From IMG/VR virus record IMGVR_UViG_3300046051_000062: a stretch of DNA of 64,000 bases. The stretch is one strand, 5' to 3'. This stretch comes from a virus. Positions 1-64,000 of this stretch are shown here, in pieces. How positions within the stretch are numbered: position 1 is the stretch's first letter; every line of letters begins with the position of its first letter. A program made the translations under genes and the position numbers. The notes beneath the pieces were generated by a model. The model was not told the DNA's origin and did no database searches. It saw only the letters and a list, made by a program, of their open reading frames with translations.

Positions 1-580
1 CGAAGTAGAAGTTGTTGGAGCCGTCCTGCTCGGAGTCGATACGGACGATGCCCTGGTTCGGGTGTGGCGACAGCGCGGTCGTCGGCATGGGGAAGTCCAG
101 CGACGCCGTGGGGCTGTCGATGTAGGTGAAGTCCGAGAGGATGCCTCCCTGCTGGGGGAGGTCGTCGGGACCGAACCCGCGGTCGCGGTCGCCGCCTTCC
201 CGCAACCCGTTGATGGCGTCGCCGTCGCCAGCCTGGACACCGACGTACACGCCATCCTGGGGGACGGCGAAGCCGTACTCCTTGATGGTCCGGGCGCGCT
301 CGGTGTCCACCCGGAACACGTCGTTGCCGGCGTCTCCGACGTTGGTGGAGAACCCGTCTTCGCCGAAGTACCCGAACCCTTCGGTGTCCGTGTTGGCGAT
401 GTTAAACTGGTTTTCGATGCGCTCTATTCGGCGGACACTCCGAAGGACCTGAAACGCCAGGAGGTTGTACGTCCCATCGTTGGAGTTCCCGTACACGAGT
501 GCGAGGAACTCCCGCGGGGGGCTGACGACCTCGGTAACCGCCCGGTAGGTCGAGTCGTACTGGTGGCCACGTTCTGCCAT
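1..580 (-). CDS. Hypothetical beta-rich protein, runs off the left edge; possible structural protein
   Basis: Not in the ORF track. Manual translation from the ATG at 580 gives MAERGHQYDSTYRAVTEVVSPPREFLALVYGNSNDGTYNLLAFQV...QGIVRIDSEQDGSNNFYF, open to the edge with acidic halophile composition. Confidence 0.7.
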   Translation of the reverse strand, partial: MAERGHQYDSTYRAVTEVVSPPREFLALVYGNSNDGTYNLLAFQVLRSVRRIERIENQFNIANTDTEGFGYFGEDGFSTNVGDAGNDVFRVDTERARTIKEYGFAVPQDGVYVGVQAGDGDAINGLREGGDRDRGFGPDDLPQQGGILSDFTYIDSPTASLDFPMPTTALSPHPNQGIVRIDSEQDGSNNFYF

Positions 581-619
581 GTGACCGATTACAGGCCGGG
601 CCAACGTAAAAGGTGGGGG

Positions 620-1090
620 TTACGCGAAGGGGCGTTGCTTCGCGTAGAACTCCGAACGGTGGTTCGGCCACATTTCGATGGCGTCTTCGATAGCGACAAC
701 CATCTGCCGGTCCTTTTTGTATCTCTGACCCGCATCCTCGTCCCCGAAATTGATGGGAGAACCGCTTACAAATTGATCGTAACAGAAGTGAAACACGTCG
801 TCCGTGTCCGTCTCTACGATGTAGACCGCGCCCACGTCTGCATCGTAGAGCCGTCTAAACAGGTCGATGGACAACCCGTAGCCGTCGCCCTCGAACGGCA
901 GGTCGTACCACGGGTCCTCGCCATGGTAGCGGTGGTCGTCCGTGTCGCGCTCAGACACGTAGACGGTGCGTCCGTCGGCTACCCGCCGGCACAGACACCC
1001 AACCCGCCGGTGGCCGAGTTCCAGGCTCTTGCACCGCCGCACCCGCGGGCTGGTGTCAAGCCCGTAGTCCGTGAGGTCGGTCGAGGACAC
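620..1090 (-). CDS. Hypothetical protein
   Basis: Acidic 156-aa ORF, co-oriented with its neighbours. Confidence 0.65.
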   Translation of the reverse strand: MSSTDLTDYGLDTSPRVRRCKSLELGHRRVGCLCRRVADGRTVYVSERDTDDHRYHGEDPWYDLPFEGDGYGLSIDLFRRLYDADVGAVYIVETDTDDVFHFCYDQFVSGSPINFGDEDAGQRYKKDRQMVVAIEDAIEMWPNHRSEFYAKQRPFA

Positions 1091-1093
1091 GAA

Positions 1094-1384
1094 CTATTCA
1101 GGTTCGTAGCCGCCCTCGATGGACGTGACATCGCCGACGCCCTCGACGCCGCCGACGGCGGCCTTGAGCGCGTCCTCGGATGTACGGGTCCAATCGCCTT
1201 CGTAGCCTTCGATGGCGACCCCGACGGTGCCGTCGCCGTTGATGGTCGCCGCTTCGGGGGCGCCCTCGCTGATGGGGGAACTCTTGGAGATGTCGTCTTC
1301 GGTGAGCGCGTCGAGCGCGTCGCGGACGGCGGCTGTGCTGACTGACTCGTCGGCCCCGAACGTGATACGCAGTTCTGACGCCAT
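1094..1384 (-). CDS. Hypothetical protein
   Basis: Acidic ORF; start taken at MASELRITFG. Confidence 0.65.
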   Translation of the reverse strand: MASELRITFGADESVSTAAVRDALDALTEDDISKSSPISEGAPEAATINGDGTVGVAIEGYEGDWTRTSEDALKAAVGGVEGVGDVTSIEGGYEPE

Positions 1385-1432
1385 GGGTGAAGCCAACGGC
1401 GCTACCGTCAAAAAACTACGGTTCCCACCGGG

Positions 1433-1813
1433 CTAATCGGCGTCCGGACTGGAGTGCCAGGGGCACGGGTCCGGGAGCGGGCAATGGTCCGACCGGAGGT
1501 GCGGGTTGCTTATGTCCCGGTCGTGGGCGTTGTGTTCGCCCACGAGCAGTTGGTGGATGTGCTGCTGGTTCTGCTCGGAACGAACCGCGTTCTCCTGGAC
1601 GCCCGTTCGGAGGCTCCCCAACCCGCCCTTTATTTCTTTGATGTCCTCCCGGATGGCCTTCTGGTCTTCGACTATGCCGTCGCGTTCCGCTTCGGCCATT
1701 CCGCCATTGCGGCGGATGTCGAGGATGAGGTAGTAGAGCGGACCGACCAGCGTTACGACTACACCCGCAACGCCAACGATAACCGTCAGTATCGTACCGC
1801 CTGTTAGCGACAT
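1433..1813 (-). CDS. Membrane-anchored coiled-coil protein
   Basis: N-terminal TM helix (ILTVIVGVAGVVVTLVGPLYYLIL) followed by a heptad-like segment. Confidence 0.7.
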   Translation of the reverse strand: MSLTGGTILTVIVGVAGVVVTLVGPLYYLILDIRRNGGMAEAERDGIVEDQKAIREDIKEIKGGLGSLRTGVQENAVRSEQNQQHIHQLLVGEHNAHDRDISNPHLRSDHCPLPDPCPWHSSPDAD

Positions 1814-1869
1814 ATCTGGCTGGGGGGGGGGGTGGGGCGGCCCCGGCAGGTCCGGGGGAAGGGGTGGTT

Positions 1870-2250
1870 CTACCAGGTCGGGGTGTACGAGACGACGACG
1901 GCGAATTCGGCGGTCGCGCCGCCAGTCCCGGAGGCGGAGGACACGTCGACTTCGATGTCGGACGCTGCCTCGCCACCGACGCGGTGGTTCTGGTCGGGGT
2001 GGTACGTCTCCTCGGAGGTCCCCGAGGGGGACTGCTCGGAGGAGAACACGTCGGTGTCGTCCACCTCGACGTTGAAGTCGGTGTCCGCCGCCGTGGCGGT
2101 GACGCGGACTTCTTCGACCGTGAGGTCGGTGCCCGCGACGGTGCCGAGGCGGGTGGCACCAGTAGCGTCGATGGCGACGGCGCCAGCACCGACCGTTTCG
2201 GTCGTCCGGCCGGATTCGCCGGGCGTGCGGTCGCCAGGTTGTGCGCTCAT
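1870..2250 (-). CDS. Small beta-rich protein, possible minor structural protein
   Basis: Alternating T/V/A beta-strand pattern, acidic. Confidence 0.6.
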   Translation of the reverse strand: MSAQPGDRTPGESGRTTETVGAGAVAIDATGATRLGTVAGTDLTVEEVRVTATAADTDFNVEVDDTDVFSSEQSPSGTSEETYHPDQNHRVGGEAASDIEVDVSSASGTGGATAEFAVVVSYTPTW

Positions 2251-2264
2251 GTCATGTCACCCAT

Positions 2265-3077
2265 TCAGGTGAGGCTCGGGGCCTTGGTGCCCGGCCCCAT
2301 GTAGTACGCGACGGGGATGATTTCGGCATCGCCGTCGGCGATGACCTTGGCGTCGATGTCCACGGTCTGCTTGACCCAGGCGCCCTGGCCGGTGAAGATG
2401 TGGTTGCCGGACAGGCGGGTCGAGAACAGGCCGTTGTCGGGGCCGTAGTCCTCGCCGTCGATGTCGGCGTACTGAACAGCCGTGAAGATGCTCTGGCCCG
2501 AGGACAGGTCGATGAAGTCCCCGGTGAAGTAGAGCATCTCGTTGTCGTCCAGGTCCAGGGACGTGCTGGCTGACTGGCCGCCGTCCGGGAGGCCGTCCGT
2601 GTCCACCAGTTCGAGGGTGCCGACCGCCTGGCCGGCGACCTCGAAGTTGTCCTGGGTCGTCCCGGAAATCTCCTCGTAGACTTCCGGGGTGGCGAAGGTG
2701 AACACGATGTCGTCCGGGTTCGCGCGCCGGGCGTCCTTGATGGTGCCCGACGGCGTGTCCTGGTTTGCCTTGTACCGTGCGGCGAACGACCGGATGTGGT
2801 CGTTCATCACTTCCATGCCGGTGCCGGGGAACTCCATCGTGCGCTCGGGCGTCTGGAACGCCGTCAGAACACGCTGGATTTCCGCCTTGATGATGTGGTC
2901 TTCCGTCAGTTCGTGGGACCCGTAGTCCTCTATCACGTCGTTGAGGGTGGACAGGTCCGCGTTCTCCAGTTGACGGAGCCGGTCGCTGTCGTACAGGGTG
3001 GTCTTGAACCCATCAGGGAGATTCCCGCGCAGGCGGGACTCCGTGAGGAGTTCAGTACCTTCGTCGGATTGCGCCAT
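2265..3077 (-). CDS. Hypothetical protein, candidate capsid (jelly-roll-like) protein
   Basis: The 270-aa ORF is solid. The C-terminal half is rich in beta-strand patterns (DIVFTFATP, MLYFTGDFIDL, VKQTVDIDAKV, IIPVAYY). The capsid function is inference only. Confidence 0.45.
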   Translation of the reverse strand: MAQSDEGTELLTESRLRGNLPDGFKTTLYDSDRLRQLENADLSTLNDVIEDYGSHELTEDHIIKAEIQRVLTAFQTPERTMEFPGTGMEVMNDHIRSFAARYKANQDTPSGTIKDARRANPDDIVFTFATPEVYEEISGTTQDNFEVAGQAVGTLELVDTDGLPDGGQSASTSLDLDDNEMLYFTGDFIDLSSGQSIFTAVQYADIDGEDYGPDNGLFSTRLSGNHIFTGQGAWVKQTVDIDAKVIADGDAEIIPVAYYMGPGTKAPSLT

Positions 3078-3134
3078 ACACGACACACTAACCCCGGCAC
3101 TACACTTATACCTTTGTCGCACAAGGGCTACACC

Positions 3135-3314
3135 ATGGGTAACCCAGTCCGAATCCGCATCAGAGGGACAGAAAAGGTTCGCAGCCTATGGAAGAAGGCC
3201 GAAGGCGAGTTCGACCTCACCTACGCGGAACTCGCCATCAACCTCTGCCAGTTCGCCCTCGACAACAAAGCCGAATTCCGCCGGCACCTTCAATCAGAGA
3301 AACGCACCGGGTGA
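3135..3314 (+). CDS. Small basic ribbon-helix-helix-like DNA-binding protein
   Basis: MGNPVRIRIRGTEKVRSLWKKAEGEFDLTYAELAINLCQFAL has a strand-helix-helix pattern; divergent from the structural genes. Confidence 0.5.
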   Translation: MGNPVRIRIRGTEKVRSLWKKAEGEFDLTYAELAINLCQFALDNKAEFRRHLQSEKRTG

Positions 3315-3396
3315 CCAGTCGACGGCTGCCTACTACTCGAAGTGATCACTGGCGAGGAGGGAGTACCGAGAGAAAGCAGACCGGGGTGGCGCGGGT

Positions 3397-3852
3397 TTAC
3401 GTCCGCTTCTCGGTGGCGCGGCGGCCGTTGCCGCCGTTGCCTCCGTTGCCGCCGGAGGTGCCGCCGCCGGTGGCGTTGCCGCCGCCCTGGGCGTTCGGGC
3501 CGGGGAAGCCCTGGGGCGTCGGCGGGAGGCCCTGGGCGCCCTGCCCGCCCATGAACGGGAGGTTCTGGAGCGGGTTCTGTCCCTGGGCGCCCATGCCGGG
3601 GAGCGCCTGGAGCGGGTTCTGCCCTTGGGCGCCCGGGAGGCCGGGGGCCTGCCCTCGCGCCAGGACGTTGAACGGAGATGCCTGGGCGACGGTGTTGAGG
3701 ATGTTGCGCGACTGCGTGAACGCCTGGCTCTGTGCGGGAGCCTGCGGCGCCCCCACGTCGCTCTGGAGCGACTGGAGGCTGCGTTGGGTGGCGTTCAGCG
3801 CAGCGGTAGCCGATGCGGCCACGGGGTCGAACTGACGGTTTCCTTGAGCCAT
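3397..3852 (-). CDS. Gly/Gln/Pro/Asn-rich low-complexity protein
   Basis: Two GAQGQNPLQ repeats; only 3 acidic residues in 151 aa. Confidence 0.65.
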   Translation of the reverse strand: MAQGNRQFDPVAASATAALNATQRSLQSLQSDVGAPQAPAQSQAFTQSRNILNTVAQASPFNVLARGQAPGLPGAQGQNPLQALPGMGAQGQNPLQNLPFMGGQGAQGLPPTPQGFPGPNAQGGGNATGGGTSGGNGGNGGNGRRATEKRT

Positions 3853-3870
3853 GCTTGGACGCCTCCGTTG

Positions 3871-4116
3871 TTACCGCTCCACCGGCTGACTGATGCCGAA
3901 GTCGTCGTCGGCCTCCGCCATCAGGTCATCCACCAGGTCGTCGGGCGTGGGGATGCCGAGGGCGTCGAACACGTAGTCCGGTGAGAGGCGGTACAGGATG
4001 CTGCCAGGCTCGGGGAGGCCGAACGCATCGAACACCGCGTCGACAGAGTCGATGACGGACTCCACGACGTTGATGCTGACCTCGCCAGACTTTGACTTTT
4101 CACTGCGGTCGGGCAT
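3871..4116 (-). CDS. Small amphipathic hypothetical protein
   Basis: Acidic ORF with repeated amphipathic VFDAFG/VFDALG segments. Confidence 0.6.
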   Translation of the reverse strand: MPDRSEKSKSGEVSINVVESVIDSVDAVFDAFGLPEPGSILYRLSPDYVFDALGIPTPDDLVDDLMAEADDDFGISQPVER

Positions 4117-4191
4117 GTCTACCCAAACGTATGTCGACCGTAATGAAAAAGGTTGGGGAGAAAACGGCCGTCCAACGCGTACCGGGTCGGG

Positions 4192-4365
4192 CTACTCGGG
4201 TGTGACCTCGAAGGAGTAGTGTTTCATCCCCGCGACCGTGTGGCCCGTTCGTTGGGCGTGCTGTGCGGCGTTGCCCTCGGCGTTCTTTCCCCCCGTCGAC
4301 CAATCGCACCCCTCCTGATCGCAATGCGCCACGGCGTCGACCATCCAGTTTTGGCTGTTCGCCAT
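4192..4365 (-). CDS. Small Cys/His zinc-binding protein
   Basis: HCDQEGCDW...HAQRTGH; start overlaps the upstream stop. Confidence 0.55.
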   Translation of the reverse strand: MANSQNWMVDAVAHCDQEGCDWSTGGKNAEGNAAQHAQRTGHTVAGMKHYSFEVTPE

Positions 4366-5006
4366 CAGTTGTCCACCCCCGTGTCGAAGAACCAGAGGTC
4401 GTTTGCCCACGCTGGCTTCTCGACAGCACCCTTGAGTGCTGTGGGGAACGCGAGGTATATCATCAACTGGTTTCGGTCGGTGTTGCCCTCCCGGAGCAGG
4501 TTGTACGCGGCCAGCCGGAGGTCGTTCGTCAAAAGATTAGACTTCGACGTTTCGCATTCCACGATGATCGTCTTGTCCTCGGCCATCCCTGTTTCGCCGG
4601 ACTCCATCTCCACGAAGATGTCCGGGTGCAGTTCCTTCTCGGAGTGTCCCGGCCCGTGGAACGAGTGCGTCGAGATGGACGAGGTGAACGCCAACGACTC
4701 GTTCTCGACGGTGATGCGGGCGTTCTTATCATAGTAGCGGTTCACCACCCGGTGGAGCGCCATCTGAATGAGTCGGTAGTGTTCGTTTCCACCGAACCGG
4801 CCGTGTACGTCGTCCGGGTCGAGATGCCGGTACGGGACACCGGCCCTCGCCTGGTACTTGTCCGCCCGGAGTTCGTCCGCGACCGACTCCAGTTTCGACG
4901 CCAGCCTGTCCTGTGGGTCGTGGAACCCGTCGAGGTCTTTCTCCGCGAGATAGTGGTCGATAACCCCCCGGATGTCGCCTTGGAAGAAGTCTGCTGCACT
5001 AACCAT
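4365..5006 (-). CDS. PD-(D/E)xK-like nuclease domain protein
   Basis: C-terminal HPDIFVE...IIVECETS motif. Confidence 0.5.
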   Translation of the reverse strand: MVSAADFFQGDIRGVIDHYLAEKDLDGFHDPQDRLASKLESVADELRADKYQARAGVPYRHLDPDDVHGRFGGNEHYRLIQMALHRVVNRYYDKNARITVENESLAFTSSISTHSFHGPGHSEKELHPDIFVEMESGETGMAEDKTIIVECETSKSNLLTNDLRLAAYNLLREGNTDRNQLMIYLAFPTALKGAVEKPAWANDLWFFDTGVDN

Positions 5007-5007
5007 G

Positions 5008-5211
5008 CTACGCGCCCCCTTCGGGGTCGTTCTTCCACTCGCAGCCCGACACCGTTATGTCTCCCGGATTGAGGTCGTGGATAAAGTAGAGGTTGCCAGC
5101 CTGGGTCATGTCCACGTCCTCGTACTCCTCGCCGCACACGGGGCAGTCGTCGTGGTCGTCTTCCGCGCTGCCGATGCGCTGGAGTTGCTCCGCGGTGGGT
5201 CCGCTGCTCAT
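5008..5211 (-). CDS. Small zinc-ribbon protein
   Basis: CPVCGEEY...GCEW; coupled to its neighbours. Confidence 0.55.
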   Translation of the reverse strand: MSSGPTAEQLQRIGSAEDDHDDCPVCGEEYEDVDMTQAGNLYFIHDLNPGDITVSGCEWKNDPEGGA

Positions 5212-5423
5212 TTGTCGTCCCCCTCGGCGTTGCGGAGGCCGACGATGCTTCGAGCACGCCCATCTGATGAAGCGACGTTGGTGGAGTATTCGATGGGTTT
5301 GCTTCTGTCGAGGAGGTTGTTTCTTTCCAGTCTCTTGAGTAACGTTTCGCTGATTCGGATGCGGATTCCCCGCCCTTGCACCTTCTGTGCCTTCTTCCAC
5401 TCTTTTTCTTCTGGTGGCATCAT
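5208..5423 (-). CDS. Small basic protein, AbrB-like
   Basis: KVQGRGIRIRISETLLKRL resembles the swapped-hairpin pattern. Confidence 0.4.
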   Translation of the reverse strand: MMPPEEKEWKKAQKVQGRGIRIRISETLLKRLERNNLLDRSKPIEYSTNVASSDGRARSIVGLRNAEGDDK

Positions 5424-5604
5424 TAACCCCTACACGGGCATGTTACGTACATCTTTTGGTGTCTCGTCCGCTGTGTCAATCCTGGGGGGAGCGAGTGGCC
5501 TGCACGGGGCGTGCCACTCGCCCCCCTTCTGCGCGCCGCTGGCGGCGCTCTCTGGATGGCAGGTTCAAATCCGGGGGTGGGGGTGACTGAACCGGCGTCT
5601 GACG

Positions 5605-7512
5605 CTACCGAAGAACGGCAGCGCCGATCTCTTGGGCGTCCACAGCGAGGGCGTCGCCGTCCTCGGGTAGTAGCGAGAGGACGAGGTTGTCGGCGTGCTC
5701 TGAGAAGTACTCTACCAGCGCCGAGATGCGCTTGGCGTCGATAGCTTCCAGCGAGTCCAATAGCATGAACGGCACCTCCTCGTGGACCTCGTGGACGAGG
5801 TAGCCCGCCAAGGCCACGACCAGGCCGATGACCTCCCGCTCGGACTCCGAGAGGGTGTCGATGGTGTCCTCGTAGACGACGCCGTCCTCGTCTTCCCGCA
5901 CGATGTGGAGGTCGAAGGACGCCTCGTCGGGGCCAGCCTCATCGGGGGCTTTCCGTTCCATCCACACGCGGGCGAGGTTCTCGTAGCCCAGGATGTCGAG
6001 CAGGCGTTCCATGTGGTCGTTGAACTGGTCGATGAGGCCCTGGTCGATGTCCTCGACTTTGGTGCGGAGCGCACTCATCTCCTCGATTATCTCCTCGCGG
6101 TCGGCGTCGAGGTCGTCGACCAGTTCGTCCGCGGCCCTCGCCGATTCGATGGCCTCCTCGATGTCGGCCAGTTCGGATTCCAGGCGTCCACGGCGGTAGT
6201 CGAGTTCGCTCCGCCGGGAGTACAGTTCCGAGAGGGTGCCGCTTTCGTCGTCGTCCATCTCGGGGATCTCCGCTTCGACCGCCTCGATGTCGGCCTGGAG
6301 TGTGTTCCGGCGCTCTTTGAACGATTCGACCTCGCGTTCGTGGTGGTCGCGGCGCTCGCGCAGGTTCGAGAGGCGGCGCTCGTGCTGGCGGTAGTCCTGG
6401 CGCTGGCCCTTGAGGTCGTCTATGTCGTCGTCCAGTTCCTCGATGCGGCCCCGGAGGGTCTGGCGCTGTTCGCGGCGGTCCTCGATGACTCCCGCCAGCG
6501 TCTCGACGTGTTCGGTTACGTCCTCGCGGGTGACCGTCGAGCCACAGAGCGGGCAGTCCATCTCGATGGACTGCGGGTCGAGTTCGGAGACGACCGACTC
6601 GTCCGCATCCCGAACGAACACGTCGAGGTCTTCGCTGGAGGCGCGTTGGGCAGCCTCAACGACGGATTCCAGCACCGAGATTTCGGTGTCCAGTGCGGAC
6701 ATCTCGTCGCGTACCTGTCGGCGCTGGTCTTCCAACCCGTCGACCTCCTCCTCCGGGGGGATGTCGAACTCCTCGTCCTCCAGGGCGTCGATGTCCTCCT
6801 GCACGCTGTCGTGTTCGGTGCGGTGGTGGTCTAACTTCTCATCCACGTCTGCGAGGTCGTCCCGGAGGTCATCGAGGCGGTCACGGAGTGCTTCGGCTTC
6901 ATCCAGTTCCGCCTCGGTGGCCTCGACATCCTCGATGTCCGCTTCCACGGCTTCGAGGTCGGCCTCGACCTCATCCAGTTCCGCTTCGACCTCAGAGTGT
7001 TTGCTCTGGTGGGCGGATAGGTTCGATGCCTCCGTCTTGGCGCGGTTGATCTGTGTGTCCAGGCGGTTGCGCTCGCCTAAGAGTTCACGTAGGCGGGAGT
7101 CGATGTCGTCCGTGTCGATTGGCCCCATCAGTGCGTCGCGGATGTCTCCGTCGGTTTGGACGACGCGGCGGATGGGGTTCTGTTCGAGTAGCGTGACGTA
7201 ATCGTCTACCAGGACCGACTCGTCGGTGTAGGGGGTGCCCGAGGTGGACACTCGTCCGTTCTCTCGTTCGAACCAGCGGGTGTGTTTGTTCCCGTCTATT
7301 TCGAGGACGACGCCGCCGTCGTCGGCGTCCGTTTTGAGGTTCGCCATTGACCCGCCGAGGGCGGCGTTGAGCGCGGTGAAAAGCGAGGTGCGGTTGGTGG
7401 CGTTTTCGCCGACGAACACCGTCACTCCCTGGTCGAACGGGACCGTTGTCTCCTCGATGCCGCCGACGTTCCGCACTGTCACTTCGATTTCGCGGGATGT
7501 CTCGACGGGCAT
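5605..7512 (-). CDS. sph: Archaea-specific SMC-related (Sph-family) ATPase
   Basis: N-terminal VRNVGGI...VGENATNRTSL (variant Walker A), long coiled coil with central CPLCG zinc hook, C-terminal LSESERE signature and MLLDSLEAID (Walker B/D-loop). Confidence 0.9.
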   Translation of the reverse strand: MPVETSREIEVTVRNVGGIEETTVPFDQGVTVFVGENATNRTSLFTALNAALGGSMANLKTDADDGGVVLEIDGNKHTRWFERENGRVSTSGTPYTDESVLVDDYVTLLEQNPIRRVVQTDGDIRDALMGPIDTDDIDSRLRELLGERNRLDTQINRAKTEASNLSAHQSKHSEVEAELDEVEADLEAVEADIEDVEATEAELDEAEALRDRLDDLRDDLADVDEKLDHHRTEHDSVQEDIDALEDEEFDIPPEEEVDGLEDQRRQVRDEMSALDTEISVLESVVEAAQRASSEDLDVFVRDADESVVSELDPQSIEMDCPLCGSTVTREDVTEHVETLAGVIEDRREQRQTLRGRIEELDDDIDDLKGQRQDYRQHERRLSNLRERRDHHEREVESFKERRNTLQADIEAVEAEIPEMDDDESGTLSELYSRRSELDYRRGRLESELADIEEAIESARAADELVDDLDADREEIIEEMSALRTKVEDIDQGLIDQFNDHMERLLDILGYENLARVWMERKAPDEAGPDEASFDLHIVREDEDGVVYEDTIDTLSESEREVIGLVVALAGYLVHEVHEEVPFMLLDSLEAIDAKRISALVEYFSEHADNLVLSLLPEDGDALAVDAQEIGAAVLR

Positions 7513-7513
7513 C

Positions 7514-8164
7514 CTACTTGACCCCCATTACGGCGTCTGTGTCGTCGTCCTGCACCGTACAGTCACAGCCGCCTGTGCGGATGAGTTCTTGTGGTGGCGT
7601 GGTTCGGGCGCACTCGTGGCAGCGGACGCGGGCGGTGACGGTGATCGTGTAGTCGTCGGGCAGGCGGATGTTGCCCGCTTCGAGGAGCCGGTGGATGCCT
7701 CTGTCGATGACGTTTTCTACGATGTCGAGTCGGTCGGTGATGTGGTCGAGCACGTCGGGGGGGTCCGTTGCGCCCGTGTAGGAGGTGTCCACGTCGAGGA
7801 ATTCGTTGAGGTGTTGTTTGACGGTCATGTGGGAGATGAACTGCTCGGTTAGCGTGTCCACGTTCACGCCGAGGAACGAGAGCTTGTCCCGGACCGTGGC
7901 GGTGGTGGTCGCGTCGGCCTCCTCGCTGACTAACGCCTCGTAGACAGTTTCCGGGGGGCCGAGTCCTCTGCCGCCGATGTCGTTCATGACCGTGGATAGG
8001 ATGTGGACGTTTACCTTTCGGGCGACTGCTCGGAGCGACTCGTCTTCTTCGACGTACCACCGGCGGATGTGGCTGTTGAGGTCGTCCAGGTCGCGTTCGC
8101 GGGCGACCTTGCCTATCTTGCAGTTACACGTCGGTCGGTTCTCCTGGCGTTTCGTTAATGACAT
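7514..8164 (-). CDS. rdfA: Rod-determining factor RdfA family protein
   Basis: N-terminal CNCKIGKVA, middle FISHMTVKQHL, C-terminal CHEC...GGCDC; directly upstream of the Sph gene, the known haloarchaeal pairing. Confidence 0.8.
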   Translation of the reverse strand: MSLTKRQENRPTCNCKIGKVARERDLDDLNSHIRRWYVEEDESLRAVARKVNVHILSTVMNDIGGRGLGPPETVYEALVSEEADATTTATVRDKLSFLGVNVDTLTEQFISHMTVKQHLNEFLDVDTSYTGATDPPDVLDHITDRLDIVENVIDRGIHRLLEAGNIRLPDDYTITVTARVRCHECARTTPPQELIRTGGCDCTVQDDDTDAVMGVK

Positions 8165-8372
8165 GCGCACATGGTGTTTGGGGACGCATCCACCTTAGTT
8201 ATACAGTCGGTAACAGCAGGTGCCGTTACGTACACCAGCAAGTAAGGTCTTCTTACTTTGATCCTACCGTATTGCTGTCCCTCAGTTTCCACTTCCAGCC
8301 CACACTTGAGCGTGATACTTCCCACTGGAGCCGTCGCTCACCGCCAGGGCGAACGACCCCCCCCCGAGCCGG

Positions 8373-11300
8373 CTACCCAGGCGGTGGTCCCCCCTTCTTG
8401 AACCACTCAAACGTGGACTGGTGGGTCCAGCACCGCTCCTCCTCGCGCGAGGTGTTATAAGCACAATTCGGCAACGCATCAACCGCAACGGTGAACGTAT
8501 TAGATACCCCATACGCGGGATGCAATGGTTCGTCGTCACCAGGGCTGAGGTCCACGTCTCCGCCGGGGGTAAAGGCGTCGCTCGGGGAGTAGAGGTCTGC
8601 GCCGTAGGGGCCAGCACCCGGCGTCCGTTCGAGTATGCCCCGCTCCTCTGCCTTCTTCAACGTCCGCCACGCGGCCTGCTTCGAGCAGCCGCAGGCGTCG
8701 GCAACCTCCTTAGCGGTCGCGCCCGCGCCGCTGTCGCGGACGTACTCCAGGCGTTCGCGCTGGTCGTCGTTAGTCGTCCACGTCACGCCGGGGGCCTGGG
8801 CGTCGATGAAGCCAGTCGGCGCGGCCTCCGTGACGACGAACACCGTTGCATGGTCTTCGGGGTCCTCTGCGTTCCTCGCCCACCGCCCTACACTCTGCGC
8901 GACGTGGTGTTCGCGTACTCCCTGGAGGACCGCATCCGCCATGTCGGCGTCCGGCCCCTCGAAAGTACGGCCATGCTCGCGGACCTCGCCGTCCCCGTAG
9001 CACGTCTCGCACATCTCCTCGCCGTCCTCGTCCACATATCCTGCCCCCTCGCAGATGGGGCACACGTCAACAACGGGTTCGGCATCGAGGTCCAGCCGCG
9101 CCAGCAGGTCCATCACCACGTTATCGCCTGGATCTATGGACCCGACCACCAGTCCGATGTTCTCGCCCTCGAAGTCGTTGCGGCTTTCCTCGTTACCGAA
9201 GTGCATCATCTCGGGGTCCTCGCAGCCGGCGTCCTCCATCGCGTTCCGAATCGTCGGGCGGGCGGCCATGCTGGTGATGGCCGTCTTGAAGTCCTCGCCG
9301 TACTGCTCTCGCAGGTGTTCGATGATGGCCTCGAACTTCTCTCCTTGGCCTTCGTCCAGCCATTGTCCGCTTGTCACGGGCTGCACTCCGTGCCCGACCT
9401 GTACCGTGAACAACCCCCGTTCGTATCGCCGGTAGAGGGTTCGCTCCTCGGTGTCGAGGGTGTAGTCGGTGGACATATCCGGGTGGATGTTCGCCTGCCA
9501 GGTCGGGTCCTCCGGTTGTGGGTGGGCGTCCAGGCCGACAACGGAGGAGGCCAGCGAGAAGTCCGGCATCGACTGAACGTCCACGATTTCCCACTGGTCG
9601 TTCAGTACCACGTCCACGAACACCCGGTTCCACCCGGACTCGTCGTGGGCGCTGTCATCGAACCGTGGTGGGTGGTACGGAATCCGGGCTGCCTTCCGTC
9701 CGCCGGCTCGTTCGTCGGCCTTCCAGATTGCCCGGGTGAACGCTGGGGCGAGTGCGTGGGCGTCGCGGTTCCCGCGGTACCACGATAGCGACGGCTTCGC
9801 GGCCCGGGTCTGAATCTCCCCGTCGCCGTCGCACCGGGGACAGGTGTCGCTGCTGGCCGCCCCGCCGTGTTGGTCGTAGTCCGTAATCTGCTGGTACTCC
9901 GACCCGCCCCGCGTTTCCTTGCCGTCGCCTCCACAGCGTGGGCAGTCGGTCGTCTCGGGGTACGGCGACAGCGCCGCGTCCATCTGCTCCTCGAAGCATT
10001 TCTTGTATTCGCCGAGCATGGTCCCGCCGACCACCCGGTTGCCCGCGACCTCCGGCTCACAGTTGTGTTGGGCGGCGAACACCAGGTCTGAGTAGTTGTC
10101 AACCGGGGCGTCACACCACTCCAGGTAGGCGTTCACCGACCTGCGGACCCGCTCTGCGTCGATGTCGATGCCGAACGCTGGTTTCTCGTCCAAAAAGATG
10201 TGGGTGTGCATCCGCAGTGACGGGACGTGGGTGAACTGGTGGGTGCAGTGAATCACGTCGTGTGTCGGCTCCCCTGCGTCGTTCCGGGGAATGCCCTCGA
10301 ACTGGCCTTTCGCCGGGCACTCGGACTCTCCCTCCTCGCAGGGCATGGTCCCGGCGACCTCTGCTTTCGCCCACTTGTGGACGACCGAGAACGGGATGCC
10401 CTGCTTGTCACAGCGGTGGTCTATCCACTCGGAGATGGGCACGCCGTCGATGGTCAGCGACCGCGAGTTCGCGCTACTTCCCGGGTCGAAGTCGCCGGCT
10501 GCGACGGGGCACAACTCCTTGCGCCCTTTGAGCGTGTAGGCGTCCACCCCTTCGTCGTCGCTCATTTGGCGTGCCTGGTCCCTGGCTTCGTGAGTGCGGT
10601 GTGCGTGGATAACCGGCTTGCCGTCAGTGGGCGAGTCTGCCCGGTCCCATGGCTCGGTGGCGACGGTGTGGGTCTTGCCCGCGCCGGTCGGTGACGCTTT
10701 CACGACCGTCTCGCCCTCCGCCACGGAATGCATGATGGTGTCGCAGAGACGGTCGCGTACCTCGTCCACATCCGGCCACTCGATGCCGCGCTGCTCTGCG
10801 TACCGGACCCGCTCCTCGTGGGAGAGCCGGTCGAGGCGTTCCAGCGGGAGGGTGGCAACTGGCTCGGCGTCCCCGTCACCGTCGTCGTTTTCCTCCGGCT
10901 CCATCTGCTCGCCGCTGGCTGCCTTGTCGATGGTGTGGGCCAGGTAGTCATCCCGGTCGGTTACCTTTTGCCTGGTCCTGTAATCCCGTATGATGCGGGC
11001 GATGTCCCGCTCCGAGTACCTCCAGAAGTGGAGTTTGGATGCGGCGGCGAAGTCGGCCTCGCTGGCCGAGGGATACGAGTAGCCGCCAGGCACGAGCGAC
11101 GAAAGGAGGGCGTCGAGTTTGTCGTCCCTGTTTCGGATGGAGTCCAGCGACATCCCGAGGTCGTTCTGGTACCGGCCACCGCCGCCTGCTTCACTTGAAC
11201 TGGTGGAGGGGTCCGGGAGGTCGTCATAGTCCTCCATATCCTTCTTGACTGAGGGTTGGAACTCCTCGGGTATCTCGTCTCCCGCCAGGGTCGCCCACTC

Positions 11301-12005
11301 GCTGTCATCGGTGATGTGGTAAACGCCTCCCGACGGGTGAATCGACCCGGGCGTGATGACATACCAGTTCTCGGCCTTCACCTCGCCTGTGCCGCCGTAT
11401 TCCCCTTTCGCAAACGCCCGTTCGACGTTCCCGTCGTTGTGGTAGTAGAGGTGTTCCCCGTCGCCGGACCCGGACATACCTTTGCCCGTGGATGGGAACT
11501 CCCGGTAGGGGAACTCGTCGGGTTCGTCCACGTCTACCACGGCGAATCCCTCGGTGCCGTGGTCGTCTTTTCCCGCGTAGATGCAGAACCCCGGATAGTC
11601 CTCCTCGAAGATGAGCCGCACGGCTTCGTCAGGGGTGACAAGGAACGACCGTCCCTTCGGCGAGTCGAGACTGGCCTCCCCCGAGATGGCCGGCTCCTTC
11701 GAATCCTCCTTAAGCGGCATGAGCATCGGCCGGCTGCCGAACTCCCGCTTGAACGCCTTGAGGAACTCGATAAGGTGCTGTGCCCGCTCTTGCGGGGTCA
11801 CGTCATCGTAGTCGATGGGGTTGTTGTGGTCTTCGTCTGGGTTCAGGTATCCGTCCTCTGCACCGATGTCCTCATCGGGCTCGTCGCTCTCCGGGGTGCA
11901 ATCGGGGCAGATGAAGGCGTTGCCGAACCGTTCGAGGCTCTCCGTGGAACCACATTTAAAGCACGATGCGCCAGCGTCGTTGTCGTCGGGTGTTTCGTCG
12001 GACAT
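8373..12005 (-). CDS. Replication protein: bifunctional primase-polymerase fused to an SF2-like helicase and C-terminal wHTH
   Basis: Prim-pol motifs (AVVDVD, GEHLYY, GEVKAENWYVITPGSIHPSGGVY); helical SEADF domain; Walker A SPTGAGKT; Walker B IFLDEKP; four CxxCxGxG motifs; C-terminal TAKEVADACGCSKQAAWRTL HTH. Confidence 0.85.
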   Translation of the reverse strand: MSDETPDDNDAGASCFKCGSTESLERFGNAFICPDCTPESDEPDEDIGAEDGYLNPDEDHNNPIDYDDVTPQERAQHLIEFLKAFKREFGSRPMLMPLKEDSKEPAISGEASLDSPKGRSFLVTPDEAVRLIFEEDYPGFCIYAGKDDHGTEGFAVVDVDEPDEFPYREFPSTGKGMSGSGDGEHLYYHNDGNVERAFAKGEYGGTGEVKAENWYVITPGSIHPSGGVYHITDDSEWATLAGDEIPEEFQPSVKKDMEDYDDLPDPSTSSSEAGGGGRYQNDLGMSLDSIRNRDDKLDALLSSLVPGGYSYPSASEADFAAASKLHFWRYSERDIARIIRDYRTRQKVTDRDDYLAHTIDKAASGEQMEPEENDDGDGDAEPVATLPLERLDRLSHEERVRYAEQRGIEWPDVDEVRDRLCDTIMHSVAEGETVVKASPTGAGKTHTVATEPWDRADSPTDGKPVIHAHRTHEARDQARQMSDDEGVDAYTLKGRKELCPVAAGDFDPGSSANSRSLTIDGVPISEWIDHRCDKQGIPFSVVHKWAKAEVAGTMPCEEGESECPAKGQFEGIPRNDAGEPTHDVIHCTHQFTHVPSLRMHTHIFLDEKPAFGIDIDAERVRRSVNAYLEWCDAPVDNYSDLVFAAQHNCEPEVAGNRVVGGTMLGEYKKCFEEQMDAALSPYPETTDCPRCGGDGKETRGGSEYQQITDYDQHGGAASSDTCPRCDGDGEIQTRAAKPSLSWYRGNRDAHALAPAFTRAIWKADERAGGRKAARIPYHPPRFDDSAHDESGWNRVFVDVVLNDQWEIVDVQSMPDFSLASSVVGLDAHPQPEDPTWQANIHPDMSTDYTLDTEERTLYRRYERGLFTVQVGHGVQPVTSGQWLDEGQGEKFEAIIEHLREQYGEDFKTAITSMAARPTIRNAMEDAGCEDPEMMHFGNEESRNDFEGENIGLVVGSIDPGDNVVMDLLARLDLDAEPVVDVCPICEGAGYVDEDGEEMCETCYGDGEVREHGRTFEGPDADMADAVLQGVREHHVAQSVGRWARNAEDPEDHATVFVVTEAAPTGFIDAQAPGVTWTTNDDQRERLEYVRDSGAGATAKEVADACGCSKQAAWRTLKKAEERGILERTPGAGPYGADLYSPSDAFTPGGDVDLSPGDDEPLHPAYGVSNTFTVAVDALPNCAYNTSREEERCWTHQSTFEWFKKGGPPPG

Positions 12006-12183
12006 GGGTGTCCCTAAAGGTTTAAGTAGACCGCGACACAAGGAGAGTATGTGTGCGTCTTCCTTCTGGCGCGGTCCGCTTTCGAGGAGATACTTCTTCC
12101 CCTTCCGTGTTAAAGCTTGGGTCCCTCTCGTGAGCGCCGGTACCTTGTAGTCAGTCCGGTGTTAATACTACTACGTAGCCACG

Positions 12184-12663
12184 ATGATGACCGCCCGCGA
12201 CCTACTCGACGGCGACGCTCTCCTCCCTGGGGATGTCGTCGTGGACAAGACGACGCACCGCCCCATGCAAGTGACCGGCTACGAACAGCGCAACGCCGAA
12301 CAAGTACCCGAGGTGTGGGAGAGCAACGTCAACCAGCACGGCCTGTCGCTCGACCCCGAGGCAAGCGTCATCGAACTTATCGACCTCCCGACGGGCAACC
12401 ACTACTACGTCCCCGAGGAAATCGAGCGGTTCCCGACCGACCGCCTCATGCGCATCATCACCGAACCCGCGACCGATGAACGCCGCGTCCAAGAGAAGGT
12501 CGTCCGGTCCGTGATGGCCCACCTGCTATCCGACCTCCGCACCCACGACGACGGGATAGTAGCCGCCTCCGCCCTCCTCGACGTGTGCCAGACCCATTGG
12601 GGCGACGAATACGTCTCGGAAGTAGCCGAGTTCGCCGAACTCGTCGCCGACATCGGACACTAA
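12184..12663 (+). CDS. Hypothetical protein
   Basis: Acidic 159-aa ORF divergent from the replication gene. Confidence 0.65.
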   Translation: MMTARDLLDGDALLPGDVVVDKTTHRPMQVTGYEQRNAEQVPEVWESNVNQHGLSLDPEASVIELIDLPTGNHYYVPEEIERFPTDRLMRIITEPATDERRVQEKVVRSVMAHLLSDLRTHDDGIVAASALLDVCQTHWGDEYVSEVAEFAELVADIGH

Positions 12664-12961
12664 CCAGTCCTCCTCCCGTGCGGTAGACGGCTGGCGTGGG
12701 AACTGGCGTTCTCGACGCCCACCGTGTCGATCACCCCCGGTGGCCAGGGGACCAGAGCGGGGTCCGAACAACGTAGAACCACCTTCGCTCCAGAACCACC
12801 ACCGCCCGTGCCCTTAGCGCGCTTTACTAATACAACGGACACAAGCCGCGCGTATAGACATGGTAAACCCCGGCTGAACCAGCCAGCCTATTCGACCCCA
12901 CACGGGGGATATTAGACCTTTTGGGACAATTATATCAGACAGGGGGTCAAAGGGTGGATAC

Positions 12962-14650
12962 ATGCCGGACGTTGACCCGGTGACATACGAAGCAATCGAC
13001 CACGTAATCGAGAACCGCGACCCCCAAGCGGAGTGGGCGCCCGAGGAGATGCGGAAAGCCCTGAAAGAACACGCCAAGGGAACGAGTCAATCCCAGGCCG
13101 TCGGGGACCGTGACTTCTCCCAGGCTCTCCTCTCGAAACGGTGGGCGGACGTGGAGGAGGTGGCCGACGAACTGCGACAGCAGTACGAGGCCGACACGGC
13201 ACTGTTCAAAGACCCCATCCAGCAGGCAGCCGACCAGTTCCGCGAGTTCTTCGAGGAACTGGACGAGGAGTACGGGTTCGGGATCAATGACCTCGCCGTC
13301 CGCATGATGGTGGACGAGATAGAGGAGGCGGGACAGTTGCCCGCCCCGATGTACGTCAAGCAGTTCCTCGACAGCGCGAAATCCGGGGTGGGCAACGCCC
13401 AGACCCTCAACTACATCACGCGCCGGTACTCGACCTGGCTGGAGAACTACCAGCAGGACTCCATGAGTGACCCGGGGATGGACCCGGGCCAGGGGTTCAG
13501 CGGGCCGAGCATCCAGCAGACCCAGCCGCCCCAACAGGGCATGGCTGGCGGCCCGCAGGTCGGCACGGAAGCGGACATGTTTCCCAACCAGCAACAGGAA
13601 CAGTCACAGCCGCCCCGCCGACACCCCCCGGAGCCACAACAGCAACACGACCCCCGCATCGACCAACTCCAAGAGCAGGTCGAGCAGCTAACGGAGGTCG
13701 TCGCACAGCAAGCCCAGGGCGACGACGGGGAGACGGAGTACATCCGGGTCGAGCAGGACGATGGGACGGTCATCGAACTGCCGGTGGACGACCCGCGTGC
13801 CAAGCAGATGTTCGAAGACGACGAGGAGGACATGTTCGAACAGATGCGAAAACTTTGCGAACTCGGCCTCATCGTCACCCCCACCGACCTGGAGGACGAC
13901 TCCGGGGACGCCATGGGCGAGGCGGTCGCGGAGGCCATCGAGTCCCTCGGTCAGCGCCAGATGCAGATGCAACAGCAGCAGGCCGAGCGGTTCGAGAGCG
14001 TCCTCGAACAGATACGCGAATCCGAGGAGGACGACGAACCCGACCTGTCTGGCGAGGACGTGCGCGACATCATCAACGACGAACTCAAGGAGGACGAGGT
14101 GGATCGGCTCGAACGGGAACTCCAGCGGACACGCGAGAGCATGGAGGAGGAACTCAAGAGCGTCAAGCGGGCGGGCGGGGTCGAGCAAAACCCCGAGTTC
14201 GCCAAGCGCGACCGCGAAATCGAGTTCCAAGAGGAGTCCCTGCGGACCCTCAACGAGAACCTCCAGGTCCTCCCGGAGAAAGTGTCGGCCGCCCTCCGTG
14301 ACGGCATCGTCCCCGCGATGAAGGAGGTCCAGCACATGCAGCCCGGCGAAGGCCACCCCGCCTGGAGTCCGCCAGCCCAACAACAGCAGGGCGAGCCAGC
14401 CTACGTCCCCGAGGAGGCCCAACAGCCCGACCCCCAGCCCCAGCCACAACCCCGCCAGCAACAACCCACCACCGAGGAGTCCTACCCGGACCCCGAAGTG
14501 CCACCACAGGGGCGTGAGCCCGAGCGGCAAACGGCACACGAACAAACGGACCAAGCGGAACCAGAGCAATCGAACGAGCAGAAGGCAGCGGAGGTCCGAG
14601 AGCGGCTCGGACTGACTGACAGCGACACCCCCCAGGAGGTCGAAGCATGA
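12962..14650 (+). CDS. Large acidic coiled-coil protein with Q/P-rich linkers
   Basis: 562 aa, heptad-like EQLQEQVEQL and DRLERELQRTRE segments; stop overlaps the next start. Confidence 0.8.
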   Translation: MPDVDPVTYEAIDHVIENRDPQAEWAPEEMRKALKEHAKGTSQSQAVGDRDFSQALLSKRWADVEEVADELRQQYEADTALFKDPIQQAADQFREFFEELDEEYGFGINDLAVRMMVDEIEEAGQLPAPMYVKQFLDSAKSGVGNAQTLNYITRRYSTWLENYQQDSMSDPGMDPGQGFSGPSIQQTQPPQQGMAGGPQVGTEADMFPNQQQEQSQPPRRHPPEPQQQHDPRIDQLQEQVEQLTEVVAQQAQGDDGETEYIRVEQDDGTVIELPVDDPRAKQMFEDDEEDMFEQMRKLCELGLIVTPTDLEDDSGDAMGEAVAEAIESLGQRQMQMQQQQAERFESVLEQIRESEEDDEPDLSGEDVRDIINDELKEDEVDRLERELQRTRESMEEELKSVKRAGGVEQNPEFAKRDREIEFQEESLRTLNENLQVLPEKVSAALRDGIVPAMKEVQHMQPGEGHPAWSPPAQQQQGEPAYVPEEAQQPDPQPQPQPRQQQPTTEESYPDPEVPPQGREPERQTAHEQTDQAEPEQSNEQKAAEVRERLGLTDSDTPQEVEA

Positions 14651-15468
14651 AACTGAAAGATGTCCCCACAAAAGTGTTGATAGGCTCAGGAAAAGGCGGC
14701 GTCGGGAAGACGACGGTCGCGTCCGACATCGCCAAGACAGCAGCCGAACTGGTCGATGCGGTCGGCCTCATCGACGCCGACATCTCGACGCCGAACACAC
14801 CCCAGGTGGTCGGCGGCGAAGGAATGGACGTATCCAGCCAACGCCTCGCCACCGGAGACGCCCTGGTGCCCCCGGACGTAGACGGCATCCAGGTCATCTC
14901 CCAGGGCATGGTCCTCCCGGACGACGTGCCCGTCCTGCGCGGGGCGCAGTGGCGTGCAGAGACGGTCGCCGACTACATCAGCAACGTCGAGTGGGCCGAC
15001 GACACCGAACTGGTCGTCATCGACAGCCCGCCCGGCAGCGGCGGCGAACTCCAGACGGTCGCGTCGATGGTCGCTCTCGATCACGCCTACGTCGTCACGA
15101 CCCCCCATCCCTCGTCGGTCCGTGACGCCACCAAGACCCACGAGTTCTTCAACCAGGCAAACGTCCCCCATTCGGTCCTGCTGAACATGGCGTACATCCC
15201 CCACACCGACATCGTCCAGCACGTCACCAGTACAACCGACTTCGAGGACATCCAGGGTATCGGCGAGGCCAAGGCCGAATCCATCGCGGAACTGATGGAC
15301 GAGCAGGCCCCCGACTTCGACCTGTTCGGCCACGAGGCCGGCTACGAGGCCCCCATCGACGCCCCGCAGGCCGGTGTCATCCCCTACACCGACCAGTTCT
15401 CCCTGCGCAGCATGGTGCTGGAGAATGTGCTGGGTGACCTCCTCGACGCACAGGAGGTCGAAGCATGA
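14647..15468 (+). CDS. Mrp/NBP35-like (SIMIBI) P-loop ATPase
   Basis: GSGKGGVGKTT, DADISTPN, VIDSPPG and VTTP motifs. Confidence 0.85.
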   Translation: MKLKDVPTKVLIGSGKGGVGKTTVASDIAKTAAELVDAVGLIDADISTPNTPQVVGGEGMDVSSQRLATGDALVPPDVDGIQVISQGMVLPDDVPVLRGAQWRAETVADYISNVEWADDTELVVIDSPPGSGGELQTVASMVALDHAYVVTTPHPSSVRDATKTHEFFNQANVPHSVLLNMAYIPHTDIVQHVTSTTDFEDIQGIGEAKAESIAELMDEQAPDFDLFGHEAGYEAPIDAPQAGVIPYTDQFSLRSMVLENVLGDLLDAQEVEA

Positions 15469-15935
15469 GCCAGGAGCAACCCGACATGGGGCTCGTCGGG
15501 CAGACTATCGCCGGCTTGTTGGGTACTGTCAACGAAGGGTTCGACTGGGATGTCATCGAGCGCCGCTACGACGAAGACCCCGTAGGCACGGCCATGGCAC
15601 TCCACTTCACCGACGAGGGCGGCGAGGACGCCGACGAGAGCGTTCTCCTGGGTATCGCCGACGGGCCGCGCATCGTCATGCTCGATGAACTAACGGACGA
15701 GTGGGAGTACATCGGTGCCATCGTCACCTACCAGCGGTTCGGCCTCCGCATCCTCGACCCGATTGATGATATGACACCGGACAAAGCCCGCTACCAGCAT
15801 CGCGGTGTCACCATCTACCCCGGCGAGGAGGAATCCCGCGAGCGTGTGTGGCTCGTCGTGTCGAACGTCCTCGACATCATGCTGGAGACAGTCATCTACA
15901 AGGCCAACCAGCAGGCCGAGGAGGAGCCAGCATGA
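15465..15935 (+). CDS. Hypothetical protein
   Basis: Translationally coupled acidic ORF. Confidence 0.7.
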   Translation: MSQEQPDMGLVGQTIAGLLGTVNEGFDWDVIERRYDEDPVGTAMALHFTDEGGEDADESVLLGIADGPRIVMLDELTDEWEYIGAIVTYQRFGLRILDPIDDMTPDKARYQHRGVTIYPGEEESRERVWLVVSNVLDIMLETVIYKANQQAEEEPA

Positions 15936-16111
15936 AAGCCGAAGGCGACTGCCCCGACTGCGGTAAGGCCGTCGGGGTACATATCGCGGGGGACCTCGCC
16001 TCGATGTTCAAAAGCAGCATCGAGCAGTTCATGGGCCGGGACGGCAACGCAATGCGTTGCTCGAACTGCGGCAAGTACGTCGAGCCCGCAGGCGTGTCCA
16101 TCGAGGAGTAA
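15932..16111 (+). CDS. Small zinc-finger protein
   Basis: CPDCG...CSNCG; ATGA overlap with the upstream gene. Confidence 0.65.
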   Translation: MKAEGDCPDCGKAVGVHIAGDLASMFKSSIEQFMGRDGNAMRCSNCGKYVEPAGVSIEE

Positions 16112-16119
16112 CAGTACGC

Positions 16120-17031
16120 ATGTCGAACGGGACCGAGTTCGAGGCGTTCGAGGCGTTCGAGGCGTACTACGACGAGGCCAAGGGGAACATCGACCAGCGA
16201 ATCACTGAAATCCTCGCCGACAACGAGGAGTTCACGATCAAGCGCCGGATGCTCGAACACTCCACGCGGGGGGGCAAGCGGCTTCGCCCGGTGTTGACCA
16301 TGCTGGTCAGTGACGTGTACGGTTCGCCCTACGACAAGGCCATCAACCACGCCGCCATCGTGGAACTCATCCATAACGCCTCGCTGGTCGCCGATGACAG
16401 AGCCGATAACGACGCGACCCGGCGTGGGGCGCCGGCCCTCTGGAAAATCATCGAGAAACTGCCTCTCGGTCGGAGGGGGCACAAGTTCATCACGGGCGCG
16501 ACCGTGATGGCCGAGAACGGCCTGGTGGCGCTCGCGTTCCAACTCGCAGCGGAACACGATGTCGCCCAGGCGGTCGCCCACGGGATGCGCAAACTCGTGG
16601 ACGGCTTTTTCCTCGAAGGAGCCAACGTGTTCGAGGGAGTCGTCGGCGGCGGGTACGACAAGTACGTCGAAATCAACAAGGCCAAGACCGGCGGACTGTT
16701 CGCCCTCGCAGCCTGGATGCCCGCCACCTACGTCGATGCCCCCGAGGAACAGGTAGACGCCGCCCGCAAGTACGGCGAGACACTCGGTATCCTCTACCAA
16801 ATCGCAGACGACATCGCGGACGACGACCTGCCGTCGTACATCCCCGACCCGGCGGAGGAACTGGAGAAGTGGTACGACAAGGCACAGGAGCAGGTAGAGC
16901 GGATGCCGCCCGACGAAAAGGAGGACCTGCTCCGGGCTGCCCCCGCGTGGGTAGTTTACAGGATGTTCGAGCAAGAGGAAATGTTGGGGGAAATCGAGCC
17001 GTCGTTTCTCCCACCAGCGAAGGAGGTGTAG
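16120..17031 (+). CDS. Polyprenyl diphosphate synthase (trans-IPPS family)
   Basis: GGKRLRP, ELIHNASLVADDRAD..RRG (first Asp-rich motif), KTGGLF, YQIADDIAD (second Asp-rich motif). Confidence 0.92.
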   Translation: MSNGTEFEAFEAFEAYYDEAKGNIDQRITEILADNEEFTIKRRMLEHSTRGGKRLRPVLTMLVSDVYGSPYDKAINHAAIVELIHNASLVADDRADNDATRRGAPALWKIIEKLPLGRRGHKFITGATVMAENGLVALAFQLAAEHDVAQAVAHGMRKLVDGFFLEGANVFEGVVGGGYDKYVEINKAKTGGLFALAAWMPATYVDAPEEQVDAARKYGETLGILYQIADDIADDDLPSYIPDPAEELEKWYDKAQEQVERMPPDEKEDLLRAAPAWVVYRMFEQEEMLGEIEPSFLPPAKEV

Positions 17032-17262
17032 ATGTTCGACCCGCTACTTGCGTTCTACAATGGTGGGGTGGTTGCTTCGTCGTTGTTCATCGTGTGGTTG
17101 TCCCTGGTCGTCCACACCCTCGACGCCACCGTGGAGGCACCGCCGTGGGTCATCGCAGTGTACGTCCTGTTCACGGTTGTGTTGTGGCCGGCCTCGGTGC
17201 TGTTCGTTCTCTGGATGCTGTCGAACGGCAGCATCCGAACGCCCCACGGGGAGGTCCCGTAG
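17032..17262 (+). CDS. Small two-TM membrane protein
   Basis: Two hydrophobic helices; abuts both neighbours. Confidence 0.65.
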   Translation: MFDPLLAFYNGGVVASSLFIVWLSLVVHTLDATVEAPPWVIAVYVLFTVVLWPASVLFVLWMLSNGSIRTPHGEVP

Positions 17263-18048
17263 ATGTTTAGCCGAGAGCGCCGGCAAATCCGCCACGACTT
17301 CGGGGTGACCCCCGAACTCGTCCGCCGATACTCCAAACACACTCCCAGGGCGTCCGCGCTCCGGGCTGCCCGGCAGGTCACGGGCGTCACGACCTACCTG
17401 TCGTGGATGGCGACCGGTGAGGCTCGCTGCTACGAGGGGTCGGTGTTCGGCACCGTCATCGTCTGCATGGACGAGGTGACCGACGAACTCGGCGAACGGC
17501 TCGGCGACGGCGTGACCGAGCGGGCGCTCGACGGCGACGCGGACCACGAGTGCCTGGAGGTCCTCTCGGTGGCTTCGGACATCGCTCGCGGCCCCCGGTT
17601 CGATGAGGCAGTCCGGTACATCGGCAACTGGCAGGACGCAAGCATGAAACAAACGGAGGACCTGCACTCCGCCGAAGTCCACGACATCACCTTCCACAAG
17701 GGCGGGTCCTCTGCACTGGCGAACCTTCACATGGTCAAGGACTCCCCGTCGAACAGGGAGGACAGGTTCGCCATGCAGTTCGGGTACCTCATGCAACTGC
17801 TGGACGACTACCGCGACCAGCCCGAGGACGACGAGGAGGGGCTCTCGACCCTGTTCACGATAGGGGACATGGACGCAGCCGACCTCCGCGAAACGATAGC
17901 CGACGTGGAGTCACAGGCCATCGACCTCTACGGCGACACCCCCGCAGTGAGACGGTTCTTCCGTGTCTGCCGGATGCACTACCGGCTCGGGTGGATGGCG
18001 AACAACACCCCCATCGACCCCTCCTCTGTGGTCCCCTGGTACCTTTGA
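17263..18048 (+). CDS. Class I isoprenoid/terpene synthase-like protein
   Basis: Asp-rich motifs MDEVTD and QLLDDYRDQPED in an all-helical protein, adjacent to the IPPS. Confidence 0.65.
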   Translation: MFSRERRQIRHDFGVTPELVRRYSKHTPRASALRAARQVTGVTTYLSWMATGEARCYEGSVFGTVIVCMDEVTDELGERLGDGVTERALDGDADHECLEVLSVASDIARGPRFDEAVRYIGNWQDASMKQTEDLHSAEVHDITFHKGGSSALANLHMVKDSPSNREDRFAMQFGYLMQLLDDYRDQPEDDEEGLSTLFTIGDMDAADLRETIADVESQAIDLYGDTPAVRRFFRVCRMHYRLGWMANNTPIDPSSVVPWYL

Positions 18049-18050
18049 GG

Positions 18051-18581
18051 TCACCCGGGGTCGCTCTCCAGCCGCTCGGTCACGTACTCGAACCACGACT
18101 GGTCCTCCAGCGGCATCCAGAGGGCGCACCACCCGCTCGGGTGGACGTTCGTGCCGCCGAACCAGTCCTCCTCATGCCCCACGATGTCGCACTCGGGGCC
18201 GCCGCTTCCGGGCGATTCGCGCTCGTTGTAGAACCGGCACGTCTCGCAACGGTACTCCCAAACCCCAACCGGCAGGGGTGTTTGGGGGGCGTAGAAGGCG
18301 TCGTACTTGCTAATCTTGCCGCGCTCGGCGTTCCGCGCTCTCGCCCGCAAGATGTCCTCGATGCCGTCCAGCGTCTCCTCGCCGCCGAGCGCGTACCCGA
18401 ACACGGTCGCCGGGAGAACACCCGGGGAGAACAGGAACGAGCCGGCGTCTATCTCCTCGGGGCCGACCAGCAGCGAGGCAAGCGATGGGATAACCTCCTC
18501 GAACTCGGGCGTAGAGATGAACGCCGTCTGCTGGTCTGACTCGGGGACACGAGGCCGTGGTTCCTCCTCGAACCTCGACAT
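18051..18581 (-). CDS. High-potential iron-sulfur protein (HiPIP)-like domain protein
   Basis: CETCRFY...C.IV...VHPSGWCALW, the four-Cys HiPIP pattern. Confidence 0.7.
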   Translation of the reverse strand: MSRFEEEPRPRVPESDQQTAFISTPEFEEVIPSLASLLVGPEEIDAGSFLFSPGVLPATVFGYALGGEETLDGIEDILRARARNAERGKISKYDAFYAPQTPLPVGVWEYRCETCRFYNERESPGSGGPECDIVGHEEDWFGGTNVHPSGWCALWMPLEDQSWFEYVTERLESDPG

Positions 18582-18626
18582 ACGTGGCAGTGAGTGGCGC
18601 GAACCTTTTAGTTCCCGGCGATCCCG

Positions 18627-19412
18627 ATGGAGCTTGAACGCATGGCAACTGCATCAGACCCCAGCGCACAGGAGAGCAGCACCGCGTTCTCCGTGCGGAA
18701 GTCGCTCGTAACGCCCTACGTCCCGTACACCATCTACGTCATCGCCTACGCCATCTTCGGCGTGGCGCTCGGCGCAGCGGTCGGGTCGTTCAACATCGTG
18801 TACGCGGCTGCGGTCGCCGCCGCCATCTGGTTCGGCCTCGAAGGACTGCACGCTATCGACCTCGCGGACGGCGGTGTCGCCATCCGGCTAAACAACGGCA
18901 TCGCCAACGTCCTCGGGTACGCACAGGTCGCTGTCGGGTCCGCAATCGGCGTATGGCTCGCCTACGAGACGACGTGGCAGTTCCTCGGACTCGTCGCGCT
19001 CGGCGCACTGCTCGGACTGGCGTACAACGAGGAGTGGTTGAACGGCTGGCTGCACGACCGCGACAAGATAACCGGCCTCGCCAACTTCGGCGTCTCGTGG
19101 GGCATGATCCCGTTCTACGCAGGCGTCGCCGTGATGTACCCCGGTCTGCTGACGTGGAGCGGAACCGTCGGCCCCGTACAGACGCTCGGGATACTGGTCA
19201 TCGGCCTTGGCATCTGCATCGACGCCATTCGGCTCAACTATCTCGAAGGTCATGGTGCGATTCCGCGCTACGAGGACGTGGGGATCGAACACTCTCGGGA
19301 CCACAAGAGTACCGCCGAGGAGGCCCGCGCCGCCTGCCACCAGGCCAACGTCATCAACATCCCTGCCTGGGTCTGCATCGGCGTCGGAACGCTCCTCCTG
19401 TTCGCACTATGA
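18627..19412 (+). CDS. Multi-pass membrane protein, UbiA-like prenyltransferase superfamily
   Basis: About 8 TM helices; loop motifs GLHAIDL, LAYNEE..NG.LHD and WGMIP; located in the isoprenoid cluster. Confidence 0.5.
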   Translation: MELERMATASDPSAQESSTAFSVRKSLVTPYVPYTIYVIAYAIFGVALGAAVGSFNIVYAAAVAAAIWFGLEGLHAIDLADGGVAIRLNNGIANVLGYAQVAVGSAIGVWLAYETTWQFLGLVALGALLGLAYNEEWLNGWLHDRDKITGLANFGVSWGMIPFYAGVAVMYPGLLTWSGTVGPVQTLGILVIGLGICIDAIRLNYLEGHGAIPRYEDVGIEHSRDHKSTAEEARAACHQANVINIPAWVCIGVGTLLLFAL

Positions 19413-19630
19413 CCGTGCCGAACGTCGGGACAGTCGAGGCAACCCTCCGAGTCGTGGTGGCGGGGATGGTCAACGTTGTGGCGCTGGCGTTCGCGCTGGC
19501 CTACCCACAACCCATCACTGCCGCCGCCCTTCTCGTGGCAGTTGTCGGCGGGGCGCTCATGATGCGGTCGGCCCTCACGCAACGCTGTCCCATCCACGAG
19601 AAATACGACATCGACACGACCAGACGGTAG
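19409..19630 (+). CDS. YgaP/DUF2892-like membrane protein
   Basis: NVGTVEATLR...ALTQRCPIHEKYDIDT pattern; ATGA overlap with the upstream gene. Confidence 0.65.
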   Translation: MTVPNVGTVEATLRVVVAGMVNVVALAFALAYPQPITAAALLVAVVGGALMMRSALTQRCPIHEKYDIDTTRR

Positions 19631-19636
19631 CCCCCC

Positions 19637-19999
19637 ATGGCCGTGACAGACCGGGAGTCACGGGCGGTGCGCTGGACCGTCGCAGGGTCCATCGTTCACT
19701 CTGAGGACGTGCCCGCCGCGCTCCGCCGCTGGCGTGACAGGTTCGCGGTCAGCCAGCGGGACGTGGCCGGCCGCATGGGCGTCCGCCAGTCGGTCATCAG
19801 CGACTACGAGAACGGACGGCGAGCTAACCCGGGCGCGGAGTGGATCAAGTCCTTCGTGAACGCACTGGTCGACATAGCGATAGAGCCGGAACCCCCGCCC
19901 AGCCCCGAGGCCGACCCGTCAGCCCGCCGGGGCCTACCGGAGGACATCCGCAACGTTGTCGAGTCCTACGAGCCAGAGGACCCGCCGGAGAATGGGTGA
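19637..19999 (+). CDS. XRE-type HTH transcriptional regulator (archaeal COG1709-like N-terminus)
   Basis: LRRWRDRFAVSQRDVAGRMGVRQSVISDYENGRRANPG. Confidence 0.85.
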   Translation: MAVTDRESRAVRWTVAGSIVHSEDVPAALRRWRDRFAVSQRDVAGRMGVRQSVISDYENGRRANPGAEWIKSFVNALVDIAIEPEPPPSPEADPSARRGLPEDIRNVVESYEPEDPPENG

Positions 20000-20055
20000 G
20001 TGGCCGACACCCCAGGCACCCGAATTTTTAGTGCTGGCGCCCCCAACCAGCGTCC

Positions 20056-21642
20056 ATGGCCGAGGAACTCGACGCGAAGACCAAGCGGAAACTCAACTCG
20101 GGGTTCGCCAAGCGCATCGAGGAGCAGGGTGGTTCGCCCGTGGATGCGCTCATCGAGGTCAAGGCCGGGGAGGTTGACGAAACCATCCAGGCGCTCGGCG
20201 GCCTCGCCACCATCGACCCGGACGGGACGGGCGTCATCGGAAACACGTTCATCCCCGCGACCATCGACACACAGGACCTCCCGGAGATAACCTCCATCCC
20301 AACGGTCAAGCGCGTCCACCAGGACCAGAAGGTCGGAGTAAAAGCGGGCGATGTGGGCGGGCTGGACTTCCCCACGCTCGCCCCGGGGAAAGACCCTGTC
20401 CGCACCGTCATCTCCGACGCGGTGTATGAGATGTACGGAGCCAGGGACAAGTACGTTGGCAACGTCGGCATCAGCCGCGTCGAGGCCCCCCGCCTCAACT
20501 TCGCACAACTCCCCCCCGGGGACCCGGTGCAGACGGCGTTCTCTGCGGTCGAACAACTCTCCCCACAGGCCGACAGCGGCGACAAGTACATCCCGACGGG
20601 TCGGTCGGTCGAGTTCGTCCGCGACGCCTCGCTCACTGACGGCGAACTCAGCGACGACACCGCTGTCGCCATCCTCGACACCGGACTCACCCCCCTGGAA
20701 CCGTCGAATGGGGGGCGCGTACCCCGTCTGGAGTCGCTCGTCCCTGGAGAGGGTCCCCAGGACATGCACGGCCACGGGTCGTGGTGTTCGTTCACCGCAG
20801 CCGGCTACGAAGCCCCCTCAACCTGGGGGACGGTCAACGGCGTCGCGTCCGGCGCGAAGTACGGCCACTTCAAGTGCCTCAACACGTTCCCGGGCTTCGG
20901 AAAGACCTCGTGGATTCTCAAGGCGATGGAGCGCGCCCTAAAGTGGGGCGCGGACGTGATTTCGATGTCCCTCGGCGGGGAGCAGCAAGGCGACGTGGAC
21001 GAGGACCCCTACTGCATCTTCATCGAGGAGAACTGCAAGGAGAACGCGGGCGACGAGGACGGCGCGATTTTCGTTACGGCAGTTTCGAACTCGGGACCCG
21101 ACAAGTGGCAGGTGGGCTCTCCCGGCGTTGCGCCGAAGGCCATCACGGTCGGAGCGTGGTCGCTGGTAGACGACGCCCCCGCCGTGTTCTCCTCGCGCGG
21201 CCCGCAGGGAGGGTGGTACGAGGACAACGACGAGGCGTTCAAGCGGGACCTCAAGGAGAAGGGCGCGACCGAGTTCGTGAAGCCAGATTTGGTTTCACCG
21301 GGGGGTGGCCGCGAGAACGACACCAAGGCACAGAACGCCAACGAGTACCTCCACCAGACCGAAGTGGGGTGGGTCGAAGGCGTGTTCGATGGCCTCAAGG
21401 ACGCGCGGGGATTGATGCAAGGGTCCAGTATGGCGACGCCCCACGCCGCCGGCCTCGTCGCCCGCCTGTACGACCGTGGCATCATCAAGACGGCCAAGGA
21501 GGTCAAGCGAGTGGCCCGCGAGGAGGGCAGCGTCCCCGAGTTCGAGACGGCAGCCGCGAACGCGAACGAGCAGGTCAACGGAAAGAACGTGGCTGTCGGA
21601 TATGGGGTGCTGCGCGAGTCCCTGTTTGCGCCCGACGGGTAG
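20056..21642 (+). CDS. S8 (subtilisin-like) serine protease
   Basis: Catalytic triad: VAILDTG, HGHGSWC, GSSMATPHAAG; N-terminal pro-domain-like region; no signal peptide seen. Confidence 0.92.
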   Translation: MAEELDAKTKRKLNSGFAKRIEEQGGSPVDALIEVKAGEVDETIQALGGLATIDPDGTGVIGNTFIPATIDTQDLPEITSIPTVKRVHQDQKVGVKAGDVGGLDFPTLAPGKDPVRTVISDAVYEMYGARDKYVGNVGISRVEAPRLNFAQLPPGDPVQTAFSAVEQLSPQADSGDKYIPTGRSVEFVRDASLTDGELSDDTAVAILDTGLTPLEPSNGGRVPRLESLVPGEGPQDMHGHGSWCSFTAAGYEAPSTWGTVNGVASGAKYGHFKCLNTFPGFGKTSWILKAMERALKWGADVISMSLGGEQQGDVDEDPYCIFIEENCKENAGDEDGAIFVTAVSNSGPDKWQVGSPGVAPKAITVGAWSLVDDAPAVFSSRGPQGGWYEDNDEAFKRDLKEKGATEFVKPDLVSPGGGRENDTKAQNANEYLHQTEVGWVEGVFDGLKDARGLMQGSSMATPHAAGLVARLYDRGIIKTAKEVKRVAREEGSVPEFETAAANANEQVNGKNVAVGYGVLRESLFAPDG

Positions 21643-21685
21643 GCCGCCCCGACCTTTAAGCCGTAGCGCCCGGTATGTTTTCGTA

Positions 21686-22114
21686 ATGCCAGCCGAGAAA
21701 CTTGAGCGGGCGCTGGAGGAAAAGGTGGGCGCACTCCCGGACCCGCTCGACGCCGACCGCATCGACCGCATCCTCACGGAGCCGGAGCAGGAGGCGCTTC
21801 TGGACGCCATCGCTGCGGACATAGTGGACGTGGTGCCCATCGCCGGGGACCTCGTGGCGCTCGTGCGGATGAAGCAGGCCGAGGACAAGGGCATCGAGTA
21901 CCCGTCGCGTCCGCAGGTCATCGAGAACGCGCTGTCGGACATCCCTGCGCCGTTCGACACCGTGGGCGACGTTCTCGTTAGCGCGAACACGATGCACTAC
22001 CTCCAGAACGAACGCGGGGTACCCATCGAGGCGCTCCAAGAGGACATCACGACCGACACGGCAGAGCAGGTCGACCAGGTAATCGGCAAACTGCTCCCCG
22101 GCAGTCAAGGGTAG
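21686..22114 (+). CDS. Hypothetical protein
   Basis: TTTAAG TATA-like box at about 21654, roughly 30 nt upstream; acidic helical ORF. Confidence 0.7.
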   Translation: MPAEKLERALEEKVGALPDPLDADRIDRILTEPEQEALLDAIAADIVDVVPIAGDLVALVRMKQAEDKGIEYPSRPQVIENALSDIPAPFDTVGDVLVSANTMHYLQNERGVPIEALQEDITTDTAEQVDQVIGKLLPGSQG

Positions 22115-22127
22115 CGGGTAGCCCGAC

Positions 22128-22508
22128 ATGCCTCCCTCTGGACCCCCTACGCCGGACGAACTCCAGCAGCAGTTCCCCATCTCCCCCGAGGAGGCCCAGG
22201 CCATCGCCACCGCGATGACGCCGCTCCAAGACATCACCGGGGTCGGGAGTAGCCTCGGGAGCGCTATGGAGGGGCTGCCGGGGACCGGCCCCGCGTTCGC
22301 CGGCACGGTCCTCCAGACTATCGCCGCCCAGGTCAACCTCACCTCACAGTCCGCAGAAGCCGTCGCTCGCGCGCTCCAGTTCTACGTTCAGGCCCAGGAG
22401 GAGTCGTTCGAAGCCGCGTTCCCCCCGCCGGACGTGATTGCCGAGCAACTCCAGCGGACGGTCGAACCGCTCGCGGAGGGTGTCGGACAGTTCCCCGAGG
22501 ACCCGTAG
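22128..22508 (+). CDS. Hypothetical amphipathic helical protein
   Basis: 126-aa ORF rich in A/Q/G. Confidence 0.65.
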   Translation: MPPSGPPTPDELQQQFPISPEEAQAIATAMTPLQDITGVGSSLGSAMEGLPGTGPAFAGTVLQTIAAQVNLTSQSAEAVARALQFYVQAQEESFEAAFPPPDVIAEQLQRTVEPLAEGVGQFPEDP

Positions 22509-22553
22509 CAACCCCCACAGTTTTTATCCCTCGGCGACAAGAGACGGGTACGC

Positions 22554-22742
22554 ATGGCACCAAACCTACCGTCACCCGACGCGGCGCTGCCCGGGACGGG
22601 CGGCCCGTCCGACCTGCTGTCCGACCTCGAACCGGAGATGGCCGAAGGCCCGCTCGGGCTGCCCTACCTCAAGCCGAGCGGTGCGCCGGACCTCCCCGAC
22701 GGCCCCGACGCCCCGGGCGGCCTCGGCGACATGCCCCCGTAG
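22554..22742 (+). CDS. Small Pro/Gly-rich protein
   Basis: TTTTAT box at about 22521; acidic composition. Confidence 0.5.
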   Translation: MAPNLPSPDAALPGTGGPSDLLSDLEPEMAEGPLGLPYLKPSGAPDLPDGPDAPGGLGDMPP

Positions 22743-22851
22743 ACGAACAACCAGGTCACGCCCCTCTTTCGTTCCGTCCGGTAGCGTTCGTCAGCGTTGG
22801 CTGGCGTTCTCGGACACCAACTACCAAGTCCATCCGGCTCGTAGCGATTCC

Positions 22852-23301
22852 ATGGCGATGGATGACAACGACGTGTGGGGGCCGTTCGACCCCCTCAGGG
22901 ACTTCCCGGTGCCCCCTGGGGTGGACATCGAGTCCGTGGGGCCACTCGGAGTGCCCATGCCCGTTCCTGGCGAGGCCGAACAGCCCGCAGACCAACCGGA
23001 GCCGGTCGATGCCACCGAGGACGACCAGTCGGTCCCCGACCCTGGCGACCCGCTGGACGAGGCTATCGAACTCGGCGAGTCCTACATCGACCGCGTGGAG
23101 GAGGCCATGGAGACGGAGACGTGTTCGTTCTGCCTCTCGGTCCTCCAAGACCTCCGGGGGGAACCGATGGACGAGCAGGTCCAGGGGGTCCGCGAACTCA
23201 AGCGGCTAAAAGACGTGATGGCGACTGACCCCGACCGGGAGAAACTCAAGGACGTGATGGGGGACTTCGAGGTCGTGGAACTCCCCGGTGTAGACGCATA
23301 G
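22852..23301 (+). CDS. Hypothetical protein with CxxC
   Basis: Acidic ORF starting MAMDDNDVWGP; contains CSFC. Confidence 0.65.
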   Translation: MAMDDNDVWGPFDPLRDFPVPPGVDIESVGPLGVPMPVPGEAEQPADQPEPVDATEDDQSVPDPGDPLDEAIELGESYIDRVEEAMETETCSFCLSVLQDLRGEPMDEQVQGVRELKRLKDVMATDPDREKLKDVMGDFEVVELPGVDA

Positions 23302-23431
23302 CCGCAGGAAGGCCGGTTACTCGCGCGATTCGACGCCGCTATCCTCGCTCCCCATGCAGTCTTTCAACTTCTCGATGATGCTGCCCTCACCCTCGCGGCA
23401 GTCGTCGTCCTGGTCTTGAGCCATGTGTGCA

Positions 23432-23692
23432 TCATGGTCGGCGTCCGAGATATGCTTTTGGGAGTTCCTGCACCAGCCCCTTGGCCGTCGGCTTGATGCC
23501 GTAATAGACCAGTTCGTCGGCAAACAGGTGGGGGGCGTGGACGTGTTCGCCGTGGTGGTTATACACCAGGTGTTCGCCCCGCTCGCTCTCGATGGGCGTC
23601 AGTTCGAGAACCCCCCGAACGTCGAGTCGGTCCAGCGTGCCTGCGATGGCACGGCAGAACGGGCAGTCGGCCGAGTACACGAGTTCGAGCAT
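23432..23692 (-). CDS. DCC1/DUF393-like thiol-disulfide oxidoreductase
   Basis: N-terminal LVYSADCPFC motif. Confidence 0.7.
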   Translation of the reverse strand: MLELVYSADCPFCRAIAGTLDRLDVRGVLELTPIESERGEHLVYNHHGEHVHAPHLFADELVYYGIKPTAKGLVQELPKAYLGRRP

Positions 23693-23749
23693 GTGTCGAG
23701 TGTTCGACCCCCCAAAGTAAAAGCGTTGGAGGCTCTACGTTCGGGCAAC

Positions 23750-24082
23750 ATGGCACACGAACCGTCTGAGGAGGAGAAGTGCCGTCTCGTCACCGAGGTG
23801 GCGGTGGAGCAGGCGATGGAGAAGTGTGGGAGCGAGGAGGCGGTGCGGCGTCAACTCATGCGTATCGTCGGGCTGTCCGAGGATCTCGACCCCGACTGTG
23901 AGGCGTCCCTGGAGGAGGGATTGGACGAGCCGACCCTCCAGAGTACGCGGGCGACCCGCCAGTGGGTCATGTGTCGGGCGTGGAACCTGGTACAAGATGA
24001 GGACAGGACGCTCTCTGCTGGTGTCTCCCAGGCGTGGGCGGAGGCGAAGGCCGAGGGCGACAAGCAAGGCTACGAGGTGTGA
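23750..24082 (+). CDS. Hypothetical protein
   Basis: Acidic helical ORF, coupled to the next gene. Confidence 0.65.
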   Translation: MAHEPSEEEKCRLVTEVAVEQAMEKCGSEEAVRRQLMRIVGLSEDLDPDCEASLEEGLDEPTLQSTRATRQWVMCRAWNLVQDEDRTLSAGVSQAWAEAKAEGDKQGYEV

Positions 24083-24885
24083 TGCCGGCAATGGATTTTG
24101 GAGACATCGACACGCCGACTATCCAGACTGGCGACATCAAGCAGGCCGAGTTCACCGTTAACCGCTACGTCGTGAACGACGGCGAGGTCGAGCACCAGGA
24201 GGAGTCCGTAGACATCACGGAAGACGAGATGGACGAACTGCGGGAGGACATCGCCTCGCAGATGGACGACGCGATGGCGGAGTTCGAGCAGACGGGCGAC
24301 GTGTCGGGCACACGCCTCGACCTCACCATGGACGACCCAGACCCCGCCGTGGACACCCAGGACACGGCCTCTCCGGAGAGCGGTCCGGAGGAGAGCGAGC
24401 AGGACGGCCAGCAGGCCGAGCAAGACCAGGACGACCCACAGGCCAGCCAGGGCGAGGAACCCGCTGACGCGCTCGCTACGGCCCGAGAGATAGCCCAGGA
24501 CCACGACATCGACAAGACGGACTACCCCGTGTTCGGCAAGCACGTCCGGGAGGCCGGCATCGACAACGACAGCGTGAGCGACCTGTGGGACGAACTCCGG
24601 GAGGAGGGCGTCATCGACGGCGACGACGCCGACAGCGAGGACAGCGACCAGCCAGCCGTCGAGGAGCCGGACGCGGACGTGCCCGATGCGGTGTATCTCA
24701 TCACGACCGAGGGGTGTATGGGGTGTGAGATGCTCAAAGACGACCTCGGCGACCTCGTGGACGACCCGGTGGAGGTGTTGGACATCCAAGAGAGCGACGA
24801 GGCGGTGGACATCGTGATGGAACTGGACATCGACCGGACGCCCACGATGGTGGAGGAACGCGATGGAGCGTACGAGCGACTCTGA
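24082..24885 (+). CDS. Acidic protein with C-terminal thioredoxin/glutaredoxin-like domain
   Basis: YLITTEGCMGCEML...LDIDRTPTMV (CxxC plus cis-Pro). Confidence 0.7.
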   Translation: MPAMDFGDIDTPTIQTGDIKQAEFTVNRYVVNDGEVEHQEESVDITEDEMDELREDIASQMDDAMAEFEQTGDVSGTRLDLTMDDPDPAVDTQDTASPESGPEESEQDGQQAEQDQDDPQASQGEEPADALATAREIAQDHDIDKTDYPVFGKHVREAGIDNDSVSDLWDELREEGVIDGDDADSEDSDQPAVEEPDADVPDAVYLITTEGCMGCEMLKDDLGDLVDDPVEVLDIQESDEAVDIVMELDIDRTPTMVEERDGAYERL

Positions 24886-25060
24886 CCGCATCTACCGGGG
24901 CGAAGTGCTGGAAGCGGCCCTCGACCCGGAGGACTATGCGTCGCTGGCGGACCTGGAGGACGCCCTGCGTGACGATTTTGATGACCTGGAGCCCGGCGAG
25001 GAGTTGTACGTCTCGCTGTCGGACGGACACTTGGTCGTCAAAAAACTGCGTGAGTTGTAG
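24863..25060 (+). CDS. Small hypothetical protein
   Basis: Acidic 65-aa ORF overlapping the previous stop. Confidence 0.55.
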   Translation: MERTSDSDRIYRGEVLEAALDPEDYASLADLEDALRDDFDDLEPGEELYVSLSDGHLVVKKLREL

Positions 25061-25105
25061 GGGGAGAATCGCGTCCCCTACGGGCGGCGGGATCTCCTGG
25101 AGGGT

Positions 25106-25333
25106 CTATCGGCCCTTGCAGGACGAGGACGCCTGTGAGAAGGCGTCGCGGACCTCGGCACGCCCGGTGAAGTTCTTGCCTTCCATCTCGTCGGCGACAC
25201 ACGACTGGTGTCGCGCGAGCTTCTCGCTGGTCTGAACGTTACGCTTGCTGCGGTAGTAGGCGCTCTGGTCCCCGTCCGGGTCGACCGGAATCATCTGCGA
25301 CAGGACCAGTCCCATGGCGGACTTGCGAGCCAT
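25106..25333 (-). CDS. Small basic hypothetical protein
   Basis: 75-aa ORF with an AT-rich upstream region (25360-25385). Confidence 0.55.
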   Translation of the reverse strand: MARKSAMGLVLSQMIPVDPDGDQSAYYRSKRNVQTSEKLARHQSCVADEMEGKNFTGRAEVRDAFSQASSSCKGR

Positions 25334-25392
25334 TGCACTCGGTAGTAGTGGATACGGGCACTAAAGTATTCGTAAAGAAAGAATTTGACTGC

Positions 25393-25797
25393 TTACGTTC
25401 CGTCGTCGGGGAGCATCTGCATCGACATCGCCACCCGGAGACAGTCGAGGATGATGCGCTCGGGTGGGTCCTCGGCGTCCTCGCCGATATACAGTTTCGA
25501 CTCGGCGTGGGGCACCAGGCCCGCCAGCGCCTCCTCGAACGCCTCCTCGAACTCCGGGTCGATAAACAACGGCTGCACGTAGTATTCACCGCCGTCGTTG
25601 ATGACGAGATGGGCGTCCACGAGCGTGGACAAATGGTACTGGACTGACTGCCTGGTCGTATCGAGGGCCGCCCCAATCTCGGAGGGCGTCATCTTATCGG
25701 CCTCATGGACCAGCAGCGTGAAAATCTCACCCCGAAGCCCCTCGTCAGCACCACCCGCCGGGATACTGGGGGTCGGTCGCTCTCCGGCGTCGTCCAT
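25393..25797 (-). CDS. Winged-HTH (ArsR-like) protein
   Basis: MTPSEIGAALDTTRQSVQYHLSTLVDAHLV. Confidence 0.8.
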   Translation of the reverse strand: MDDAGERPTPSIPAGGADEGLRGEIFTLLVHEADKMTPSEIGAALDTTRQSVQYHLSTLVDAHLVINDGGEYYVQPLFIDPEFEEAFEEALAGLVPHAESKLYIGEDAEDPPERIILDCLRVAMSMQMLPDDGT

Positions 25798-25855
25798 GTG
25801 GTAGGCCAGAGACTCTCGCGCAAAATAGGTTGGGACCGTCGGGGTCGGGGGCCGG

Positions 25856-26449
25856 TCACTCGACCTCGAACACGTCGCTTTCGATGAGAACGTCGTGTTG
25901 GACGCGTCCCTCAAGATACTCAATCGCGTCGGCAACATCGAAGTTGGTGGGACTGAACGGGCCGAACGGCTGGTCTGTCCGCAGGTCCATCTTCCAGAGG
26001 CGGTCGTACCCGTCGATGTCTGAAAGGTGGCTCTCGGGCGGGTCTGCGTCCTGGGCGAAGAAGTCCCACATCGACCCCACGGACTTGTCCATAACGTGGG
26101 CCTTGGCCTCCATGATGGTGTCGTGGTCTTCCGCATCGTAGTGGATGAAGACGCCCTCCTGGACGGAGTCCACGCCCACCTTGTCGTCGCCCGGGTCGAG
26201 TTGCTCTTGGAACTCCTCCTCTCGGTCCTGGTGTGTCGCCGCCTCCCGCTCGTTCACCCGCATAGTAACGCCGGCAGCCCCGCTCGCGTCGGCGGGTTCG
26301 TCCTCCCCGCCCTCGGTGTCGGGGCCCGGACGCTTCTCTTGTTCCTCGGTCGTGGTGCCGGCCTGCTCGGCCATCTGCTGTCGCGTCTGGAACTGCTCCC
26401 AGGTAGCGGTGATTTCCTCGTACTCCTCGGCTGTGGGCTTGTCTGGCAT
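25856..26449 (-). CDS. Hypothetical acidic protein
   Basis: Start taken at MPDKPTAEE. Confidence 0.65.
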   Translation of the reverse strand: MPDKPTAEEYEEITATWEQFQTRQQMAEQAGTTTEEQEKRPGPDTEGGEDEPADASGAAGVTMRVNEREAATHQDREEEFQEQLDPGDDKVGVDSVQEGVFIHYDAEDHDTIMEAKAHVMDKSVGSMWDFFAQDADPPESHLSDIDGYDRLWKMDLRTDQPFGPFSPTNFDVADAIEYLEGRVQHDVLIESDVFEVE

Positions 26450-26480
26450 GTGATTGTGTTGGAATTGGAGGTCTGTAAGC

Positions 26481-27278
26481 CTACTCCACGTCATCGTCGT
26501 CGGTCATCTCGACCTCGACATCGCGCATCCCCCGGATGCCGGTGCGGGGGTCGTCGGTGTCGTCCGGTCCCTCTGGGCCCTCGGCGCTGTCGAGGCCGCC
26601 ATACGCCTTGCTGATGTCTTCCGACCAGTGCCGGGCCAGCCGAACCTCGTGGGGGTATTCGCCCCGGAACTGCTCGGCGTGGACGTAGACGTGCTTGTGG
26701 AGAAGGTCGGTTCCCCGGTCGTCTTCCAGGCGCTCCACGAACGTGTAGTCCTCGTCGTCGTGGACCTCGACGTACTCCGAGAGGGCGTCGCGGGCGTCCT
26801 TGATGATGGGACGTACCTGTCGGCGCTCGAAGTCCTCCTGCATGAGCGCGGGCCAGCGGACGGCGATGCCGTCCACGGCAGCCACGGCGTTCTTGTCGAG
26901 GCGGTGGCTCTGCTGGGTGTCATAAATGATGTCGCTGTTCTTGTGTCTGGAGATGGTGACGAGTTTGTCAATCTCCAGGTTCTCCACGTCCATCGACCGC
27001 CGGGCGTGCAGGAGGTGGTGGGCCTCGTGAATCAGGACGATGGAGTCCTCGGGCCACGCCTCCATCCTGGTCGTGGGGTCCAGCACCTCGACCCACGCTG
27101 GCAGGAGGTCCCGCTTGGCTTCGGGAAACCCCATGATGTAGGCGTCACGTCCGTTCGTCCCGAACACTTCCAGCAGCCGATGGCCGAGCGCCGTCTTGCC
27201 CTCCCCCCGTGCGCCGAGCCCGAGTAATACAAACGGCTCATCCAGTATCACCTCCCAGGAGATGTCAGTTGCTTCCAT
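26481..27278 (-). CDS. P-loop ATPase, Zot/FtsK-HerA-like; candidate packaging ATPase
   Basis: Walker A GARGEGKT, Walker B-like IVLIHEAH, SRHK arginine motif, DTQ sensor. Confidence 0.7.
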   Translation of the reverse strand: MEATDISWEVILDEPFVLLGLGARGEGKTALGHRLLEVFGTNGRDAYIMGFPEAKRDLLPAWVEVLDPTTRMEAWPEDSIVLIHEAHHLLHARRSMDVENLEIDKLVTISRHKNSDIIYDTQQSHRLDKNAVAAVDGIAVRWPALMQEDFERRQVRPIIKDARDALSEYVEVHDDEDYTFVERLEDDRGTDLLHKHVYVHAEQFRGEYPHEVRLARHWSEDISKAYGGLDSAEGPEGPDDTDDPRTGIRGMRDVEVEMTDDDDVE

Positions 27279-27678
27279 CGTCTCCGTGGGGGGTGGGGTG
27301 CGTGCCGGTGTCGCTGCGCCCGGGGACGGTCGTGAAGTGGTTGAGGACACACGTCGGGGGGTTGGCCTCGCCCTGGCGGCGGGCGTACAGCGACTGGTAT
27401 TTCTCCACCAGCGCGCTGGTGCCCTTGTCATCGTGGTCGCCGAGGCGGCGCAGTATCTCCTCGTCGGGATTGTAGCCCTGTTCGAGCATCATACGCCGGG
27501 CGTTGATGCAGATGTCCGCCAGTTCCTCGATGCACTCCTCGCCGTCGTACTCGTCGTCCTCCATGTCCCGGAGGTCACAGCCGATGACGAACGCGACGTA
27601 GGGAAAGCCGCCCTGCTCGAAGTCATCGTGACCGCCCCACACATCCTCGATGGTGCGGTCGAGAATCGACCGAAGCAT
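27265..27678 (-). CDS. MazG-like all-alpha NTP pyrophosphohydrolase
   Basis: IEELADICINA motif. Confidence 0.45.
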   Translation of the reverse strand: MLRSILDRTIEDVWGGHDDFEQGGFPYVAFVIGCDLRDMEDDEYDGEECIEELADICINARRMMLEQGYNPDEEILRRLGDHDDKGTSALVEKYQSLYARRQGEANPPTCVLNHFTTVPGRSDTGTHPTPHGDDGSN

Positions 27679-27683
27679 GGCTG

Positions 27684-27872
27684 TTAGTCCCCCTCGGTCA
27701 CGAGAACGGCGTCCACGTAGTCGCCCTCCACGATGTCGTACTTCTCGCGCTTCTCGGCGGGGATGGTGAGCCGGCCATCGGAGCCGACCTGCCAGTCGGT
27801 GATGACGACCTGTTCGGAGTCCGGTTCGGCGAGCGCGTCAGTAGTCTCCTCTGTATCGTTGTCGAGTGTCAT
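27684..27872 (-). CDS. AbrB/MazE/SpoVT-family DNA-binding protein
   Basis: QVGSDGRLTIPAEKREKYDIVEGDYV. Confidence 0.85.
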   Translation of the reverse strand: MTLDNDTEETTDALAEPDSEQVVITDWQVGSDGRLTIPAEKREKYDIVEGDYVDAVLVTEGD

Positions 27873-27971
27873 GTGTGTTACTGTCGGGTGGTGGCCCCCA
27901 AAAGGTGTGGGTGTCGTTGGCCACCGGAGTGCCCCGGCAGGGCGGCGACCCCTGCGTGTACGCCTCGTGAG

Positions 27972-28142
27972 TCAGTCGGGGCCGGTGGCCGGGTCGAGGT
28001 CCAGGCGGACCCGATGGCCGCACTCCATGCAGGCGTAGGTGGCCCAGGGGCCATCTGCATTGCCTGTGTCCATCTCGAAGTTCCGCAGGTCTTTGCAGGC
28101 GATACACGTCAGCGACAGCCGTCTCTGTGCGGTTACTGTCAT
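27972..28142 (-). CDS. Small zinc-ribbon protein
   Basis: CIAC...CMECG. Confidence 0.55.
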   Translation of the reverse strand: MTVTAQRRLSLTCIACKDLRNFEMDTGNADGPWATYACMECGHRVRLDLDPATGPD

Positions 28143-28314
28143 GATGATGGTGAAGCCGTCGCGCGGCGGTGAACCGTTGCGACGGTGGTCCGGATAAGGC
28201 CCGAAGGTGGGCGCGGCGAGAGCCTCAACCGGGGAAGGGGGGTCCCCCACAGTGTGGGGGGTGGGGTTTGGGAGGTGGAGACGGTGAAAACACGTCTCCA
28301 CTCTCTCCTATTAC

Positions 28315-28337
28315 CCGGGGGAGTATAAAACTCCGGG
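28315..28337 (-). promoter_or_regulatory. TATA box (TTTTATAC on minus) inside an inverted repeat
   Basis: ccgggggagt-ataaa-actccggg; the GAGT/ACTC and CCGG arms flank the TATA; lies upstream of the leftward 25.1-28.1 kb genes. Confidence 0.45.
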
Positions 28338-28351
28338 CTGCCGCCGGGCGT

Positions 28352-29845
28352 CTACAATTCCACCCCCATCTCTCGAAGTTCCTCCTCCCACTCCTGGTAG
28401 CGTTCCCGCTTTTCCCGAACGTTCTCGAAGGCCGTGGCGATAGCCGCCTCGCCACCGCCCTCCTCCGCGATGGTCGAGTCCTCCTCGGGCTGTTGTGCCG
28501 CGAGGTAGTTTTCGACCATGCGGTCTTCCATCTCGGCGGGGTTCATCAGCAGGTCGTTGGCGACCCTGGCGTGGTCCTCGTAGGACCCGCCGGCCGACCG
28601 GGAGCCACGGTCGTGGTGGCTCACGGCGTAGGTCGCCGCGCTGTGAATCTCCCACCAGTTCGGGACGTACGCGTCGCCGGCCTGGCTGCGCAGGCGCTTG
28701 CCGGCGTGTCGCGCCAGGTAGTCCGGCAGCCCGAGGTAGGAGTACAGCGCCACCCAGGGGGCGGCGTCCTCGTCCTCGAAGCGCGACCCGAGGTCGTCGG
28801 GGAGGTCGGCGAAGTCCAGGTGGTCGTTCGCCGCCGACTGGATGACGCGAGCCAGTTGGTCGCGCTTTTCCTCCAGGCGGTCCAGCAGGTCCGCCATGAA
28901 CTCGCGCCAGTCCACCCTTCCCTCCACGTCTCCGGCGTACTTCACGACCTCGCGGTCGGTCATGCGGTGGATGCGGTTGTCACACCGCCAGTCGAACCCC
29001 TGGCCGCAGGCCCGAAACGCCCAGTCGGAGTAGAACGACCATTGGATTTCCAGGCCGACGACGACGGGTTCGCGGTCCTCGGCGAACACCGGGCTTTCGA
29101 CGTGCTGGCCGTCGATGAACAGGTCCAGCGTCCCCCGGCCGCCGCCGCGGTCCAGCCGGACTTCGCCGAACACCTTGTCGGCCCATCCACGGTCCTGCAT
29201 CTCGTGGACGAGTTCTTCGAGGGGCTGCTGTGGGTTGATGATGGTGTGGTCGTCGCCCGCGATCTGGTAGAGCGCGTCGTCGGCGATACCGACCTCCTCC
29301 AGTTGCTCGCGCTGGTTGGGGGTGAGATGCTCCTCCTCGAACTCGGCGAAGCTCATCTCCTCCAGCACCTCCGCGATGTCGCTCTGGTCGTAGCCGAACA
29401 GCGACGCGATGGCGTCCTCGTAGGAGGTGTACCCGCCGAGAGCGTCCTCGGCGGCCTGCGGGTTGATGACGGCGTTGTGCTTGGCCGTCTCCATCACGTC
29501 GCCCGTCCGGGGGTGAATCCAGGCAGGCTGGGCGTGGTTCGCCCGGGGCAGTTCCGGGATGAGCGTGTGCAGGCCGCGCTCGGGGAGGACCGAAGGGTCG
29601 AGGTCGCGCTCGATCCCCACGTCGTCCTCGAAGACGTGTTCGACCTGGTTCTGTGCCCAAAACTGCATGCTGGAATGCTGGTTCCAGACGTTCTCGGGCA
29701 GCGTCGCCGCGTCCACGTCCTCATCGTAGGTCGTCAGCCCCGCATACGGGTACACGCCGCCGCCTTCGATTGGTTCTGTGCCGATGCGTTCGGGGTCGTT
29801 GGAGCCGCTGTCGGCTCCGTCTGGATTGTGCTCCTCGGTAGACAT
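28352..29845 (-). CDS. DUF932-like mobile-element protein
   Basis: 497-aa ORF with HTIINPQQ..., VVGLEIQWSFY..., DWRCDN and KYAG pattern, and C-terminal WWEIHSAATYAVSH. Confidence 0.5.
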   Translation of the reverse strand: MSTEEHNPDGADSGSNDPERIGTEPIEGGGVYPYAGLTTYDEDVDAATLPENVWNQHSSMQFWAQNQVEHVFEDDVGIERDLDPSVLPERGLHTLIPELPRANHAQPAWIHPRTGDVMETAKHNAVINPQAAEDALGGYTSYEDAIASLFGYDQSDIAEVLEEMSFAEFEEEHLTPNQREQLEEVGIADDALYQIAGDDHTIINPQQPLEELVHEMQDRGWADKVFGEVRLDRGGGRGTLDLFIDGQHVESPVFAEDREPVVVGLEIQWSFYSDWAFRACGQGFDWRCDNRIHRMTDREVVKYAGDVEGRVDWREFMADLLDRLEEKRDQLARVIQSAANDHLDFADLPDDLGSRFEDEDAAPWVALYSYLGLPDYLARHAGKRLRSQAGDAYVPNWWEIHSAATYAVSHHDRGSRSAGGSYEDHARVANDLLMNPAEMEDRMVENYLAAQQPEEDSTIAEEGGGEAAIATAFENVREKRERYQEWEEELREMGVEL

Positions 29846-29952
29846 CGTTTCGCCCCGGTTTTCCTGCGAGGGTGACCGGAAACCTGATGCCGTCCTGCGG
29901 AGTCGAACCGCAGCGAGTCCACGACGGCGGGTGTCCGTTGGCGGTGGGGGTG

Positions 29953-30201
29953 TCACCGCTCGGGGTCGGTGAACCGTACGAGGCCCGACGCGAACAGCAC
30001 CGGGAAGATGAGGGGGGCGATAGGCCACAGGATCGAGGTGGCGGCGTAGAACACCGTCATCTGGAGCGTCTTGGTGCTCGCCTCCCTGTGTGGGTCGGTG
30101 ACGTAGACGAGCGTGTAGCTGATCGTGTACGACCAGCACGCGACGACCCCACCGAGGTAGGCAACTGCGATGGTGGTGGGGGAGACTCCCAGGAGGGGCA
30201 T
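29953..30201 (-). CDS. Small two-TM membrane protein
   Basis: Two hydrophobic helices, ILWPI motif. Confidence 0.65.
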   Translation of the reverse strand: MPLLGVSPTTIAVAYLGGVVACWSYTISYTLVYVTDPHREASTKTLQMTVFYAATSILWPIAPLIFPVLFASGLVRFTDPER

Positions 30202-30522
30202 CTACTGTCCCTCCGCCTGGAGGTCGGGGTCCGGGGTGTCGAACGCCTCGGAACATAACGCCCGCATTGCGCCCGCCGGGATGGTTCCTGTCCCATGCCG
30301 CCCTCGTGATAGGACCGTCTGCCCCCACGGTTGGTGTTCGAGTTCGGTGAAGAACCACTTGACGACCCCGTGGTCGGGAGCGTACAGTTCGAGCCGGTAG
30401 ACTGTGGTGGTGACGTTTGTCTCGACCCTGTAGAGCGATAAACGATCATGGGATGCGAGACGGGTCCCGTTGTCGTTGTCGGGGGCGTCATCTCGCCGGT
30501 CCGTTGGGTTCTCGTCAGCCAT
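30202..30522 (-). CDS. Hypothetical protein
   Basis: Coupled ORF starting MADENPTD. Confidence 0.6.
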   Translation of the reverse strand: MADENPTDRRDDAPDNDNGTRLASHDRLSLYRVETNVTTTVYRLELYAPDHGVVKWFFTELEHQPWGQTVLSRGRHGTGTIPAGAMRALCSEAFDTPDPDLQAEGQ

Positions 30523-30805
30523 CGCCCTCCGCCCCGTCGTCCGCCAGACCGAGGGCGTCCGAGAGCACCCGCGTCGCGCGGTCCAGTTCCGTGTAGAACT
30601 CGGCGAACGTAGCGTCGTCCACGTCGCCCTCGACCACGGACCCATCGGGTAGTTCTACTTCCACGTCGCGGCGCTCGAACCCTTCGCGGGGGCGTTTCTC
30701 GCGGACGACCTCGACCGTCACGTCGCCGCGCTGGTCCGGGCCGTCCCCGAGTTGCACGGAGGACTTGAGACGAGTGAACTCGCCGTCCGGGCCGTTACTG
30801 ACCAT
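30515..30805 (-). CDS. Hypothetical protein
   Basis: Acidic ORF overlapping both neighbours. Confidence 0.6.
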   Translation of the reverse strand: MVSNGPDGEFTRLKSSVQLGDGPDQRGDVTVEVVREKRPREGFERRDVEVELPDGSVVEGDVDDATFAEFYTELDRATRVLSDALGLADDGAEGDG

Positions 30806-30977
30806 CGTCGCCTTCCGTGGGGACGAGTATGGCGTCGTCGTCGCGCCATTCCCGTATCTTCGCGGCGACCCTCCCGGCGTCGCTCGCGGAGTCGAAGTTG
30901 CCGTTGGCCACGGCGTCCGTGCGGAAGTGGTCCACTGCCGTCTCGATGATGGCCTTCTCGCGTTCGGTGAACTCCAT
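30795..30977 (-). CDS. Small hypothetical protein
   Basis: Acidic ORF overlapping both neighbours. Confidence 0.6.
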   Translation of the reverse strand: MEFTEREKAIIETAVDHFRTDAVANGNFDSASDAGRVAAKIREWRDDDAILVPTEGDDGQ

Positions 30978-31210
30978 CAGGAATCGGCCTCCACGTCGTC
31001 GGCTGCCTGCATGATTTCGTCGGCCACCCGGTTGAAGTCGGCGGCGGGGTTCCCTGGCATCTTCGCGGCTGTGCGGAAGCCCTTGGCCATGTTGCGGGCG
31101 GCAGCGGGTGCGAGTCGCTGTTCGTTGTTTGGTGTTTCGACCACGACCGCGTCCTGGTCGTAGTCGCGTGCTATCACTATCTCGCCTGGGTCTGCGTCGG
31201 TATCAGCCAT
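30977..31210 (-). CDS. Small hypothetical protein
   Basis: Start taken at MADTDADPG. Confidence 0.6.
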   Translation of the reverse strand: MADTDADPGEIVIARDYDQDAVVVETPNNEQRLAPAAARNMAKGFRTAAKMPGNPAADFNRVADEIMQAADDVEADS

Positions 31211-31696
31211 GTGTTCCAAGTGGATTGACGGTGGTGCGCGGACTGCCCGCGCGGCACCGTCGAGGGACCCGCCGGGAGTCGAACCCGGTCGGGTATGGTG
31301 GTGGTGTGCAATCGGCGTCGCCAGCGTTGCATACTCCCGCTCGCTGGGCGGGCGGGCTACGTGGCTCCCACCGTCAGCGTGCCGGGTGGTCCGGCACTCG
31401 GTGGGGTGGCTGGGGTTGGATGGGGGCGTGCTTTGGGTTGTGGCCCCGAGCAGGGGTGCCTTCCCCGGCCCTTCCCGGCGGAACACGCTCGCCGTGAAGG
31501 ACATCGTGGACGGGTGGTGGCGTGGTCGGGTGGGCGCTTCGGCCCGCAGTCGCCCCACACCCCACCGCTTTGTGGTCCGTTGCGTCGCGTTTCGGTGTAT
31601 TCCACCGCATTGCACCTAAACCTTCCGGTGCCGCTGCCCGGGTGCTGGGGACGAACCATCTGGCCCCTCTCGGGACAGAATGTGGGGGTTGTGCCC

Positions 31697-32119
31697 CTAC
31701 GTCTCTGCTTTTTCCACGTCGAGGTCCAGTTCCTCGGCGATGTCGCTGACGTTGGACTCGTGGGCCTCGCGCGACGACCGGGCGCCCCCGACGGACGCGC
31801 CGGTGTTGCGGTCCAGTTCCAGCGCGTCCATCAGCAGCCCGGACGCCTCGTTGCCGGTGATGATGGGTTGGAACGCGTGGACTGACGGGATGCCCCGGGC
31901 GTCGCGGGCGAGCGTCTGTTCCTCGGCGATGGCCTCCGCGAACACGAGGCTCGGATAGTCCTCCATCCCGTAGGCTTTCAGGAACGCCTCGGTCGCGTCC
32001 TCGCTGAACGGACCCAACACCTTGAACGCCTTCTCGGGGAAGTAGTAGCTGTCCCCGTCCATCTCGGTGAGTTCGGCGAACGCTTCTCCTTTCGTGAGTT
32101 CTTCATCTATATCGGTCAT
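31697..32119 (-). CDS. Array ORF, hypothetical
   Basis: Acidic ORF; repeat at 32129. Confidence 0.75.
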   Translation of the reverse strand: MTDIDEELTKGEAFAELTEMDGDSYYFPEKAFKVLGPFSEDATEAFLKAYGMEDYPSLVFAEAIAEEQTLARDARGIPSVHAFQPIITGNEASGLLMDALELDRNTGASVGGARSSREAHESNVSDIAEELDLDVEKAET

Positions 32120-32169
32120 CTCTGGTCAGCCCCTCTCGGGGCGATTTCGTGGTGGTGCGTGGTGGGTGG

Positions 32170-32559
32170 CTACTCGATGTCGATTTCGGTTTCGCTGCAT
32201 CGCTCCACTATTTCATCGGGGAGTTCGAGCGGTGGGAAGTTGTACTGCTCGACTGTCTCGGAGAGTTCCATGCGGCGCTCCTTGCTGCGGAATCCCATCT
32301 CCTCGATGGCGTCCTGGCTGTCGCCGCCGACGACCATCCCGGGGGCCTCGCGGTAGGTGTCGAGAAACAGCTTCGGGTTCTGGTAGACGAGGTGGATCTG
32401 GAGGGCGCTCACGCGCTCGGCCTCCTCGACTGCCCCCATCGTCAGCGACTTCTCCGCGCCGGCAGCGAGAGACGCCAGCGTGGAGACGAAGTTGCGTTCG
32501 TTGAGGTGGAGTTCGGTCGGTTCGTCGGGGTCGTCGTCGTCAAGTGCGTCGGGATTCAT
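32170..32559 (-). CDS. Array ORF, hypothetical
   Basis: Repeat at 32569. Confidence 0.75.
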   Translation of the reverse strand: MNPDALDDDDPDEPTELHLNERNFVSTLASLAAGAEKSLTMGAVEEAERVSALQIHLVYQNPKLFLDTYREAPGMVVGGDSQDAIEEMGFRSKERRMELSETVEQYNFPPLELPDEIVERCSETEIDIE

Positions 32560-32601
32560 GGGTAGGTATCCCCTCTCGGGGCGGGAGGGTGGTCGTCGGG
32601 G

Positions 32602-32949
32602 TTATGCGCCGTCTGCCGCCATCTCCGTCAGCAGCACGTCGATGTCGATGATGTCGCCGTCGCCGACGCCGTAGAGGCTGCGTTTGCGGGATGGGATGGT
32701 GATGCGTCCGCTGCGTTGCACGATGAGGTCCAGCGCCCAAAACTGGACGCCCTCGGCGGTGATGCGGAGGTCCACCACGTCATCCTCCTCGATGTCGTGG
32801 CGGTCCCGGAATCGCGCCGGGATGATGATGCGTCCGTTGTCGTGAACCCGCAGGTCGGGGACACCGAACGCCTCGTCGTCGGGGTCGCGGTTCTCGTCTG
32901 TCGTCTGTGACATGTCGTCGTTCACCTGGTCCGCGTTTGGGTCGGTCAT
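32602..32949 (-). CDS. Tandem AbrB/MazE-domain protein
   Basis: Two GRIxIP motifs (NGRIIIPARFR, SGRITIPSRKR); repeat at 32970. Confidence 0.85.
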   Translation of the reverse strand: MTDPNADQVNDDMSQTTDENRDPDDEAFGVPDLRVHDNGRIIIPARFRDRHDIEEDDVVDLRITAEGVQFWALDLIVQRSGRITIPSRKRSLYGVGDGDIIDIDVLLTEMAADGA

Positions 32950-33014
32950 GCCTTAGTAATGTTGGATGTGCCCCTCTCGGGACAAGAACGGGAGGCTGTG
33001 CCCCCCCGGCGTGA

Positions 33015-33497
33015 TCAGCGGTACTCCCGGTGTTCGGAATAGCGATGCTCGCCCTTTTTACTGTCGGCGACCTCGTGGGGGTCGGCCGCCGGGTCTGTGT
33101 TCAGCCCGGTGCGCACGTCCCGGAGGAACAGTGCGGCGTCCTTGAAGTCGTCGCCGTCCTTGCGTTCGACAGACATCCAGAGCGCGGCCATCTCCAGCAG
33201 GATGAGGTCGGCCACCTGCCCCTTCGCGGGGGACGGAGTGTAGTCCTCGTCCCGTTCCTCGGCCCCCTCGATGACCGTATCGACTCGGAGGACATCGTTC
33301 GTGAACCGCCCTGCCGTGTCGAACATGGCGGCCAGGTCGGAGTCGCCGTAGTGGCGGCGCAGATGGTCCGCAGCAACGACCGAGGCGACCCCGGCGGCCA
33401 TCAGCAGGTCACGGTGGTCGGGCGCGGAGAGGCGGATGTCACCCATCTCTGTGTCGGTGCTGGCGTCGTATCGAAACTCGCCGTGTGGTCGTTCCAT
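33015..33497 (-). CDS. Array ORF, hypothetical
   Basis: Repeat at 33507. Confidence 0.75.
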   Translation of the reverse strand: MERPHGEFRYDASTDTEMGDIRLSAPDHRDLLMAAGVASVVAADHLRRHYGDSDLAAMFDTAGRFTNDVLRVDTVIEGAEERDEDYTPSPAKGQVADLILLEMAALWMSVERKDGDDFKDAALFLRDVRTGLNTDPAADPHEVADSKKGEHRYSEHREYR

Positions 33498-33573
33498 GGT
33501 GGTTTCACCCCTCTCGGGGCGGTTGTGCGCGGGAGTCCACGCTGGGGCCCCACGGCGTTAGCCGTGGGTTAGC

Positions 33574-34200
33574 TTACGGTGCGTCATCGAGCAGGGCAGT
33601 TGCCCACCGGATGGGGTTGTCGTTCGCCGCGCGGTACGACGTGTCGGCGGTGTCCTCCAGGGTGGAGGTTTCGATGAGACGGGCCAGGACTGTCGCCGGA
33701 ACGGCGACCGCCCCGCCGTGGGCTACCGGCGAGTAGTTGAACTGGCGGTCGCCCACGTCGGTGACGGTGGGTGACACCTCGTCGTTGTCGCGGCGGTCGA
33801 GCAGGCGGGTTGCTGCGAACTCCGCCCACTTGCCGTCCTGGTGGGTCCATTCCTTCTCCCAACCGCCGTCGCCGTCGGCGTAGTGGCCGTAGTACCCTCT
33901 GTCGCGGAGGGTCCCCTTGACGAGAGCCCCGACCCGCCGGGGGCCGTAGCCCATCTCCGCGAGGCCGTCGAGGTCGCTCGGCGCGCACTCGACGCAGAAC
34001 AGCCGCTTGCGGGACCACCCGTGGTGGATACTCGAAACCGTCCAGACGAACCACGCCGTCACGGGGTCACCGTGGTCGAGGTCGGTGTCGCACTCTGCGC
34101 ACGAGCAGGCGTCCTCCGACAGCGCGAACCCGCCGGTACAGCGACCAAGCACTTCGGCGTCGGACTGGTTGCTCGCGTGGTCTGCTTCTGTTCGTATCAC
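33574..34200 (-). CDS. Array ORF with zinc-binding Cys motifs
   Basis: CSCAECD...FCVEC; GTG start 5 nt after the repeat at 34206. Confidence 0.7.
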   Translation of the reverse strand: MIRTEADHASNQSDAEVLGRCTGGFALSEDACSCAECDTDLDHGDPVTAWFVWTVSSIHHGWSRKRLFCVECAPSDLDGLAEMGYGPRRVGALVKGTLRDRGYYGHYADGDGGWEKEWTHQDGKWAEFAATRLLDRRDNDEVSPTVTDVGDRQFNYSPVAHGGAVAVPATVLARLIETSTLEDTADTSYRAANDNPIRWATALLDDAP

Positions 34201-34254
34201 GGTATGTCACGCCCCTCTCGGGGCAGGATGGGTGGCTGTCGGGGAGTGGAGGCG

Positions 34255-34365
34255 CTACGGCGCGGGGTAGCCGTAGTCCGGGTTCTCGGGGTCGGTGAAC
34301 TCCGCGACGAACCAGCCGGTGGGGTTCGCGCCGTTCTCGAACGCCTCCTCGGACACGGTAAACAC
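34255..34365 (-). CDS. Array micro-ORF (about 36 aa)
   Basis: VFTVSEEAFENGANPTGWFVAEFTDPENPDYGYPAP; acidic, follows the repeat at 34367; start uncertain. Confidence 0.45.
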   Translation of the reverse strand: MFTVSEEAFENGANPTGWFVAEFTDPENPDYGYPAP

Positions 34366-34474
34366 CACCCCTCTCGGGGCGGGCGGGAAAATTGAGAGGG
34401 GCGTGACCCATCGGTTGTGTGCCTGTGCGACTGATGCCCCTTTCGGGGCCGAGCAAGGGTATCGCGGGCCGCGG

Positions 34475-34672
34475 TCACCGGTAGACCGCGAAGTGGTCGG
34501 CGGCCGCTATCTTCTTCGCCAATTCCGACTTCTCTCTCACGATGTCCCCGATGCCGCCGGGGACCGAGAACTGCACGTCCTCGCCATGGATGACATGGAC
34601 CGTAAGGACCCTGCCGTCGATGACGAGGGTGTCGCCCTGGTGGAGCCGGACGGGGAGGATTTCGTCACTCAT
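34475..34672 (-). CDS. Small beta-rich protein
   Basis: Overlaps the stop of the TOPRIM gene. Confidence 0.6.
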   Translation of the reverse strand: MSDEILPVRLHQGDTLVIDGRVLTVHVIHGEDVQFSVPGGIGDIVREKSELAKKIAAADHFAVYR

Positions 34673-35963
34673 CGTTCAGCCCCATCAGGTTCATCACGTC
34701 GATGTCTTCGCTCTCGATGGCGTCGTACATCTCCTGTTTCAGTCGGTCGCGCTGGCTGGCGAACGAGGGTGACACCACGTCGGTGTTGCCCTCGTCGTCG
34801 GTCGGCGCGTCTACGGCGCACTCGACGTACTCCTCGGCGTCCAGCGGCCTCGGGAGCAGCCGGTGGTCGGACCCCCTGACTGTGTCGAGGTCGATGGTTG
34901 CGCGGGTGCCGTCGTCGGTCGGGTAACACCGCGTGACGCCATCGGCCTCCTCCATCTGGTCGCAGGCGAACTCCAGCAGCCGGGATTGGAGTTCGTCGGT
35001 CAGTTCGTCCACGAGGTGTTCGACTGACCAGTATGCGGTCGAGGCGACGGCGGTTGCCTCGTCGGTGGTGATGCGTTCGCGGAATCGCAGATGCTCGCGC
35101 ATCGCTCCCACGACAATCTCACGCAGCGGGGCACCGCCCTCGCCGACGCCACCGATGGCCTCGATCTCCAGTCCGTAGCGGTCCTCGATGCCGTACTCGC
35201 GCAGCCACCGCTCGTCGTAGTCGTCCTCGACGGGCACCTGGAACCGTTCCTGTTCCCGAACGTGGTCGGACACCTGGTCGGGTTCGATGCCGATGCGGTC
35301 GACCTGGGTGATGTTGACGCCGAGTTGCTTGCTCCGCCGCTCGAAGTCTTCGGCTATCTCGTAGCCGGTCGGGTCGTAGTCGGACAGGACGAACAGTTGG
35401 TAGGACTGGTCGGGGTCGAGGTGGTGGGCCATGTCCTCGATGAGCGCCGTGGCCTCCCACCCGCCGCCGCTGACGAGGGACACCTCGAACACGCGCTGTA
35501 TCGGGAGGAGACGCCGGTAGGCGGCCTCCTTCTCTACGAACAATATCTTGTCGTCCTCGATGCTGCCGTGGGCGATCTCCCGCTGTCGGGAGTCGTCCAC
35601 GATGTTGAGCGCCCTGTAGGTGACCTCGCCGTCCGTGACCATATCGGAGAGGTACTCCGAGAGGTACTGCGAGTACCGGCGGTTGGCGTCGAACTCCGGG
35701 TCGTCCCACTTCTCGGGGAAGGCGTGCTGTAACGCGGTCTTCACGCCGGAGTACCAGAGGCCGCGCAGGGACATGCTGTCCTCGCGGCCTTGCCACGCCA
35801 GTTCGCGGTCGAGGATGCGCACGAGGTCTTTGATGATCCGCTTCGGCGAGAGGTTCCCCCGGTAGAGCCAGTCGTCCACCTGGCGGAACTCCGCTGCGGA
35901 CAGCGCCAGCGTCTCGTCCATCGACTGTGGCTTCCGTATCGTCTGTCGTTCGTCTCCTGTCAT
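34665..35963 (-). CDS. Topo VI-A/Spo11-like TOPRIM domain protein
   Basis: LRGLWYSG (5Y-CAP-like), ILFVEKEA, LSDYDPTGYEI, LEIEAI; start at the ATG after the repeat at 35977. Confidence 0.75.
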   Translation of the reverse strand: MTGDERQTIRKPQSMDETLALSAAEFRQVDDWLYRGNLSPKRIIKDLVRILDRELAWQGREDSMSLRGLWYSGVKTALQHAFPEKWDDPEFDANRRYSQYLSEYLSDMVTDGEVTYRALNIVDDSRQREIAHGSIEDDKILFVEKEAAYRRLLPIQRVFEVSLVSGGGWEATALIEDMAHHLDPDQSYQLFVLSDYDPTGYEIAEDFERRSKQLGVNITQVDRIGIEPDQVSDHVREQERFQVPVEDDYDERWLREYGIEDRYGLEIEAIGGVGEGGAPLREIVVGAMREHLRFRERITTDEATAVASTAYWSVEHLVDELTDELQSRLLEFACDQMEEADGVTRCYPTDDGTRATIDLDTVRGSDHRLLPRPLDAEEYVECAVDAPTDDEGNTDVVSPSFASQRDRLKQEMYDAIESEDIDVMNLMGLNDE

Positions 35964-36103
35964 AGTTGGTTGTCGCCCCCTCTCGGGGTGGTAGTCCCGG
36001 CGGGACTTGAACCTGCGGTCGCTGGCTTTTCTCCCGCGCAGGGGCGGGGGTGGGTGCCTGCTTGGTCCGCTGGTGCTTGAAGGTCGCACGCCGGGGGGTC
36101 CGG

Positions 36104-36346
36104 CTACTTCTTGTCGACCATCTCTACTAACTCCTCCATCGAGTCTTGCTGTGACTCGACTATTTCCTGTAGCTCGCGGATGTTCTCGGACTGCCGTTCG
36201 GCCGTATCCAATCCGTCATCCAGCGCCTCTTTTGCCGCGATGATGTCCCGGATGTAGTAGAAGTGGGCGCTCGTTGCTCCTGCGAGGCCGCCAACGATAG
36301 CGGCTGCAATGATGAACAACAGCGCCGTGCTGGTGGCGATAGGCAT
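36104..36346 (-). CDS. Membrane-anchored coiled-coil small protein
   Basis: N-terminal TM helix plus heptads. Confidence 0.7.
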   Translation of the reverse strand: MPIATSTALLFIIAAAIVGGLAGATSAHFYYIRDIIAAKEALDDGLDTAERQSENIRELQEIVESQQDSMEELVEMVDKK

Positions 36347-36349
36347 GGA

Positions 36350-37153
36350 TTACACCCCCGTGGACGTTGATGAGTACCAGTCGGCGTACCGGATGCCGTC
36401 GAAACCAGGTGGTCGCCTCCGCTCCGTGGACGAGGAGTCGGGGTCGATACCCAACTGTCGTAGGTCTTCGACGGTGGTGTTCTCCTCGACGCCTTTCACC
36501 TCCTGTTCGGTGAGGGTCATGTCGAAGTGGGCCTTGAGTAGCGGCGGCAGGAAAATCCCGTTGTACGGGTCGTTCGCGCACTCGATGCGGGCGAACTGTC
36601 GGAGGATGTGGCGGTTCTCCTCGGCGAACAGTTTGTCGAGGTACTGGTCGTCCTCCTCGGTGATCCCGACGGCTTCGGGGGCGTACTCGGGGTAGATGAG
36701 GGTGTTCGTTAGAGCGATGGCTGTCTCTGCGACTTCGAGCAGGTCGAGCAGGAACGGGTAGTCGGTCATGGTGCTGTCCTCCAGTGTGAGCATCCCCGCG
36801 AGGGCGTCGTCGGCGAACTGGAGTGTGGGGCCGACGTTCTCGTAGTCCTTGCGTTTGATTTGGTCGAGTGAGAAGTTGGTGCAGGACCAGCCGAACTTCG
36901 AGAGCGCCTTCATCGCCGGGCGGTTCGGCTCGGCTGCGCCATCCAGGTCTGTCTTGGCGAACACGCACTCGCGGGCCGTGCGGTCGGTGACGTTGAAGTC
37001 GTACCGCTGCTGTGGTTCGCCCACGTAGTCACAGACGAGGTTGACGGACACCCGGTCGGTGCCGCCATGTCCGTAGGACCAGTAAATTACGGTCGCGTCC
37101 CACTCGGTGCCTCGGTCGTTGATGGTGTGTTCCTCGGTGGTTTCTTTCTCCAT
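36350..37153 (-). CDS. Array ORF, hypothetical
   Basis: Repeat with GAAA loop at 37160. Confidence 0.75.
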   Translation of the reverse strand: MEKETTEEHTINDRGTEWDATVIYWSYGHGGTDRVSVNLVCDYVGEPQQRYDFNVTDRTARECVFAKTDLDGAAEPNRPAMKALSKFGWSCTNFSLDQIKRKDYENVGPTLQFADDALAGMLTLEDSTMTDYPFLLDLLEVAETAIALTNTLIYPEYAPEAVGITEEDDQYLDKLFAEENRHILRQFARIECANDPYNGIFLPPLLKAHFDMTLTEQEVKGVEENTTVEDLRQLGIDPDSSSTERRRPPGFDGIRYADWYSSTSTGV

Positions 37154-37215
37154 CGGTCATCACGCCCCTTTCGGGGCCGCATGGCGGGCGACACCTGTCC
37201 CACCTGTTTGTGGTT

Positions 37216-37551
37216 CTATTCGTCTGTCTTGAAGTGGATTGCCTTCACCCATGTCGATTCGTCAAACGGAACGTCGTAGTACGTCGCCAGCGTGTCGGCC
37301 AGCGCAGCCGGGTCGCTGTATGGGTAGTTCCAGTCGAACACGTCCACGGCCTTTGCGGCCGTCTCGACGGGACCGATGACGATGATATGAACATCGGCTT
37401 CGGCGAACACGTCGCCGTCGGGCGTCGTACAGACCAGCGTGTCGCCGGTCTGGATGTCCTTGTCATCGCCGTAGCGGACGGTGGTGTCCTTGGTCCCCTC
37501 AAGAATGGGGTCACGGAACTGCTCGGCGAACTTGAGTTGCTTGCGTGCCAT
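37216..37551 (-). CDS. ASCH domain protein
   Basis: LKFAEQFRDPILEGTKDTTVR...GDTLV; repeat at 37560. Confidence 0.8.
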   Translation of the reverse strand: MARKQLKFAEQFRDPILEGTKDTTVRYGDDKDIQTGDTLVCTTPDGDVFAEADVHIIVIGPVETAAKAVDVFDWNYPYSDPAALADTLATYYDVPFDESTWVKAIHFKTDE

Positions 37552-37770
37552 ATCGGTTTGCCCCTCTCGGGGCCGAAGCGTGCTGGATAGTGGGAGGAGG
37601 GGCCAGCGGTCAACGACGAACAACAGCGCGGTCACGAACGAGTGCGCAACCACGTAGGCGGCGAACCACACGAGGCCGAATAGGTCTGCGAGGTGGCCCG
37701 CGAGCAGCGCCACGGAGATAGCGACGCCGAGGACCATGAATCCGGTGACGACCTTGTGGTTCCAGTTCAT
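37552..37770 (-). CDS. Two-TM membrane ORF, open in frame into the ASCH gene
   Basis: MNWNHKVVTGFMVLGVAISVALLAG...; repeat at 37782; no stop before the ASCH ATG. Confidence 0.55.
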
Positions 37771-37847
37771 GTAGTTATCAATTCCCTCTCGGGACCGAAG
37801 AAGGGTGTCTCTTGGGGTAGTGCGAGAGCGCCGGGGAGCGTTCGGCG

Positions 37848-38630
37848 CTACACGCTGTCGCTGTCGTCGCTGTCGGCGCTCTCGTCGTCGTCTGCCGTCG
37901 TCACGGTCAGGTGGTCGGGGAGCAGGTGCATCGCCGCCACGACCCGCTCTGGGCCGCGCAGGTTGCCGTCCAGGCTGTCGGGGAGGTTGATGTCGTCGTT
38001 CTCGACCAGCATCCAATACAGGTCCTCCACGTCGTCCTTCCACAGCGACGTGGTCGACCGCGCTTTGACCAGCGCAACCATCGGCCCGTAGCCGGTGTCC
38101 GGCTCCAGGTCCACGACCGCCCGTCCGTGGACTTCGCCGAGGCGGGGGCCGGCGTTCTTGCGCTGGGTGGCCCGCTCTTTTTGGGTCTTGGGCATCCGGT
38201 AGCCCTCCTCGGCCCGCCCGTCCTGGATTGCCCCGCAGGCGTTGCACGTCTCCTGGGTTTCACCCGGGAGCGTAGCGGTGGAGACGACCAGGCGGTCGTA
38301 GCCACAACGAGCGCACTCGCCGTCGACTATCTGCGTGTACGACCCCTGGGTGCCCTCGATGGGGTCGGCCCGCATGTTCGAGGACAGCAGGACGGGCAGT
38401 TCCTCGCCCGTGTCCATCATGTGAACACGCGGGTCGTCCCCACGGCTGCTTTCGGGGAGCCGGGACTTCACGCCAGGGCGGTCCTGGCTGTGGCCGTCCA
38501 CGTCTACCGTCTGTTGGCCCAGATAGTCCGGGCCGACGGTGCCGCTCACGTCGAGGTTCTTTGTGCTGGCTGACTCTCTCGTGTCCGCACCTATCCGAAC
38601 CAGGTACGGGTCGTCGTCGTGTGTAGCCAT
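37848..38630 (-). CDS. Array ORF with zinc ribbon
   Basis: CARCG...CNACG; repeat at 38636. Confidence 0.75.
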   Translation of the reverse strand: MATHDDDPYLVRIGADTRESASTKNLDVSGTVGPDYLGQQTVDVDGHSQDRPGVKSRLPESSRGDDPRVHMMDTGEELPVLLSSNMRADPIEGTQGSYTQIVDGECARCGYDRLVVSTATLPGETQETCNACGAIQDGRAEEGYRMPKTQKERATQRKNAGPRLGEVHGRAVVDLEPDTGYGPMVALVKARSTTSLWKDDVEDLYWMLVENDDINLPDSLDGNLRGPERVVAAMHLLPDHLTVTTADDDESADSDDSDSV

Positions 38631-38681
38631 TGGGTGTCACGCCCCTCTCGGGGCCGCTCGGTGATGAGGTTGGTGATCTGG

Positions 38682-39272
38682 TTAGCGTTCGCTGGGGTCC
38701 TCGACCAGCAGGTCGGAGACGGACTTGTCGGCGTCAGACATCTCGAACCCGCCTTCGGAGTCGGCAAGGACTCGGAACGTGTTGTGCCAGGCGGGGCCGG
38801 TGCGGGCGCCGAACGAGCGCGGGTCGAGTTCGTCGCCGTCCATGGTCGTCACCTCGTCCACGACGACGAAGTCGATGCGCTTTTCGCCACCCGTCGTGTG
38901 GATGGTGAACCGGAAGTCCTGGTCGTTCTGCTTGCTGTGGACCATGACCACCCAATCACCGGACGACGGGCCGGCCTCGTTGCGCATTGGGTGTTCGTAG
39001 TAGTACCCGCGCACCATCCCCGTCTCGAACGGGGTGCCGATGGCGCCCAGCAGCCTCTCCACCTCGCCGTGGGCTTGGTCCAGGGCGTCCGCCGCGTCGG
39101 CGATAAGCCCGGGGACGTGGCCCATGTCTCTGTGGATGTCCTCCTCCTCGCCGATGCGCGTGGCGATGCGCTTGGCCTCGTTGGCCTCCCGGAGCAGGTC
39201 GAGCAGCCCGTTGCGGAACGTGTCGAGTTTCGATGCGGTCGTGTGTGGCATCTTCGGGTGTGGTTCGTCCAT
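38682..39272 (-). CDS. Array ORF, hypothetical
   Basis: Repeat at 39280. Confidence 0.75.
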   Translation of the reverse strand: MDEPHPKMPHTTASKLDTFRNGLLDLLREANEAKRIATRIGEEEDIHRDMGHVPGLIADAADALDQAHGEVERLLGAIGTPFETGMVRGYYYEHPMRNEAGPSSGDWVVMVHSKQNDQDFRFTIHTTGGEKRIDFVVVDEVTTMDGDELDPRSFGARTGPAWHNTFRVLADSEGGFEMSDADKSVSDLLVEDPSER

Positions 39273-39320
39273 GGTGGTCGTCACGCCCCTCTCGGGGCCG
39301 GGGCACAGGCCCACCGGGGC

Positions 39321-39743
39321 CTACGGGTCGTCGTTGATGCGCACCTCGTCGGAGGTCACGCTGACTTCCAGGCGCTTGTAGCCGTCGTCGGTCTTGAAGC
39401 CGACACCGAACGCCTCCTCGTCCGACAGCGGGTAGGACCCGGTCCCCTGCCCGTCGAACGCATCCCGGAGCATCAACTCCACCTCGTCGGTGGTGTCCTC
39501 CTCCGGGCGGTACTTGGTGGGGATGTGCCGGGTCGTGGCGTCGTTCTCCAGAATCATCACCACCGTGTCGTCCACGAGCGAGATAAACATGGAGTAGTCG
39601 CCACCGTTCCGGCGGACGATGAGCCACTTTCCGATGGCCTTGATGTCCACTTTCCCCTGGCTGATGTCCTTCCAGGTGTCGGTCATCTTCTCGAACGCTT
39701 CACTGCCTGTGAGGATGTCCTCCTCGTCTGCTGGGGGTTTCAC
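39321..39743 (-). CDS. Array ORF, hypothetical
   Basis: GTG start; repeat at 39749. Confidence 0.75.
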   Translation of the reverse strand: MKPPADEEDILTGSEAFEKMTDTWKDISQGKVDIKAIGKWLIVRRNGGDYSMFISLVDDTVVMILENDATTRHIPTKYRPEEDTTDEVELMLRDAFDGQGTGSYPLSDEEAFGVGFKTDDGYKRLEVSVTSDEVRINDDP

Positions 39744-39786
39744 GGGTAGTCACGCCCCTCTCGGGGCTGGATGGTGGGTCGGGCGG

Positions 39787-39930
39787 CTACAGTTCCTCGA
39801 CGGACAGTTCCGGGTGGTCCTCGATAGCCGCCTGTATCTGTTCGACTGTCGTCCCCTCGCTGTCGATGGCCGTGACGGTGACGGCGGAGAGGCCGTCGGA
39901 GCCACGGACCGTAAGGTCCACCTCGTTCAT
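39787..39930 (-). CDS. Array micro-ORF (47 aa)
   Basis: MNEVDLTVRGSDGLSAVTVTAIDSEGTTVEQIQAAIEDHPELSVEEL; variant hairpin at 39939. Confidence 0.6.
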   Translation of the reverse strand: MNEVDLTVRGSDGLSAVTVTAIDSEGTTVEQIQAAIEDHPELSVEEL

Positions 39931-39977
39931 GGATATGTACCCCCGTCTCCGGGGTCGAGTCGGGTGGTTGGTCGATG

Positions 39978-40391
39978 CTATTCGGCGGCTGCTTCGGCGT
40001 ACTCCTCGGCGCGGTGTTGGACGGCGACGGTCTGGCGGTACACGTAGTCCGCGTACCCCCCGAGGGTGTCGTGGACGCCGGCCACTACGTGGTCGGGCAG
40101 TTCGTAGACGCGGGCGGACTCGTCCAGCCCTCGGTGGAGGTCGCGGGCGAGTTGGGCCGCGCCCTCACACCAGGCCAGGACCTCCTCGGGGTCGGGGTCG
40201 TCGCTGTCCACTTCATCGAACGCCTGCTGGAGATGGTTGTTGATGTCGGCAGTGCGGTCCGTGTCCGTCTGAACGAAGTGGCCGTCCTCCGCGGCGACGG
40301 CCAGCGCGTTCGCCAGCCTGTCGAGGTCGCTGATGGTGCCGTCCAGCCAGCCGTACAGGTCGCTGTGGGCTTCTTGCTCTCGGGTTGGCAT
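39978..40391 (-). CDS. Array ORF, helical hypothetical
   Basis: Repeat at 40395. Confidence 0.75.
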   Translation of the reverse strand: MPTREQEAHSDLYGWLDGTISDLDRLANALAVAAEDGHFVQTDTDRTADINNHLQQAFDEVDSDDPDPEEVLAWCEGAAQLARDLHRGLDESARVYELPDHVVAGVHDTLGGYADYVYRQTVAVQHRAEEYAEAAAE

Positions 40392-40427
40392 GATGTCACG
40401 CCCCTCTCGGGGCTAAAACGCCTCTGC

Positions 40428-40628
40428 CTACAACTCCCGCAGTTCGTACCTGCCGGAGTCGAGGCGTGGCTGTAGTCGGTCGTGGTGCTTTTCTCGACAG
40501 TCGGAACATATCTTGGCCCGGTCGTCGGATGGGTTCCGCACGAGTACCCGGAGGTGGCGGGTTCCGGTCCCACAGAAGTCACAGGACACGTCGTGTGGAG
40601 CCGGGCGCGAGGCGTAGATGTTGCCCAT
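40428..40628 (-). CDS. Array ORF, small zinc finger
   Basis: CDFCG...ICSDC; repeat at 40635. Confidence 0.7.
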   Translation of the reverse strand: MGNIYASRPAPHDVSCDFCGTGTRHLRVLVRNPSDDRAKICSDCREKHHDRLQPRLDSGRYELREL

Positions 40629-40670
40629 CGGTCGGTCACGCCCCTCTCGGGGCTGGAGCGTGCTGGCCCG

Positions 40671-40880
40671 TCAGAACGGGGGCCGCACGTCGTGTTCGTC
40701 CGGGTCGTAGTCGGGGTGTCGCGCCGGGTCCGCCCGGCGGGCGATGATCTCGGCGCGGTCCGTTATCTCCTTGAGGTGGTACTCGGCCCCGTTGGCCTCC
40801 ACGATGTCTGCCAGCGAGTTGACGTGAGCTTTGATGCTGCTTGCCTTCTCGTGGACCTCCTTCTCGTTGCGTCTGTCCAT
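40671..40880 (-). CDS. Array ORF, hypothetical
   Basis: Repeat at 40885. Confidence 0.7.
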   Translation of the reverse strand: MDRRNEKEVHEKASSIKAHVNSLADIVEANGAEYHLKEITDRAEIIARRADPARHPDYDPDEHDVRPPF

Positions 40881-40926
40881 GGTGGTCACGCCCCTCTCGG
40901 GGCTGGATGGTGGTGGGTGGTCGCGG

Positions 40927-41238
40927 TCAGAGCCTGTTCTGGAGTTCGCTGACCGTCGTCCCTGGGTCCAGTTCGATGCGCTTGCCGCTCTCGGTCCAGA
41001 ACACGTAGACGTTCGCCCCGTCAGGCCGTGTCTGCCGTTCGAAGTGGAGGTGGTGGTCTACGTCCCGTGCGTCCTTGCTTGCCGCTTCCCGTAGGCCGTC
41101 GGGGACCAGCAGGTTGTGGACGAATATCGCCAGGTCAAGCCACATCGTCGAGAGGGTGTGGCGGGCCTGGTCGAGTCGGGACATCTCGGCGAACGCCAGC
41201 ATTGTGTTGCCGGGAAGGTCGTATTGGTCGTCGGTCAT
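40927..41238 (-). CDS. Array ORF, hypothetical
   Basis: Repeat at 41245. Confidence 0.7.
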   Translation of the reverse strand: MTDDQYDLPGNTMLAFAEMSRLDQARHTLSTMWLDLAIFVHNLLVPDGLREAASKDARDVDHHLHFERQTRPDGANVYVFWTESGKRIELDPGTTVSELQNRL

Positions 41239-41289
41239 GGTGGTGTCACGCCCCTCTCGGGGCCGTGGCCGGGAAAAACCCCGGGGTGG

Positions 41290-41739
41290 TCAGTCGACCC
41301 GGTAGCCGCGCAACTTGACCTCCTCCTTGATGGTTGCCCGGGTGTGGTCCCACACCTGCTGTGGGGTGTCGTCGGGAAGCCGCTCGGGCATCTCGACCTC
41401 GTCTATGGCCGCTACCGGGATTACCACCTCGTCGCCGTCCTGGGCGTCCTTGCACGCCTCGATGACCGCGCTGGCCGCGTCCTCCACGTCCAAGGGGATG
41501 CCTGGCGGGTTGGCCGGCTCGAACATGAGGCCGGATACGCTGTCGTGGGGATACTGCTCGTCGCCCACGTAGGTCGCCTCGGACTGACGTTCGACCGCCT
41601 GGACGATTGCGTCGGGGTCGCCGCTCCCCTCGTCGTACCAGACCACGACCGCCCCCGCCTCCTCGTCGGCGATGTGGGAGTAGTCCAGCCCGGCGTCTGC
41701 AAGGGCGTCCTCAATGCTCTCGTTGATGCTGTCCGTCAT
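41290..41739 (-). CDS. Array ORF, hypothetical
   Basis: Repeat at 41745. Confidence 0.75.
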   Translation of the reverse strand: MTDSINESIEDALADAGLDYSHIADEEAGAVVVWYDEGSGDPDAIVQAVERQSEATYVGDEQYPHDSVSGLMFEPANPPGIPLDVEDAASAVIEACKDAQDGDEVVIPVAAIDEVEMPERLPDDTPQQVWDHTRATIKEEVKLRGYRVD

Positions 41740-41781
41740 TGGTAGTCACGCCCCTCTCGGGGCCGCCCGCCACCGTGGGGG

Positions 41782-42201
41782 TTATTCTCCCCTGTCGATG
41801 GCTGCGGTCTTGGTTCGCACCTCGTCCAGCAACCAGTACGCCTTTGCCATCACCGGCTCCTCCCCGTGCTGGATGAACGCCACCGCCACGAGGAAATCGC
41901 TGCCACTCTCCAGGACCAACGCTTTGTCGAACACCTCTACGTGGTCAACGTCGATGTCCACGCCGTCCGCCCGGGTGCGCTCGTCGGGGCCTACTTCGAG
42001 GTTGACGTAGGCGGCCTGGAACCGGAACTCGACGGAGGGGGTCCCCGGGAAAGACGGGTCGTCCGGGCGGTCGTCTTGCTGCGTGTAGACGAGGCTGCCG
42101 TCTTCTTCCATCTCCCGGTCCATCTCGTGGATGTCCATGAATACCATCGGCTCGCGGGCATACGCCAGCAACGCCGATGGGTCGGGGTAGTCGCTTTCCA
42201 T
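41782..42201 (-). CDS. Array ORF, hypothetical
   Basis: Repeat at 42206. Confidence 0.75.
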   Translation of the reverse strand: MESDYPDPSALLAYAREPMVFMDIHEMDREMEEDGSLVYTQQDDRPDDPSFPGTPSVEFRFQAAYVNLEVGPDERTRADGVDIDVDHVEVFDKALVLESGSDFLVAVAFIQHGEEPVMAKAYWLLDEVRTKTAAIDRGE

Positions 42202-42243
42202 TGGTGTCACGCCCCTCTCGGGGCAAGATGGTGGTGGGTGGTG

Positions 42244-42423
42244 CTATCCGCGCGGGCGGTCGTGTTCGTTCCGGAAGTCGAGTTCGGCCTGTGCTTCATC
42301 CTTGAGTGTCTGCGCGAAGCCGACGAGTTCTTGGAGGTCCTCGGGCTTCGCGGCGTCCTCCACGACGAACGCCCGGATGTCCTTCTCGTCGGCGTCCGCC
42401 GGACAGTCGATGTGGACCGTCAT
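42244..42423 (-). CDS. Array ORF, small helical protein
   Basis: Coupled by ATGA overlap to the upstream ORF; has no repeat of its own. Confidence 0.6.
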   Translation of the reverse strand: MTVHIDCPADADEKDIRAFVVEDAAKPEDLQELVGFAQTLKDEAQAELDFRNEHDRPRG

Positions 42424-42887
42424 TGCTCCCCCGGGTCCGGGATGTCGTCCGTCTGGGCAGGGAATTTGGGACCAGCCGGCAGGTCCTCGACCCGCCGGTT
42501 CTGGACGACGAGTTCGACCTCGCCATCGTGGTGGATTACGTGGTCGAACGACAGCATCTCGGTCCCGAGCCGGCGGGCGCCCTCGGTGTGGTGGGGCCAG
42601 CAGACCTCGACGGTGGCGAAGTCGCGGTACCACTCGCCGTCGTCGTGGTCGTTGATGGTCCCGTGGTGTGGGCGTCCGAAGTGGACGCCCTCTTTGGCTT
42701 CGAAGAACGCCTGGCCGTTGCCCAGGGACGTGTGTCCCGGGTGGACCTCGCCGTCGATGATGGCTCCCCCGATGAGGAGGCCACACTCCCGGCAATGGCC
42801 GCCGTGGTCGCCGCCGCCCGGCACCGGGTCGTCGCACGGGCAGAGGATTGGACACGAGCCGTCGTTACAGTTGGTGGTTTCAGTCAC
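42420..42887 (-). CDS. Array ORF, Cys/His-rich hypothetical
   Basis: GTG start; GAGTA-loop repeat at 42893. Confidence 0.7.
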   Translation of the reverse strand: MTETTNCNDGSCPILCPCDDPVPGGGDHGGHCRECGLLIGGAIIDGEVHPGHTSLGNGQAFFEAKEGVHFGRPHHGTINDHDDGEWYRDFATVEVCWPHHTEGARRLGTEMLSFDHVIHHDGEVELVVQNRRVEDLPAGPKFPAQTDDIPDPGEQ

Positions 42888-42936
42888 GGTTGGTCACGCC
42901 CCTACTCGGGGCAGGATGGCTCCGGGTGGCGGGTGG

Positions 42937-43236
42937 CTACCAGCCTTTGAGGACACGGCGTATCCCGTCGGCGTCGCCCTGTTCGTACAGCCGTTCGAGC
43001 CGGTCGAGGTCCACGCCCTTGATGATGTCGTCGCGGGTGAGGTCCGACCCGATTGCCTGCATGGTGTTCTCCAGTCGCTCGGCGTGGCGGACGACCCGGC
43101 CACCGACCAAGACCGCGGTCCTGTCCGACATGTCGTCTATGTCCGAGGCCGAGAGGGTCGCCATCTGCATGATTTCTAATTCGACCCTGTCGACTACCTT
43201 CTCGGCCTCATCGACTGGATGGGGAGGCCCGCTCAT
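42937..43236 (-). CDS. Array ORF, hypothetical
   Basis: Repeat at 43298, unusually distant from the ATG; start uncertain. Confidence 0.65.
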   Translation of the reverse strand: MSGPPHPVDEAEKVVDRVELEIMQMATLSASDIDDMSDRTAVLVGGRVVRHAERLENTMQAIGSDLTRDDIIKGVDLDRLERLYEQGDADGIRRVLKGW

Positions 43237-43338
43237 GGTCCTGTATTCCGGCTGCACTGCCAAAAGCCTGGTTCCGTGGGGTGGCTGCCGGGGTGGCGCC
43301 CCTCTCGGGGCTGTGGCGGGGGCGACGCCCGCCTGTAA

Positions 43339-43707
43339 TCACTCCTCGTCGCCGGCCAGGTCGTTGGCCGCTTCGATGACGGCGGACTCGAACGCCAGGT
43401 ACGCGACCCGCTCGACGGTCGTTTCGATGCTGTTGCTCTCGGCCATCGACCACCAGTCCTGGTAGCGGGCGATCTGCGTGTCGTATTCCGTGGCGTGTTC
43501 GATGATGCACCCGTGAGCGGCGGGTCCGTACTGTCGCTGTGTGAACCATTCGTGGGCGTCCAGCACGTCGCTGGCGAGTTCCAGCACCGCGTCGTGGTGC
43601 GTGTCATACTCGCCGTCCTCGACGGCCTGGGTGGCCGCTTGGGAGAGGTGGTTCGCCTGTCGTAGCACTTCGCTCTCGTAGTCCTCTGTGCTGATTGTCT
43701 CGATCAT
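43339..43707 (-). CDS. Array ORF, hypothetical
   Basis: Variant repeat at 43716. Confidence 0.75.
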   Translation of the reverse strand: MIETISTEDYESEVLRQANHLSQAATQAVEDGEYDTHHDAVLELASDVLDAHEWFTQRQYGPAAHGCIIEHATEYDTQIARYQDWWSMAESNSIETTVERVAYLAFESAVIEAANDLAGDEE

Positions 43708-43838
43708 GGATGGTAGCCCCGCTCGGGGCGTGAAGTGAGGGGCGTGACCCTGGGTGCCCTCTCGTCCGGTTGGTCTATCAGATGGTTCGGCATTGGCCCT
43801 CTCGGGCCTGGGTCCGGCGGCTGGCTCACCCGGCGGGG

Positions 43839-44597
43839 TCAGTCCTCGTCGGGGATGCGCCCGTCGTGGGACACCGCCACGTTGTTGTAGCCGCGCCGCT
43901 TGGTGAGCCGCCGCTGGATGTTCTCGATGGCACTGCTGGCCTTGTCGTCCGGGAGGTCGCGGATGTCCACCACGTAGCGGTGGCCGAGCGGGAACTCCAC
44001 CCGGGCGACTTTGCCCAGGTGGACCTCGTTGCTCGCCCACGTTTTCGCGGTGATGTCCCGCTCGTCGCGGACCATCGCCTCGATGCGGCGGTCGTCGTCG
44101 GCCACGTCCTGGCCGCGGATGCGCCAGGGGTTGTTGGTGTTCTCCTCGACGCGCTCGACCTCGATGGTCACCGAGCAGAGGTTCTCCGAGCGGTCGGACC
44201 AGTAGAACACCTCGGCCTCGACATCCTCTTGGACCGCGCCCGTGACGGGTGGGCGCTGTGGGAACTGGACGCGCTCTATCCGGTGGATTTCCTCACCGGC
44301 GGCGAGCGTCTGCGGGCTGTCGCCTTCGAGGCTGACCAGTCGCCGCTCCTCGGGGTTGTACGCGAGGTGCTGGCCGTCGTTCCAGAACCCGTAGAACCCC
44401 TCGGGGACGCTGTTGTACTTGGCCGGGCCGGTGGCTGCGCGCGACCGCACGGTCTTCTGTCGGTAGCCCGAGCGGGGCCGGTAGGTGATGTCGACCGTGT
44501 GGTGCCGAAGCGTCACCTCGGATACGTCCTCGGGGTCGACCGTCTCCGTTTTCTCCCGGTATCGCTGGTCGGCGTACTTTTTGCCTTCTTTCAGCAT
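43839..44597 (-). CDS. Array ORF, hypothetical
   Basis: Repeat at 44604. Confidence 0.75.
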   Translation of the reverse strand: MLKEGKKYADQRYREKTETVDPEDVSEVTLRHHTVDITYRPRSGYRQKTVRSRAATGPAKYNSVPEGFYGFWNDGQHLAYNPEERRLVSLEGDSPQTLAAGEEIHRIERVQFPQRPPVTGAVQEDVEAEVFYWSDRSENLCSVTIEVERVEENTNNPWRIRGQDVADDDRRIEAMVRDERDITAKTWASNEVHLGKVARVEFPLGHRYVVDIRDLPDDKASSAIENIQRRLTKRRGYNNVAVSHDGRIPDED

Positions 44598-44640
44598 GGT
44601 GTGGTCACGCCCCTCTCGGGGCCGAAGCCGGTGGTGGAAC

Positions 44641-44970
44641 CTACCCGCCGCCTGTCTGCACGACCACCGTGTCGGCGTCGCGCACGGTGGTGTTGAACGC
44701 GTGGACGCCCCACGTCGTCGGGTGGCTGCCTGCCTGGTCGGGCGTGTCGAGGCGCACCGTGTTGGCCCGGATGTCCACGACCCGGAACTCCTCGTCGTCC
44801 AGGCGGAGGTAGTCCCCGCTCTCGATGGGCACCGCGACCGGGTAGTTCCCCTCCGGGGTCCGCACCACGTCCACGTCGCCGTGGGCGTTGACGAGGCGAC
44901 GGCCCTCGTCGTCGGTGCCGTGCGTTGCTCTCCGTTTCGGCAGGTCCGTGAGTGGTTCATGGTCGCGCAT
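44641..44970 (-). CDS. Array ORF, small beta-barrel-like
   Basis: Repeat at 44975. Confidence 0.7.
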   Translation of the reverse strand: MRDHEPLTDLPKRRATHGTDDEGRRLVNAHGDVDVVRTPEGNYPVAVPIESGDYLRLDDEEFRVVDIRANTVRLDTPDQAGSHPTTWGVHAFNTTVRDADTVVVQTGGG

Positions 44971-45016
44971 GGTGGTCACGCCCCTACTCGGGGCAGGACC
45001 GCCCGATTGCGGGCGG

Positions 45017-45628
45017 TTAGTCGTCGTCTGTCATGGCGGGCGATGCGTCGTACCCCTCAGCGTGGGCTGTGACCGCGGGCGGGCGGCCGACGTAGCCGGT
45101 CGGTTCGAACCGCCACCAGCCGGTGATCTCCTTGCCCCTTGAATCCGTCTCCTGTCGAATCCGGTCGTCGCTCTCGAACACCTCGCTCTCCTGGTTGTTG
45201 ATTCGTTCACCGACCGTATCGCGGCGCTCCTGTAGGTCTGCGACCCATTCCGCGAGGTCGTCGTTCTTGAGCCACTGCGCGCCCGTGGAGTGAACCCAGC
45301 CGTTCTCGAAGACGAGCCAGGACAGGTCCTCGGGGTAGGCTCCCTCCGCGAGCCGGAGGCCGCCGTCGCTCTCGATCTGCCAGCCGTGAGCGCCGGAAGT
45401 CGCAACCGCGTAGTGCATCTCCCAGCCCTCCTCGATGGCCCGGTGAAACCGGCCGGTGTCCTGCTCGACCGCTCCATCGCGGTGGCCGAAGGCATCCGCG
45501 AGCCGCTGGTCGAGGCGACCCCGGAGCTTGCTCGCCTTCGCGTGGTCCATCGACGTGTCGAGGCGCTGCTTGCGCTCAGTTCGGTTGTCACCCGTGCCGG
45601 CGTCAGTGCCGGTGTTGTCGTTAGTCAC
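45017..45628 (-). CDS. Array ORF, hypothetical
   Basis: GTG start; repeat at 45634. Confidence 0.75.
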   Translation of the reverse strand: MTNDNTGTDAGTGDNRTERKQRLDTSMDHAKASKLRGRLDQRLADAFGHRDGAVEQDTGRFHRAIEEGWEMHYAVATSGAHGWQIESDGGLRLAEGAYPEDLSWLVFENGWVHSTGAQWLKNDDLAEWVADLQERRDTVGERINNQESEVFESDDRIRQETDSRGKEITGWWRFEPTGYVGRPPAVTAHAEGYDASPAMTDDD

Positions 45629-45697
45629 GGTTGGTCACGCCCCTACTCGGGGCAGGGCCGCCCACTCGACGGCGGGCGGTAGTTGCGGACTCCCTGG

Positions 45698-46609
45698 CTA
45701 CGAGAACCGGACGAGGCCGCCACAGTAGTTCGGGTCTGTCTCGTCCTCGACGGGCTGGTGTTCGACCCACCCGCCGATGCTGTCGGGGTCCTCGGGGTGT
45801 TGTTCGTCGGGGTGGAACGCCAGTTGGTCGCCCCGCTTGACGACGGACTCGTAGCCCACCCAATCGCATTTGTCGCACCGGAACTCCAGTTCCATCGGCA
45901 TCGGGACCGAGTAGCCGGTCGCGTAGACGCGCGGGCCGGTGTAGCCGCCCCGAACGTCCGCGCCCTGGTGGACCTGGAGGAACACGTAGTCGCCGTGTGG
46001 CCCGCCGACAACGGTCCCCTGGAGACACTGGGACAACGTGTGGTTGCCCTGGTTGTAGGTGTTGAACGAAAGCGGTGGCTGGACGCCGTTGCGGTCCGCG
46101 TCGCTGCGGACTCTGTGAGCGTAGCCCAGGACGTTCTCGGCAAAACCGCCCCTGACGCCCATCTCGTCCAGTTGGTACCGCTCGATCTCCGGGAGGGCCT
46201 TGGCGAAGCCCTCCATACAGGACAGCCAGGACTCGCCCTCGCCGGGGCCGTTGTGGCCGTAGGCGTACAGGGCCGCTTCCAGCGCGACCGCTCGCCAGTC
46301 ACGCGAGAGGACCCGGTGCATGTAGTGGTAGACGTTGTGGGTCACCCACTCCGAGTTGACGGCCCACGCCGGGCGCTCCCAGGGTGGGTTCTCGGCGTTC
46401 TTCTCGTGATGGCGGCCCATCGCGGAGCCGGAGTCGAGAAAGTGCGTGCCGGTGTTCTCGGTGAGTTGGGCGCGGATAACGTCGTACTCGTTCGTGGACG
46501 CCATCGGCATCGGCGTCTCGCCCGGGTCGTTGTAGACTGCTTCGGCCCAGGCGCGGACGAGTGCCTGGAGTCCGTCGGTACTGCCGTCGGTCGTGTTGTC
46601 GGCCGACAT
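45698..46609 (-). CDS. Array ORF, hypothetical (303 aa)
   Basis: Repeat at 46614; conserved-looking HFLDSG and LQVHQGADVRGGYT segments. Confidence 0.75.
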   Translation of the reverse strand: MSADNTTDGSTDGLQALVRAWAEAVYNDPGETPMPMASTNEYDVIRAQLTENTGTHFLDSGSAMGRHHEKNAENPPWERPAWAVNSEWVTHNVYHYMHRVLSRDWRAVALEAALYAYGHNGPGEGESWLSCMEGFAKALPEIERYQLDEMGVRGGFAENVLGYAHRVRSDADRNGVQPPLSFNTYNQGNHTLSQCLQGTVVGGPHGDYVFLQVHQGADVRGGYTGPRVYATGYSVPMPMELEFRCDKCDWVGYESVVKRGDQLAFHPDEQHPEDPDSIGGWVEHQPVEDETDPNYCGGLVRFS

Positions 46610-46655
46610 GGTGGTCACGCCCCTCTCGGGGCAAGGAGTGGTTGGTGGGGCCGGG

Positions 46656-46928
46656 CTACAGGATGGCGTCGGCGGCAAAGCCGACGGCCAGCAGGCACCC
46701 GTCGTCGGCGCGTTCGTCGTCGTAGCCCTCGATGACGACCTCGGTGTCGCCCCCGCCGAGTTCGAGAGTAGTAGGCACGGAGAGGGCTGACGCTCGCCCC
46801 CCGATGTTGATGATGGCCGCCCCGAAGGTGGGGCCGCCCTCCACGTCCACCGAGTAGGTGGACTCTCGGTTCTGGTGGGCACGAATCTCGACGCGGCGGT
46901 CGGTTCGGCGAGTGAAGTTCGGTTTCAC
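46656..46928 (-). CDS. Array ORF, hypothetical
   Basis: GTG start; repeat at 46934. Confidence 0.7.
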   Translation of the reverse strand: MKPNFTRRTDRRVEIRAHQNRESTYSVDVEGGPTFGAAIINIGGRASALSVPTTLELGGGDTEVVIEGYDDERADDGCLLAVGFAADAIL

Positions 46929-46993
46929 GGTGGGTCACGCCCCTCTCGGGGCGGAAATGGGTGTGGACACCCCTCTTGTTCTCGCGTGGTGGT

Positions 46994-47239
46994 CTACGGC
47001 GTCGAGTCGTCCGTCAGCTTCTCGGGGTGTTCAGCCTTGAGGTGCTGGCGCACGGGCGGCCACACCTCGTCCCACATATCGAAGTCAGCCTTCGACGCGA
47101 TGGCGTCCTCGCCGCAGTGGGCGCAGTCGAACAGACGGTACGTGATTTCCCGCCGGCCACGCTCCGGGTCCTCCTCCATGTGGCCGTCTCTCCCACCGCC
47201 GGTGGTGTGTTGCTTGACTGCTTGGCGGAACCTTGTCAT
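46994..47239 (-). CDS. Array ORF with CxxC/His zinc motif
   Basis: CAHCG...HLKAEHP; repeat at 47259. Confidence 0.7.
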   Translation of the reverse strand: MTRFRQAVKQHTTGGGRDGHMEEDPERGRREITYRLFDCAHCGEDAIASKADFDMWDEVWPPVRQHLKAEHPEKLTDDSTP

Positions 47240-47309
47240 ACGTACATTAATTCACGTTGCCCCTCTCGGGGCCGATGGGTGGTGGGTCCCCGCAGGGGCC
47301 GCCGTCCGG

Positions 47310-47729
47310 CTACGGGGTGTGGATGAGGGCGCTGGAGTGCTCCAGTTGCCGCTCGAAATGCCGGCGGCGCAGGTGGTCGTCCCGCAGGTTCCCCAGGTCC
47401 GCCTTGATGTCCTGGCCCTGCCCAGGGAGGACGTGGAGCCGGAGGGCCACGCCATCGACCAGCGGGAGGTCGATGGTCCCGACGATGGGGGCGTCGCCCT
47501 TGTCGCTCGTGTAGAGGCTGATGGGTTCGCCGGACGCCATCTCGTCGGCCAGGTCCCGCTCTAAGTCCTCGATGGCAACGGGATACTCGTTGTCGTTCTG
47601 GTCGCTCCCGTACAGGCAGCCGTTCTCGGGGTCGGTGCGCCCGTCGGTGCCGTCGGCCTCGTAGCCGGCGAACGGCCCGCCGTCCACGGTGGCGTTGTGC
47701 CCGATGGGTACGGTGATGGTTTCAGTCAC
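47310..47729 (-). CDS. Array ORF, hypothetical
   Basis: GTG start; repeat at 47736. Confidence 0.7.
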   Translation of the reverse strand: MTETITVPIGHNATVDGGPFAGYEADGTDGRTDPENGCLYGSDQNDNEYPVAIEDLERDLADEMASGEPISLYTSDKGDAPIVGTIDLPLVDGVALRLHVLPGQGQDIKADLGNLRDDHLRRRHFERQLEHSSALIHTP

Positions 47730-47780
47730 GGGTCGGTCACGCCCCTCTCGGGGCAGGGGGCCACGACCACGGCTCCGTGG

Positions 47781-48089
47781 TTAGTGGTCGTAGTGTTTCG
47801 GCGTTCCAAGCCGGTCGAGTTCTTCCATCCCCTCGTCGGTGAGGATGTACCCGATGTTCCGCCCGTAGTACGTCACCTTCCGGACCAGGCCCAACTCCTT
47901 CAGGCGGGAGACGCGGGTCGCCACGCCGTCCTCGCCGTAGGCCCCGAGGGGACCCTCCTGGCGGGCGAGCGCCTGGGGGACGACCACCTCGGGAGCGACC
48001 GGGTGGTTCTCCTCTTTGTGCCGGGAATACCAGCGGAGCATGGCGTACAGGATGGCGTGTTTCGGGCGGTGGGGTTCGAGCGTGGTCAT
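47781..48089 (-). CDS. Array ORF, winged-HTH protein
   Basis: VATRVSRLKELGLVRKV...YILTDEGMEEL; repeat at 48095. Confidence 0.7.
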   Translation of the reverse strand: MTTLEPHRPKHAILYAMLRWYSRHKEENHPVAPEVVVPQALARQEGPLGAYGEDGVATRVSRLKELGLVRKVTYYGRNIGYILTDEGMEELDRLGTPKHYDH

Positions 48090-48139
48090 TGTGGGTCACG
48101 TCCCCTCTCGGGGCGGTTCATGGTGGTGGTCCGTGGGGG

Positions 48140-48349
48140 TCAGTCGCTCTTGGCGAGCGTCCCCGGGGCCACCTTGGCGGGGTTGATGTCCCGCTCGATT
48201 AGTTCGTCCTCCAGCAGGTTCAGGGCGCAGGCGGCACGCCACCCGCCGTCGCCGTGGAAGTGAACGTCCGCGTACAGCGTGCGGAAGCGCCGTTTCAGTG
48301 CCGTGTCGTTCCACTCTTCAGCGGGGTTCCAGTCGTGCATCCGTTGCAT
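48140..48349 (-). CDS. Array ORF, small helical protein
   Basis: Repeat at 48356. Confidence 0.65.
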   Translation of the reverse strand: MQRMHDWNPAEEWNDTALKRRFRTLYADVHFHGDGGWRAACALNLLEDELIERDINPAKVAPGTLAKSD

Positions 48350-48450
48350 GGGTGGGTCACGCCCCCTTCGGGGCTGTGAAGGGGTGAAGCCCTTGGCGGG
48401 TGATCCCCACCGTGGGCCACCCCTCTGTCGGAGCCGGGGGTGCGACTCCG

Positions 48451-48831
48451 CTACGTGGAGTCCGGGTAGTGGGTCCCGATGTGGGCAGCGGCCGACTCGA
48501 TGGCGGCGTCCAGTGAGTCGAACTGCTCGACCGTTTCCGCCGTCTCCGCCGGTAGGTTCTCCGGCGGTTGCTCGCCGGGAACCGCTACTATCTGACGGAC
48601 GTGTACGTCCCACACCTCCACGGAGTCTTCGATGTAGTTGTCTATCTCTCCCATCCACCCGCCGGTTTCGTGGACGTTCAGGCCGAAATACACGTTGACC
48701 TTGTGGGTCCTCGGCGTGTGGTTGGCGATCCGCCATTCCCACTCGCCGGGCAGGTCGGGCACGTCGAGGTCGGTGTCCTCGATGTCGATTCCCGTTTCGT
48801 GAGGGATGTCGTTCTTGGTGTTCTTGCTCAT
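48451..48831 (-). CDS. Array ORF, hypothetical
   Basis: Covariant repeat at 48836. Confidence 0.7.
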   Translation of the reverse strand: MSKNTKNDIPHETGIDIEDTDLDVPDLPGEWEWRIANHTPRTHKVNVYFGLNVHETGGWMGEIDNYIEDSVEVWDVHVRQIVAVPGEQPPENLPAETAETVEQFDSLDAAIESAAAHIGTHYPDST

Positions 48832-48870
48832 CGGGGTCACGTCCCTCTCGGGACTGGACGGGGGGAGTAC

Positions 48871-49311
48871 CTACCCCCAGTCGTTGCTGTCGTGGACTGT
48901 CTCGCACGCCTCACAGTAGGTCTTGTCGCCGCCAGCGATGAAGTGGTGGGCGTGGTACTCGTAGACCAGTGTCGGGTAGCCACAATCGGGGCACCGCCTG
49001 GGGTGCTCCACCTCGTAGCGTCCAACGTGGTCGTCCGACCGCATCTCGCCGTGGGTCGGGTCGCCGGACGTGATGGAATACGACCGGACCTTCCGCCCTC
49101 CGACCTCGATGGGAGCGCCACCCATCGACCGGGAGAGCGTCTCCAGCGCCCACACGGGCGGGGTGCCGGGCAGGTCGTGGCGTTGGACTCTATCGAGCGC
49201 CTGGTCTATCTCCTCGCGCGTGGGGCCGCGCTGGCCGCGGCGCTCGCGTCGCTGTTCGGTGTGTCGGCGGCGGTCGTCGTGGCGTCGTCGCCGTGGGGTT
49301 CCGTGGGTCAC
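48871..49311 (-). CDS. Array ORF with C-terminal zinc ribbon
   Basis: CPDCG...CEACE; repeat at 49317. Confidence 0.7.
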   Translation of the reverse strand: MTHGTPRRRRHDDRRRHTEQRRERRGQRGPTREEIDQALDRVQRHDLPGTPPVWALETLSRSMGGAPIEVGGRKVRSYSITSGDPTHGEMRSDDHVGRYEVEHPRRCPDCGYPTLVYEYHAHHFIAGGDKTYCEACETVHDSNDWG

Positions 49312-49363
49312 GGGTGGTCACGCCCCTCTCGGGGCCGAAGGCGGGCGCCCGCCCGCCGGTTGG

Positions 49364-49750
49364 TTAGTAGTCGAACAGTTCGTCGCCGGGTGCATCATCC
49401 TCGTAGAAGGCGACGGCGGTCATGTAGCCGTGGGCGAAGTCCCGGGCACGGGTCCGGTCCCCGGCGGGCGGGGCCATGGCCGTGGGGGTATCCCCCGCCA
49501 GCGGGCGGACGAACCCCATCAGGTCAATCGTGCCGTGTTCGGGGTACGCCAGGACGAACCACGTGCCGTCGCCGGTTCGCCCGAGTAGCACCTGGTGGCC
49601 GTTGGCGAACAGGTACGCCTCCTCGCCGCCGGCGTCTCGCTGGTCGGGGTCGAACCGAGTCCAGCCCGGCGGGAGCCGCTCGTCGGGCATACCCTGGGCC
49701 TCCTCGTTGTCGATGCCGTCGCGCAGGTCGGGTCCATCGTACTCTGTCAT
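49364..49750 (-). CDS. Array ORF, hypothetical
   Basis: Repeat at 49757. Confidence 0.7.
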   Translation of the reverse strand: MTEYDGPDLRDGIDNEEAQGMPDERLPPGWTRFDPDQRDAGGEEAYLFANGHQVLLGRTGDGTWFVLAYPEHGTIDLMGFVRPLAGDTPTAMAPPAGDRTRARDFAHGYMTAVAFYEDDAPGDELFDY

Positions 49751-49789
49751 TGTCGGGTCACACCCCTCTCGGGGCCGGACGGGGGGTGG

Positions 49790-49951
49790 CTACCCCGCTA
49801 TCTCGCGGACGGGGCGGCAGAACGCCCCCACGTCCACACCGCCGCTTTTGGCGCAGTCCCGGCAGGCGATTAGGTCGCCGTCCGGGTGCCACACGTCGGT
49901 GGCGGGGTCGGTCGGTTCAAGCGCATCGTCGCAAATGTCACAACGGTACAT
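49790..49951 (-). CDS. Array micro-ORF, zinc finger (53 aa)
   Basis: MYRCDICDD...IACRDC; repeat at 49957; not in the ORF track. Confidence 0.65.
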   Translation of the reverse strand: MYRCDICDDALEPTDPATDVWHPDGDLIACRDCAKSGGVDVGAFCRPVREIAG

Positions 49952-50060
49952 AGTGGGTCACACCCCTCTCGGGGCCGACGGGTAGGCGGCTGGAGCGTGT
50001 GACAACTCGCCGCCTGTCGGGTAGGGGGTGGGCCTCTCGGCCCCGAAAGTGGGCGGGTGG

Positions 50061-50438
50061 CTATTCGTGGCGGCCCGGGTCGGCGTCCAGGTCGGCGAGC
50101 GCGTCGTAGGCGCCGCGTTCCCAGGCCCGCAGGAGCGAGCCGAACACCCGGGTGGCTTCGGTCAGCCGGGCCGCCGCCGGCTCGTCCTCCTCACAGCCGG
50201 GCTTGATGGCCGCCACCTGGCGGTTCTCGTTGTACGTCCCGTGGCCCCGGTCGGCGTGGCCGGCCATGGCCCGCAGGTCCGGGAGGACGTGGTTCGCGTA
50301 CCGCGCGGACTCCCGCAAGCCGTCGATGTCCGGCTCGGCCTCGTCGGGCAGGTCGGTGTCCGAGAACTCCTCGTAGCCCTTGCGGTACGCCTCCTCTCGC
50401 CGGTAGTACGGTTTCACGACCGCTATTTCGTCGGTCAT
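50061..50438 (-). CDS. Array ORF, hypothetical
   Basis: Repeat at 50444. Confidence 0.7.
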   Translation of the reverse strand: MTDEIAVVKPYYRREEAYRKGYEEFSDTDLPDEAEPDIDGLRESARYANHVLPDLRAMAGHADRGHGTYNENRQVAAIKPGCEEDEPAAARLTEATRVFGSLLRAWERGAYDALADLDADPGRHE

Positions 50439-50485
50439 AGTGGGTCACGCCCCTACTCGGGGCAGGACCGCCCGAATCCGGGCGG

Positions 50486-51034
50486 TTAGTCGTCGTCGTC
50501 CAGGCCGGCCACTACGTCCTCGCGGGGTATCCAGGAGGTGTCCCCGGCGTCGCCGTAGGGACGGAACTCCTCGGCCAGCATGATACGAACCTCCGTGCCG
50601 TCCTCGGCCAGCAGGAACGCTTCGGCGAACACGCCCATGCCGTCGGGGTCACGCACCTCGACCACCGGGTCGGGGTGGGCACCACCGTCGTCGTAGATGA
50701 GGACGTTGGTCTGGAGTCGCCGGAGGCAGGACCCACAGGACGCGCCTGGGTAATCGAACTCGTCGGTGCAGGCGACGACCCCCACGCCGAACCCGTTGCT
50801 GTCGTGGTGTCCGGCGGGCAGCGATTCGACGGTGTACTGCTCGCCGTCGTCGGCGCTCACGACTTCGATGTCGCCCGCGCACTCGGGGCAGTACGCCTCG
50901 CCGTCGTAGACGTAGCCCGCGAGTCCGCCGGGGACGTACCCCCCGCTCTCGCCGGGCGTCCGGCGGGCGGCCGGGGCCAGGTCGCCGGGGTCGTCGGTCA
51001 CGTCGTCGGCTGTTAGGACTGCGATTACGGTCAT
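50486..51034 (-). CDS. Array ORF with Cys motifs
   Basis: YCPEC...CGSC; repeat at 51041. Confidence 0.75.
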   Translation of the reverse strand: MTVIAVLTADDVTDDPGDLAPAARRTPGESGGYVPGGLAGYVYDGEAYCPECAGDIEVVSADDGEQYTVESLPAGHHDSNGFGVGVVACTDEFDYPGASCGSCLRRLQTNVLIYDDGGAHPDPVVEVRDPDGMGVFAEAFLLAEDGTEVRIMLAEEFRPYGDAGDTSWIPREDVVAGLDDDD

Positions 51035-51077
51035 GGTCGGGTCACGCCCCTCTCGGGGCTATAACGGAGTGGGGTCG

Positions 51078-51482
51078 TTAGCGGGTGGACGCCACCACTT
51101 CGACGTGGGCGTTGTCTTCCAGCACCGACAGGACAGCCGGGGGAACGTCCCCGAGGGTCGCGTCGACCCGCTGGGTCGGCGGGGCGCGGCGGTACTCCGC
51201 GTATGGAGCGTGCCGGTCGGTCTTGAGCGGCGTGTAGACGTGGGCCTTGGGGACCAGGGACACCTCTCTCGGCCGGTCGTCGCCGAGTTCGGCGTCGGAG
51301 TCGAACAGCCACTTGTCCGTCGCTGCGTCGTCGCTGTGCCGCTTGACGACGACTGTCGTCGGCGCCGGGCCGTTCATCCACACCTGCCGGTGCACACCCG
51401 AGGTTCGGTAGGCTTCGGGTCGGTCGGCCGGGACTGGAACGCCATCTTCTACGGTTGTGTCGGGATAGTAACTGACTCTCAC
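51078..51482 (-). CDS. Array ORF, hypothetical
   Basis: GTG start; repeat at 51490. Confidence 0.7.
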   Translation of the reverse strand: MRVSYYPDTTVEDGVPVPADRPEAYRTSGVHRQVWMNGPAPTTVVVKRHSDDAATDKWLFDSDAELGDDRPREVSLVPKAHVYTPLKTDRHAPYAEYRRAPPTQRVDATLGDVPPAVLSVLEDNAHVEVVASTR

Positions 51483-51539
51483 GGTAATCTCACGCCCCTC
51501 TCAGGGCAAAATGGTGCTGGGTGGTGGGGGTGGTTGGGG

Positions 51540-51956
51540 CTACGCCGAAAGCTCCATATCGCCGACGGGACTGTCGGGGAGTGACGCCTCGCGCGTCGTC
51601 GCCGCCCCGTTCACCTCCTCTACGATCTTCACCACGAACCGGGGGTAGTACTCGACCGCCCGCCGGAGCAGGGTGCCCTCCGCCTTCTCGGCGGGGACCT
51701 GTCCCCCCCGGGTGTTGGGGTGGGTCTTGCTGACGTAGAGGGTCCCGCTGGGGTGGACGGTGTAGTAACAGGGCGCTCCCGGTTTTGAGGCCTTGACCGT
51801 CATCGGGCCGACCCCTGACCCCCCGGCGCTCCGGGGCCTCGTCACGCTGGTCAGACGCTCGGCCTCGTCCCTGTCCCGAAGCCAGTCGCGGAGTGCTTCG
51901 TCGGATTGTTCGAGTCGTTCGACCGCTGTCTCAAGTTCCTCGATTGCCTCGGCCAT
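51540..51956 (-). CDS. Array ORF, hypothetical
   Basis: Repeat at 51961. Confidence 0.7.
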   Translation of the reverse strand: MAEAIEELETAVERLEQSDEALRDWLRDRDEAERLTSVTRPRSAGGSGVGPMTVKASKPGAPCYYTVHPSGTLYVSKTHPNTRGGQVPAEKAEGTLLRRAVEYYPRFVVKIVEEVNGAATTREASLPDSPVGDMELSA

Positions 51957-52005
51957 GGTATCACGCCCCTCTCGGGGCCGAACCACCCGACAGCGTGCTG
52001 GGTGG

Positions 52006-52470
52006 TTAGCAGTGTTCGTCGGGGTCGATGCCGTGGCTGTCGAGTATCTCCGGGTACGGGTCGCCCGTCCGGTAGCCCGACTGGCCGTGGTAGTGCGTCA
52101 GGTCGGCGACGTAGTAGGCCGCCCGCTCGAAGAACCGGGGGCTGTCCGGCTCCGGCGACGCGCCGGCGAGCCCCCCGCTTTCGTGGAGCGACCGGAGAAT
52201 TCGTTGCATGCCCTCGGTGAACCCGTTGGCGGGGTCGCCGCCTTCGAACACGTCGTCCGGGTAGAACTGGTAGGTGGTGACGTGCTGGCGGTCGTCGTCG
52301 GCGTCCGCGCTGGCGGTAATCCTCGCCCACGGGACTGTCACAACGACCTCCCAGCACCCCAGGTCCGGGTCCCACCGGACGAACTTGCCGCCGTGTGGTT
52401 CCGGGTTCGCGTCGCCATAGTTCTCCCACTCCCGGGAGAACTCCTCGGTTGGGATTGCGCCGTCGGTCAT
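52006..52470 (-). CDS. Array ORF, hypothetical
   Basis: Repeat at 52477. Confidence 0.75.
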   Translation of the reverse strand: MTDGAIPTEEFSREWENYGDANPEPHGGKFVRWDPDLGCWEVVVTVPWARITASADADDDRQHVTTYQFYPDDVFEGGDPANGFTEGMQRILRSLHESGGLAGASPEPDSPRFFERAAYYVADLTHYHGQSGYRTGDPYPEILDSHGIDPDEHC

Positions 52471-52515
52471 GGTTGGGTCACGCCCCTACTCGGGGCACCA
52501 AAAGAGGGTAGGGTC

Positions 52516-52833
52516 TTACCCGACGACGGGGCCGTAGCCCTCGCGGGCGCGGTCGAGTCCGTACACGCCGTGATGTAGCGGCGTCTCCTCGACCGGAACG
52601 TACTCCGAATCACCCCACACCTCGCCGAACTCCATGCCGTGCGGGAACTCGTCGGAGGGGTACAGGTTGTACGCCCCCTCAACGTGGCTGGCGACCAGCC
52701 ACCGTCCCGTTTGGCCGTCGTGGTAGATGTACGCGGGGTTGCGGTCGTACCCCCACTCGTAGGCGAGGCCGTCGTCGGAATTTCCACGGACTTTGCGGTG
52801 GATTTCTTGAAGCCTTTCGTCACTCGTTGGCAT
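52516..52833 (-). CDS. Array ORF, hypothetical
   Basis: Repeat at 52838. Confidence 0.7.
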   Translation of the reverse strand: MPTSDERLQEIHRKVRGNSDDGLAYEWGYDRNPAYIYHDGQTGRWLVASHVEGAYNLYPSDEFPHGMEFGEVWGDSEYVPVEETPLHHGVYGLDRAREGYGPVVG

Positions 52834-52879
52834 GGTGGTCACGCCCCTACTCGGGGCTAAAAGTCGGGGAGGGGCCGGG

Positions 52880-53272
52880 TTAGACGGTAATGGTCATGCC
52901 GTCCGTGAAGTCCCGGCGGCCCTCCGGCGTCTCGACGTACCACTCAAAGTCCCGCTGGATCACCGTGTAGCCCGGCGGGGTGTGGCGGTTGATGCGCTGT
53001 TTCGTCGTCCTGGTTCGGTGGCCGCACGAATCCAGGCGGTACGTGTCGCCGTCCCGGACCACCACCGGGCTGTGGTGGTAGTAGTAGACGGTCACGCCGT
53101 CCACTTCAACGATCACGTCCCGGTAGGCGCCCCGGTCGGTGTCGTTGGAGCACCCACAGCGGGGGTGGCCTCGCGGGCCACTCCCGGGCTGGTGGTAGGC
53201 GTCCTGGTTGGTCACGGTACCGCGGTCGCACGCGTCCCAGTAGTCCGGGACGGGTAGGCTCTTGGCCGTCAT
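52880..53272 (-). CDS. Array ORF, phage-type hypothetical
   Basis: TRTTKQRINR...QRDFEWYV...FTDGM pattern; repeat at 53279. Confidence 0.7.
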   Translation of the reverse strand: MTAKSLPVPDYWDACDRGTVTNQDAYHQPGSGPRGHPRCGCSNDTDRGAYRDVIVEVDGVTVYYYHHSPVVVRDGDTYRLDSCGHRTRTTKQRINRHTPPGYTVIQRDFEWYVETPEGRRDFTDGMTITV

Positions 53273-53326
53273 TGTCGAGTCACACCCCTCTCGGGGCCGG
53301 TGGGGGCGGGGAGTGCCCCCGCGCCG

Positions 53327-53494
53327 TTAGCGGGTTATCATCAGCCGGTCGTCCGCACACTCGCCGCAAGCAGCGCGCGGGGCGAGTCCGGCGTAGACAG
53401 TCTCAACCGCTTCGACTTGCCGGTGCCCGCAACCCATGCACTCGAACGTGTACTCGGTCAATTCCGGCGGGCCTCGCTTTGGTGGTTGGGTCAT
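53327..53494 (-). CDS. Array micro-ORF, zinc ribbon (55 aa)
   Basis: FECMGCG...ACGEC; repeat at 53519 plus an extra GGGGGG/CCCCCC hairpin before the ATG. Confidence 0.65.
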   Translation of the reverse strand: MTQPPKRGPPELTEYTFECMGCGHRQVEAVETVYAGLAPRAACGECADDRLMITR

Positions 53495-53566
53495 TATCTC
53501 GGGGGGGTCAACCCCCCGGTCACGCCCTTCTCGGGGCTCTAACGGGGTGGAGGCGGGGACCGCCCG

Positions 53567-53872
53567 TCAGTCGCTCCCCGCGAGACGGGGGGCCATGGCG
53601 GCCAGTCCCGCGACGGCGACGTGCAGGGCGTCGGTGTCTCCATCCATCACTGTTTGCTCGTACACCCGGTCACCGTCGCCGTCGGGGTGATCGAGGAACC
53701 GTACCAGCCGAACGGTCGTACCGCTCCGGTCGGCCCGGTGTATCACCTGAATGTGGACCCGGTGGCGCTCGCACCGCCACGTCCGGGTTCCGTGTCCGTC
53801 GTTCAACGCCCACCCGTCCGGTAGTCGGTCGGCCGGGGTCGGGGCGGGGAGATTCGTGGGTACTGATGTCAT
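53567..53872 (-). CDS. Array ORF, hypothetical
   Basis: Repeat at 53879. Confidence 0.7.
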   Translation of the reverse strand: MTSVPTNLPAPTPADRLPDGWALNDGHGTRTWRCERHRVHIQVIHRADRSGTTVRLVRFLDHPDGDGDRVYEQTVMDGDTDALHVAVAGLAAMAPRLAGSD

Positions 53873-53923
53873 GGTCGGGTCACGCCCCTCTCGGGGCAGG
53901 TGGTTCAGCCCCCCACCGGACGC

Positions 53924-54061
53924 TTACACGTCGGCGGGGTCGTCGGGCGAGTAGTCGGTCCCGGCGTGGGACAGTTGGTCGTCCACGGTCCACCGCGGGT
54001 CCGTGTCGTCGCGGTCGTCCAGCGGTTCGCCTGGGGTCTTGAGTAGGTCGTCCCCTTGCAT
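53924..54061 (-). CDS. Array micro-ORF (45 aa, very acidic)
   Basis: MQGDDLLKTPGEPLDDRDDTDPRW...; repeat at 54067. Confidence 0.6.
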   Translation of the reverse strand: MQGDDLLKTPGEPLDDRDDTDPRWTVDDQLSHAGTDYSPDDPADV

Positions 54062-54100
54062 TGTGAGTCACGCCCCTCTCGGGGCAAAAACGGAGGGTGT

Positions 54101-54421
54101 CTACCCGGGGCGCTGCGCCACGTCTCCGGGTTTGCGCGGGTCCGCGAGTTCTTCGGCCGGGCAGTCAGCGACCACCAGGCCGATTTTCTTCGGCTCGGAG
54201 TGGACCAGCGAGTTGCTCACCGGGTACCAGCCGAGGCGCCGAATCAGGGCGAACACTCCCATGTCCGCCCGCCCGTCCCGAAGGTCGAAGGACAGGATGG
54301 TGGCGTCGCGGTCACGGTTCGGTTCCTGTTCGTCCGGCCCCACGACGACGAAGGACGAATCCACGCCGTCGAGTTCGAGGAGCCGGTCTTGCAGTCGCTC
54401 ATGGTCGGTTATCTCGTCCAT
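54101..54421 (-). CDS. First clear array ORF, hypothetical
   Basis: Repeat at 54429. Confidence 0.7.
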   Translation of the reverse strand: MDEITDHERLQDRLLELDGVDSSFVVVGPDEQEPNRDRDATILSFDLRDGRADMGVFALIRRLGWYPVSNSLVHSEPKKIGLVVADCPAEELADPRKPGDVAQRPG

Positions 54422-54614
54422 GTTGGGACACGCCCCTACTCGGGGCGAAGGGTCGTAGGCGTAAGTGGTGTGCCTACTGCGGTTGGTGGCCGGGGCTTCT
54501 CAGCCCTCCGGCCGGGGGATACCAGCCCCCAGCGTTTCCAGCCCTTGCTCCACCGTCGTTCGGTCGGTAGTATCCACGGTGCTGTATCTCTCTCGCACGG
54601 CCCCTTGCGGGGCC

Positions 54615-55700
54615 TGTCGTCGGTCTGATGATGGCGTATGCCTTCTACGGGCGGTGCCCGCCCACGCTCTCGCGCGGGTGGCGACCGGAGGGGGCTATGC
54701 CCCTCGGTCGAGTCCCGTAGCCGTGAGATTCCTCGCTCCCGTGTGGGGCGCGCGGCGAGAAGCCGACCTGTCGGGTGGGTCCGGTTGCTGGGTTAGGCGG
54801 CCTATTGGGGCCGCGGCCTACAAGCCACGTAGGCCGGTGGGTCCGGGGTATATCCGCCCCCACGCACGCCCGGGTCGGTCCCGGGGGCGATTGGTCAGAC
54901 TGGCGACCTTCTCTCTCCCCTAACGGTAGTATCTCTCAGTCGTTGACGAGTCCGAAAAAAGTCGTCCGAACCTGGATACCGCCCGGGAGTCGTTCGCTCG
55001 AAGGATTGCGAACCGGCGGATTGTGAGCCAGCCGGCAAGGCTCCCGTGCACCGCGCACGGGGCCGAACGGGGTTTCATCAAATCAGGGGTACGGTTTCCC
55101 GTTCGCCCTGCCCGTCCGACGCACGCCCGGGATTCAGGTACATTGAGCCGACACAAGGCCGGTGCTGGAACCGTCACCCGACGTGCGCGGTGTGTCTCCG
55201 ATTCGCGCCCCCGGCCATCCTACGCTTGCGCTTCTTCCGACCCACGGAAGGGTTCGACCCATAGGGTAGGCGTCTCGACAGGGCGCGGATTCACACCGCC
55301 GTGACACCCGGACCCACCGAACGGGTCCGGGCCGTATGCTGTTTCCGACGTGTCGGTTAGACTCCCCGTGGCAATCGGGGGTAGATGCGTGGGGTCGAGA
55401 AGGGTCCGGGCGCCAGGGGGCGGAAGGCCCCCCACCGGGTCCGGGGCGATCACGCCGCCCGGTTCGGGAGCGGGAAGTGGCCACCGTGTGGCGGGTTCCC
55501 CGCCCCCGGGGGGCGGTTTGAACGGTTGCATCCTCCGACGCCTCCGTCCCGCGGATTGGGACGGTCCACGCCGGGCAGCCGTGCCGGGGTACCCCCGCGC
55601 CGGGAATCCGCCCACCTTCGGGCAGATATGCCATACTACGGCATGGTCCGTAATAAGTGTTTCGATTCCGATTTTCAGCCAGTATCGGCGGTGAAATTGC
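54615..55700 (-). ncRNA. Candidate large structured non-coding RNA or leader
   Basis: No acidic ORF in any frame; many perfect hairpins and a 13-bp long-range inverted repeat; strand inferred from the array orientation. Confidence 0.4.
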
Positions 55701-55718
55701 TGTAAGACCCGGCTTTGG

Positions 55719-55740
55719 GAGTTAAAATTATAGTTTTAGC
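55719..55740. promoter_or_regulatory. AT-rich imperfect palindrome (TATA-like and/or protein-binding site)
   Basis: GTTAAAATTATAGTTTTAGC; its left part is repeated (1 mismatch) at 56483-56495. Confidence 0.5.
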
Positions 55741-56024
55741 ACCGGTCTACCCACCGTCACACCAACCCCCGCCTGCGGGGGGTTCCCACCCCCACGCCGT
55801 CCCGCGAATCTACCGCGCGCGCGGGGCACAACCTCCCGCGCACGTCCCACGACATCAACGCCGAGCCATAGAGGGCCTTTAAGTGCGGAAGGACCACCCA
55901 CCACCATCTCGCGCCATGCGGCGCGCTGAACCACGGTGTATAGACCCACACCGTTCGGCGTTTACGGTGACTATCGGACCCTACACCTAAGCCCCGGCGT
56001 CCCGTAGTGCCCAGGTACGAACCC

Positions 56025-56462
56025 ATGGTCCACTCGTTCATTGGCATCCCCACGAAAGCCTTCACCCGCATCGCCATCCGAGAAGATGGGACCGACCGCC
56101 CGTCTCCCGGGAAACTGGAGCGTATCGACAGCATCATGGCCTCCTTCGGCGGGGGCCACGCCTGGCGGTTCGCCCTCGCGGCTGACGAGCAACACACCGA
56201 CAGTTACGAGTACGGATACCTCATCTACGGCGGACGGTCCATCGACCGACACAAGCTCGAATCGCTGGAGGAGGAACTCCAAGAAGCCGGAGTGGACTCC
56301 CCCTGGGTGCGGGCGGAGTCCCTGTGGGTGGACGGCGAGCAACTCGACCGAATGGAGTTCGTCGGGCGCGACCCGGAGGAGGCACTCGCCGCCCTCTCAG
56401 GACTCCGGGACGCCGTGGAAGACAGGATGGATGACGACGACGACCCGCCGACCCTCGGCTGA
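56025..56462 (+). CDS. Hypothetical protein
   Basis: Acidic ORF starting MVHSFIGIP, upstream of the recombinase. Confidence 0.7.
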   Translation: MVHSFIGIPTKAFTRIAIREDGTDRPSPGKLERIDSIMASFGGGHAWRFALAADEQHTDSYEYGYLIYGGRSIDRHKLESLEEELQEAGVDSPWVRAESLWVDGEQLDRMEFVGRDPEEALAALSGLRDAVEDRMDDDDDPPTLG

Positions 56463-56501
56463 CCGTCACCTTCTTGATTTGAGAGTTAAAACTATGCGCC
56501 G

Positions 56502-57422
56502 ATGAGCGTTCAAAACCAGCACGTCGAGGCGTTCCGCAACCGGGTGGTCGGCCGCCGCATCAAGGAGAACACGTACAACGTGTACGAGCCGTGGGTGAAG
56601 CGGTACGAGATGTGGCGCTCCGGGGGCGAGCCGACCCTGGGTGGACTCATCGACTTCGACTCCATGCTGGCCGACGCCGAACGGTCGGAGTACCCCTGGG
56701 AGTACACGACCGGGCGCAAGCAGCCCGACGGGTACGCCTACCGGACCAGGGTCGTCGCCCTTTCGGCCGCGAAGCTGTGGTCCCGAGTCCACTACGACGC
56801 CCGCATCGAGGAGGAGGTCCAACACATCGCCGAAGGCGAACCCGCCCCCTTCGACCCACCATACCTCTCCCGGGACGACGTGGCCCGGGTGCTGGCATCC
56901 GCCGAGGAGAACTGTAACAACCCCGACTGCGAGGCCATGCTCCATCTGACCTACGACGCCCTGCTGCGCTGTGCAGAGGTCGTCACCGTCGAGCGAGAGG
57001 ACATCGACCTCGACAGGGGCACCCTCGACGTGCGTCCCGTGAAGGGCGGCCTCAACATGACGGTGGGCCTCTCCCGGGAGACTGTCGAAGTCCTCCGGTC
57101 GCACCTGCGCGACGACGCGGGACGCGGCAAGGTGTTCACGAACACCTACGGGAACGGATGGAAGCCGACCTCCTGGTCCACGCACTTTCGAGACTACCAC
57201 CACGAGGTCGGTGCCCACTCGTTCGGTCGCCACTCGCCGATTATGCATCGACTGTCGGCTCCGGCGGAGTTCGAGACGATGGACCAGGACGGCGACCCCT
57301 TCGGTCAGACCTACAGGAGGTCCCGTCACCATCACCCCTCGATGACCACCAGGTATGCGCGGCTGTTGGACACCGAGGTCCCCGACTGGGCCGGCGACGA
57401 CACCTCGGGGACAGTCGCCTGA
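56502..57422 (+). CDS. Tyrosine recombinase/integrase
   Basis: Catalytic set: LLR(CAE), VKGG, HSFGR(H), RH..., TTRY. Confidence 0.9.
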   Translation: MSVQNQHVEAFRNRVVGRRIKENTYNVYEPWVKRYEMWRSGGEPTLGGLIDFDSMLADAERSEYPWEYTTGRKQPDGYAYRTRVVALSAAKLWSRVHYDARIEEEVQHIAEGEPAPFDPPYLSRDDVARVLASAEENCNNPDCEAMLHLTYDALLRCAEVVTVEREDIDLDRGTLDVRPVKGGLNMTVGLSRETVEVLRSHLRDDAGRGKVFTNTYGNGWKPTSWSTHFRDYHHEVGAHSFGRHSPIMHRLSAPAEFETMDQDGDPFGQTYRRSRHHHPSMTTRYARLLDTEVPDWAGDDTSGTVA

Positions 57423-57511
57423 AACCGGCCCGCTGGAAGGTGGTTTTCCCCCCGTTGACCCTTGGGGTAGTCTCTATGTCAGCGGTTCAATCCCCCGGGG
57501 GTGGCGGGTGG

Positions 57512-58021
57512 TTAGTAGAGGCCTTTGGGCAGCCATTCGCTGATTGTCATTACCCGGTTTTCATCGGAGTAGACCTTGTAGGTCCGCTCCAGATAGAGCG
57601 CGGACGCCCCGTCGATGAACGTGGGCAGGTCGGTTGCGTCGTGCCAGGTGGCGTCCATTCCGACTATCTCTCGTCGCGTCTCCGCGTACTCCTCGCGCAG
57701 CAGGTCGCCGATGCCGATGTCGCCGGTGACCAGTCGGTCCTCCATCTCGTTGTCGAGTGGGTAGGTGTTCACCTTCGAGGCGGCCCACGCCAGCACGGAG
57801 TCGTCGCGGTCCCGGCGCAGCGCCACCTCTCGCTTGAGGGTCGAGCCGTGGACCTCCCGGTTGAGGATGTCCACTCGGACCTCCCCACGAGTCAGTGCCT
57901 CCAGCATGTGCGTGACGGTGCCGTCGGTCGCCAACAGTAGTCGCTCGACCGGCGAGAGGCTCACCCCGTCGTGGGCGGCCACGGTGGCGAGCATCGAACG
58001 GATGTCGTCGCCTGCTCCCAT
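57512..58021 (-). CDS. Chorismate pyruvate-lyase-like (UbiC/DUF98 family)
   Basis: ERLLLATDGTVTHMLEAL, REVAL, DIGIGDLL, TRREI, RTYKV...ISEWLP. Confidence 0.8.
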   Translation of the reverse strand: MGAGDDIRSMLATVAAHDGVSLSPVERLLLATDGTVTHMLEALTRGEVRVDILNREVHGSTLKREVALRRDRDDSVLAWAASKVNTYPLDNEMEDRLVTGDIGIGDLLREEYAETRREIVGMDATWHDATDLPTFIDGASALYLERTYKVYSDENRVMTISEWLPKGLY

Positions 58022-58023
58022 CC

Positions 58024-58935
58024 TCAGACCCCCGAGACGACCATCAGCACCGCGAGGACGACGGCGTGGATGCTCGTCCAGTGCATGTTCCGCAGGCGGA
58101 CCCGACTGGCGTTGTCCTCGTCGTAGGGGTCCAATGCTTCCAGGCCAAGCATCATCCAGGCCCACACGATTGGCGTGATGGCGAACGCGGGCGACACCCC
58201 CAGGGCGAGATACAGCGCGGGAGCGAGCCCGAGCGCCAGGTACGCCGAGGACAACAACGCGGCGTTCTCCCGCCCGACGAACACCACGGACGTGACTTTT
58301 CCGACCCGTTTGTCGGGGTGGTAGTCGGGGACCCGCGAGACGATGAACCAGGAGATGCAGAACATCGCGTGGACCCATCCAGCACCGACCGCAACCATCG
58401 ACCACCCTCCCGCAAGTACCATGTCGGTGCCGACGACGACGCCGACCAGTGCCGGCAGGACGACCACGATCTCGTTGAACGGACGGTACCCGAGTTTCAG
58501 CGGGGGCACGGAGTAGGCGACGGGCGACCAGATGGCGACCGCGAGCAACACCACCATGGGGGTGCCGAACTGGACGGCGAAATGCGCTCCGATGGCGACG
58601 ACCCCGGCGAGGCCGACCAGCGCGGCGGCGATGGTCCCCAGGACCGTCATCTTCCCCTCGGGGATGACCCGACTGCCGCCGGTCCCCTTGCCGATGCTCT
58701 CCTTGTCCGTTCCGGTGAGCCAGTCGTAGGCGTCGTTCAGCCCGTGGCTGACGATGCCCTGCGCGAGCGCCACCAGCGCCAACGCCAGGCCGCCGTTCAC
58801 CAGGCTCACGTCATACCCGGTGCGGCCCACGGCGATGGCGGCCCCCAGGACGAACGCGGCGACACCCCAGGAGACGACCGGCTTCGGTCGAAACAACTGC
58901 GCGACTCCTCGAACCTGCCGTACTGCGGACTGCAT
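58024..58935 (-). CDS. UbiA-superfamily prenyltransferase, MenA/UBIAD1-like
   Basis: NDAYDWLTGTD, GGSRVI, YSVPPLKLGYR, PDYHPDKRVGKVT; about 9 TM helices. Confidence 0.88.
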   Translation of the reverse strand: MQSAVRQVRGVAQLFRPKPVVSWGVAAFVLGAAIAVGRTGYDVSLVNGGLALALVALAQGIVSHGLNDAYDWLTGTDKESIGKGTGGSRVIPEGKMTVLGTIAAALVGLAGVVAIGAHFAVQFGTPMVVLLAVAIWSPVAYSVPPLKLGYRPFNEIVVVLPALVGVVVGTDMVLAGGWSMVAVGAGWVHAMFCISWFIVSRVPDYHPDKRVGKVTSVVFVGRENAALLSSAYLALGLAPALYLALGVSPAFAITPIVWAWMMLGLEALDPYDEDNASRVRLRNMHWTSIHAVVLAVLMVVSGV

Positions 58936-58981
58936 GTCAGCAACATCGAGTGCCCCCGATGTAAACCTTCACCCCTCGGGA

Positions 58982-59866
58982 CTACCCGTTCAGAAGGTGA
59001 CCCGGCACCCTGGCACGGTCCGCCACGATGCTGGTCCCATCGGTGGCGTACTCGAAGGTTCCTTCTGGGACCTCGTGGAAGTGTTCCATCATCTTCGAGT
59101 TCAGGACGACCAGCCAGAAGTCCGGCAGGTGGCGGTTGGCCCGGCCCTGGATGAGTTCGTGCAGCCGGCGGGCGGCCTCGGACTCGTCCATCGCGGAGGC
59201 GTCGATGCCGTCCCCGCGCCGGGTCCCGGAGTGGTAGCCCGGCTGGTCGGCGAGCATCCGCGTAACGCTGCGACGGCTCTGGAGGTACATGCCCACGGAC
59301 TCCAGCGAACGGTCGACGCTGATGGAGTCCTGGGCGGCCAGTAGTTCTCGCTCGTCGGTGTGGCGCATGGAGAGGACCTCCATCTGGTTTTTGCCCCAAT
59401 CGGTGACCGTCCAGCCCGTCTCCGTCTCCGTGACGAGGCCGATGAGGCCCTCCTCCTCGGTGTGTATCTCGCCACCGACGTTGCCGCCTTTCACCCAGGA
59501 GAGGGCGCCCTCGTAGCCGTCGAAAAAGCCGTAGTTGTACGACACCTGCACGGGCGTGTGCCGCATATCGCGCTGGTTCAGGAACAACACCACCGGCCCG
59601 AAGTTGATGGCGGTCCCGAGCGTCCGGGTGAGCCCACCCGTGACGCCCTTCTCCTCCACAACGTAGCCTTTGTCCTCGATGCCCTCCGGGACCCACCACG
59701 GGAGGTCCTCGACGGGCGTCCCCCGAGGCACGGTCGCGTGCGGCGTCTCGGTGTCGAGACGGCCACGGAAGATGGACGCGGTGTGGCCCTCTATCTCGCC
59801 GGTAGAGAACTCCTGGCCCTGTAACTTCTTGAAACTCGACCCCCGGTAGACGTAGTTACTTACCAT
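58982..59866 (-). CDS. Hypothetical protein, possible ADP-ribosyltransferase fold
   Basis: VYRGSS, GLTRTLGTAINF and TDERE resemble the R-S-E motifs. Confidence 0.4.
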   Translation of the reverse strand: MVSNYVYRGSSFKKLQGQEFSTGEIEGHTASIFRGRLDTETPHATVPRGTPVEDLPWWVPEGIEDKGYVVEEKGVTGGLTRTLGTAINFGPVVLFLNQRDMRHTPVQVSYNYGFFDGYEGALSWVKGGNVGGEIHTEEEGLIGLVTETETGWTVTDWGKNQMEVLSMRHTDERELLAAQDSISVDRSLESVGMYLQSRRSVTRMLADQPGYHSGTRRGDGIDASAMDESEAARRLHELIQGRANRHLPDFWLVVLNSKMMEHFHEVPEGTFEYATDGTSIVADRARVPGHLLNG

Positions 59867-60426
59867 GATAGTGTGTCCGAGGGGTGGTCTTCCCACTCGA
59901 TGGTGCCTATCGGTGCGATGCTCTCGATGCGCCAATCGAACCAGAGCGTCGATTCGGCGTCCCACCCGTACAGGCTGTCGGCCTGCCCACCACGCAGGTG
60001 GGTATCTCGCTGGCCGTCCTCGGTAAGCCACACCCCGTGATAGTCGTGCGACAGCGCCTCGAAGTCCATTCTCGGGTCGCCACTCGGGACCTCCTGGGCG
60101 TCGGTGTACGCCTCAACGACGGCTTCGAGGTCTGCCACGGAGTCGATGACAACGAGGTGGGACCCGGGCGTGGCCTCGATGAGCCACCCCTCCTCATCGA
60201 GCGTGTAGAACGCCTCACCCGCCGACCAGCGGACCCAATCTGACAGTTGCGGCTCACCGAGCCACGTCGAGGTCCACAAGCCCCCCCGCGGCTTGTGGGT
60301 GGTGTCGTTCGCTACGGGGTCGAGGTCGGCGTACTGTGGGCGTTCGGGGCCGATGTAGAGTTGGGTGTCGTACTCCGGGCCGTCGCCCCCGACGACCGTC
60401 GTGGGGATGTCAGCCCGACCAGTCAT
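59860..60426 (-). CDS. Phage-type hypothetical protein
   Basis: KPRGGLWTS...DFEAL...YHGVWLT...LYGWDAES pattern. Confidence 0.6.
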   Translation of the reverse strand: MTGRADIPTTVVGGDGPEYDTQLYIGPERPQYADLDPVANDTTHKPRGGLWTSTWLGEPQLSDWVRWSAGEAFYTLDEEGWLIEATPGSHLVVIDSVADLEAVVEAYTDAQEVPSGDPRMDFEALSHDYHGVWLTEDGQRDTHLRGGQADSLYGWDAESTLWFDWRIESIAPIGTIEWEDHPSDTLSW

Positions 60427-60724
60427 CGTACCGCTCCACTGTCTCCTCGTCATCGAACACCTCTCCGGCGTCCAGCGGGAGGTTGTAGGCGGCGATGTCG
60501 ATGTCGTTCCGTTTCTTGGCGCGAAGCTCGTCCGCGTTGTTCGAGTCGTCCAGCAGCCACATGCTCTCCTCGTTCACCACGTCCGCGAGCGCGGCGACTG
60601 CGAGGCCGACGGTTGGCGCCTTCACGACGAAGCCCTTGTCCCGGAGGGTCCGGTAGATGACCGCGACCCGGCCTCCGTCCTCGGCCAGTTCGAGCGACGC
60701 CGTGCCGTTGCCGTTCCATATCAT
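60410..60724 (-). CDS. Hypothetical protein
   Basis: Start taken at MIWNGNG; overlaps the next gene. Confidence 0.6.
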   Translation of the reverse strand: MIWNGNGTASLELAEDGGRVAVIYRTLRDKGFVVKAPTVGLAVAALADVVNEESMWLLDDSNNADELRAKKRNDIDIAAYNLPLDAGEVFDDEETVERYDDWSG

Positions 60725-60746
60725 GACCGCCCCACCCTGAGTGTGA

Positions 60747-61073
60747 CTATCTCGTCCCGATGGTGACCGTATCAGGCCCGGTGCCGACCGCTTCACGGAG
60801 GACGTTCTTGGCCGTGTCCACGAAATACTCGGGGACCTGGTTGTCGGTAAACATGACCTCGATGACCGCGACCGAGTTCGTCCCGACGCCCCGGCGGACC
60901 TCCACGAACCGGACCTCGGGAATCCGCCCACTCCAGGTGCGGAGATACCTGTCGGGGACAGGATGGAGCCGGCCTTCGATTGTCTCCTCCAGGTCGGACT
61001 TTCGCCCGGGGCTGGTGGTGTCGGTGTCGGGGAGGCTGTTGTAGGTCGCTTGAACCGTGAAGCGATTGGCCAT
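60747..61073 (-). CDS. Hypothetical protein
   Basis: Start taken at MANRFTVQ; AT-rich upstream region. Confidence 0.6.
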   Translation of the reverse strand: MANRFTVQATYNSLPDTDTTSPGRKSDLEETIEGRLHPVPDRYLRTWSGRIPEVRFVEVRRGVGTNSVAVIEVMFTDNQVPEYFVDTAKNVLREAVGTGPDTVTIGTR

Positions 61074-61181
61074 GAAGACATGTAGTGGAGGGTGATAGTT
61101 AGGTTTACGGGTTCCCAGGGGGGTGGGTATGCCTCCGGTGGTTATTTGCATTAGAAACGCGAACGAGACGATGAACCTGTT

Positions 61182-61460
61182 ATGTCCCCGCGAGTCCGTA
61201 CCCCGGTCGCGTCGGTCGGGGAAGGGAAGAAGGTACAACTCGACATCCGTGGACGGGATGGTGACGCCGACCCCATCATCGGCCGGGTCGTGACGGCACG
61301 AAAGCGGTTTCGGTCGGGGAAAACCCGGATGTTCGTCGTGGAAACGCCCGGCGGGGACGAGTACGAGGTGCAAGTCAGTGGGTCCTCGTCCGTCCTGGTC
61401 TACCGCCGGGGACCGGGCAGACAGTTGGTCGGGCGACTCGATACCGTCTACCTCCCGTAG
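61182..61460 (+). CDS. Small basic beta-barrel-like protein
   Basis: 92-aa ORF divergent from the leftward operon. Confidence 0.55.
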   Translation: MSPRVRTPVASVGEGKKVQLDIRGRDGDADPIIGRVVTARKRFRSGKTRMFVVETPGGDEYEVQVSGSSSVLVYRRGPGRQLVGRLDTVYLP

Positions 61461-61519
61461 CACCGCCGGGGTCGCCATCCCCGCAACCCATTTATACTAA
61501 TAGGATGTAATTATTATCC

Positions 61520-62290
61520 ATGGGTAACACCACCCTTAGCGTGGACGAGGAGACGAAAGAGCGGCTCGAAGACCACCGCGCGCCCGGACACCACTCCTGG
61601 GACGAGGCACTCCATGGCATGATGGAATTGCTGCCGGCAGTCGATGAAATCCAGGAGGGCTGTGGCGAGTGTGGCCAGGGTGGCCTCCTCGGCGGAGTGC
61701 CGGAAGACGGCGGTGGCGTCATCCGGTATTTCTCGACGGTCCAGGACGGTACCGACATCCACGACGCGAACTACTACTGTTCGAACGAGTGTCTCGGCGA
61801 AGTAATCGAGCGGATGGACCATTACGTCCCCGAGGAGCCGGATGTGGTTATCGTCGGCGGGGGCGGCGAGTTGCGGGCCGAGTTCGGCGACGCCACCTTC
61901 TACATCGACGGCGACACCATGGAGGTCGGCCTCCCCGTCCCCGGCGCGTTCGACGGCGAGGACTCCCACGGCAACCAGTACGCCTACTACGGCGAGCCGG
62001 TGTACGTCGTCCACGACGGCGAAGTGGTCCAGAAGGGCGTCATCGAGGACATCATCCACGAGGAGACACACACCGCGCTCATCCTCGAACACGACCACTC
62101 GACTACGATGCTCCATCACCCCAACGACGACAAACGCGAGCAGTACGAGGACAACCACGTCGAGTGGTTCGACTTCGAGTGTCCCGACTGCGGGGGGGCG
62201 CTTCGGTCCTACGAGGGCGCCGAGAACGTCGAGTGCCCCGAGTGCGACACCACGATAGACGACCCCGAGGCGTTCTGGACCAACGGGTAG
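61520..62290 (+). CDS. Protein with N-terminal RHH-like and C-terminal zinc-ribbon regions
   Basis: TTLSVDEETKERLE...SWDEAL; CPDCG...CPEC; TTTATA box at about 61492. Confidence 0.7.
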   Translation: MGNTTLSVDEETKERLEDHRAPGHHSWDEALHGMMELLPAVDEIQEGCGECGQGGLLGGVPEDGGGVIRYFSTVQDGTDIHDANYYCSNECLGEVIERMDHYVPEEPDVVIVGGGGELRAEFGDATFYIDGDTMEVGLPVPGAFDGEDSHGNQYAYYGEPVYVVHDGEVVQKGVIEDIIHEETHTALILEHDHSTTMLHHPNDDKREQYEDNHVEWFDFECPDCGGALRSYEGAENVECPECDTTIDDPEAFWTNG

Positions 62291-62293
62291 CGC

Positions 62294-62827
62294 CTACTCT
62301 GATGCCCCGCCTTCAAGGGCATACGACCACCCAGAGTAGTAACAGTAGGTCTGGTCCGGGTTCGTCGCGGGGGTCACGCTGGTGGCGGCCTCCAGGCCGC
62401 TGAGGCGGTCGAAGTTGAAGCCGTCCGAGAGGTTGTAGTCGGGGGTGTAGACCAGTTGGACGGTGCCGAGTGGGTACGCCGTCTGTGGGTTGACGTACTC
62501 CTCGTGGTAGGGGTCCCACGCCTCGTCGGCGCTCATCGACGCGACATCGGGTTCCATCACCAGGGCGGTGTGGGCCTCCCCGTCGGCGTCGATGAACGTC
62601 ACCCGCGAGCCGTACCGGGTCCGGTCGACGGTTCCGTGCCCCCGCTTGTCCCACCGGGCGCGACACACGGACTGGATGGTGTTCGCCAGCATCCCCAGGG
62701 TGCGGTCGTCGCCCTCGAAGAACTCGAACAGGGCTTGGGCCAGGTCGGCGGCGTCGCGGTGCTGGCTGATGCTGTCCGGCAGGATGATGCGGTCGTAGTC
62801 GTCACGGTCGGGTTCGTAGTCTGTCAT
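62294..62827 (-). CDS. Hypothetical protein
   Basis: Acidic ORF. Confidence 0.65.
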   Translation of the reverse strand: MTDYEPDRDDYDRIILPDSISQHRDAADLAQALFEFFEGDDRTLGMLANTIQSVCRARWDKRGHGTVDRTRYGSRVTFIDADGEAHTALVMEPDVASMSADEAWDPYHEEYVNPQTAYPLGTVQLVYTPDYNLSDGFNFDRLSGLEAATSVTPATNPDQTYCYYSGWSYALEGGASE

Positions 62828-62894
62828 CGGCACCTACACCTACGGGTTCCTCGGTTAGTGCTGTTTCGGTGACTTAAACCCTACATAAGTGGGG

Positions 62895-63173
62895 CTACGG
62901 CTCGATGTCCCCATACCGCTCCTCGAACGTGAACCGGCGTCCGAACGGGGTGAGTGTCACCAGACCGCTGCTGATGTCGATGGTGCGCACCAGGTCGTCG
63001 TTGCTCCACGTCCGAACGTACTGCCTGGCCCGCTCCTCGTGGATGCCGTCTCCCCGGGCAATCTTGACCACCCGGGGGCGATACGTGTCGGAACGGTCGA
63101 TGTGCTGCACCTCCCTCCAGAGCCGCGCCTCCTCATCCGTATATTCGCGGTTCAACTCCTTGCTGTACGGCAT
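62895..63173 (-). CDS. Winged-HTH-like protein
   Basis: VVKIARGDGIHEERARQYVRTW...VTLTPFG. Confidence 0.55.
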   Translation of the reverse strand: MPYSKELNREYTDEEARLWREVQHIDRSDTYRPRVVKIARGDGIHEERARQYVRTWSNDDLVRTIDISSGLVTLTPFGRRFTFEERYGDIEP

Positions 63174-63896
63174 TTATGCTACGACCTCGGTGAAGCACTG
63201 ATTGAGTCGGTTTGCTGGAATCTCCTGGCTGTTTCGAGTCACGCTCCCAATGCACTCGTCCACTCGCTGTTTGAGGATGCAGCATCCGTAGGTCCCGTCA
63301 TCTCCCCCAGCCCCGGAGTGTGGCGCCACGCCGTCGTAGGATGGCCACAGGAGTTCGTTGAGGGGTTGGGGCCGTCTCCCGCCGGAACCGTTCTGCGGCC
63401 GTTCTGCGGCCGCTCTCGTTGCCCGTATGGCCTCCCGGACGAACTCCACGTCATCGAGGCCGTACTCGGAGCGTAGTTCCGTCGTGTGGAGCAGGACCGT
63501 GTGTGCGTCCGAGGAGATGTACGACCCGTTGCCGACGCCCATCTCCGTCGGTCCGAACGACGAGATGCTGGCCGTGAGGGTGTCCGCGCGGTCGGCGGCC
63601 TCCTCCCACGTCATCGCACCATTTCGCACGGACTCGGCCACCAGGGCAAGTTTTCGAGATAGGTCGTTGAGCGCCCTGGTCGCCTCGAACGTGGCCGGTT
63701 GGATGGGGTTCTCCACGGCGTTTTCAAGGACCAGTACCTCGTCGGGGTAGCCGGGTTTTGCGGTGTTGCTGTCTGCCGCCGCTTGGGTGCGGTAGGCGTA
63801 GATTCCGGTTCCGAGCCCGCCGGTGCTGCGGTATCCGTTCCACCGACCACCCCACGTCTCCTCCACACTGGGGGTGCCGACACGGTAGAGGTCCAC
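63174..63896 (-). CDS. Hypothetical protein, possible ART/RES-like N-terminus
   Basis: LYRVG...GGRWN...GLGTGIYAY. Confidence 0.45.
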   Translation of the reverse strand: MDLYRVGTPSVEETWGGRWNGYRSTGGLGTGIYAYRTQAAADSNTAKPGYPDEVLVLENAVENPIQPATFEATRALNDLSRKLALVAESVRNGAMTWEEAADRADTLTASISSFGPTEMGVGNGSYISSDAHTVLLHTTELRSEYGLDDVEFVREAIRATRAAAERPQNGSGGRRPQPLNELLWPSYDGVAPHSGAGGDDGTYGCCILKQRVDECIGSVTRNSQEIPANRLNQCFTEVVA

Positions 63897-64000
63897 GCCT
63901 ACCCACCACCGAACGGGGACTCTTTTTGGCCGATAGGTCCCTGCACCGCCGAGGGGGCCAGCACCGCCGGGACAGTGAACCTATCCGGGCCGGTGTTGCC

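What the first reader, a model, noticed from the sequence alone, without database searches (positions are those of the whole stretch)
5605..8164. Mobile element carries the RdfA-Sph cell-shape gene pair
Seen: an rdfA-like gene directly upstream of an archaeal SMC-like Sph gene. Established: in Haloferax volcanii the adjacent rdfA and sph3 genes are needed for rod formation. Inference: the element may remodel host shape or motility state, or reuse the pair for DNA organisation. It sits right next to the replication gene.
Basis: partly seen in the sequence, partly recalled or inferred. Interest (0 to 1): 0.7.

Follow-up and report, generated by a model that had tools for sequence, protein, structure and literature searches.

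The report
Divergent RdfA-Sph pair on archaeal element
An uncultured salt-crystal archaeal plasmid or virus carries an intact but very divergent copy of a two-gene set (RdfA plus an SMC-like protein) that is already known from haloarchaeal chromosomes and from over a hundred of their plasmids; it is optional cargo, so this is a modest addition and not a new system.

Summary
Window 7514-8164(-) encodes an RdfA-family protein (Pfam PF21811, E 4e-36). Window 5605-7512(-) encodes an archaea-specific SMC-related (Sph) protein (NCBIfam NF045487, 563 bits). One base separates the two genes, and they lie directly downstream of a 1222-aa PrimPol-helicase-wHTH replication gene.

The surroundings look like a mobile element from a halite metagenome. 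Most genes are ORFans, there is an integrase and an Mrp/MinD-like ATPase, and there are no rRNA or tRNA genes. Whether it is a virus or a plasmid is open.

The idea that this placement is special is weak:
- 110 (RdfA) and 124 (Sph) haloarchaeal plasmids in PLSDB already carry these genes.
- This scan has reported the pair before, on the H. volcanii plasmids pHV3 and pHV4 and on a Halogeometricum megaplasmid.
- None of 65 metagenomic loci with the same replication gene has the pair, nor does a syntenic relative (L096) or an integrated relative in Halalkalicoccus. The pair is therefore accessory cargo.

The copy is intact and keeps all family motifs. It is only 42-53% (Sph) and 46% (RdfA) identical to its nearest relatives. 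Its zinc hook reads CPLCG, unlike the family's CWTCG. An AU test rejects orthology with the rod-determining Sph3 (p 0.0006).

What it does for the element is untested. I class it as a new member of a known kind, of modest interest.

The parts
7514..8164 (-). rdfA-like gene, 216 aa (an alternative GTG start at 8170 gives 218 aa). It has an N-terminal CxCK motif, a helical core and a C-terminal CxxC...CxC zinc ribbon.
   Evidence: Pfam PF21811 at E 4e-36, full profile length. It keeps 18 of 22 family columns that are at least 80% conserved, including C182, C185, C200, C202, K16 and S43-L44-R45. The AF2 model has mean pLDDT 89.7.
5605..7512 (-). sph / ASRP gene, 635 aa. It is a Rad50/SMC-like protein with a P-loop-like GENATNRTS (residues 35-43), a coiled coil, a CPLCG zinc hook (320-324), an LSESERE signature (554-560) and LLDSLEAID (Walker B and D-loop region, 584-592).
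   Evidence: NCBIfam NF045487 at 563 bits against a cut-off of 300; translation. It keeps 87 of 103 family columns that are at least 90% conserved. It deviates at the hook (family CWTCG) and at F287-N288.
8165..8372 (-). Non-coding spacer of about 200 nt between the replication gene and rdfA. A TATA-like 'TGTATAACT' lies about 30-40 nt before the start codon and is a candidate promoter for the pair.
   Evidence: Sequence read directly. ORFs in this stretch lack the haloarchaeal GC3 bias. That it is a promoter is inference.
8373..12041 (-). Replication gene: PrimPol domain, P-loop NTPase, Cys-rich zinc ribbons and a C-terminal wHTH (1222-aa ORF; the JGI call is 1210 aa).
   Evidence: Pfam PF09250, MarR_2/HTH and RepB_primase_C; PHROG primase families; 25 relatives at up to 59% identity; invariant P-T-G-K motif at 439-444.
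5486..5526 (-). A 14-bp GC-rich hairpin about 80 nt downstream of the sph stop codon. It may mark the end of the transcript.
   Evidence: Inverted repeat I11. RNA fold -38.1 kcal/mol, z -2.35 against shuffles. No T-run follows it, so its function is inference.

Best explanation
This is an intact, co-inherited rdfA-sph cassette carried as optional cargo by a PrimPol-replicon mobile element (plasmid or virus) of an uncultured halite haloarchaeon.

Shown:
- Both proteins are full-length members of their families.
- They are tightly coupled, with one base between them.
- They sit in congruent places in the two gene trees.
- They belong to a divergent lineage that is not orthologous to H. volcanii Sph3.
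- They are absent from every relative of the element that could be examined.

Inferred mechanism: Sph is a Rad50-like coiled-coil protein that dimerises through its CxxC zinc hook. RdfA is a helical protein with a Cys4 zinc ribbon that works with Sph as one unit, as in H. volcanii, where deleting either gene abolishes rods.

Because the pair is accessory and not core, I think it most likely acts as a host-modulating cargo gene set that changes host cell organisation (shape, motility or nucleoid state), at about 40%. It is less likely to be part of the element's own replication or partition machinery (about 25%). A hitch-hiking paralogue with no element-specific role (about 20%) and exclusion of competing DNA (about 10%) remain possible.
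For: Family identity.

Coupling and separate flanks.

Congruent trees: the window's RdfA groups with P0123 and P0124 (SH-like 98) and then with L044 and L066. Its Sph also groups with L044 and L066.

A sister pair exists. The Sph fragment P0006 (53% identity, hook CPMCG) and the RdfA P0299 (45%) are both recorded on a contig of the same length, 9,266 bp, so they probably share one contig.

Not Sph3: the clade holding Sph3, Sph2 and Sph4 has SH-aLRT 100 and excludes the window's protein. An AU test rejects the window's Sph grouping with Sph3 (p 0.0006).

Accessory status:
- 0 of 65 metagenomic loci (468 kb) with a PrimPol homologue hold RdfA or Sph.
- The syntenic relative L096 has unrelated ORFans after its PrimPol gene.
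- The Halalkalicoccus homologue lies in a chromosomal low-GC island, far from that genome's three rdfA copies.

Mobile-element context.

The cassette is present at 96-99% identity in other halite samples of the same study. All listed variants keep the frame open.

Published basis for the unit and for shape effects (PMC10869688): deleting rdfA or sph3 leaves disk-only, non-motile cells; H. salinarum Sph1 overexpressed in H. volcanii gives rods; 78-84% of family copies are adjacent.
Against: There is no experiment on this copy.

The shape phenotype is shown only for the Sph3 lineage, and by overexpression for Sph1. This copy belongs to neither.

Its position directly after the replication gene, and near an Mrp/MinD-like ATPase operon, would also fit a maintenance role.

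RdfA has no recognisable fold match: Foldseek found nothing at E <= 1e-3 and the best VIA Z was 4.9. Its biochemical role is therefore unknown.

The whole family has a non-canonical P-loop (N-R where G-K is usual) and LLDS where the Walker B D-E is usual. Even ATPase activity is therefore uncertain.

Only 64 of about 90 kb of the contig could be read, and its ends and topology are unknown.
Confidence: 0.55

Rival explanations
1. The pair is the element's own DNA organisation or segregation module. RdfA would bind sites on the element and recruit the hook-dimerised Sph as a tether, working beside the PrimPol replicase and the Mrp/MinD-like ATPase. The divergent hook would keep it from mixing with host paralogues.
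For: It lies immediately downstream of the replication gene, and a divergent operon with an Mrp/MinD-like ATPase lies 4 kb away. It has SMC/Rad50-like architecture with a zinc hook. The hook reads CP[LM]CG in the window and its sister, against CWTCG in 99% of the family. RdfA shows weak HTH-like structural echoes at Z 4-4.6, which is not significant. One of the nearest cellular copies, L066, has an Orc1/Cdc6 gene 2.3 kb away.
Against: No relative of the replicon carries the pair. Plasmid copies lie in varied, mostly metabolic contexts. Several replicons carry 2-3 copies, so 'one per replicon' does not hold. H. volcanii mutants lacking rdfA or sph3 have no growth defect (PMC10869688).
Confidence: 0.25
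2. The contig is not an autonomous mobile element. It is part of a host chromosome or megaplasmid (for example an integrated island), and the pair is simply one of the host's ordinary rdfA-sph paralogues.
For: Haloarchaea carry about 1.8 rdfA copies per genome, 127 matches in 71 genomes, on chromosomes and secondary replicons. The PrimPol homologue of Halalkalicoccus is chromosomally integrated. The window holds some metabolic-type genes: polyprenyl synthase, UbiA and subtilase. The pair's GC content matches its surroundings.
Against: Across 64 kb there is no housekeeping, rRNA or tRNA gene and few family matches. The window has virus-like shared genes and a 23-kb array of small ORFs. Depth is flat at about 52x over 20 kb. 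The pair is far more divergent than cellular paralogues are from each other: its end branch is 0.96-1.27 against a median of 0.17-0.48.
Confidence: 0.12
3. The pair is an SMC-like exclusion or defence system (analogous to Wadjet or Lamassu) that the element uses against competing plasmids or viruses.
For: Sph gives PADLOC hits to LmuB (E 1e-19) and JetC (E 4e-11). One paper speculates that an SMC-like gene flanked by two hypothetical genes, induced on HRTV-DL1 infection of Halorubrum lacusprofundi, might exclude viruses (PMC10544981).
Against: The PADLOC matches cover mainly the coiled coil and generic SMC features. RdfA matches no defence family. No LmuA, JetA, JetB or JetD nuclease or kleisin partner is present. 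The family occurs in 62 of 71 genomes sampled, which is unlike patchy defence islands. The published phenotypes concern shape and motility.
Confidence: 0.08

Closest known systems
H. volcanii RdfA (HVO_2174) / Sph3 (HVO_2175), the rod-determining pair (Schiller et al. 2024, PMC10869688)
   Same: It has the same two families in the same order and orientation (rdfA directly upstream of sph). It has the same motifs: RdfA CxCK and Cys4; Sph P-loop-like GxNATNRTS, CxxC hook, LSESERE and LLDSLEAID.
   Different: It is not orthologous. Sph3 lies in a clade with SH-aLRT 100 that excludes the window's protein, and the AU test gives p 0.0006. The hook is CPLCG instead of CWTCG. The gene sits on an ORFan-rich PrimPol element rather than the main chromosome. 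Function is untested.
Plasmid-borne rdfA-sph pairs: H. salinarum pNRC200 rdfA-sph2; H. volcanii pHV3 (B0118 and B0173 regions) and pHV4 (A0180 region); 110-124 PLSDB haloarchaeal plasmids
   Same: It is an extrachromosomal copy of the same module. In the 145-row FastTree the window's Sph falls in a clade with H. salinarum Sph2 and plasmid copies (SH-like 96). The mixture-model trees do not resolve this grouping.
   Different: Among the records listed, these hosts are 52-kb to 1.6-Mb plasmids, mostly over 90 kb. Those inspected carry Orc1/Cdc6 initiators or metabolic genes. Here the carrier replicates with a PrimPol-helicase and is mostly ORFans. Identity to any of these copies is at most 33% for RdfA; for Sph it is 36-43% where most of the protein aligns and about 44-53% in partial alignments.
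ASRP family (Sulfolobus ClsN/coalescin, Halobacterium Sph1/Sph2; Yoshinaga et al. 2022, PMC9389158)
   Same: It is a member by the curated NCBIfam model. It has SMC-like head halves, a coiled coil and a zinc hook.
   Different: That paper reports no conserved neighbouring genes across ASRPs as a whole and does not use the words plasmid or virus. ClsN acts in chromosome compartmentalisation, and nothing comparable is known for Sph.
Rad50 zinc-hook proteins
   Same: The apex motif CP[LM]CG in the window and its sister resembles the CxxC hook. The best PDB sequence matches are Rad50 heads, at E 0.005.
   Different: No Mre11 partner is present. The NCBIfam Rad50 models score far below their cut-offs (36-50 bits against 700-1087). 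The protein is only 635 aa.

Membership tests
RdfA family (Pfam PF21811) | Profile match above the gathering score over the whole domain | tested here: met
   125 bits against a cut-off of 27, profile positions 1-195 of 195. HMMER against 1.84 billion representatives found 364 relatives.
RdfA family (Pfam PF21811) | Conserved N-terminal CxCK and C-terminal CxxC...CxC cysteines, SLR...N and FVSHxTV motifs | tested here: met
   C13/C15-K16, S43-L44-R45, N52, FISHMTV, C182, C185, C200 and C202 are present. 18 of 22 conserved columns agree.
RdfA family (Pfam PF21811) | Encoded next to an Sph/ASRP gene (78-84% of copies, PMC10869688) | tested here: met
   One base separates the genes here. RdfA was found in 69 of 80 Sph loci from reference genomes.
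RdfA family (Pfam PF21811) | Required for rod formation and motility | not testable with these tools
   This needs genetics and microscopy. It is shown only for HVO_2174 (PMC10869688).
ASRP / Sph (NCBIfam NF045487) | Equivalog model above the curated cut-off over its full length | tested here: met
   563 bits against 300, positions 1-593 of 593.
ASRP / Sph (NCBIfam NF045487) | N-terminal P-loop-like motif, C-terminal signature and Walker B/D-loop, central coiled coil with a CxxC hook | tested here: met
   All head motifs match the family consensus. The hook is present but reads CPLCG where 99% of the family have CWTCG.
Orthologue of H. volcanii Sph3 (the copy with a shown shape function) | Groups with HVO_2175 in a phylogeny | tested here: not met
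   Sph3 and its Haloferax S1W orthologue (70% identity) lie in a clade with SH-aLRT 100 that excludes the window's protein. The AU test rejects joining them, p 0.0006, delta lnL 59.9. Caveats: the group was named after the tree was seen, and the window's branch is long.
Mobile genetic element (plasmid or virus) | Own replication gene of a type found on mobile elements, a recombinase, and no cellular core genes | tested here: met
   PrimPol-helicase-wHTH gene. Its relatives occur on small contigs, in an integrated low-GC island near a tRNA-Thr gene, and (C-terminal part only) on 9-11-kb plasmids. Integrase: phrog_1, E 3e-12. No tRNA or rRNA genes.
Mobile genetic element (plasmid or virus) | Closed circular or terminally defined genome, separate from the host chromosome | not testable with these tools
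   Only 64 of 90.3 kb can be seen. The contig is absent from the collections scanned.
Archaeal virus | Capsid, portal or terminase genes | tested here: inconclusive
   The Pfam and PHROG scans covered 52 of the window's predicted proteins and found none. Most of the small-ORF array and 26 kb of the contig were not scanned. One 668-aa protein is shared with tailed haloviruses, but it is of unknown function.
SMC-type defence systems (Lamassu LmuB, Wadjet JetC) | Model match together with the system's partner genes (LmuA; JetA, JetB, JetD) | tested here: not met
   There are only partial LmuB and JetC matches, mainly over the coiled coil. RdfA and the six neighbouring genes scanned give no partner hit.

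The most novel reading that the evidence does not exclude
The carrier is a virus or virus-like plasmid, and its private rdfA-sph pair has a hook (CP[LM]CG) that cannot pair with host Sph proteins. The pair would be expressed on entry to switch the host between rod and disk or motile and non-motile states, or to reorganise the host nucleoid. That would make it the first mobile-element-encoded cell-shape or cell-organisation determinant in archaea.
Probability: 0.15. Interest if true: 0.7.

Novelty: new member of a known kind. Interest (0 to 1): 0.33.

Why it matters
The biochemistry of the RdfA-Sph module is unknown, even though it occurs in most haloarchaea sampled (62 of 71 genomes). A compact, highly divergent copy on a small mobile element, with an altered hook, is a natural 'orthogonal' variant. 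It could be expressed in Haloferax volcanii to ask three questions:
- whether a foreign pair is enough to change shape or nucleoid state;
- whether RdfA and Sph are specific for each other;
- whether the hook decides which partners pair.

As a catalogue entry it adds little, because plasmid-borne copies are already annotated in large numbers.

Tried and rejected
- Complex prediction of Sph with RdfA (alignments A1 and A2) returned 'no answer', score 0.00. This is neither for nor against binding.
- Fold search of the confident RdfA model found no Foldseek hit at E <= 1e-3 and a best VIA-align Z of 4.9. The kleisin-like or clear wHTH idea for RdfA found no support, and the fold stays unassigned.
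- IMG/VR scans with Sph, RdfA, PrimPol, the Sph alignment and the sister fragment P0006 found nothing. These are pattern-based scans, so the absence is weak evidence.
- tblastn of RdfA and Sph against 50,697 phage and archaeal-virus records found no match.
- Megablast of 25 kb of the window against PLSDB and INPHARED found no match.
- The look-up of sequencing runs listed no RNA holder. This says nothing about expression.
- The joints reported by read laying all have sides of at most 24 nt and are taken to be repeat artefacts.
- A flanking repeat or insertion scar around the cassette was sought; only chance-level short repeats turned up.
- The 'one pair per replicon' idea was rejected, because several contigs hold 2-3 rdfA copies.
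- The idea that plasmid copies cluster at replication genes was checked in six records, and the contexts vary.
- The syn/non-syn count from contig variants (6:6 in rdfA, 1:2 in sph, 5:0 in PrimPol) is too small and too selected to carry weight.
Full report
**Observation**

On the minus strand, an ORF at 7514-8170 matches Pfam RdfA (PF21811) over the whole profile, at E 4e-36 and 125 bits. It is 216 aa from the ATG at 8164, which agrees with the JGI gene call P0121. The ORF at 5605-7512 (635 aa) matches the curated NCBIfam equivalog for archaea-specific SMC-related proteins, NF045487, at 563 bits against a cut-off of 300.

The rdfA stop codon (7516-7514) and the sph start codon (7512-7510) are one base apart. 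Upstream on the same strand, after about 200 nt of non-coding DNA, lies a 1222-aa ORF (8373-12041). It has a PrimPol domain, an invariant P-loop, cysteine-rich zinc ribbons and a C-terminal winged helix.

**The proteins**

The window's Sph shows the family's head motifs, a CxxC hook at residues 320-323 and a long coiled coil. In an alignment of 145 family members it agrees with 87 of the 103 columns that are at least 90% conserved. This includes every head motif: GxNATNRTS, LSESERE and LLDSLEAID.

The notable departures are at the apex. The hook reads CPLCG where 99% of the family read CWTCG, and the conserved F-N just before the hook is A-A.

RdfA keeps 18 of 22 conserved columns, including the four C-terminal cysteines and the N-terminal CxCK. 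An AlphaFold2 model built on a 40-sequence alignment is confident (mean pLDDT 89.7). It shows a helical protein ending in a small zinc-ribbon-like element. Neither Foldseek nor VIA-align finds a convincing fold match: nothing at E <= 1e-3, and a best Z of 4.9. Both genes look functional, but the biochemistry of RdfA stays open.

**The carrier**

The window has no tRNA or rRNA genes, and most of its roughly 70 predicted proteins match no family. What can be recognised is listed here.
- the PrimPol-type replication gene
- an Mrp/MinD-like P-loop ATPase in a divergent operon
- a tyrosine recombinase
- a few isoprenoid and protease genes
- proteins shared with tailed haloviruses but of unknown function

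Earlier notes of this scan on the same window describe a 23-kb array of small ORFs and call the contig an uncultured halite virus or plasmid.

The protein database records the contig as 90,266 bp. The DNA is found in halite metagenomes of one study. In the probable source run, depth is flat at about 52x over the first 20 kb. In two other samples the rdfA region is present at 96-99% identity.

No capsid, portal or terminase gene was found among the proteins scanned, but 26 kb of the contig could not be read. Plasmid versus virus is undecided, and an integrated state cannot be excluded.

**Relatives of the pair**

The module is common.
- RdfA-family matches occur in 62 of 71 sampled Halobacteria genomes (127 matches, up to 5 per genome). 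Several contigs hold two or three copies.
Of the best 80 loci, 69 have RdfA nearby, mostly directly upstream.
- In PLSDB, 110 plasmids hold RdfA and 124 hold Sph. Most are already annotated by PGAP as 'rod-determining factor RdfA' and 'archaea-specific SMC-related protein' or 'Sph2'.
- Three of the four H. volcanii copies are on pHV3 and pHV4.
- This scan has reported such plasmid pairs before, on other DNA.
- No phage or archaeal-virus record, and no IMG/VR contig reached by the pattern scans, has either gene.

**Phylogeny**

The window's proteins are far from all others.
- The best full-length Sph match is 42% identical. A truncated metagenomic protein, P0006, is 53% identical and shares the unusual hook as CPMCG.
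- The best RdfA matches are 45-46% identical, P0123 and P0299.
- P0006 and P0299 are both recorded on a contig of 9,266 bp, so they are probably a sister pair.

In FastTree and IQ-TREE (PMSF mixture) trees, Sph sits on a long branch beside two cellular copies: L044, a MAG contig with metabolic neighbours, and L066, a Halovenus scaffold with Orc1/Cdc6 and glycerol genes nearby. The RdfA tree places the window's RdfA next to the RdfAs of the same two loci. The two genes have therefore travelled together.

I located the true H. volcanii rdfA-sph3 locus at G030:C1:2.046 Mb. This agrees with the coordinate of 2,049,208 that the paper gives for the insertion upstream of hvo_2176. Sph3 falls in a clade with SH-aLRT 100, together with Sph2 and Sph4, and that clade excludes the window's protein. 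An AU test rejects a window+Sph3 clade (p 0.0006). The caveats are that the group was named after the tree was seen and that the window's branch is long. The copy is therefore not an orthologue of the pair whose role in rod formation was shown.

**Is the pair part of the element's core?**

The PrimPol protein has 25 relatives at up to 59% identity. A profile scan of metagenome contigs returned 65 loci totalling 468 kb, and none contains RdfA or Sph.

One locus, L096, shares four further genes with the window. They lie on the same side of, and in the same orientation to, the PrimPol gene. L096 has unrelated ORFans where the window has rdfA-sph.

In Halalkalicoccus salilacus the homologue sits in a low-GC chromosomal island close to a tRNA-Thr gene. 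That genome's three rdfA copies lie elsewhere.

Plasmid-borne pairs in other genomes sit among varied, often metabolic, genes. Adjacency to the replication gene is thus a peculiarity of this element, and the pair is accessory cargo.

**How it most likely works**

Established for the family (PMC10869688):
- rdfA and sph are adjacent in about 80% of copies.
- Deleting either HVO_2174 or sph3 gives disk-only, non-motile cells with no growth defect.
- H. salinarum Sph1 overexpressed in H. volcanii gives rods.

Inferred from the sequence: Sph is a Rad50-like coiled-coil protein that dimerises through its zinc hook, and RdfA is its zinc-ribbon partner, made from the same transcript.

Because the cassette is optional for this replicon family, I favour a host-modulating cargo role at about 40%. 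This would be a change of shape, motility or nucleoid state that benefits the element. A dedicated maintenance role comes second at about 25%. A passive paralogue (about 20%) and DNA exclusion (about 10%) remain open. PADLOC gives only generic coiled-coil matches to LmuB and JetC and no partner genes.

The divergent hook, shared with the sister copy, could prevent mixed dimers with host Sph proteins. This is inference only. The complex prediction gave no answer (listed under tried and rejected).

**Verdict**

This is a new, unusually divergent member of a known and widespread gene pair. It sits on a mobile element type not previously seen with it, but plasmid-borne copies are commonplace and no new mechanism is shown. 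Interest is modest. It would rise if the carrier proved to be a virus, or if the pair were shown to reprogramme host shape.

Noticed in passing
window 5009-5423 (-): Between sph and the next long gene lie two short ORFs that my GC3 filter missed. One is a 71-aa basic ORF (5208-5423) whose N-terminal 'GIRIRISETLLKRLE' looks ribbon-helix-helix-like by eye. Its stop codon overlaps, as ATGA, the start of a 67-aa acidic CPxCG zinc-finger microprotein (5009-5212). That ORF ends 4 nt before the start of the 213-aa gene at 4365-5006. NCBIfam matched none of the three.
   Followed up: partly
window 12184-15935 (+): A divergent operon lies opposite the PrimPol gene. It holds ORFs of 159 aa, 562 aa (no family match), 273 aa (an Mrp/MinD-type P-loop ATPase; its nearest solved relatives are Fe-S carrier Mrp proteins and archaeal MinD) and 156 aa, with overlapping stop and start codons. 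A held preprint title states that MinD2 modulates shape and motility in H. volcanii. The element thus carries two gene sets with possible links to cell organisation.
   Followed up: partly
Sph family alignment A1; window Sph residues 35-43 and 584-592: The whole Sph family has GxNATNRTS, with N-R where the Walker A G-K is usual, and LLDSLE where the Walker B D-E is usual. Whether these proteins hydrolyse ATP at all seems an open question for the family, not only for this copy.
   Followed up: partly
L096 (LFFM01000559.1, 26 kb) against window 8.4-33 kb: This related metagenomic element shares the PrimPol-helicase gene, the 668-aa halovirus-like gene and three smaller genes with the window. They lie on the same side of, and in the same orientation to, the PrimPol gene. 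It lacks rdfA-sph and instead has a 589-aa ORFan after the PrimPol gene.
   Followed up: partly
G002:C1:1,572,000-1,603,000 (loci L166-L168): In the Halalkalicoccus salilacus chromosome a 1315-aa PrimPol-helicase homologue lies in an island of about 30 kb with 54-60% GC (flanks 66%). The island ends near a tRNA-Thr gene, so it is probably an integrated element of the same replicon family.
   Followed up: partly
window 7800 (rdfA codon 122): A variant contig in another halite sample (X4) changes F122 to C. Cys is the family's consensus residue at that position ('HLxxCL').
   Followed up: no
window 5713-5742: Logan's assembly of the source run breaks inside the 3' end of sph, and many short divergent contigs pile up at 5713-6030. 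The likely cause is that the conserved C-terminal head motifs are shared with many other sph genes in the same metagenome.
   Followed up: no

Follow-up and report, generated by a model that had tools for sequence, protein, structure and literature searches.

A hairpin repeat with a Shine-Dalgarno-like tail precedes the small genes of an array in a haloarchaeal virus or plasmid

The closest published analogues of the repeat described here are the PeSL-like motif of HGTV-1, the promoter-early stem-loops (PeSLs) of T4 and the SAS elements of Cluster K mycobacteriophages. HGTV-1, according to the summary in PMC3950731 of Sencilo et al. 2013, is a haloarchaeal mobile element in which nearly every gene in a one-way row of small ORFans carries the same inverted-repeat motif, proposed to regulate expression and promote shuffling. 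Its unit is about 100 bp long and A/T-rich, in which a clear BRE/TATA (CGAAAgaCTTAAt) precedes the ATG by about 25-30 nt and a 9-bp stem of other sequence lies far from the start, whereas the element reported here, hereafter the tag, measures 19-30 nt, is all G/C, abuts the start codon, has an SD-like tail and lacks a BRE. There is no sequence similarity between the HGTV-1 motif and the tag. T4 PeSLs are likewise short conserved intergenic stem-loop modules between small variable genes of hyperplastic regions, in which indels and swaps between close relatives end (PMC2839356, PMC4122927). However, they consist of terminators joined to early promoters of the bacterial sigma-70 type, unlike the tag unit, which has no promoter consensus, belongs to an archaeal host and is fixed to the ribosome-binding position. 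The SAS/ESAS of Cluster K phages are asymmetric conserved sequences 3-7 nt before the starts of many unrelated non-structural genes, in one orientation, with an SD core and extra conserved bases; they are kept across subclusters before different genes and have no tested function (PMC3203893). SAS occur in 11-19 copies per genome without a hairpin, and the inverted repeats of ESAS show no covariation of paired RNA bases, in contrast with about 50 tags before nearly every array gene, with compensatory stem changes. Halovirus HF2 also has repeated intergenic elements conserved in relatives, which are experimentally proven promoters with mapped start sites, but they number only nine, are A/T-rich and 29-58 bp long, and are not hairpins adjoining starts (PMC8707807). 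The preliminary description of this locus had proposed an undescribed system, which goes too far: its kind is known from HGTV-1, T4 and Cluster K, whereas the literature searched contained no report of the particular element.

The window, that is, the whole 64-kb stretch of DNA analysed, comes from an uncultured salt-loving archaeal virus or plasmid. It contains 49 tags, with the sequence GCCCC-GAGA-GGGGC or GCCCC-GAGUA-GGGGC and in most cases a GUGAC tail. Every tag lies between 31663 and 54613 on the minus (coding) strand, and the rest of the 64 kb has none. A search with GCCCCGAGAGGGGC allowing at most one mismatch gave 37 matches, all minus, at 31663-54085, for 0.14 expected; degenerate tetraloop copies and seven pentaloop copies (GCCCCGAGTAGGGGC), found by looser searches and by reading upstream regions, complete the total. 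A covariance model returned 50 matches in the window, all minus and within 31655-54617, with zero outside the array. In nine related loci, it placed 69 of 71 matches on the coding strand, the other two being palindromic copies read in reverse. Because the array genes lie on the minus strand, the motif as first reported is the coding-strand spelling. A few copies had been thought to have the opposite orientation, but none truly does: the plus-strand matches correspond to a near-palindromic copy at 43716-43729 and to chance.

The array (31663..54613, minus strand) comprises some 45-46 small, co-oriented and unrelated genes, each preceded by a tag except for a few coupled ones. Most are ORFans; the ten largest have no Pfam match, and no paralogue families were found among array genes apart from an AbrB-like pair. 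The untagged genes at 36346 and 34672 abut or overlap the gene before them, and therefore co-transcription does occur. The hairpin ends 8-12 nt before the start codon, ATG or GTG, in 34 of 42 tetraloop copies and in all seven pentaloop copies (41/49), which confirms the initial picture of a hairpin array heading about 45 small unrelated genes at this distance. From stop codon to next hairpin there are mostly 14-41 nt, and the linker 5' of the hairpin is rich in C (about 50%) and A (about 20%).

Tags without further peculiarity, all on the minus strand like those that follow, are found (start codons in brackets) at 54072..54085 (54061), 53884..53897 (53872), 51965..51978 (51956), 51046..51059 (51034), 49962..49975 (49951), 49762..49775 (49750; a cassette traced in four other elements), 49322..49335 (GTG, 49311), 48101..48114 (48089), 47741..47754 (GTG, 47729), 46939..46952 (GTG, 46928), 46619..46632 (46609), 44609..44622 (44597), 42211..42224 (42201), 41750..41763 (41739), 41250..41263 (41238), 40890..40903 (40880), 40640..40653 (40628), 40400..40413 (40391), 39754..39767 (GTG, 39743), 39285..39298 (39272), 38641..38654 (38630), 34211..34224 (GTG, 34200), 32569..32582 (32559) and 32129..32142 (32119). 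The pentaloop copies are at 54432..54446 (GAGUA; 54421), 52843..52857 (52830), 52482..52496 (52470), 50449..50463 (50438), 45639..45653 (GTG, 45628), 44980..44994 (ATG about 9 nt downstream) and 42898..42912 (GTG about 10 nt downstream). Altered tails characterise the tags at 47259..47272 (47239), 43298..43311 (no start codon nearby), 37560..37573 (37551) and 34367..34380 (only a 33-aa ORF behind), and the tail at 33507..33520 (33497) reads GAAAC. The tag at 43716..43729 (43707) has a GAGC loop and no GUGAC tail, that at 48361..48374 (48349) a GAAG loop, and that at 37164..37177 (37153) a GAAA loop of the GNRA type. At the array ends, the tag at 54600..54613 combines a GCAA loop, also GNRA-type, with a degenerate tail, and the last one (31663..31676) a U-G wobble with a degenerate tail. 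A degenerate ACCCC..GGGGG copy at 35976..35989 directly follows a tRNA-3'-end-like stretch and precedes the gene of a Toprim-domain protein (35963).

Several lines of evidence indicate that pairing of the stem is conserved. Across the alignment, we found 15 double-change cells in four of the five pairs, and 97.8% of cells are paired; none of 500 shuffles paired as well, and slid controls scored far lower. In the window, compensated stems occur at 48841..48854 (GUCCC/GGGAC; start codon 48831) and in an orphan tag without a gene behind it at 43795..43808 (GGCCC/GGGCC). One-sided changes in the inner pairs yielded four U-G wobbles versus one mismatch. Wobbles are also found at 51494..51507 (GTG, 51482) and 32970..32983 (32949, an AbrB-family regulator), an outer G-U pair at 53284..53297 (53272), and a C.A mismatch at 53524..53537, whose start codon (53494) is 29 nt off. 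Lineages have their own stems, and in genome L023 alone CCCGCG/CGCGGG, CCCACG/UGUGGG and CCGCCG/UGGCGG coexist, all with the GAGA loop. Judging from these sequences, pairing of the stem is selected, and we infer that the hairpin acts in RNA. By itself it is worth about -10 kcal/mol, and of 34 junction RNAs, 24 contain it in their minimum-energy fold. The loop variants GAAA, GCAA and GAGUA found in the window are GNRA-type.

The 3' arm and tail, GGGG(C)GUGA, mimic the haloarchaeal Shine-Dalgarno sequence GGAGGUGA at the right spacing, the last A falling 6-7 nt before the start codon. In seven of seven lineages, the 22-30 nt 5' of tagged starts have a pairing energy of -10 to -13 kcal/mol with the 16S 3' tail, versus about -7 for shuffles and -7.9 kcal/mol for other genes of the window; the tail sequence was an assumed one that agrees with the published motif GGAGGUGA. 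In the same element, backbone operon genes are preceded at similar spacing by a plain GGAGGT. The extended SD of Haloferax volcanii, GGAGGUGA, is enriched 5±2 nt before distal operon genes, where it is thought to serve re-initiation; SD motifs in 5' UTRs do not help initiation in this species, and a perfect 8-nt SD represses it (PMC3986360). Ribosomes presumably use the SD-like part of the tag. As counterpoints, half of the SD-like sequence is locked inside the hairpin, pairing with the 16S tail requires a 1-nt bulge in the window's version, and G-rich arms by their composition alone would yield some anti-SD pairing. The idea, put forward at the outset, that each unit has its own expression signal is nevertheless supported by a covarying hairpin and SD-like tail at a fixed distance from the start.

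On the minus strand of the window, the canonical haloarchaeal BRE/TATA has a single match, CGAAAcaCTTATT at 55650..55664, which is directed into the array and also conserved in relative G5. It is followed by a GC-rich non-coding leader of about 1 kb that extends to the first tag (54614..55625, minus strand), has blocks conserved in G5 and has no match in Rfam.

Halite and hypersaline metagenomes contain a family of haloarchaeal elements in which the tag is conserved, even where the marker protein shares only 41-71% identity, and an AbrB-family protein is conserved in every array. Comparison of gene order between relatives, proposed in the preliminary description, revealed gain, loss and reordering of single genes with the tag retained, and gene content and order are therefore not fixed. 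Where cassettes are orthologous, the tag marks both limits of their similarity.

We favour the view that the repeat is an intercistronic RNA module, a hairpin plus SD in a long transcript, which also serves as a homology patch for cassette exchange; we would give this composite explanation about an even chance of being right. The whole array would be transcribed on the minus strand, mainly from the promoter at 55.65 kb and via the conserved leader. In this transcript, a very stable 4-5 bp C/G hairpin with a GAGA (GNRA-type) loop would stand before every cistron, and its G-rich 3' arm and GUGA(C/U) tail would form an extended SD-like sequence near the start, thereby permitting ribosomes to start or restart independently at some 45 unrelated small genes that are separated by about 45 nt. 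As for the C-rich 5' arm, it may be a built-in clamp over half of the SD, which could thus tune or gate initiation, and it might also shield the 5' side of the cistron. Since the same 19-30 nt are present at every junction, they would also offer homology through which ordinary recombination deletes, inserts and reorders single cassettes. Such use of the tags by recombination would explain the ORFan-rich, shuffled arrays of the relatives. The initial interpretation of the locus is partly supported.

The main alternative is a promoter in front of each cassette, which we regard as possible but rather unlikely. A T-rich block would be the TATA box and the GC palindrome a conserved spacer or operator between it and the start site, giving a leaderless mRNA per gene; a common factor, for example the conserved AbrB-family protein, or a need for a foldable spacer would account for joint control. 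In the lower-G+C relatives L018-L023, a TTTTCA-like block does lie immediately 5' of the hairpin (4-5 positions with 50-89% T, always 0-3 nt from it). This puts it at about -27 to -32 relative to the ATG, where the TATA box of a leaderless mRNA is canonically found. HF2 promoters share this geometry (PMC8707807). Moreover, L018-L023 use ATG starts only and have weaker tails. Most ORFs in one arm of HGTV-1 follow a 'TATA-like box plus inverted repeat', as summarised in PMC3950731 and as the sequence itself shows, and read-through of some 45 serial T-tract and hairpin junctions might by itself yield a steep expression gradient. However, little of the T block survives in the window and G5, where it is eroded to a single T-enriched position, many junctions reading GGCGGGCG, GCCACG or GTGCCCCG 5' of the hairpin, and no junction has a BRE (CGAAA), the sole BRE/TATA consensus being that of the array head. 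Correctly spaced GTG codons start 9 of the 45 tagged genes of the window (20%), which fits leadered mRNAs. An all-G/C spacer of 12-14 bp contrasts sharply with the -10 region, which is usually A/T-rich, and if one DNA-binding protein recognised fixed bases, compensatory stem changes inside one genome would not be expected.

Less probable still, and in our opinion doubtful, is a role restricted to RNA processing or stability. An endoribonuclease of the element or the host, or an RNA-binding protein, would recognise the GAGA-loop hairpin and the preceding U-rich stretch, and the long transcript would be cut into single-gene mRNAs or protected by the hairpin from 5'-to-3' decay, the SD likeness being incidental. 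T7 RNase III sites and cutting by T4 RegB at GGAG are phage parallels. Constancy of the loop across lineages with differing stems suggests that it is what is recognised, and many cassettes end in a variable hairpin of their own, so that cleavage between this hairpin and the tag would leave both products capped by a stem. Nevertheless, neither cleavage nor protection needs the tight 8-12 nt spacing or lineage-specific tails that all keep anti-SD pairing, and we found no candidate nuclease or RNA-binding protein among the backbone genes.

The preliminary description also envisaged dedicated gene capture with the repeat as a recombination site, which in its integron-like form, with a tyrosine recombinase acting on the tags, appears very unlikely. 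As in integrons, unrelated small genes are co-oriented, junction repeats form hairpins, single genes are gained, lost and shuffled, and a generic tyrosine recombinase (56502..57422, plus strand; mentioned as context, with no link to the tags implied) is divergent from the array head at 2-3 kb, both in the window and in G5. Yet on the integron-integrase model this integrase reaches 31 bits, for a cutoff of 265, and its best match, a generic Xer-type model, is also far below cutoff; its location is the same in relatives, which is how ordinary temperate elements behave. Measured from the hairpin, the three recent single-gene indels end at different points, and they share no cut point in it. Unlike attC, the repeat has a perfect stem in 14-19 nt without R/L boxes or extrahelical bases, and it is tied to the start codon on the 5' side of genes rather than to the cassette 3' end. 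Both the tRNA-like fragment and the integrase are compatible with ordinary integration of the attP type, which has been proposed for HF2 (PMC8707807).

That the tag is a selfish or neutral REP- or MITE-like palindrome spread through intergenic spaces with no expression role is just as improbable: its copy number, palindromic core and geneless orphans (43795-43808 and, with a GAAA loop, 34436..34449) are suggestive, but strict coding-strand orientation, a fixed distance to start codons, confinement to one array, conservation among divergent elements and compensatory stem changes all argue against it.

Two junctions deserve mention in their own right. The 72-nt junction that contains the tag at 50449..50463 is 90% identical to that at 44962-45032. 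Between the tags at 34436..34449 and 34367..34380, the transcript strand reads GGGTCACGCCCCTCTC (34394..34409, minus), an inverted partial copy complementary to the loop, 3' arm and tail of the tag.

The array at 31663-54613 consists of about 46 small genes on the minus strand, headed by a hairpin repeat with a GUGAC tail that we call the tag; a gene and its tag form a cassette, and the stretch from one stop to the next start is a junction. Searching the window for GCCCCGAGAGGGGC with at most one mismatch returned 37 matches, all on the array strand, where 0.14 were expected. Looser searches and direct reading brought the tally to 42 copies with a tetraloop and seven with a pentaloop (GCCCC-GAGTA-GGGGC). 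The tag is a perfect stem of 4-5 bp, 14-15 nt long, and GTGAC follows it directly in most copies. In 41 of the 49 copies, 8-12 nt separate the hairpin from the following ATG or GTG; most hairpins start 14-41 nt after the preceding stop, behind a linker rich in C and A. A covariance model, which the preliminary description had proposed to build, was made from the tetraloop copies only, because MAFFT could not place the pentaloop insertion; it gave 50 matches in the window, every one on the minus strand and within 31655-54617. No Pfam family was found for the ten largest array proteins. Since counts, strand, spacing, linker and Pfam-less genes all agree, the hairpin array first read from the sequence is correct, as is the remark that genes outside it lack the element. 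The few copies said to lie in the opposite orientation have to be withdrawn, with no genuine inverted copy in the window.

The element that carries the array appears haloarchaeal by its GC3 pattern and its distant virus homologues. The window has a G+C content of 64-66% and originates from a halite metagenome, on a contig of at least 90 kb. Its backbone encodes a prim-pol replicase, an SMC-like protein with RdfA, ParA, a prenyl synthase, a subtilase, UbiA and a tyrosine recombinase. Genes for a capsid, portal or terminase were not recognised in the window, and by its genes the element may be either a virus or a plasmid. The RdfA and SMC-like pair, the polyprenyl synthase and the UbiA-type prenyltransferase (5605-8170, 16057-19412 and 57512-58935) are unusual cargo for the backbone of a virus-like element. 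In one related locus, L019, positions 16183-18541 belong to a giant backbone protein (called at 2887 aa) with ADP-ribosyltransferase domains PF01129 and PF03496.

Relatives were found through a conserved 496-aa protein encoded just 3' of the array, which has 35 homologues (41-71% identical), spread over metagenome and Logan assemblies plus a single NCBI assembly, GCA_041639795.1. Searches for the identity of this marker protein and of a 562-aa backbone protein returned none. Nine marker-protein loci were fetched, and one 82-kb contig, G5, was walked over the entire array. The tag stands ahead of small co-oriented genes in all fetched relatives, and 69 of the 71 covariance-model matches in them lie on the gene strand, the remaining two being reverse readings of palindromic copies. 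Array and backbone had no megablast match in phage and plasmid collections, and the exact element was not found there, in IMG/VR or in GTDB genomes. The exact 19-mer in IMG/VR, GTDB genomes and JGI metagenome contigs yielded chance singletons, except for the short halite-type contigs L012 and L015, and the exact 14-mer in IMG/VR yielded chance matches as well as a motif present in two copies in unrelated bacterial phage contigs of high G+C. HSTV-2-type myoviruses encode a distant homologue of the marker protein, yet in them adjacent genes are tightly coupled and tag-like junctions are absent.

The tag is a genuine repeat, conserved and far from random, and is under selection as a hairpin tied to start codons. 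Its stem and loop read GCCCC-GAGA-GGGGC in the window, G5 and the related locus L020, ACCCC-GAGA-GGGGA/U in L018, GCCCCG-AGA-CGGGGC in L021 and CCCCCG-AGA-C/UGGGGG in L023. This last locus alone also contains CCCGCG/CGCGGG, CCCACG/UGUGGG and CCGCCG/UGGCGG, and the window itself has the compensated stems GUCCC/GGGAC and GGCCC/GGGCC. Among 121 aligned copies, in an alignment that was fitted to the model and is to that extent biased towards structure, for an element too short for alignment ambiguity, 97.8% of cells were paired, two-sided changes affected four of the five stem pairs (15 cells), and none of 500 shuffles matched any pairing measure. Shifting the partner by 1-3 columns abolished the signal. 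One-sided changes in the four inner pairs comprised four U-G wobbles against one mismatch, an excess that, in counts this small, hints at an RNA read from the coding strand. Almost all loops are GAGA, and the window variants GAAA, GCAA and GAGUA are of the GNRA type. The hairpin alone is predicted at about -10 kcal/mol, and in 24 of 34 junction RNAs it is part of the minimum-energy fold. No Rfam family reached its gathering score anywhere in the window. A loose hairpin scan for G-U versus A-C asymmetry was dropped, swamped by chance hairpins within genes.

Judged from its sequence, the 3' half of the tag looks like a haloarchaeal Shine-Dalgarno (SD) site, both in complementarity to 16S rRNA and in spacing. 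The extended haloarchaeal SD, GGAGGUGA, is enriched in Haloferax volcanii at 5+-2 nt from the starts of distal operon genes, where it is thought to act in re-initiation, and the published SD-to-start range is 3-7 nt (PMC3986360). The tag sequence A-GGGG-C-GUGA-C(C) corresponds to GGAGGUGA with an A-to-G change, which still pairs with the rRNA U, and one added C, and in most copies the A of GUGA lies 6-7 nt 5' of the ATG or GTG. With the 16S 3' tail, in an assumed sequence that is consistent with PMC3986360, tagged genes form a predicted duplex of -12.9 kcal/mol on average, against -7.9 for other window genes and -7.1 for shuffles. An excess of anti-16S pairing is present in all seven lineages (-10 to -13 kcal/mol versus about -7 for shuffles), with pairing bases that differ between them (GGGGGAGA in L023, GAGGGGA in L018), and backbone operon genes of the same element have a plain GGAGGT at a similar distance. 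Nine tagged window genes have a GTG start at the usual spacing, several of them with no in-frame ATG nearby. As leaderless haloarchaeal mRNAs generally require AUG, these starts fit leadered mRNAs.

The only match to the BRE-plus-TATA pattern [CG]GAAA-N1-4-YTTWD (archaeal promoter elements) on the array strand of the 64 kb is at the array head, where CGAAAcaCTTATT (55664-55650, minus strand) precedes the first tag by about 1 kb and points into the array. The junctions have none on that strand, and A/T-rich heptamers are rare at them in the window. The putative promoter opens onto a GC-rich, hairpin-rich, non-coding leader of about 1 kb (54614-55700 including the promoter, minus strand), with a counterpart at 8100-9330 of the related contig L026. 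G5 has the same head promoter (CGAAAccTTTATG), then a leader with several conserved blocks; those common to the window and a relative include GGGCGGRTTCCCGGCGC.GGGGTA.CC.GGCACGG and ACAGCACCGTGGATAC. This stretch, for which Rfam gave no match, may be a leader with RNA structure or else a long non-coding RNA. Untagged array genes starting at 36346 and 34672 overlap or abut the preceding gene, so that at least part of the array is presumably co-transcribed. Taken together, the single head promoter, the conserved leader and the coupled untagged genes favour one long transcript in which the tags would be intercistronic RNA elements. The reading that we prefer, and to which we give an even chance, is that the tag acts on a long head-driven transcript as an intercistronic RNA element that joins a clamp hairpin to an extended SD, and secondarily as a homology patch for shuffling.

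The chief rival, a promoter at every junction with a T-rich block as the TATA box of leaderless mRNAs, seems rather unlikely to us, even if the lower-G+C relatives lend themselves to it. Directly 5' of their hairpins they have such a block (TTTTCA, TTCTTT and the like; 50-89% T at 4-5 positions), at about -27 to -32 from the ATG, which is where a TATA box of a leaderless mRNA belongs by the geometry mapped at HF2 promoters (PMC8707807). These relatives also have ATG starts only and less conserved tails. The window argues otherwise: its junctions lack a BRE, the G/C-only stretches before many of its hairpins make poor TATA boxes, its GTG starts suit leadered mRNAs, and compensatory changes within one genome are hard to square with one DNA-binding protein reading fixed bases. 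A sigma-70 and terminator scan was uninformative for an archaeon, and T runs are eroded in the window. In the window and G5, the T blocks are eroded, the GUGA tails strongly conserved and GTG starts present. This contrast between lineages suggests that the ancestral module may have combined several parts, namely a weak promoter or terminator T tract, a hairpin and an SD, with lineages leaning on different ones. It is improbable that the role of the tag is purely one in RNA processing or stability. Quite doubtful, too, is that the tag is a private signal, such that an element-encoded protein or RNA reads the invariant GAGA hairpin and switches translation or processing of about 45 accessory genes together, the hairpin also being the substrate of a dedicated cassette exchange and not only of one driven by homology; if true, this would be an archaeal counterpart of the integron, built on an RNA or expression tag.

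Besides its proposed role in RNA, the tag bounds units of gene turnover. Gene content and order are not fixed in the relatives: of the 215 genes in ten arrays, 122 are without a homologue in the other arrays, the backbone genes being common to all, and shared cassettes keep a rough common order with many local swaps (families 12,1,13,3,0,7,18,4,5,21,8 in the window and 12,1,3,13,0,4,18,7,8,21,5 in G5). A comparison over 8 kb of the related locus L005 with G5, whose DNA is about 90% identical, shows three indels, each of exactly one gene and one junction, and one of these leaves an 'empty' slot with two tags. The cassette starting at 49750 was traced in five elements, with different neighbours in each; similarity begins at the tag upstream and stops after the next tag downstream, and a variable 3' hairpin of its own is kept in the window and G5. 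Gain, loss and shuffling between relatives are therefore as the preliminary description anticipated. Its placing of the breakpoints at the repeat holds in part: the three indels end within junctions and similarity is bounded by the tag, yet the ends have no hairpin nucleotide in common. Distant junctions inside the window share 40-72 nt at 82-92% identity. When contigs of four halite DNA runs were compared with the array, the sides of the listed 'joints' were 20-35 nt long, which is the repeat itself, and for this reason they were not counted as rearrangements. On sequence comparison, the turnover would fit homology-driven exchange at a shared patch, like that of the PeSL modules of T4-type phages.

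The only array gene kept in every relative examined encodes an AbrB/SpoVT-family DNA-binding protein (32602-32949), a candidate regulator of the array. Adjoining the traced cassette, the related contig L149 has a tagged one (4159-4473) for a protein with a Halo_toxin domain (PF26442), which suggests that part of the array cargo is toxin- or defence-related.

The array does not fit an integron, as neither the integrase type, nor the attC architecture, nor a fixed crossover agrees, and the idea that the tag is an integron-like recombination site is not supported. The integrase scores 31.3 bits against the integron integrase model TIGR02249 (cutoff 265) and best matches a generic Xer-type model (43.7 bits, cutoff 220); by sequence it is a generic tyrosine recombinase, whose divergent position is kept in G5, as in ordinary temperate elements. 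The tag does not have the make-up of an attC-type site, an imperfect palindrome of 55-140 nt with R''/L''-L'/R' boxes at the cassette 3' end, and the variable 3' hairpins have no conserved boxes in common. A fixed crossover point is absent among the three single-gene indels between L005 and G5. Stretches resembling a tRNA 3' end lie inside the arrays, in the window at about 35990-36020 (minus strand; GGTTCAAGTCCCGCC...ACCA) and as GGTTCAAATCCTCGC in the related loci L007 (about 8600-8640) and L005 (about 5170-5210). ARAGORN found no tRNA gene in the window. By analogy with the proposal made for the HF2 tRNA-like gene, these stretches may form attP-type sites with the integrase.

The preliminary description presented the array as a candidate for an undescribed system. 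The motif was not found in a relevant context in the literature searched, but its kind is known, and in view of the parallels with the HGTV-1 motif, the start-associated sequences (SAS) of mycobacteriophages and PeSL modules, the tag is a new variant and not a new category. Cluster K SAS are nearest in position and SD content: like them, the tag is asymmetric, lies a few nucleotides before the starts of unrelated genes in one orientation and contains an SD core. The likeness is functional only, with no sequence relation and a different host domain, and SAS, of which a genome has 11-19, do not form hairpins (PMC3203893). Within this host group, the closest published precedent is HGTV-1, with a conserved 'TATA-like box plus inverted repeat' ahead of most ORFs in one genome arm (PMC3950731), although its unit, in the region read here, is about 100 bp long and A/T-rich, with obvious BRE/TATA boxes and a stem unrelated to the tag. 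The tag shares with T4-type PeSL and the HGTV-1-like motif a short conserved stem-loop module between variable small genes, with indel or swap end points in the module, and PeSL modules show the same shuffling behaviour (PMC2839356, PMC4122927). HF2 intergenic repeats are few and are mapped promoters (PMC8707807). As for the promoter that belongs to a PeSL, relatives have a T-rich block at TATA distance, which is eroded in the window, where the junctions have no BRE.

Leaderless mRNAs are believed to carry most translation in haloarchaea, where the use of SD sequences is disputed. With its covarying hairpin and extended SD repeated ahead of about 45 consecutive genes, the array provides a natural, highly replicated test bed for SD use, covering SD-dependent initiation or re-initiation and structure-gated initiation in archaea. 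For annotation, the tag pinpoints the starts, GTG included, of dozens of ORFan microproteins in uncultured haloarchaeal elements and flags the accessory or host-interaction region of such elements. Shuffling via a shared regulatory patch was known for T4-type phages, and for HGTV-1 it had been suggested; the array adds a further archaeal element family, whose patch differs in kind from both.

Some tag copies depart from the usual arrangement. The pentaloop copies at 42898-42912, 44980-44994, 45639-45653 and 50449-50463 have identical flanks of 26-31 nt (TCCTGCCCCGAGTAGGGGCGTGACC). Short-read contigs from the source sample end exactly at the pentaloop repeats, because these are as long as the assembly k-mers, and the order of the segments between them therefore rests on the scaffolding of the original assembly. 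At 43839-44970, a single frame begins with the ATG that follows pentaloop tag 44980-44994, runs without a stop across tag 44609-44622 and closes at 43839. It represents either two cassettes fused through stop-codon loss or a long ORF called in error, its G+C at second codon positions being unusually high. Lastly, an inverted partial copy lies between two orphan tags at 34394-34409, where the array transcript reads GGGUCACGCCCCUCUC, the complement of loop, 3' arm and GUGAC tail in other copies; it could be an anti-tag, or simply a recombination scar.

Follow-up and report, generated by a model that had tools for sequence, protein, structure and literature searches.

The SAS repeats of Cluster K mycobacteriophages are linear 13-bp motifs with the consensus GGGATAGGAGCCC. 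They occur in 11–19 copies per bacterial phage genome, form no hairpin, and are placed in a single orientation 3–7 bp before the predicted starts of many genes; the authors saw no evidence of RNA pairing in the inverted repeats that accompany them (PMC3203893). The T4-type PeSLs and the HGTV-1 motif are composites of a promoter, with TATA or sigma-70 boxes, and a stem-loop (PMC3950731, PMC2839356, PMC4122927). The intergenic repeats of HF2, seven of class I (58 bp) and two of class II (29 bp), are AT-rich and have been shown by experiment to be promoters (PMC8707807). In H. volcanii the extended Shine–Dalgarno (SD) motif is GGAGGUGA; distal operon genes carry SD motifs 3–7 nt from the start codon and usually overlap the preceding gene, with a distance below 4 nt in 91% of them, and SD pairing is dispensable in 5′ UTRs (PMC3986360).

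The hairpin array and its relatives

The window, by which we mean the whole stretch of 64,000 nucleotides analyzed here, is part of a haloarchaeal-type contig, about 90 kb long, of a halite metagenome. Among public runs the stretch occurs in four DNA runs of one halite study and in no RNA run. Almost every small gene of a 23-kb array in this window is preceded, about 10 bases 5′ of its start codon, by a hairpin and a GUGA box. The consensus is a 5-bp stem (GCCCC/GGGGC) that is closed by a GAGA loop and followed by a GTGAC tail, and the element covers roughly 90% of the array genes. A scan with the 14-nt core at up to two mismatches returned 43 matches, against 2.6 expected, on a single strand only; curation brought the number to 51, all on the same strand. 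Every feature listed in a previous sequence-only reading of this DNA was recovered in place. The features discussed below are the following:

31663–54613, minus strand: array of 51 hairpin copies, one for almost every small ORF (motif scan and curation)
44604–44622, minus strand: canonical copy with GCCCC/GGGGC stem and GAGA loop (44609–44622) and GTGAC tail (44604–44608); the hairpin is part of the MFE fold
54600–54613, minus strand: head copy with GCAA loop and CGTGC tail; weakest model match (13.9 bits)
48841–48854, minus strand: compensatory variant GUCCC/GGGAC with U-A at pair 2 (stem comparison)
43795–43808, minus strand: compensatory variant GGCCC/GGGCC with a G-C swap at pair 2, found in addition to those read earlier
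49762–49775, minus strand: copy with G.U wobble at the outer pair, GCCCC/GGGGU (homologous-gene series)
53524–53537, minus strand: rare imperfect copy with C.A at the loop-closing pair; start codon 29 nt off
42898–42912, minus strand: first of seven copies of the five-base-loop subfamily GAGTA (loop inventory)
37560–37573, minus strand: copy inside a 184-codon open frame, 37216–37770 (ORF and domain match)
40400–40418, minus strand: copy with a TATA-like T-tract, TTTTA (40414–40418), abutting the 5′ side of the stem about 27 nt before ATG
44998–45017, minus strand: example of a variable second hairpin after the upstream stop codon (folding against shuffles)
34394–34407, minus strand: sense-strand anti-repeat, complementary to the element in its loop, 3′ arm, and tail
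56502–57422, plus strand: tyrosine recombinase, divergently oriented to the array, with non-coding DNA between the two (homology to relatives)

A greedy longest-ORF caller was unsuitable at the GC content of the array because it picks antisense ORFs. We used motif-anchored calls checked by GC3, which is 0.8–0.9 for ORFs behind window copies, together with the gene calls of the public records. Mechanical ORF lists often contain a spuriously extended ORF that begins at the GTG of the GTGAC tail.

The ATG at 44595–44597 behind the canonical copy opens a 252-codon ORF (43839–44597), and the 111-codon version of the frame around 37560 that starts behind the copy contains the entire ASCH domain match. 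The head copy has no ORF start within 12 nt, and the copy at 43795 has neither a GTGA tail nor an ORF behind it. Over all arrays, 130 of 149 stems end at a distance of 8–12 nt from the start codon that follows, and for GTGA the distance is 4–8 nt in 107 of 110 cases. This SD-like spacing supports the previously proposed link to translation starts. Many array genes had also been thought to start with GTG, which turned out to be the minority codon (17, versus 128 ATG and 4 TTG). A C two bases before the start codon is conserved in 88%. Given exactly one copy per junction and the fixed distance to the start codon, we rejected a selfish REP- or MITE-like repeat.

Arrays of the same layout, in the order divergent tyrosine integrase, 1–2 kb of non-coding DNA, and co-oriented small ORFs, occur in four other metagenome sources. 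The divergent integrase recurs in the window and in two related arrays, L136 and L138; that of the window is 56% identical in amino acid sequence to that of L136, and the integrases of the relatives match PF00589. Proteins encoded by different arrays are 30–79% identical and the gene order is shuffled, while the element is near-invariant. Across four arrays gene order and content differ at the grain of single genes, with protein identities of 30–79% that prevent exact mapping of DNA breakpoints. Two further arrays (L010 and L013) combine the same repeat with unrelated genes. Many apparent joints with sides of 20–24 nt, which could be read as deletions, are repeats of relatives landing on arbitrary copies and were discarded as evidence of rearrangement. 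Pfam searches with 30 array proteins returned a weak match to Kyano_Gp96, the ASCH match, and nothing else, and an AlphaFold model of the most conserved family (128 aa, pLDDT 77) has no fold match in the PDB. The related arrays contain a faint match to a MazE-like antitoxin and a Halo_toxin gene.

Copies picked over all arrays by inner stem and loop alone number 160, of which 160 are on the gene strand and none on the opposite strand. A covariance model gave 169 matches, nearly all on the gene strand. This model found no match in the cultured haloviruses HCTV-1 and HGTV-1 (105 kb), nor did the curated Rfam models at gathering score find one in the whole window. Megablast and tblastn searches of phage and plasmid collections returned no match. 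In IMG/VR the exact 19-mer was absent, a degenerate pattern gave single chance matches only, and a protein-based locus search found nothing; in GTDB species genomes the exact 19-mer gave four single chance matches, all bacterial. A literature search with the motif letters returned only unrelated papers.

Covariation of the stem in the mRNA sense

GAGA is the loop of 144 of the 160 copies across all arrays, and of most copies in the window. The exceptions read previously were confirmed: GAAA at 34436 and 37164, GCAA at 54600, GAAG at 48361, GAGC at 43716, and GAGTA in seven copies (42898, 44980, 45639, 50449, 52482, 52843, and 54432). The first four GAGTA copies have about 26 identical flank bases in common, and the source assembly is broken exactly at these copies. 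The sequence-only reading had argued from GNRA loops, an argument that is weak because the loop is almost invariant and because GAGTA, GAAG, and GAGC are not GNRA; we discarded it as strong evidence.

The compensatory stems at 48841 and 39941 (CCCCG/CGGGG) were confirmed, as were the wobble copies: G.U at the outer pair at 33507, 49762, 49962, and 53284, to which we add 34367, U.G at pair 2 at 31663 and 32970, and U.G at pair 5 at 51494. Imperfect copies other than 53524 are those at 32569, 35975, and 48100 (one extra A in the 3′ arm). Where homologous genes are compared, the junctions in front of them form series of G-C, G.U, and A-U pairs and also contain double swaps, in flanks that are not conserved. 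The copy at 49762, for example, has G.U in the window, G-C in L136 and in another related array, L141, and A-U in L138, and the U.G intermediate of the 48841 variant occurs at the L141 junction before a homologous gene.

In the 160 copies the outer two pairs contain 26 G.U wobbles, 26 double compensatory changes, and one A.C or C.A mismatch. This mismatch is of the type that would wobble on the opposite strand, and it is outnumbered 26 to 1 by wobbles of the sense strand. The counts are GC 120, GU 15, AU 6, CG 4, UA 2, UG 1, and A.C 1 for the outer pair and CG 136, UG 10, UA 8, GC 5, and C.A 0 for the second pair (binomial p = 8e-7). Changes from G to A are almost always compensated and those from C to U often stand alone (Fisher p = 1.6e-4); the copies are non-independent events, and the p-values are therefore optimistic. 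Paired cells amount to 99.1%, more than in 500 of 500 shuffles, and 48–74% in slid controls. Cells with double changes number 14, versus 1.5 in shuffles, a value reached by none of the 500. The sense strand has A > T and C > G, so that a general C-to-T bias is not the explanation of the wobble asymmetry. This pattern of variation shows that selection acts on the hairpin in its folded form and on the strand of mRNA sense. The earlier interpretation thus stands in two respects: mRNA-sense selection is borne out by the wobble asymmetry, the Fisher test, and shuffle-tested pairing with its double changes, and the link to starts by the position of the GUGA box. Its argument from GNRA loops is weak, and that from GTG starts is not borne out.

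Translation starts and competing readings

We surmise, with a probability of about 0.55, that the element is a start-associated mRNA hairpin combined with an SD-like module. It would form a three-part cis-acting mRNA module consisting of a 5-bp G/C stem, a capping GAGA tetraloop, and a single-stranded GUGA(C) directly 3′ of the stem, and may supply each cistron of a long transcript with its own ribosome start site. The gaps of about 45–55 nt between array genes are too long for the overlap-based re-initiation that is normal in haloarchaeal operons. The hairpin would display the GUGA box and hide the G-rich SD half in part; possibly it also protects or punctuates the RNA. GUGA is the 3′ half (4 of 8 nt) of GGAGGUGA, a motif taken from H. 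volcanii. The 3′ arm and tail (GGGG-C-GUGA) match seven of the eight positions if the last C of the stem is bulged, so that the rest of the match requires an opened stem and one bulged C. Non-array genes in the same window have TATA boxes or GGAGGT in place of the element. Against this reading, SD pairing is dispensable in H. volcanii 5′ UTRs (PMC3986360) and four free nucleotides make a weak SD. As a side effect, related elements could exchange single genes by recombination within the homology that the 19–30-nt repeats provide. What the sequences show directly is the hairpin with its strand and covariation, its distance from the start codon, and its persistence in diverged arrays; from these we infer ribosome binding, polycistronic transcription, and recombination at the repeats.

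The same evidence for a hairpin in the RNA sense would equally fit RNA punctuation only, that is, a processing or stability signal such as a site for a hairpin-specific endonuclease or a cap that protects the 5′ or 3′ end of processed monocistronic RNAs, with no direct recruitment of ribosomes. The GAGA loop is conserved far beyond the needs of stability, and in roughly a third of the junctions the stop codon is immediately followed by a second hairpin, as at 44998, which a U-rich linker connects to the first. Junction spacers have lower MFEs than shuffles (Wilcoxon p = 4e-6; z < −2 in 27%). Such a pair of hairpins with a U-rich linker is similar to the sites at which the T7 early transcript is processed between genes. 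Processing of long halovirus transcripts is also known (discussion in PMC8707807). However, a stability element needs neither the tight SD-like distance to the start codon nor a GUGA box, and a ruler-type cut exactly at the AUG would not be expected to leave a spacing with a variation of about 2 nt. Pfam searches with 30 array proteins and one fold search yielded no candidate for a nuclease or a hairpin-binding protein. We consider this explanation unlikely.

The near-invariant GAGA loop and the C conserved at 88% are unexplained by SD pairing and hint at a specific protein or RNA partner. C-GAGA-G has the same loop and closing pair as the sarcin–ricin loop of large-subunit rRNA. The hairpin might then be an SD-independent archaeal signal for internal ribosome entry or re-initiation, with C-GAGA-G read by a translation factor or a protein of the element, although we hold this to be a distinctly improbable version. 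The conserved anti-repeat on the sense strand (34394–34407) would serve as a built-in switch at one junction. It is flanked by a tail-less GAAA hairpin (34436–34449) and a regular copy (34367–34380), and the three-part module recurs in L136 (about 18393) and L138 (about 16104); a second, degenerate anti-repeat lies at 43735–43748. If true, a single RNA with such entry signals could serve for the translation of about 50 widely spaced cistrons.

Readings at the DNA level (operator, promoter, or attC-like site) are weaker than the mRNA reading. A regulator operator of the stoperator type, or a compact promoter between a TATA-like T-tract and a leaderless start, draws on the enrichment of T at positions −5 to −2 relative to the stem (about −29 to −25 when counted from the ATG). 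About one in seven window copies has a TATA-like T-tract at leaderless-promoter distance. Tracts like that at 40400 precede the copies at 51046, 51494, 52482, 52843, and 54072, and tracts of at least four T abut the 5′ side of the stem in only 6 of the 51 copies (TTATA at 51046). Seven of the 11 runs of at least four T on the sense strand of the array are in junctions, six of them abutting a copy and one in the loop of a second hairpin. The TTTTAG box and its distance match those of the non-array leaderless-type gene at 20056. In T-tract copies the hairpin would sit upstream of the RNA from such a promoter, which argues against the mRNA reading there. Halovirus precedents are the intergenic promoter repeats of HF2 (PMC8707807) and the motif of HGTV-1 (PMC3950731), which we saw directly in the HGTV-1 sequence. 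A single orientation and short intergenic sites are also hallmarks of mycobacteriophage stoperators, as contrasted with SAS (PMC3203893). Yet a reader of double-stranded DNA, including a stoperator regulator, selects neither for complementarity nor for strand-specific wobbles; we find 26 double changes and 26 wobbles versus a single mismatch (A.C 1, C.A 0). The compensatory changes occur inside one array, where a regulator would be common to all copies. Furthermore, a TTWT box is absent from most copies, the DNA upstream is rich in C and poor in A, in contrast to a CGAAA BRE (both motifs from PMC4983044), and a promoter before every one of about 50 genes would be unusual. Such a control site appears quite improbable to us.

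Least probable of all, to the point of being very unlikely, is that the hairpin folds in single-stranded DNA as a crossover site of the neighboring tyrosine recombinase in an integron-like cassette platform. The layout shared by the window, L136, and L138, in which a divergent integrase and a non-coding leader adjoin co-oriented ORFan genes, speaks for it, as do the gene-by-gene differences between arrays, the repeat kept with unrelated genes in L010 and L013, and the putative antitoxin and toxin genes. Toxin–antitoxin genes occur in chromosomal integrons. Folded DNA tolerates G.T pairs; that these can form in single-stranded DNA also weighs against the mRNA reading. The attC sites of integrons measure 57–141 nt, contain R''-L''/L'-R' boxes and extrahelical bases, and lie 3′ of the cassette ORF. 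A 14-nt hairpin with 5-bp arms and no R or L boxes is far below the size of attC or tyrosine-recombinase core sites, its tail has no mirror on the 5′ side, and the fixed start distance and SD-like box have no role in recombination. Homologous recombination between 19–30-nt repeats, as proposed for PeSLs, explains the shuffling equally well (PMC4122927).

Comparison with known repeat systems

As a putative start-associated mRNA hairpin, the element speaks to the open question of how haloarchaeal ribosomes start on internal cistrons that have neither overlap nor a full SD. As a candidate signal it combines compactness with high conservation and strong covariation, and it would be portable as a 30-nt cassette. 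The arrays define a hitherto undescribed family of integrative elements, haloarchaeal and uncultured, whose ORFan arrays are hypervariable and integron-like, and the covariance model provides a simple tag for finding more of them in metagenomes.

The likeness to integrons consists of a divergent tyrosine recombinase, a long co-oriented array of mostly ORFan genes, a conserved folded repeat, and variable content. The adjacent divergent PF00589 integrase, as identified in the relatives, is a candidate counterpart of IntI. In contrast to attC, the repeat is a 14-nt hairpin without mirrored boxes, 8–12 nt before the next start. The HF2 repeats are likewise conserved intergenic repeats of a haloarchaeal mobile element tied to gene expression, but they do not precede every gene and have no covarying hairpin. 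PeSLs and the HGTV-1 motif resemble the element as inverted-repeat motifs before most small ORFs of one hypervariable arm, with a proposed role in gene shuffling. Those repeats are AT-rich composites of 70–125 nt (68–125 nt for the HGTV-1 motif as seen here) with clear TATA or promoter boxes, whereas the present one is GC-rich, measures 19 nt, and abuts the start codon; it has the stem-loop, with a TATA-like tract in a minority of copies and a C-rich upstream region.

Like SAS, the element is a short asymmetric repeat in one orientation a few bases before the starts of many non-structural genes, with GTGA 4–8 nt away in 107 of 110 cases and 160 copies on one strand. Instead of the linear consensus GGGATAGGAGCCC, it has a covarying GAGA hairpin in about 50 copies in an archaeal setting, which makes it an analogue of SAS and not a member. 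In each of them a partial SD motif is joined by conserved bases that SD pairing does not account for, both precede unrelated gene families with overuse of ATG, and the functions of both are putative.

Distribution of the element in the window and in related arrays

The element upstream of the small same-strand genes of the array is a hairpin with a 5-bp stem (consensus GCCCC/GGGGC), a four-base GAGA loop and a GTGAC tail. Curated coordinates and alignment place 51 copies in the window, all in a single orientation (31663-54613, minus strand). Allowing up to 2 mismatches, its 14-nt core matches 43 times, always on one strand, where shuffles predict 2.6 matches. The loop and stem variants listed in the sequence-only reading are all present in the curated alignment where it had placed them. 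Contig ends and overlaps in the source assembly coincide exactly with four copies of a GAGTA-loop subfamily, which have about 26 identical bases in common.

GAGTA-loop copies at assembly breaks (window coordinates, minus strand)
42886-42911
44977-45003
45627-45652
50446-50472

Since these repeats lie at contig ends, how the intervening blocks are ordered in the window depends on how the assembler resolved the repeats.

The window comes from a halite-metagenome contig of ~90 kb. Beyond the array it codes for a PrimPol-type replicase, a ParA-like protein, an SMC-like ATPase and a subtilase, and a tyrosine recombinase gene diverges from the array head. Because the large ORFs scanned in the window include no capsid or terminase gene, we take it to be a plasmid-like or integrative element of an uncultured haloarchaeon. 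Searches of the phage, plasmid, IMG/VR and GTDB collections found no close relative. Pfam searches with 30 array proteins returned a weak Kyano_Gp96 match and an ASCH match, but otherwise no family. Element copy 37560 lies in frame within a 184-codon ORF (37216-37770, minus strand), the ASCH domain of which is wholly contained in the 111-codon part behind this copy. This reflects either the loss of a stop codon or the production of two forms of the protein.

Scanning JGI metagenomes for the exact motif recovered two short contigs with five (L010) and four (L013) copies, and their genes are unrelated to those of the window. One array protein, used as the query of a homology search, retrieved three long relatives (L136, L138 and L141), in which the element precedes almost all gene starts called by public pipelines. 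L136 and L138 begin like the window array, with a divergent integrase, 1-2 kb of non-coding DNA and then many co-oriented small ORFs. Homologous proteins share only 30-79% identity between arrays, many genes occur in one array alone, and gene order is shuffled. The element is far more conserved between arrays than the genes downstream of it, and recent copying is no explanation; the element is thus under selection.

Two further features of these arrays were observed. A Halo_toxin (PF26442) gene together with faint MazE-like antitoxin matches (L141 4159-4473, L136 20194-20387, L138 19597-19920) suggests toxin-antitoxin cassettes. The leaders of the window array and L136 are unalignable except for a 49-nt patch of 86% identity (window 55566-55613, L136 3797-3845). 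This patch is non-coding and GC-rich, contains nested inverted repeats, lies ~1 kb upstream of the array head, and may serve as an att site, as an origin or in promoter control.

Covariation and strand asymmetry of the stem

We trained a covariance model on the copies of the window. Across the six sources it scored 169 matches, nearly all of them on the strand of the genes; 105 kb of sequence from the cultured haloviruses HCTV-1 and HGTV-1 yielded no match. Among the 150 best matches, 99.1% of the stem cells are paired. Two-sided changes occur in 14 cells compared with 1.5 in shuffles, none of 500 shuffles scored as high, and pairing falls to 48-74% when the 3' partner is slid. Since this alignment was fitted to the model, we repeated the count on copies with an exact inner CCC, loop and GGG, ignoring the two outer pairs in ascertainment. 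The gene strand has 160 such copies and the opposite strand has none; 144 of them carry the almost invariant GAGA loop.

Pair counts in the set defined by inner stem and loop
Outer pair: GC 120, GU 15, AU 6, CG 4, UA 2, UG 1, A.C 1, other mismatches 11
Second pair: CG 136, UG 10, UA 8, GC 5, UC 1, C.A 0

From these counts, one-sided transitions that leave a wobble in the mRNA sense exceed those that leave one on the other strand by 26 : 1 (binomial p = 8e-7), and G-to-A changes are nearly always accompanied by C-to-U in the partner whereas C-to-U often occurs alone (Fisher p = 1.6e-4); both p-values are optimistic because the copies are mutually related, and the direction is the same in all four long arrays. 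A general drift from C to T does not explain the asymmetry, since the sense strand has more A than T and more C than G. At homologous genes, one junction family holds G-C in L136 and L141, G.U in the window and A-U in L138; another holds U.G and U-A, and others show double transversions. The spacers flanking the element are unconserved in all families compared. The proposal of the sequence-only reading that the hairpin is selected in the mRNA sense is therefore well supported by the wobble ratio, the compensated G-to-A changes and the covariation.

Position of the element relative to stop and start codons

Behind about 40 of the window copies, an ATG or GTG follows 8-12 nt beyond the 3' end of the stem and begins an ORF whose GC fraction at third codon positions is 0.8-0.9. 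Across all arrays, 130 of 149 starts follow the end of the stem by 8-12 nt (mode 10), and GTGA lies 4-8 nt ahead of the start codon in 107 of 110 cases; the start codons are ATG (128), GTG (17) and TTG (4). With a median of 22 nt from the upstream stop codon to the stem, the intergenic junctions measure ~45-55 nt. About one-third of them contain a second, variable hairpin directly after the stop codon, and in the remaining two-thirds the spacer is C-rich and without structure. Hairpins that overlap a stop codon or lie directly 3' of one form a second recurring family in L136, L138, L141 and the window (for example L136 6884-6904 and L141 ~1000), whose members are shared from array to array and between different genes. 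In some, TGA precedes a stem of the CCGCCG/CGGTC type; in others, TAG precedes one of the GCGGG/CCCGC type.

The extended Shine-Dalgarno (SD) motif of haloarchaea is GGAGGUGA; in distal operon genes of H. volcanii SD motifs stand 3-7 nt ahead of the start, and in 91% of these genes the gap to the preceding gene is below 4 nt (Kramer et al., PMC3986360). GUGA is the 3' half of this motif, and in our own alignment the 3' arm and tail of the element agree with it at 7 of 8 positions, provided that a single C is bulged. Outside the array, genes of the window are instead preceded by GGAGGT at the SD spacing or by a TATA box around -27. Since the array genes are spaced beyond overlap-type re-initiation, we infer that the element would provide the start site of each cistron. 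A role in translation initiation is our preferred reading, with a probability of roughly 55%. SD pairing accounts neither for the near-invariant GAGA loop nor for a C at -2 from the start codon, found in 88% of element-preceded genes against 34% in the background. The C at -2 is anchored to the start codon and not to the hairpin, and the context (A/C)(A/C)C-N-AUG bears a faint Kozak likeness.

That the element is a processing signal only seems unlikely, and we give slightly less credence still to a DNA operator or promoter. Haloarchaeal leaderless promoters contain a TTWT box (PMC4983044), and T-tracts (TTTTA, TTATA, TTTTT) ~27-30 nt before the ATG at copies such as 40400, 51046, 52843 and 54072 reproduce this geometry, as does the non-array gene 20056. 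Immediately 5' of the stem T is over-represented, reaching 55% at -4 against a background of 14%, and 7 of the 11 runs of at least 4 T on the array sense strand fall in junctions, six abutting an element copy and one in the loop of a junction's second hairpin. With T-tracts at leaderless-promoter distance, some junctions may double as promoters internal to the array or as U-tract terminators. A TTWT-type box is missing from most copies, and the DNA upstream is C-rich and A-poor, unlike a BRE.

A three-part module is kept in three arrays.

Locations of the module
window 34367-34449, minus strand
L136 ~18330-18460
L138 ~16040-16160

It consists of a tail-less GAAA-loop hairpin, a ~28-nt spacer and a sense-strand anti-repeat complementary to the element's loop, 3' arm and tail, followed by a regular copy and a gene start. 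In the centroid fold of L136 the anti-repeat pairs with the next element copy, which would sequester the start region of the next gene.

Comparison with known systems

The resemblance to integrons is real in layout, with a divergent tyrosine recombinase, an ORFan array and variable content, but the array repeat falls outside the attC definition; that the element is a recombination site is quite improbable. No Rfam family matched, and searches for the motif letters in full-text literature found nothing relevant. Among haloarchaeal elements, HF2 has intergenic repeats that are AT-rich promoters (PMC8707807). The HGTV-1 motif, which precedes most ORFs of one arm and has been likened to the PeSLs of T4, combines TATA boxes with a 9-bp inverted repeat in an AT-rich unit of 68-125 nt (PMC3950731), as we also saw directly in the sequence.

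In behaviour, the start-associated sequences found in Cluster K mycobacteriophages come nearest; they share placement, orientation and a partial SD with the element but are linear 13-mers without RNA-pairing support (PMC3203893). The initial observation of the hairpin is confirmed and much strengthened. The hairpin is new, covaries, is associated with gene starts and has been conserved throughout a family of uncultured haloarchaeal elements.
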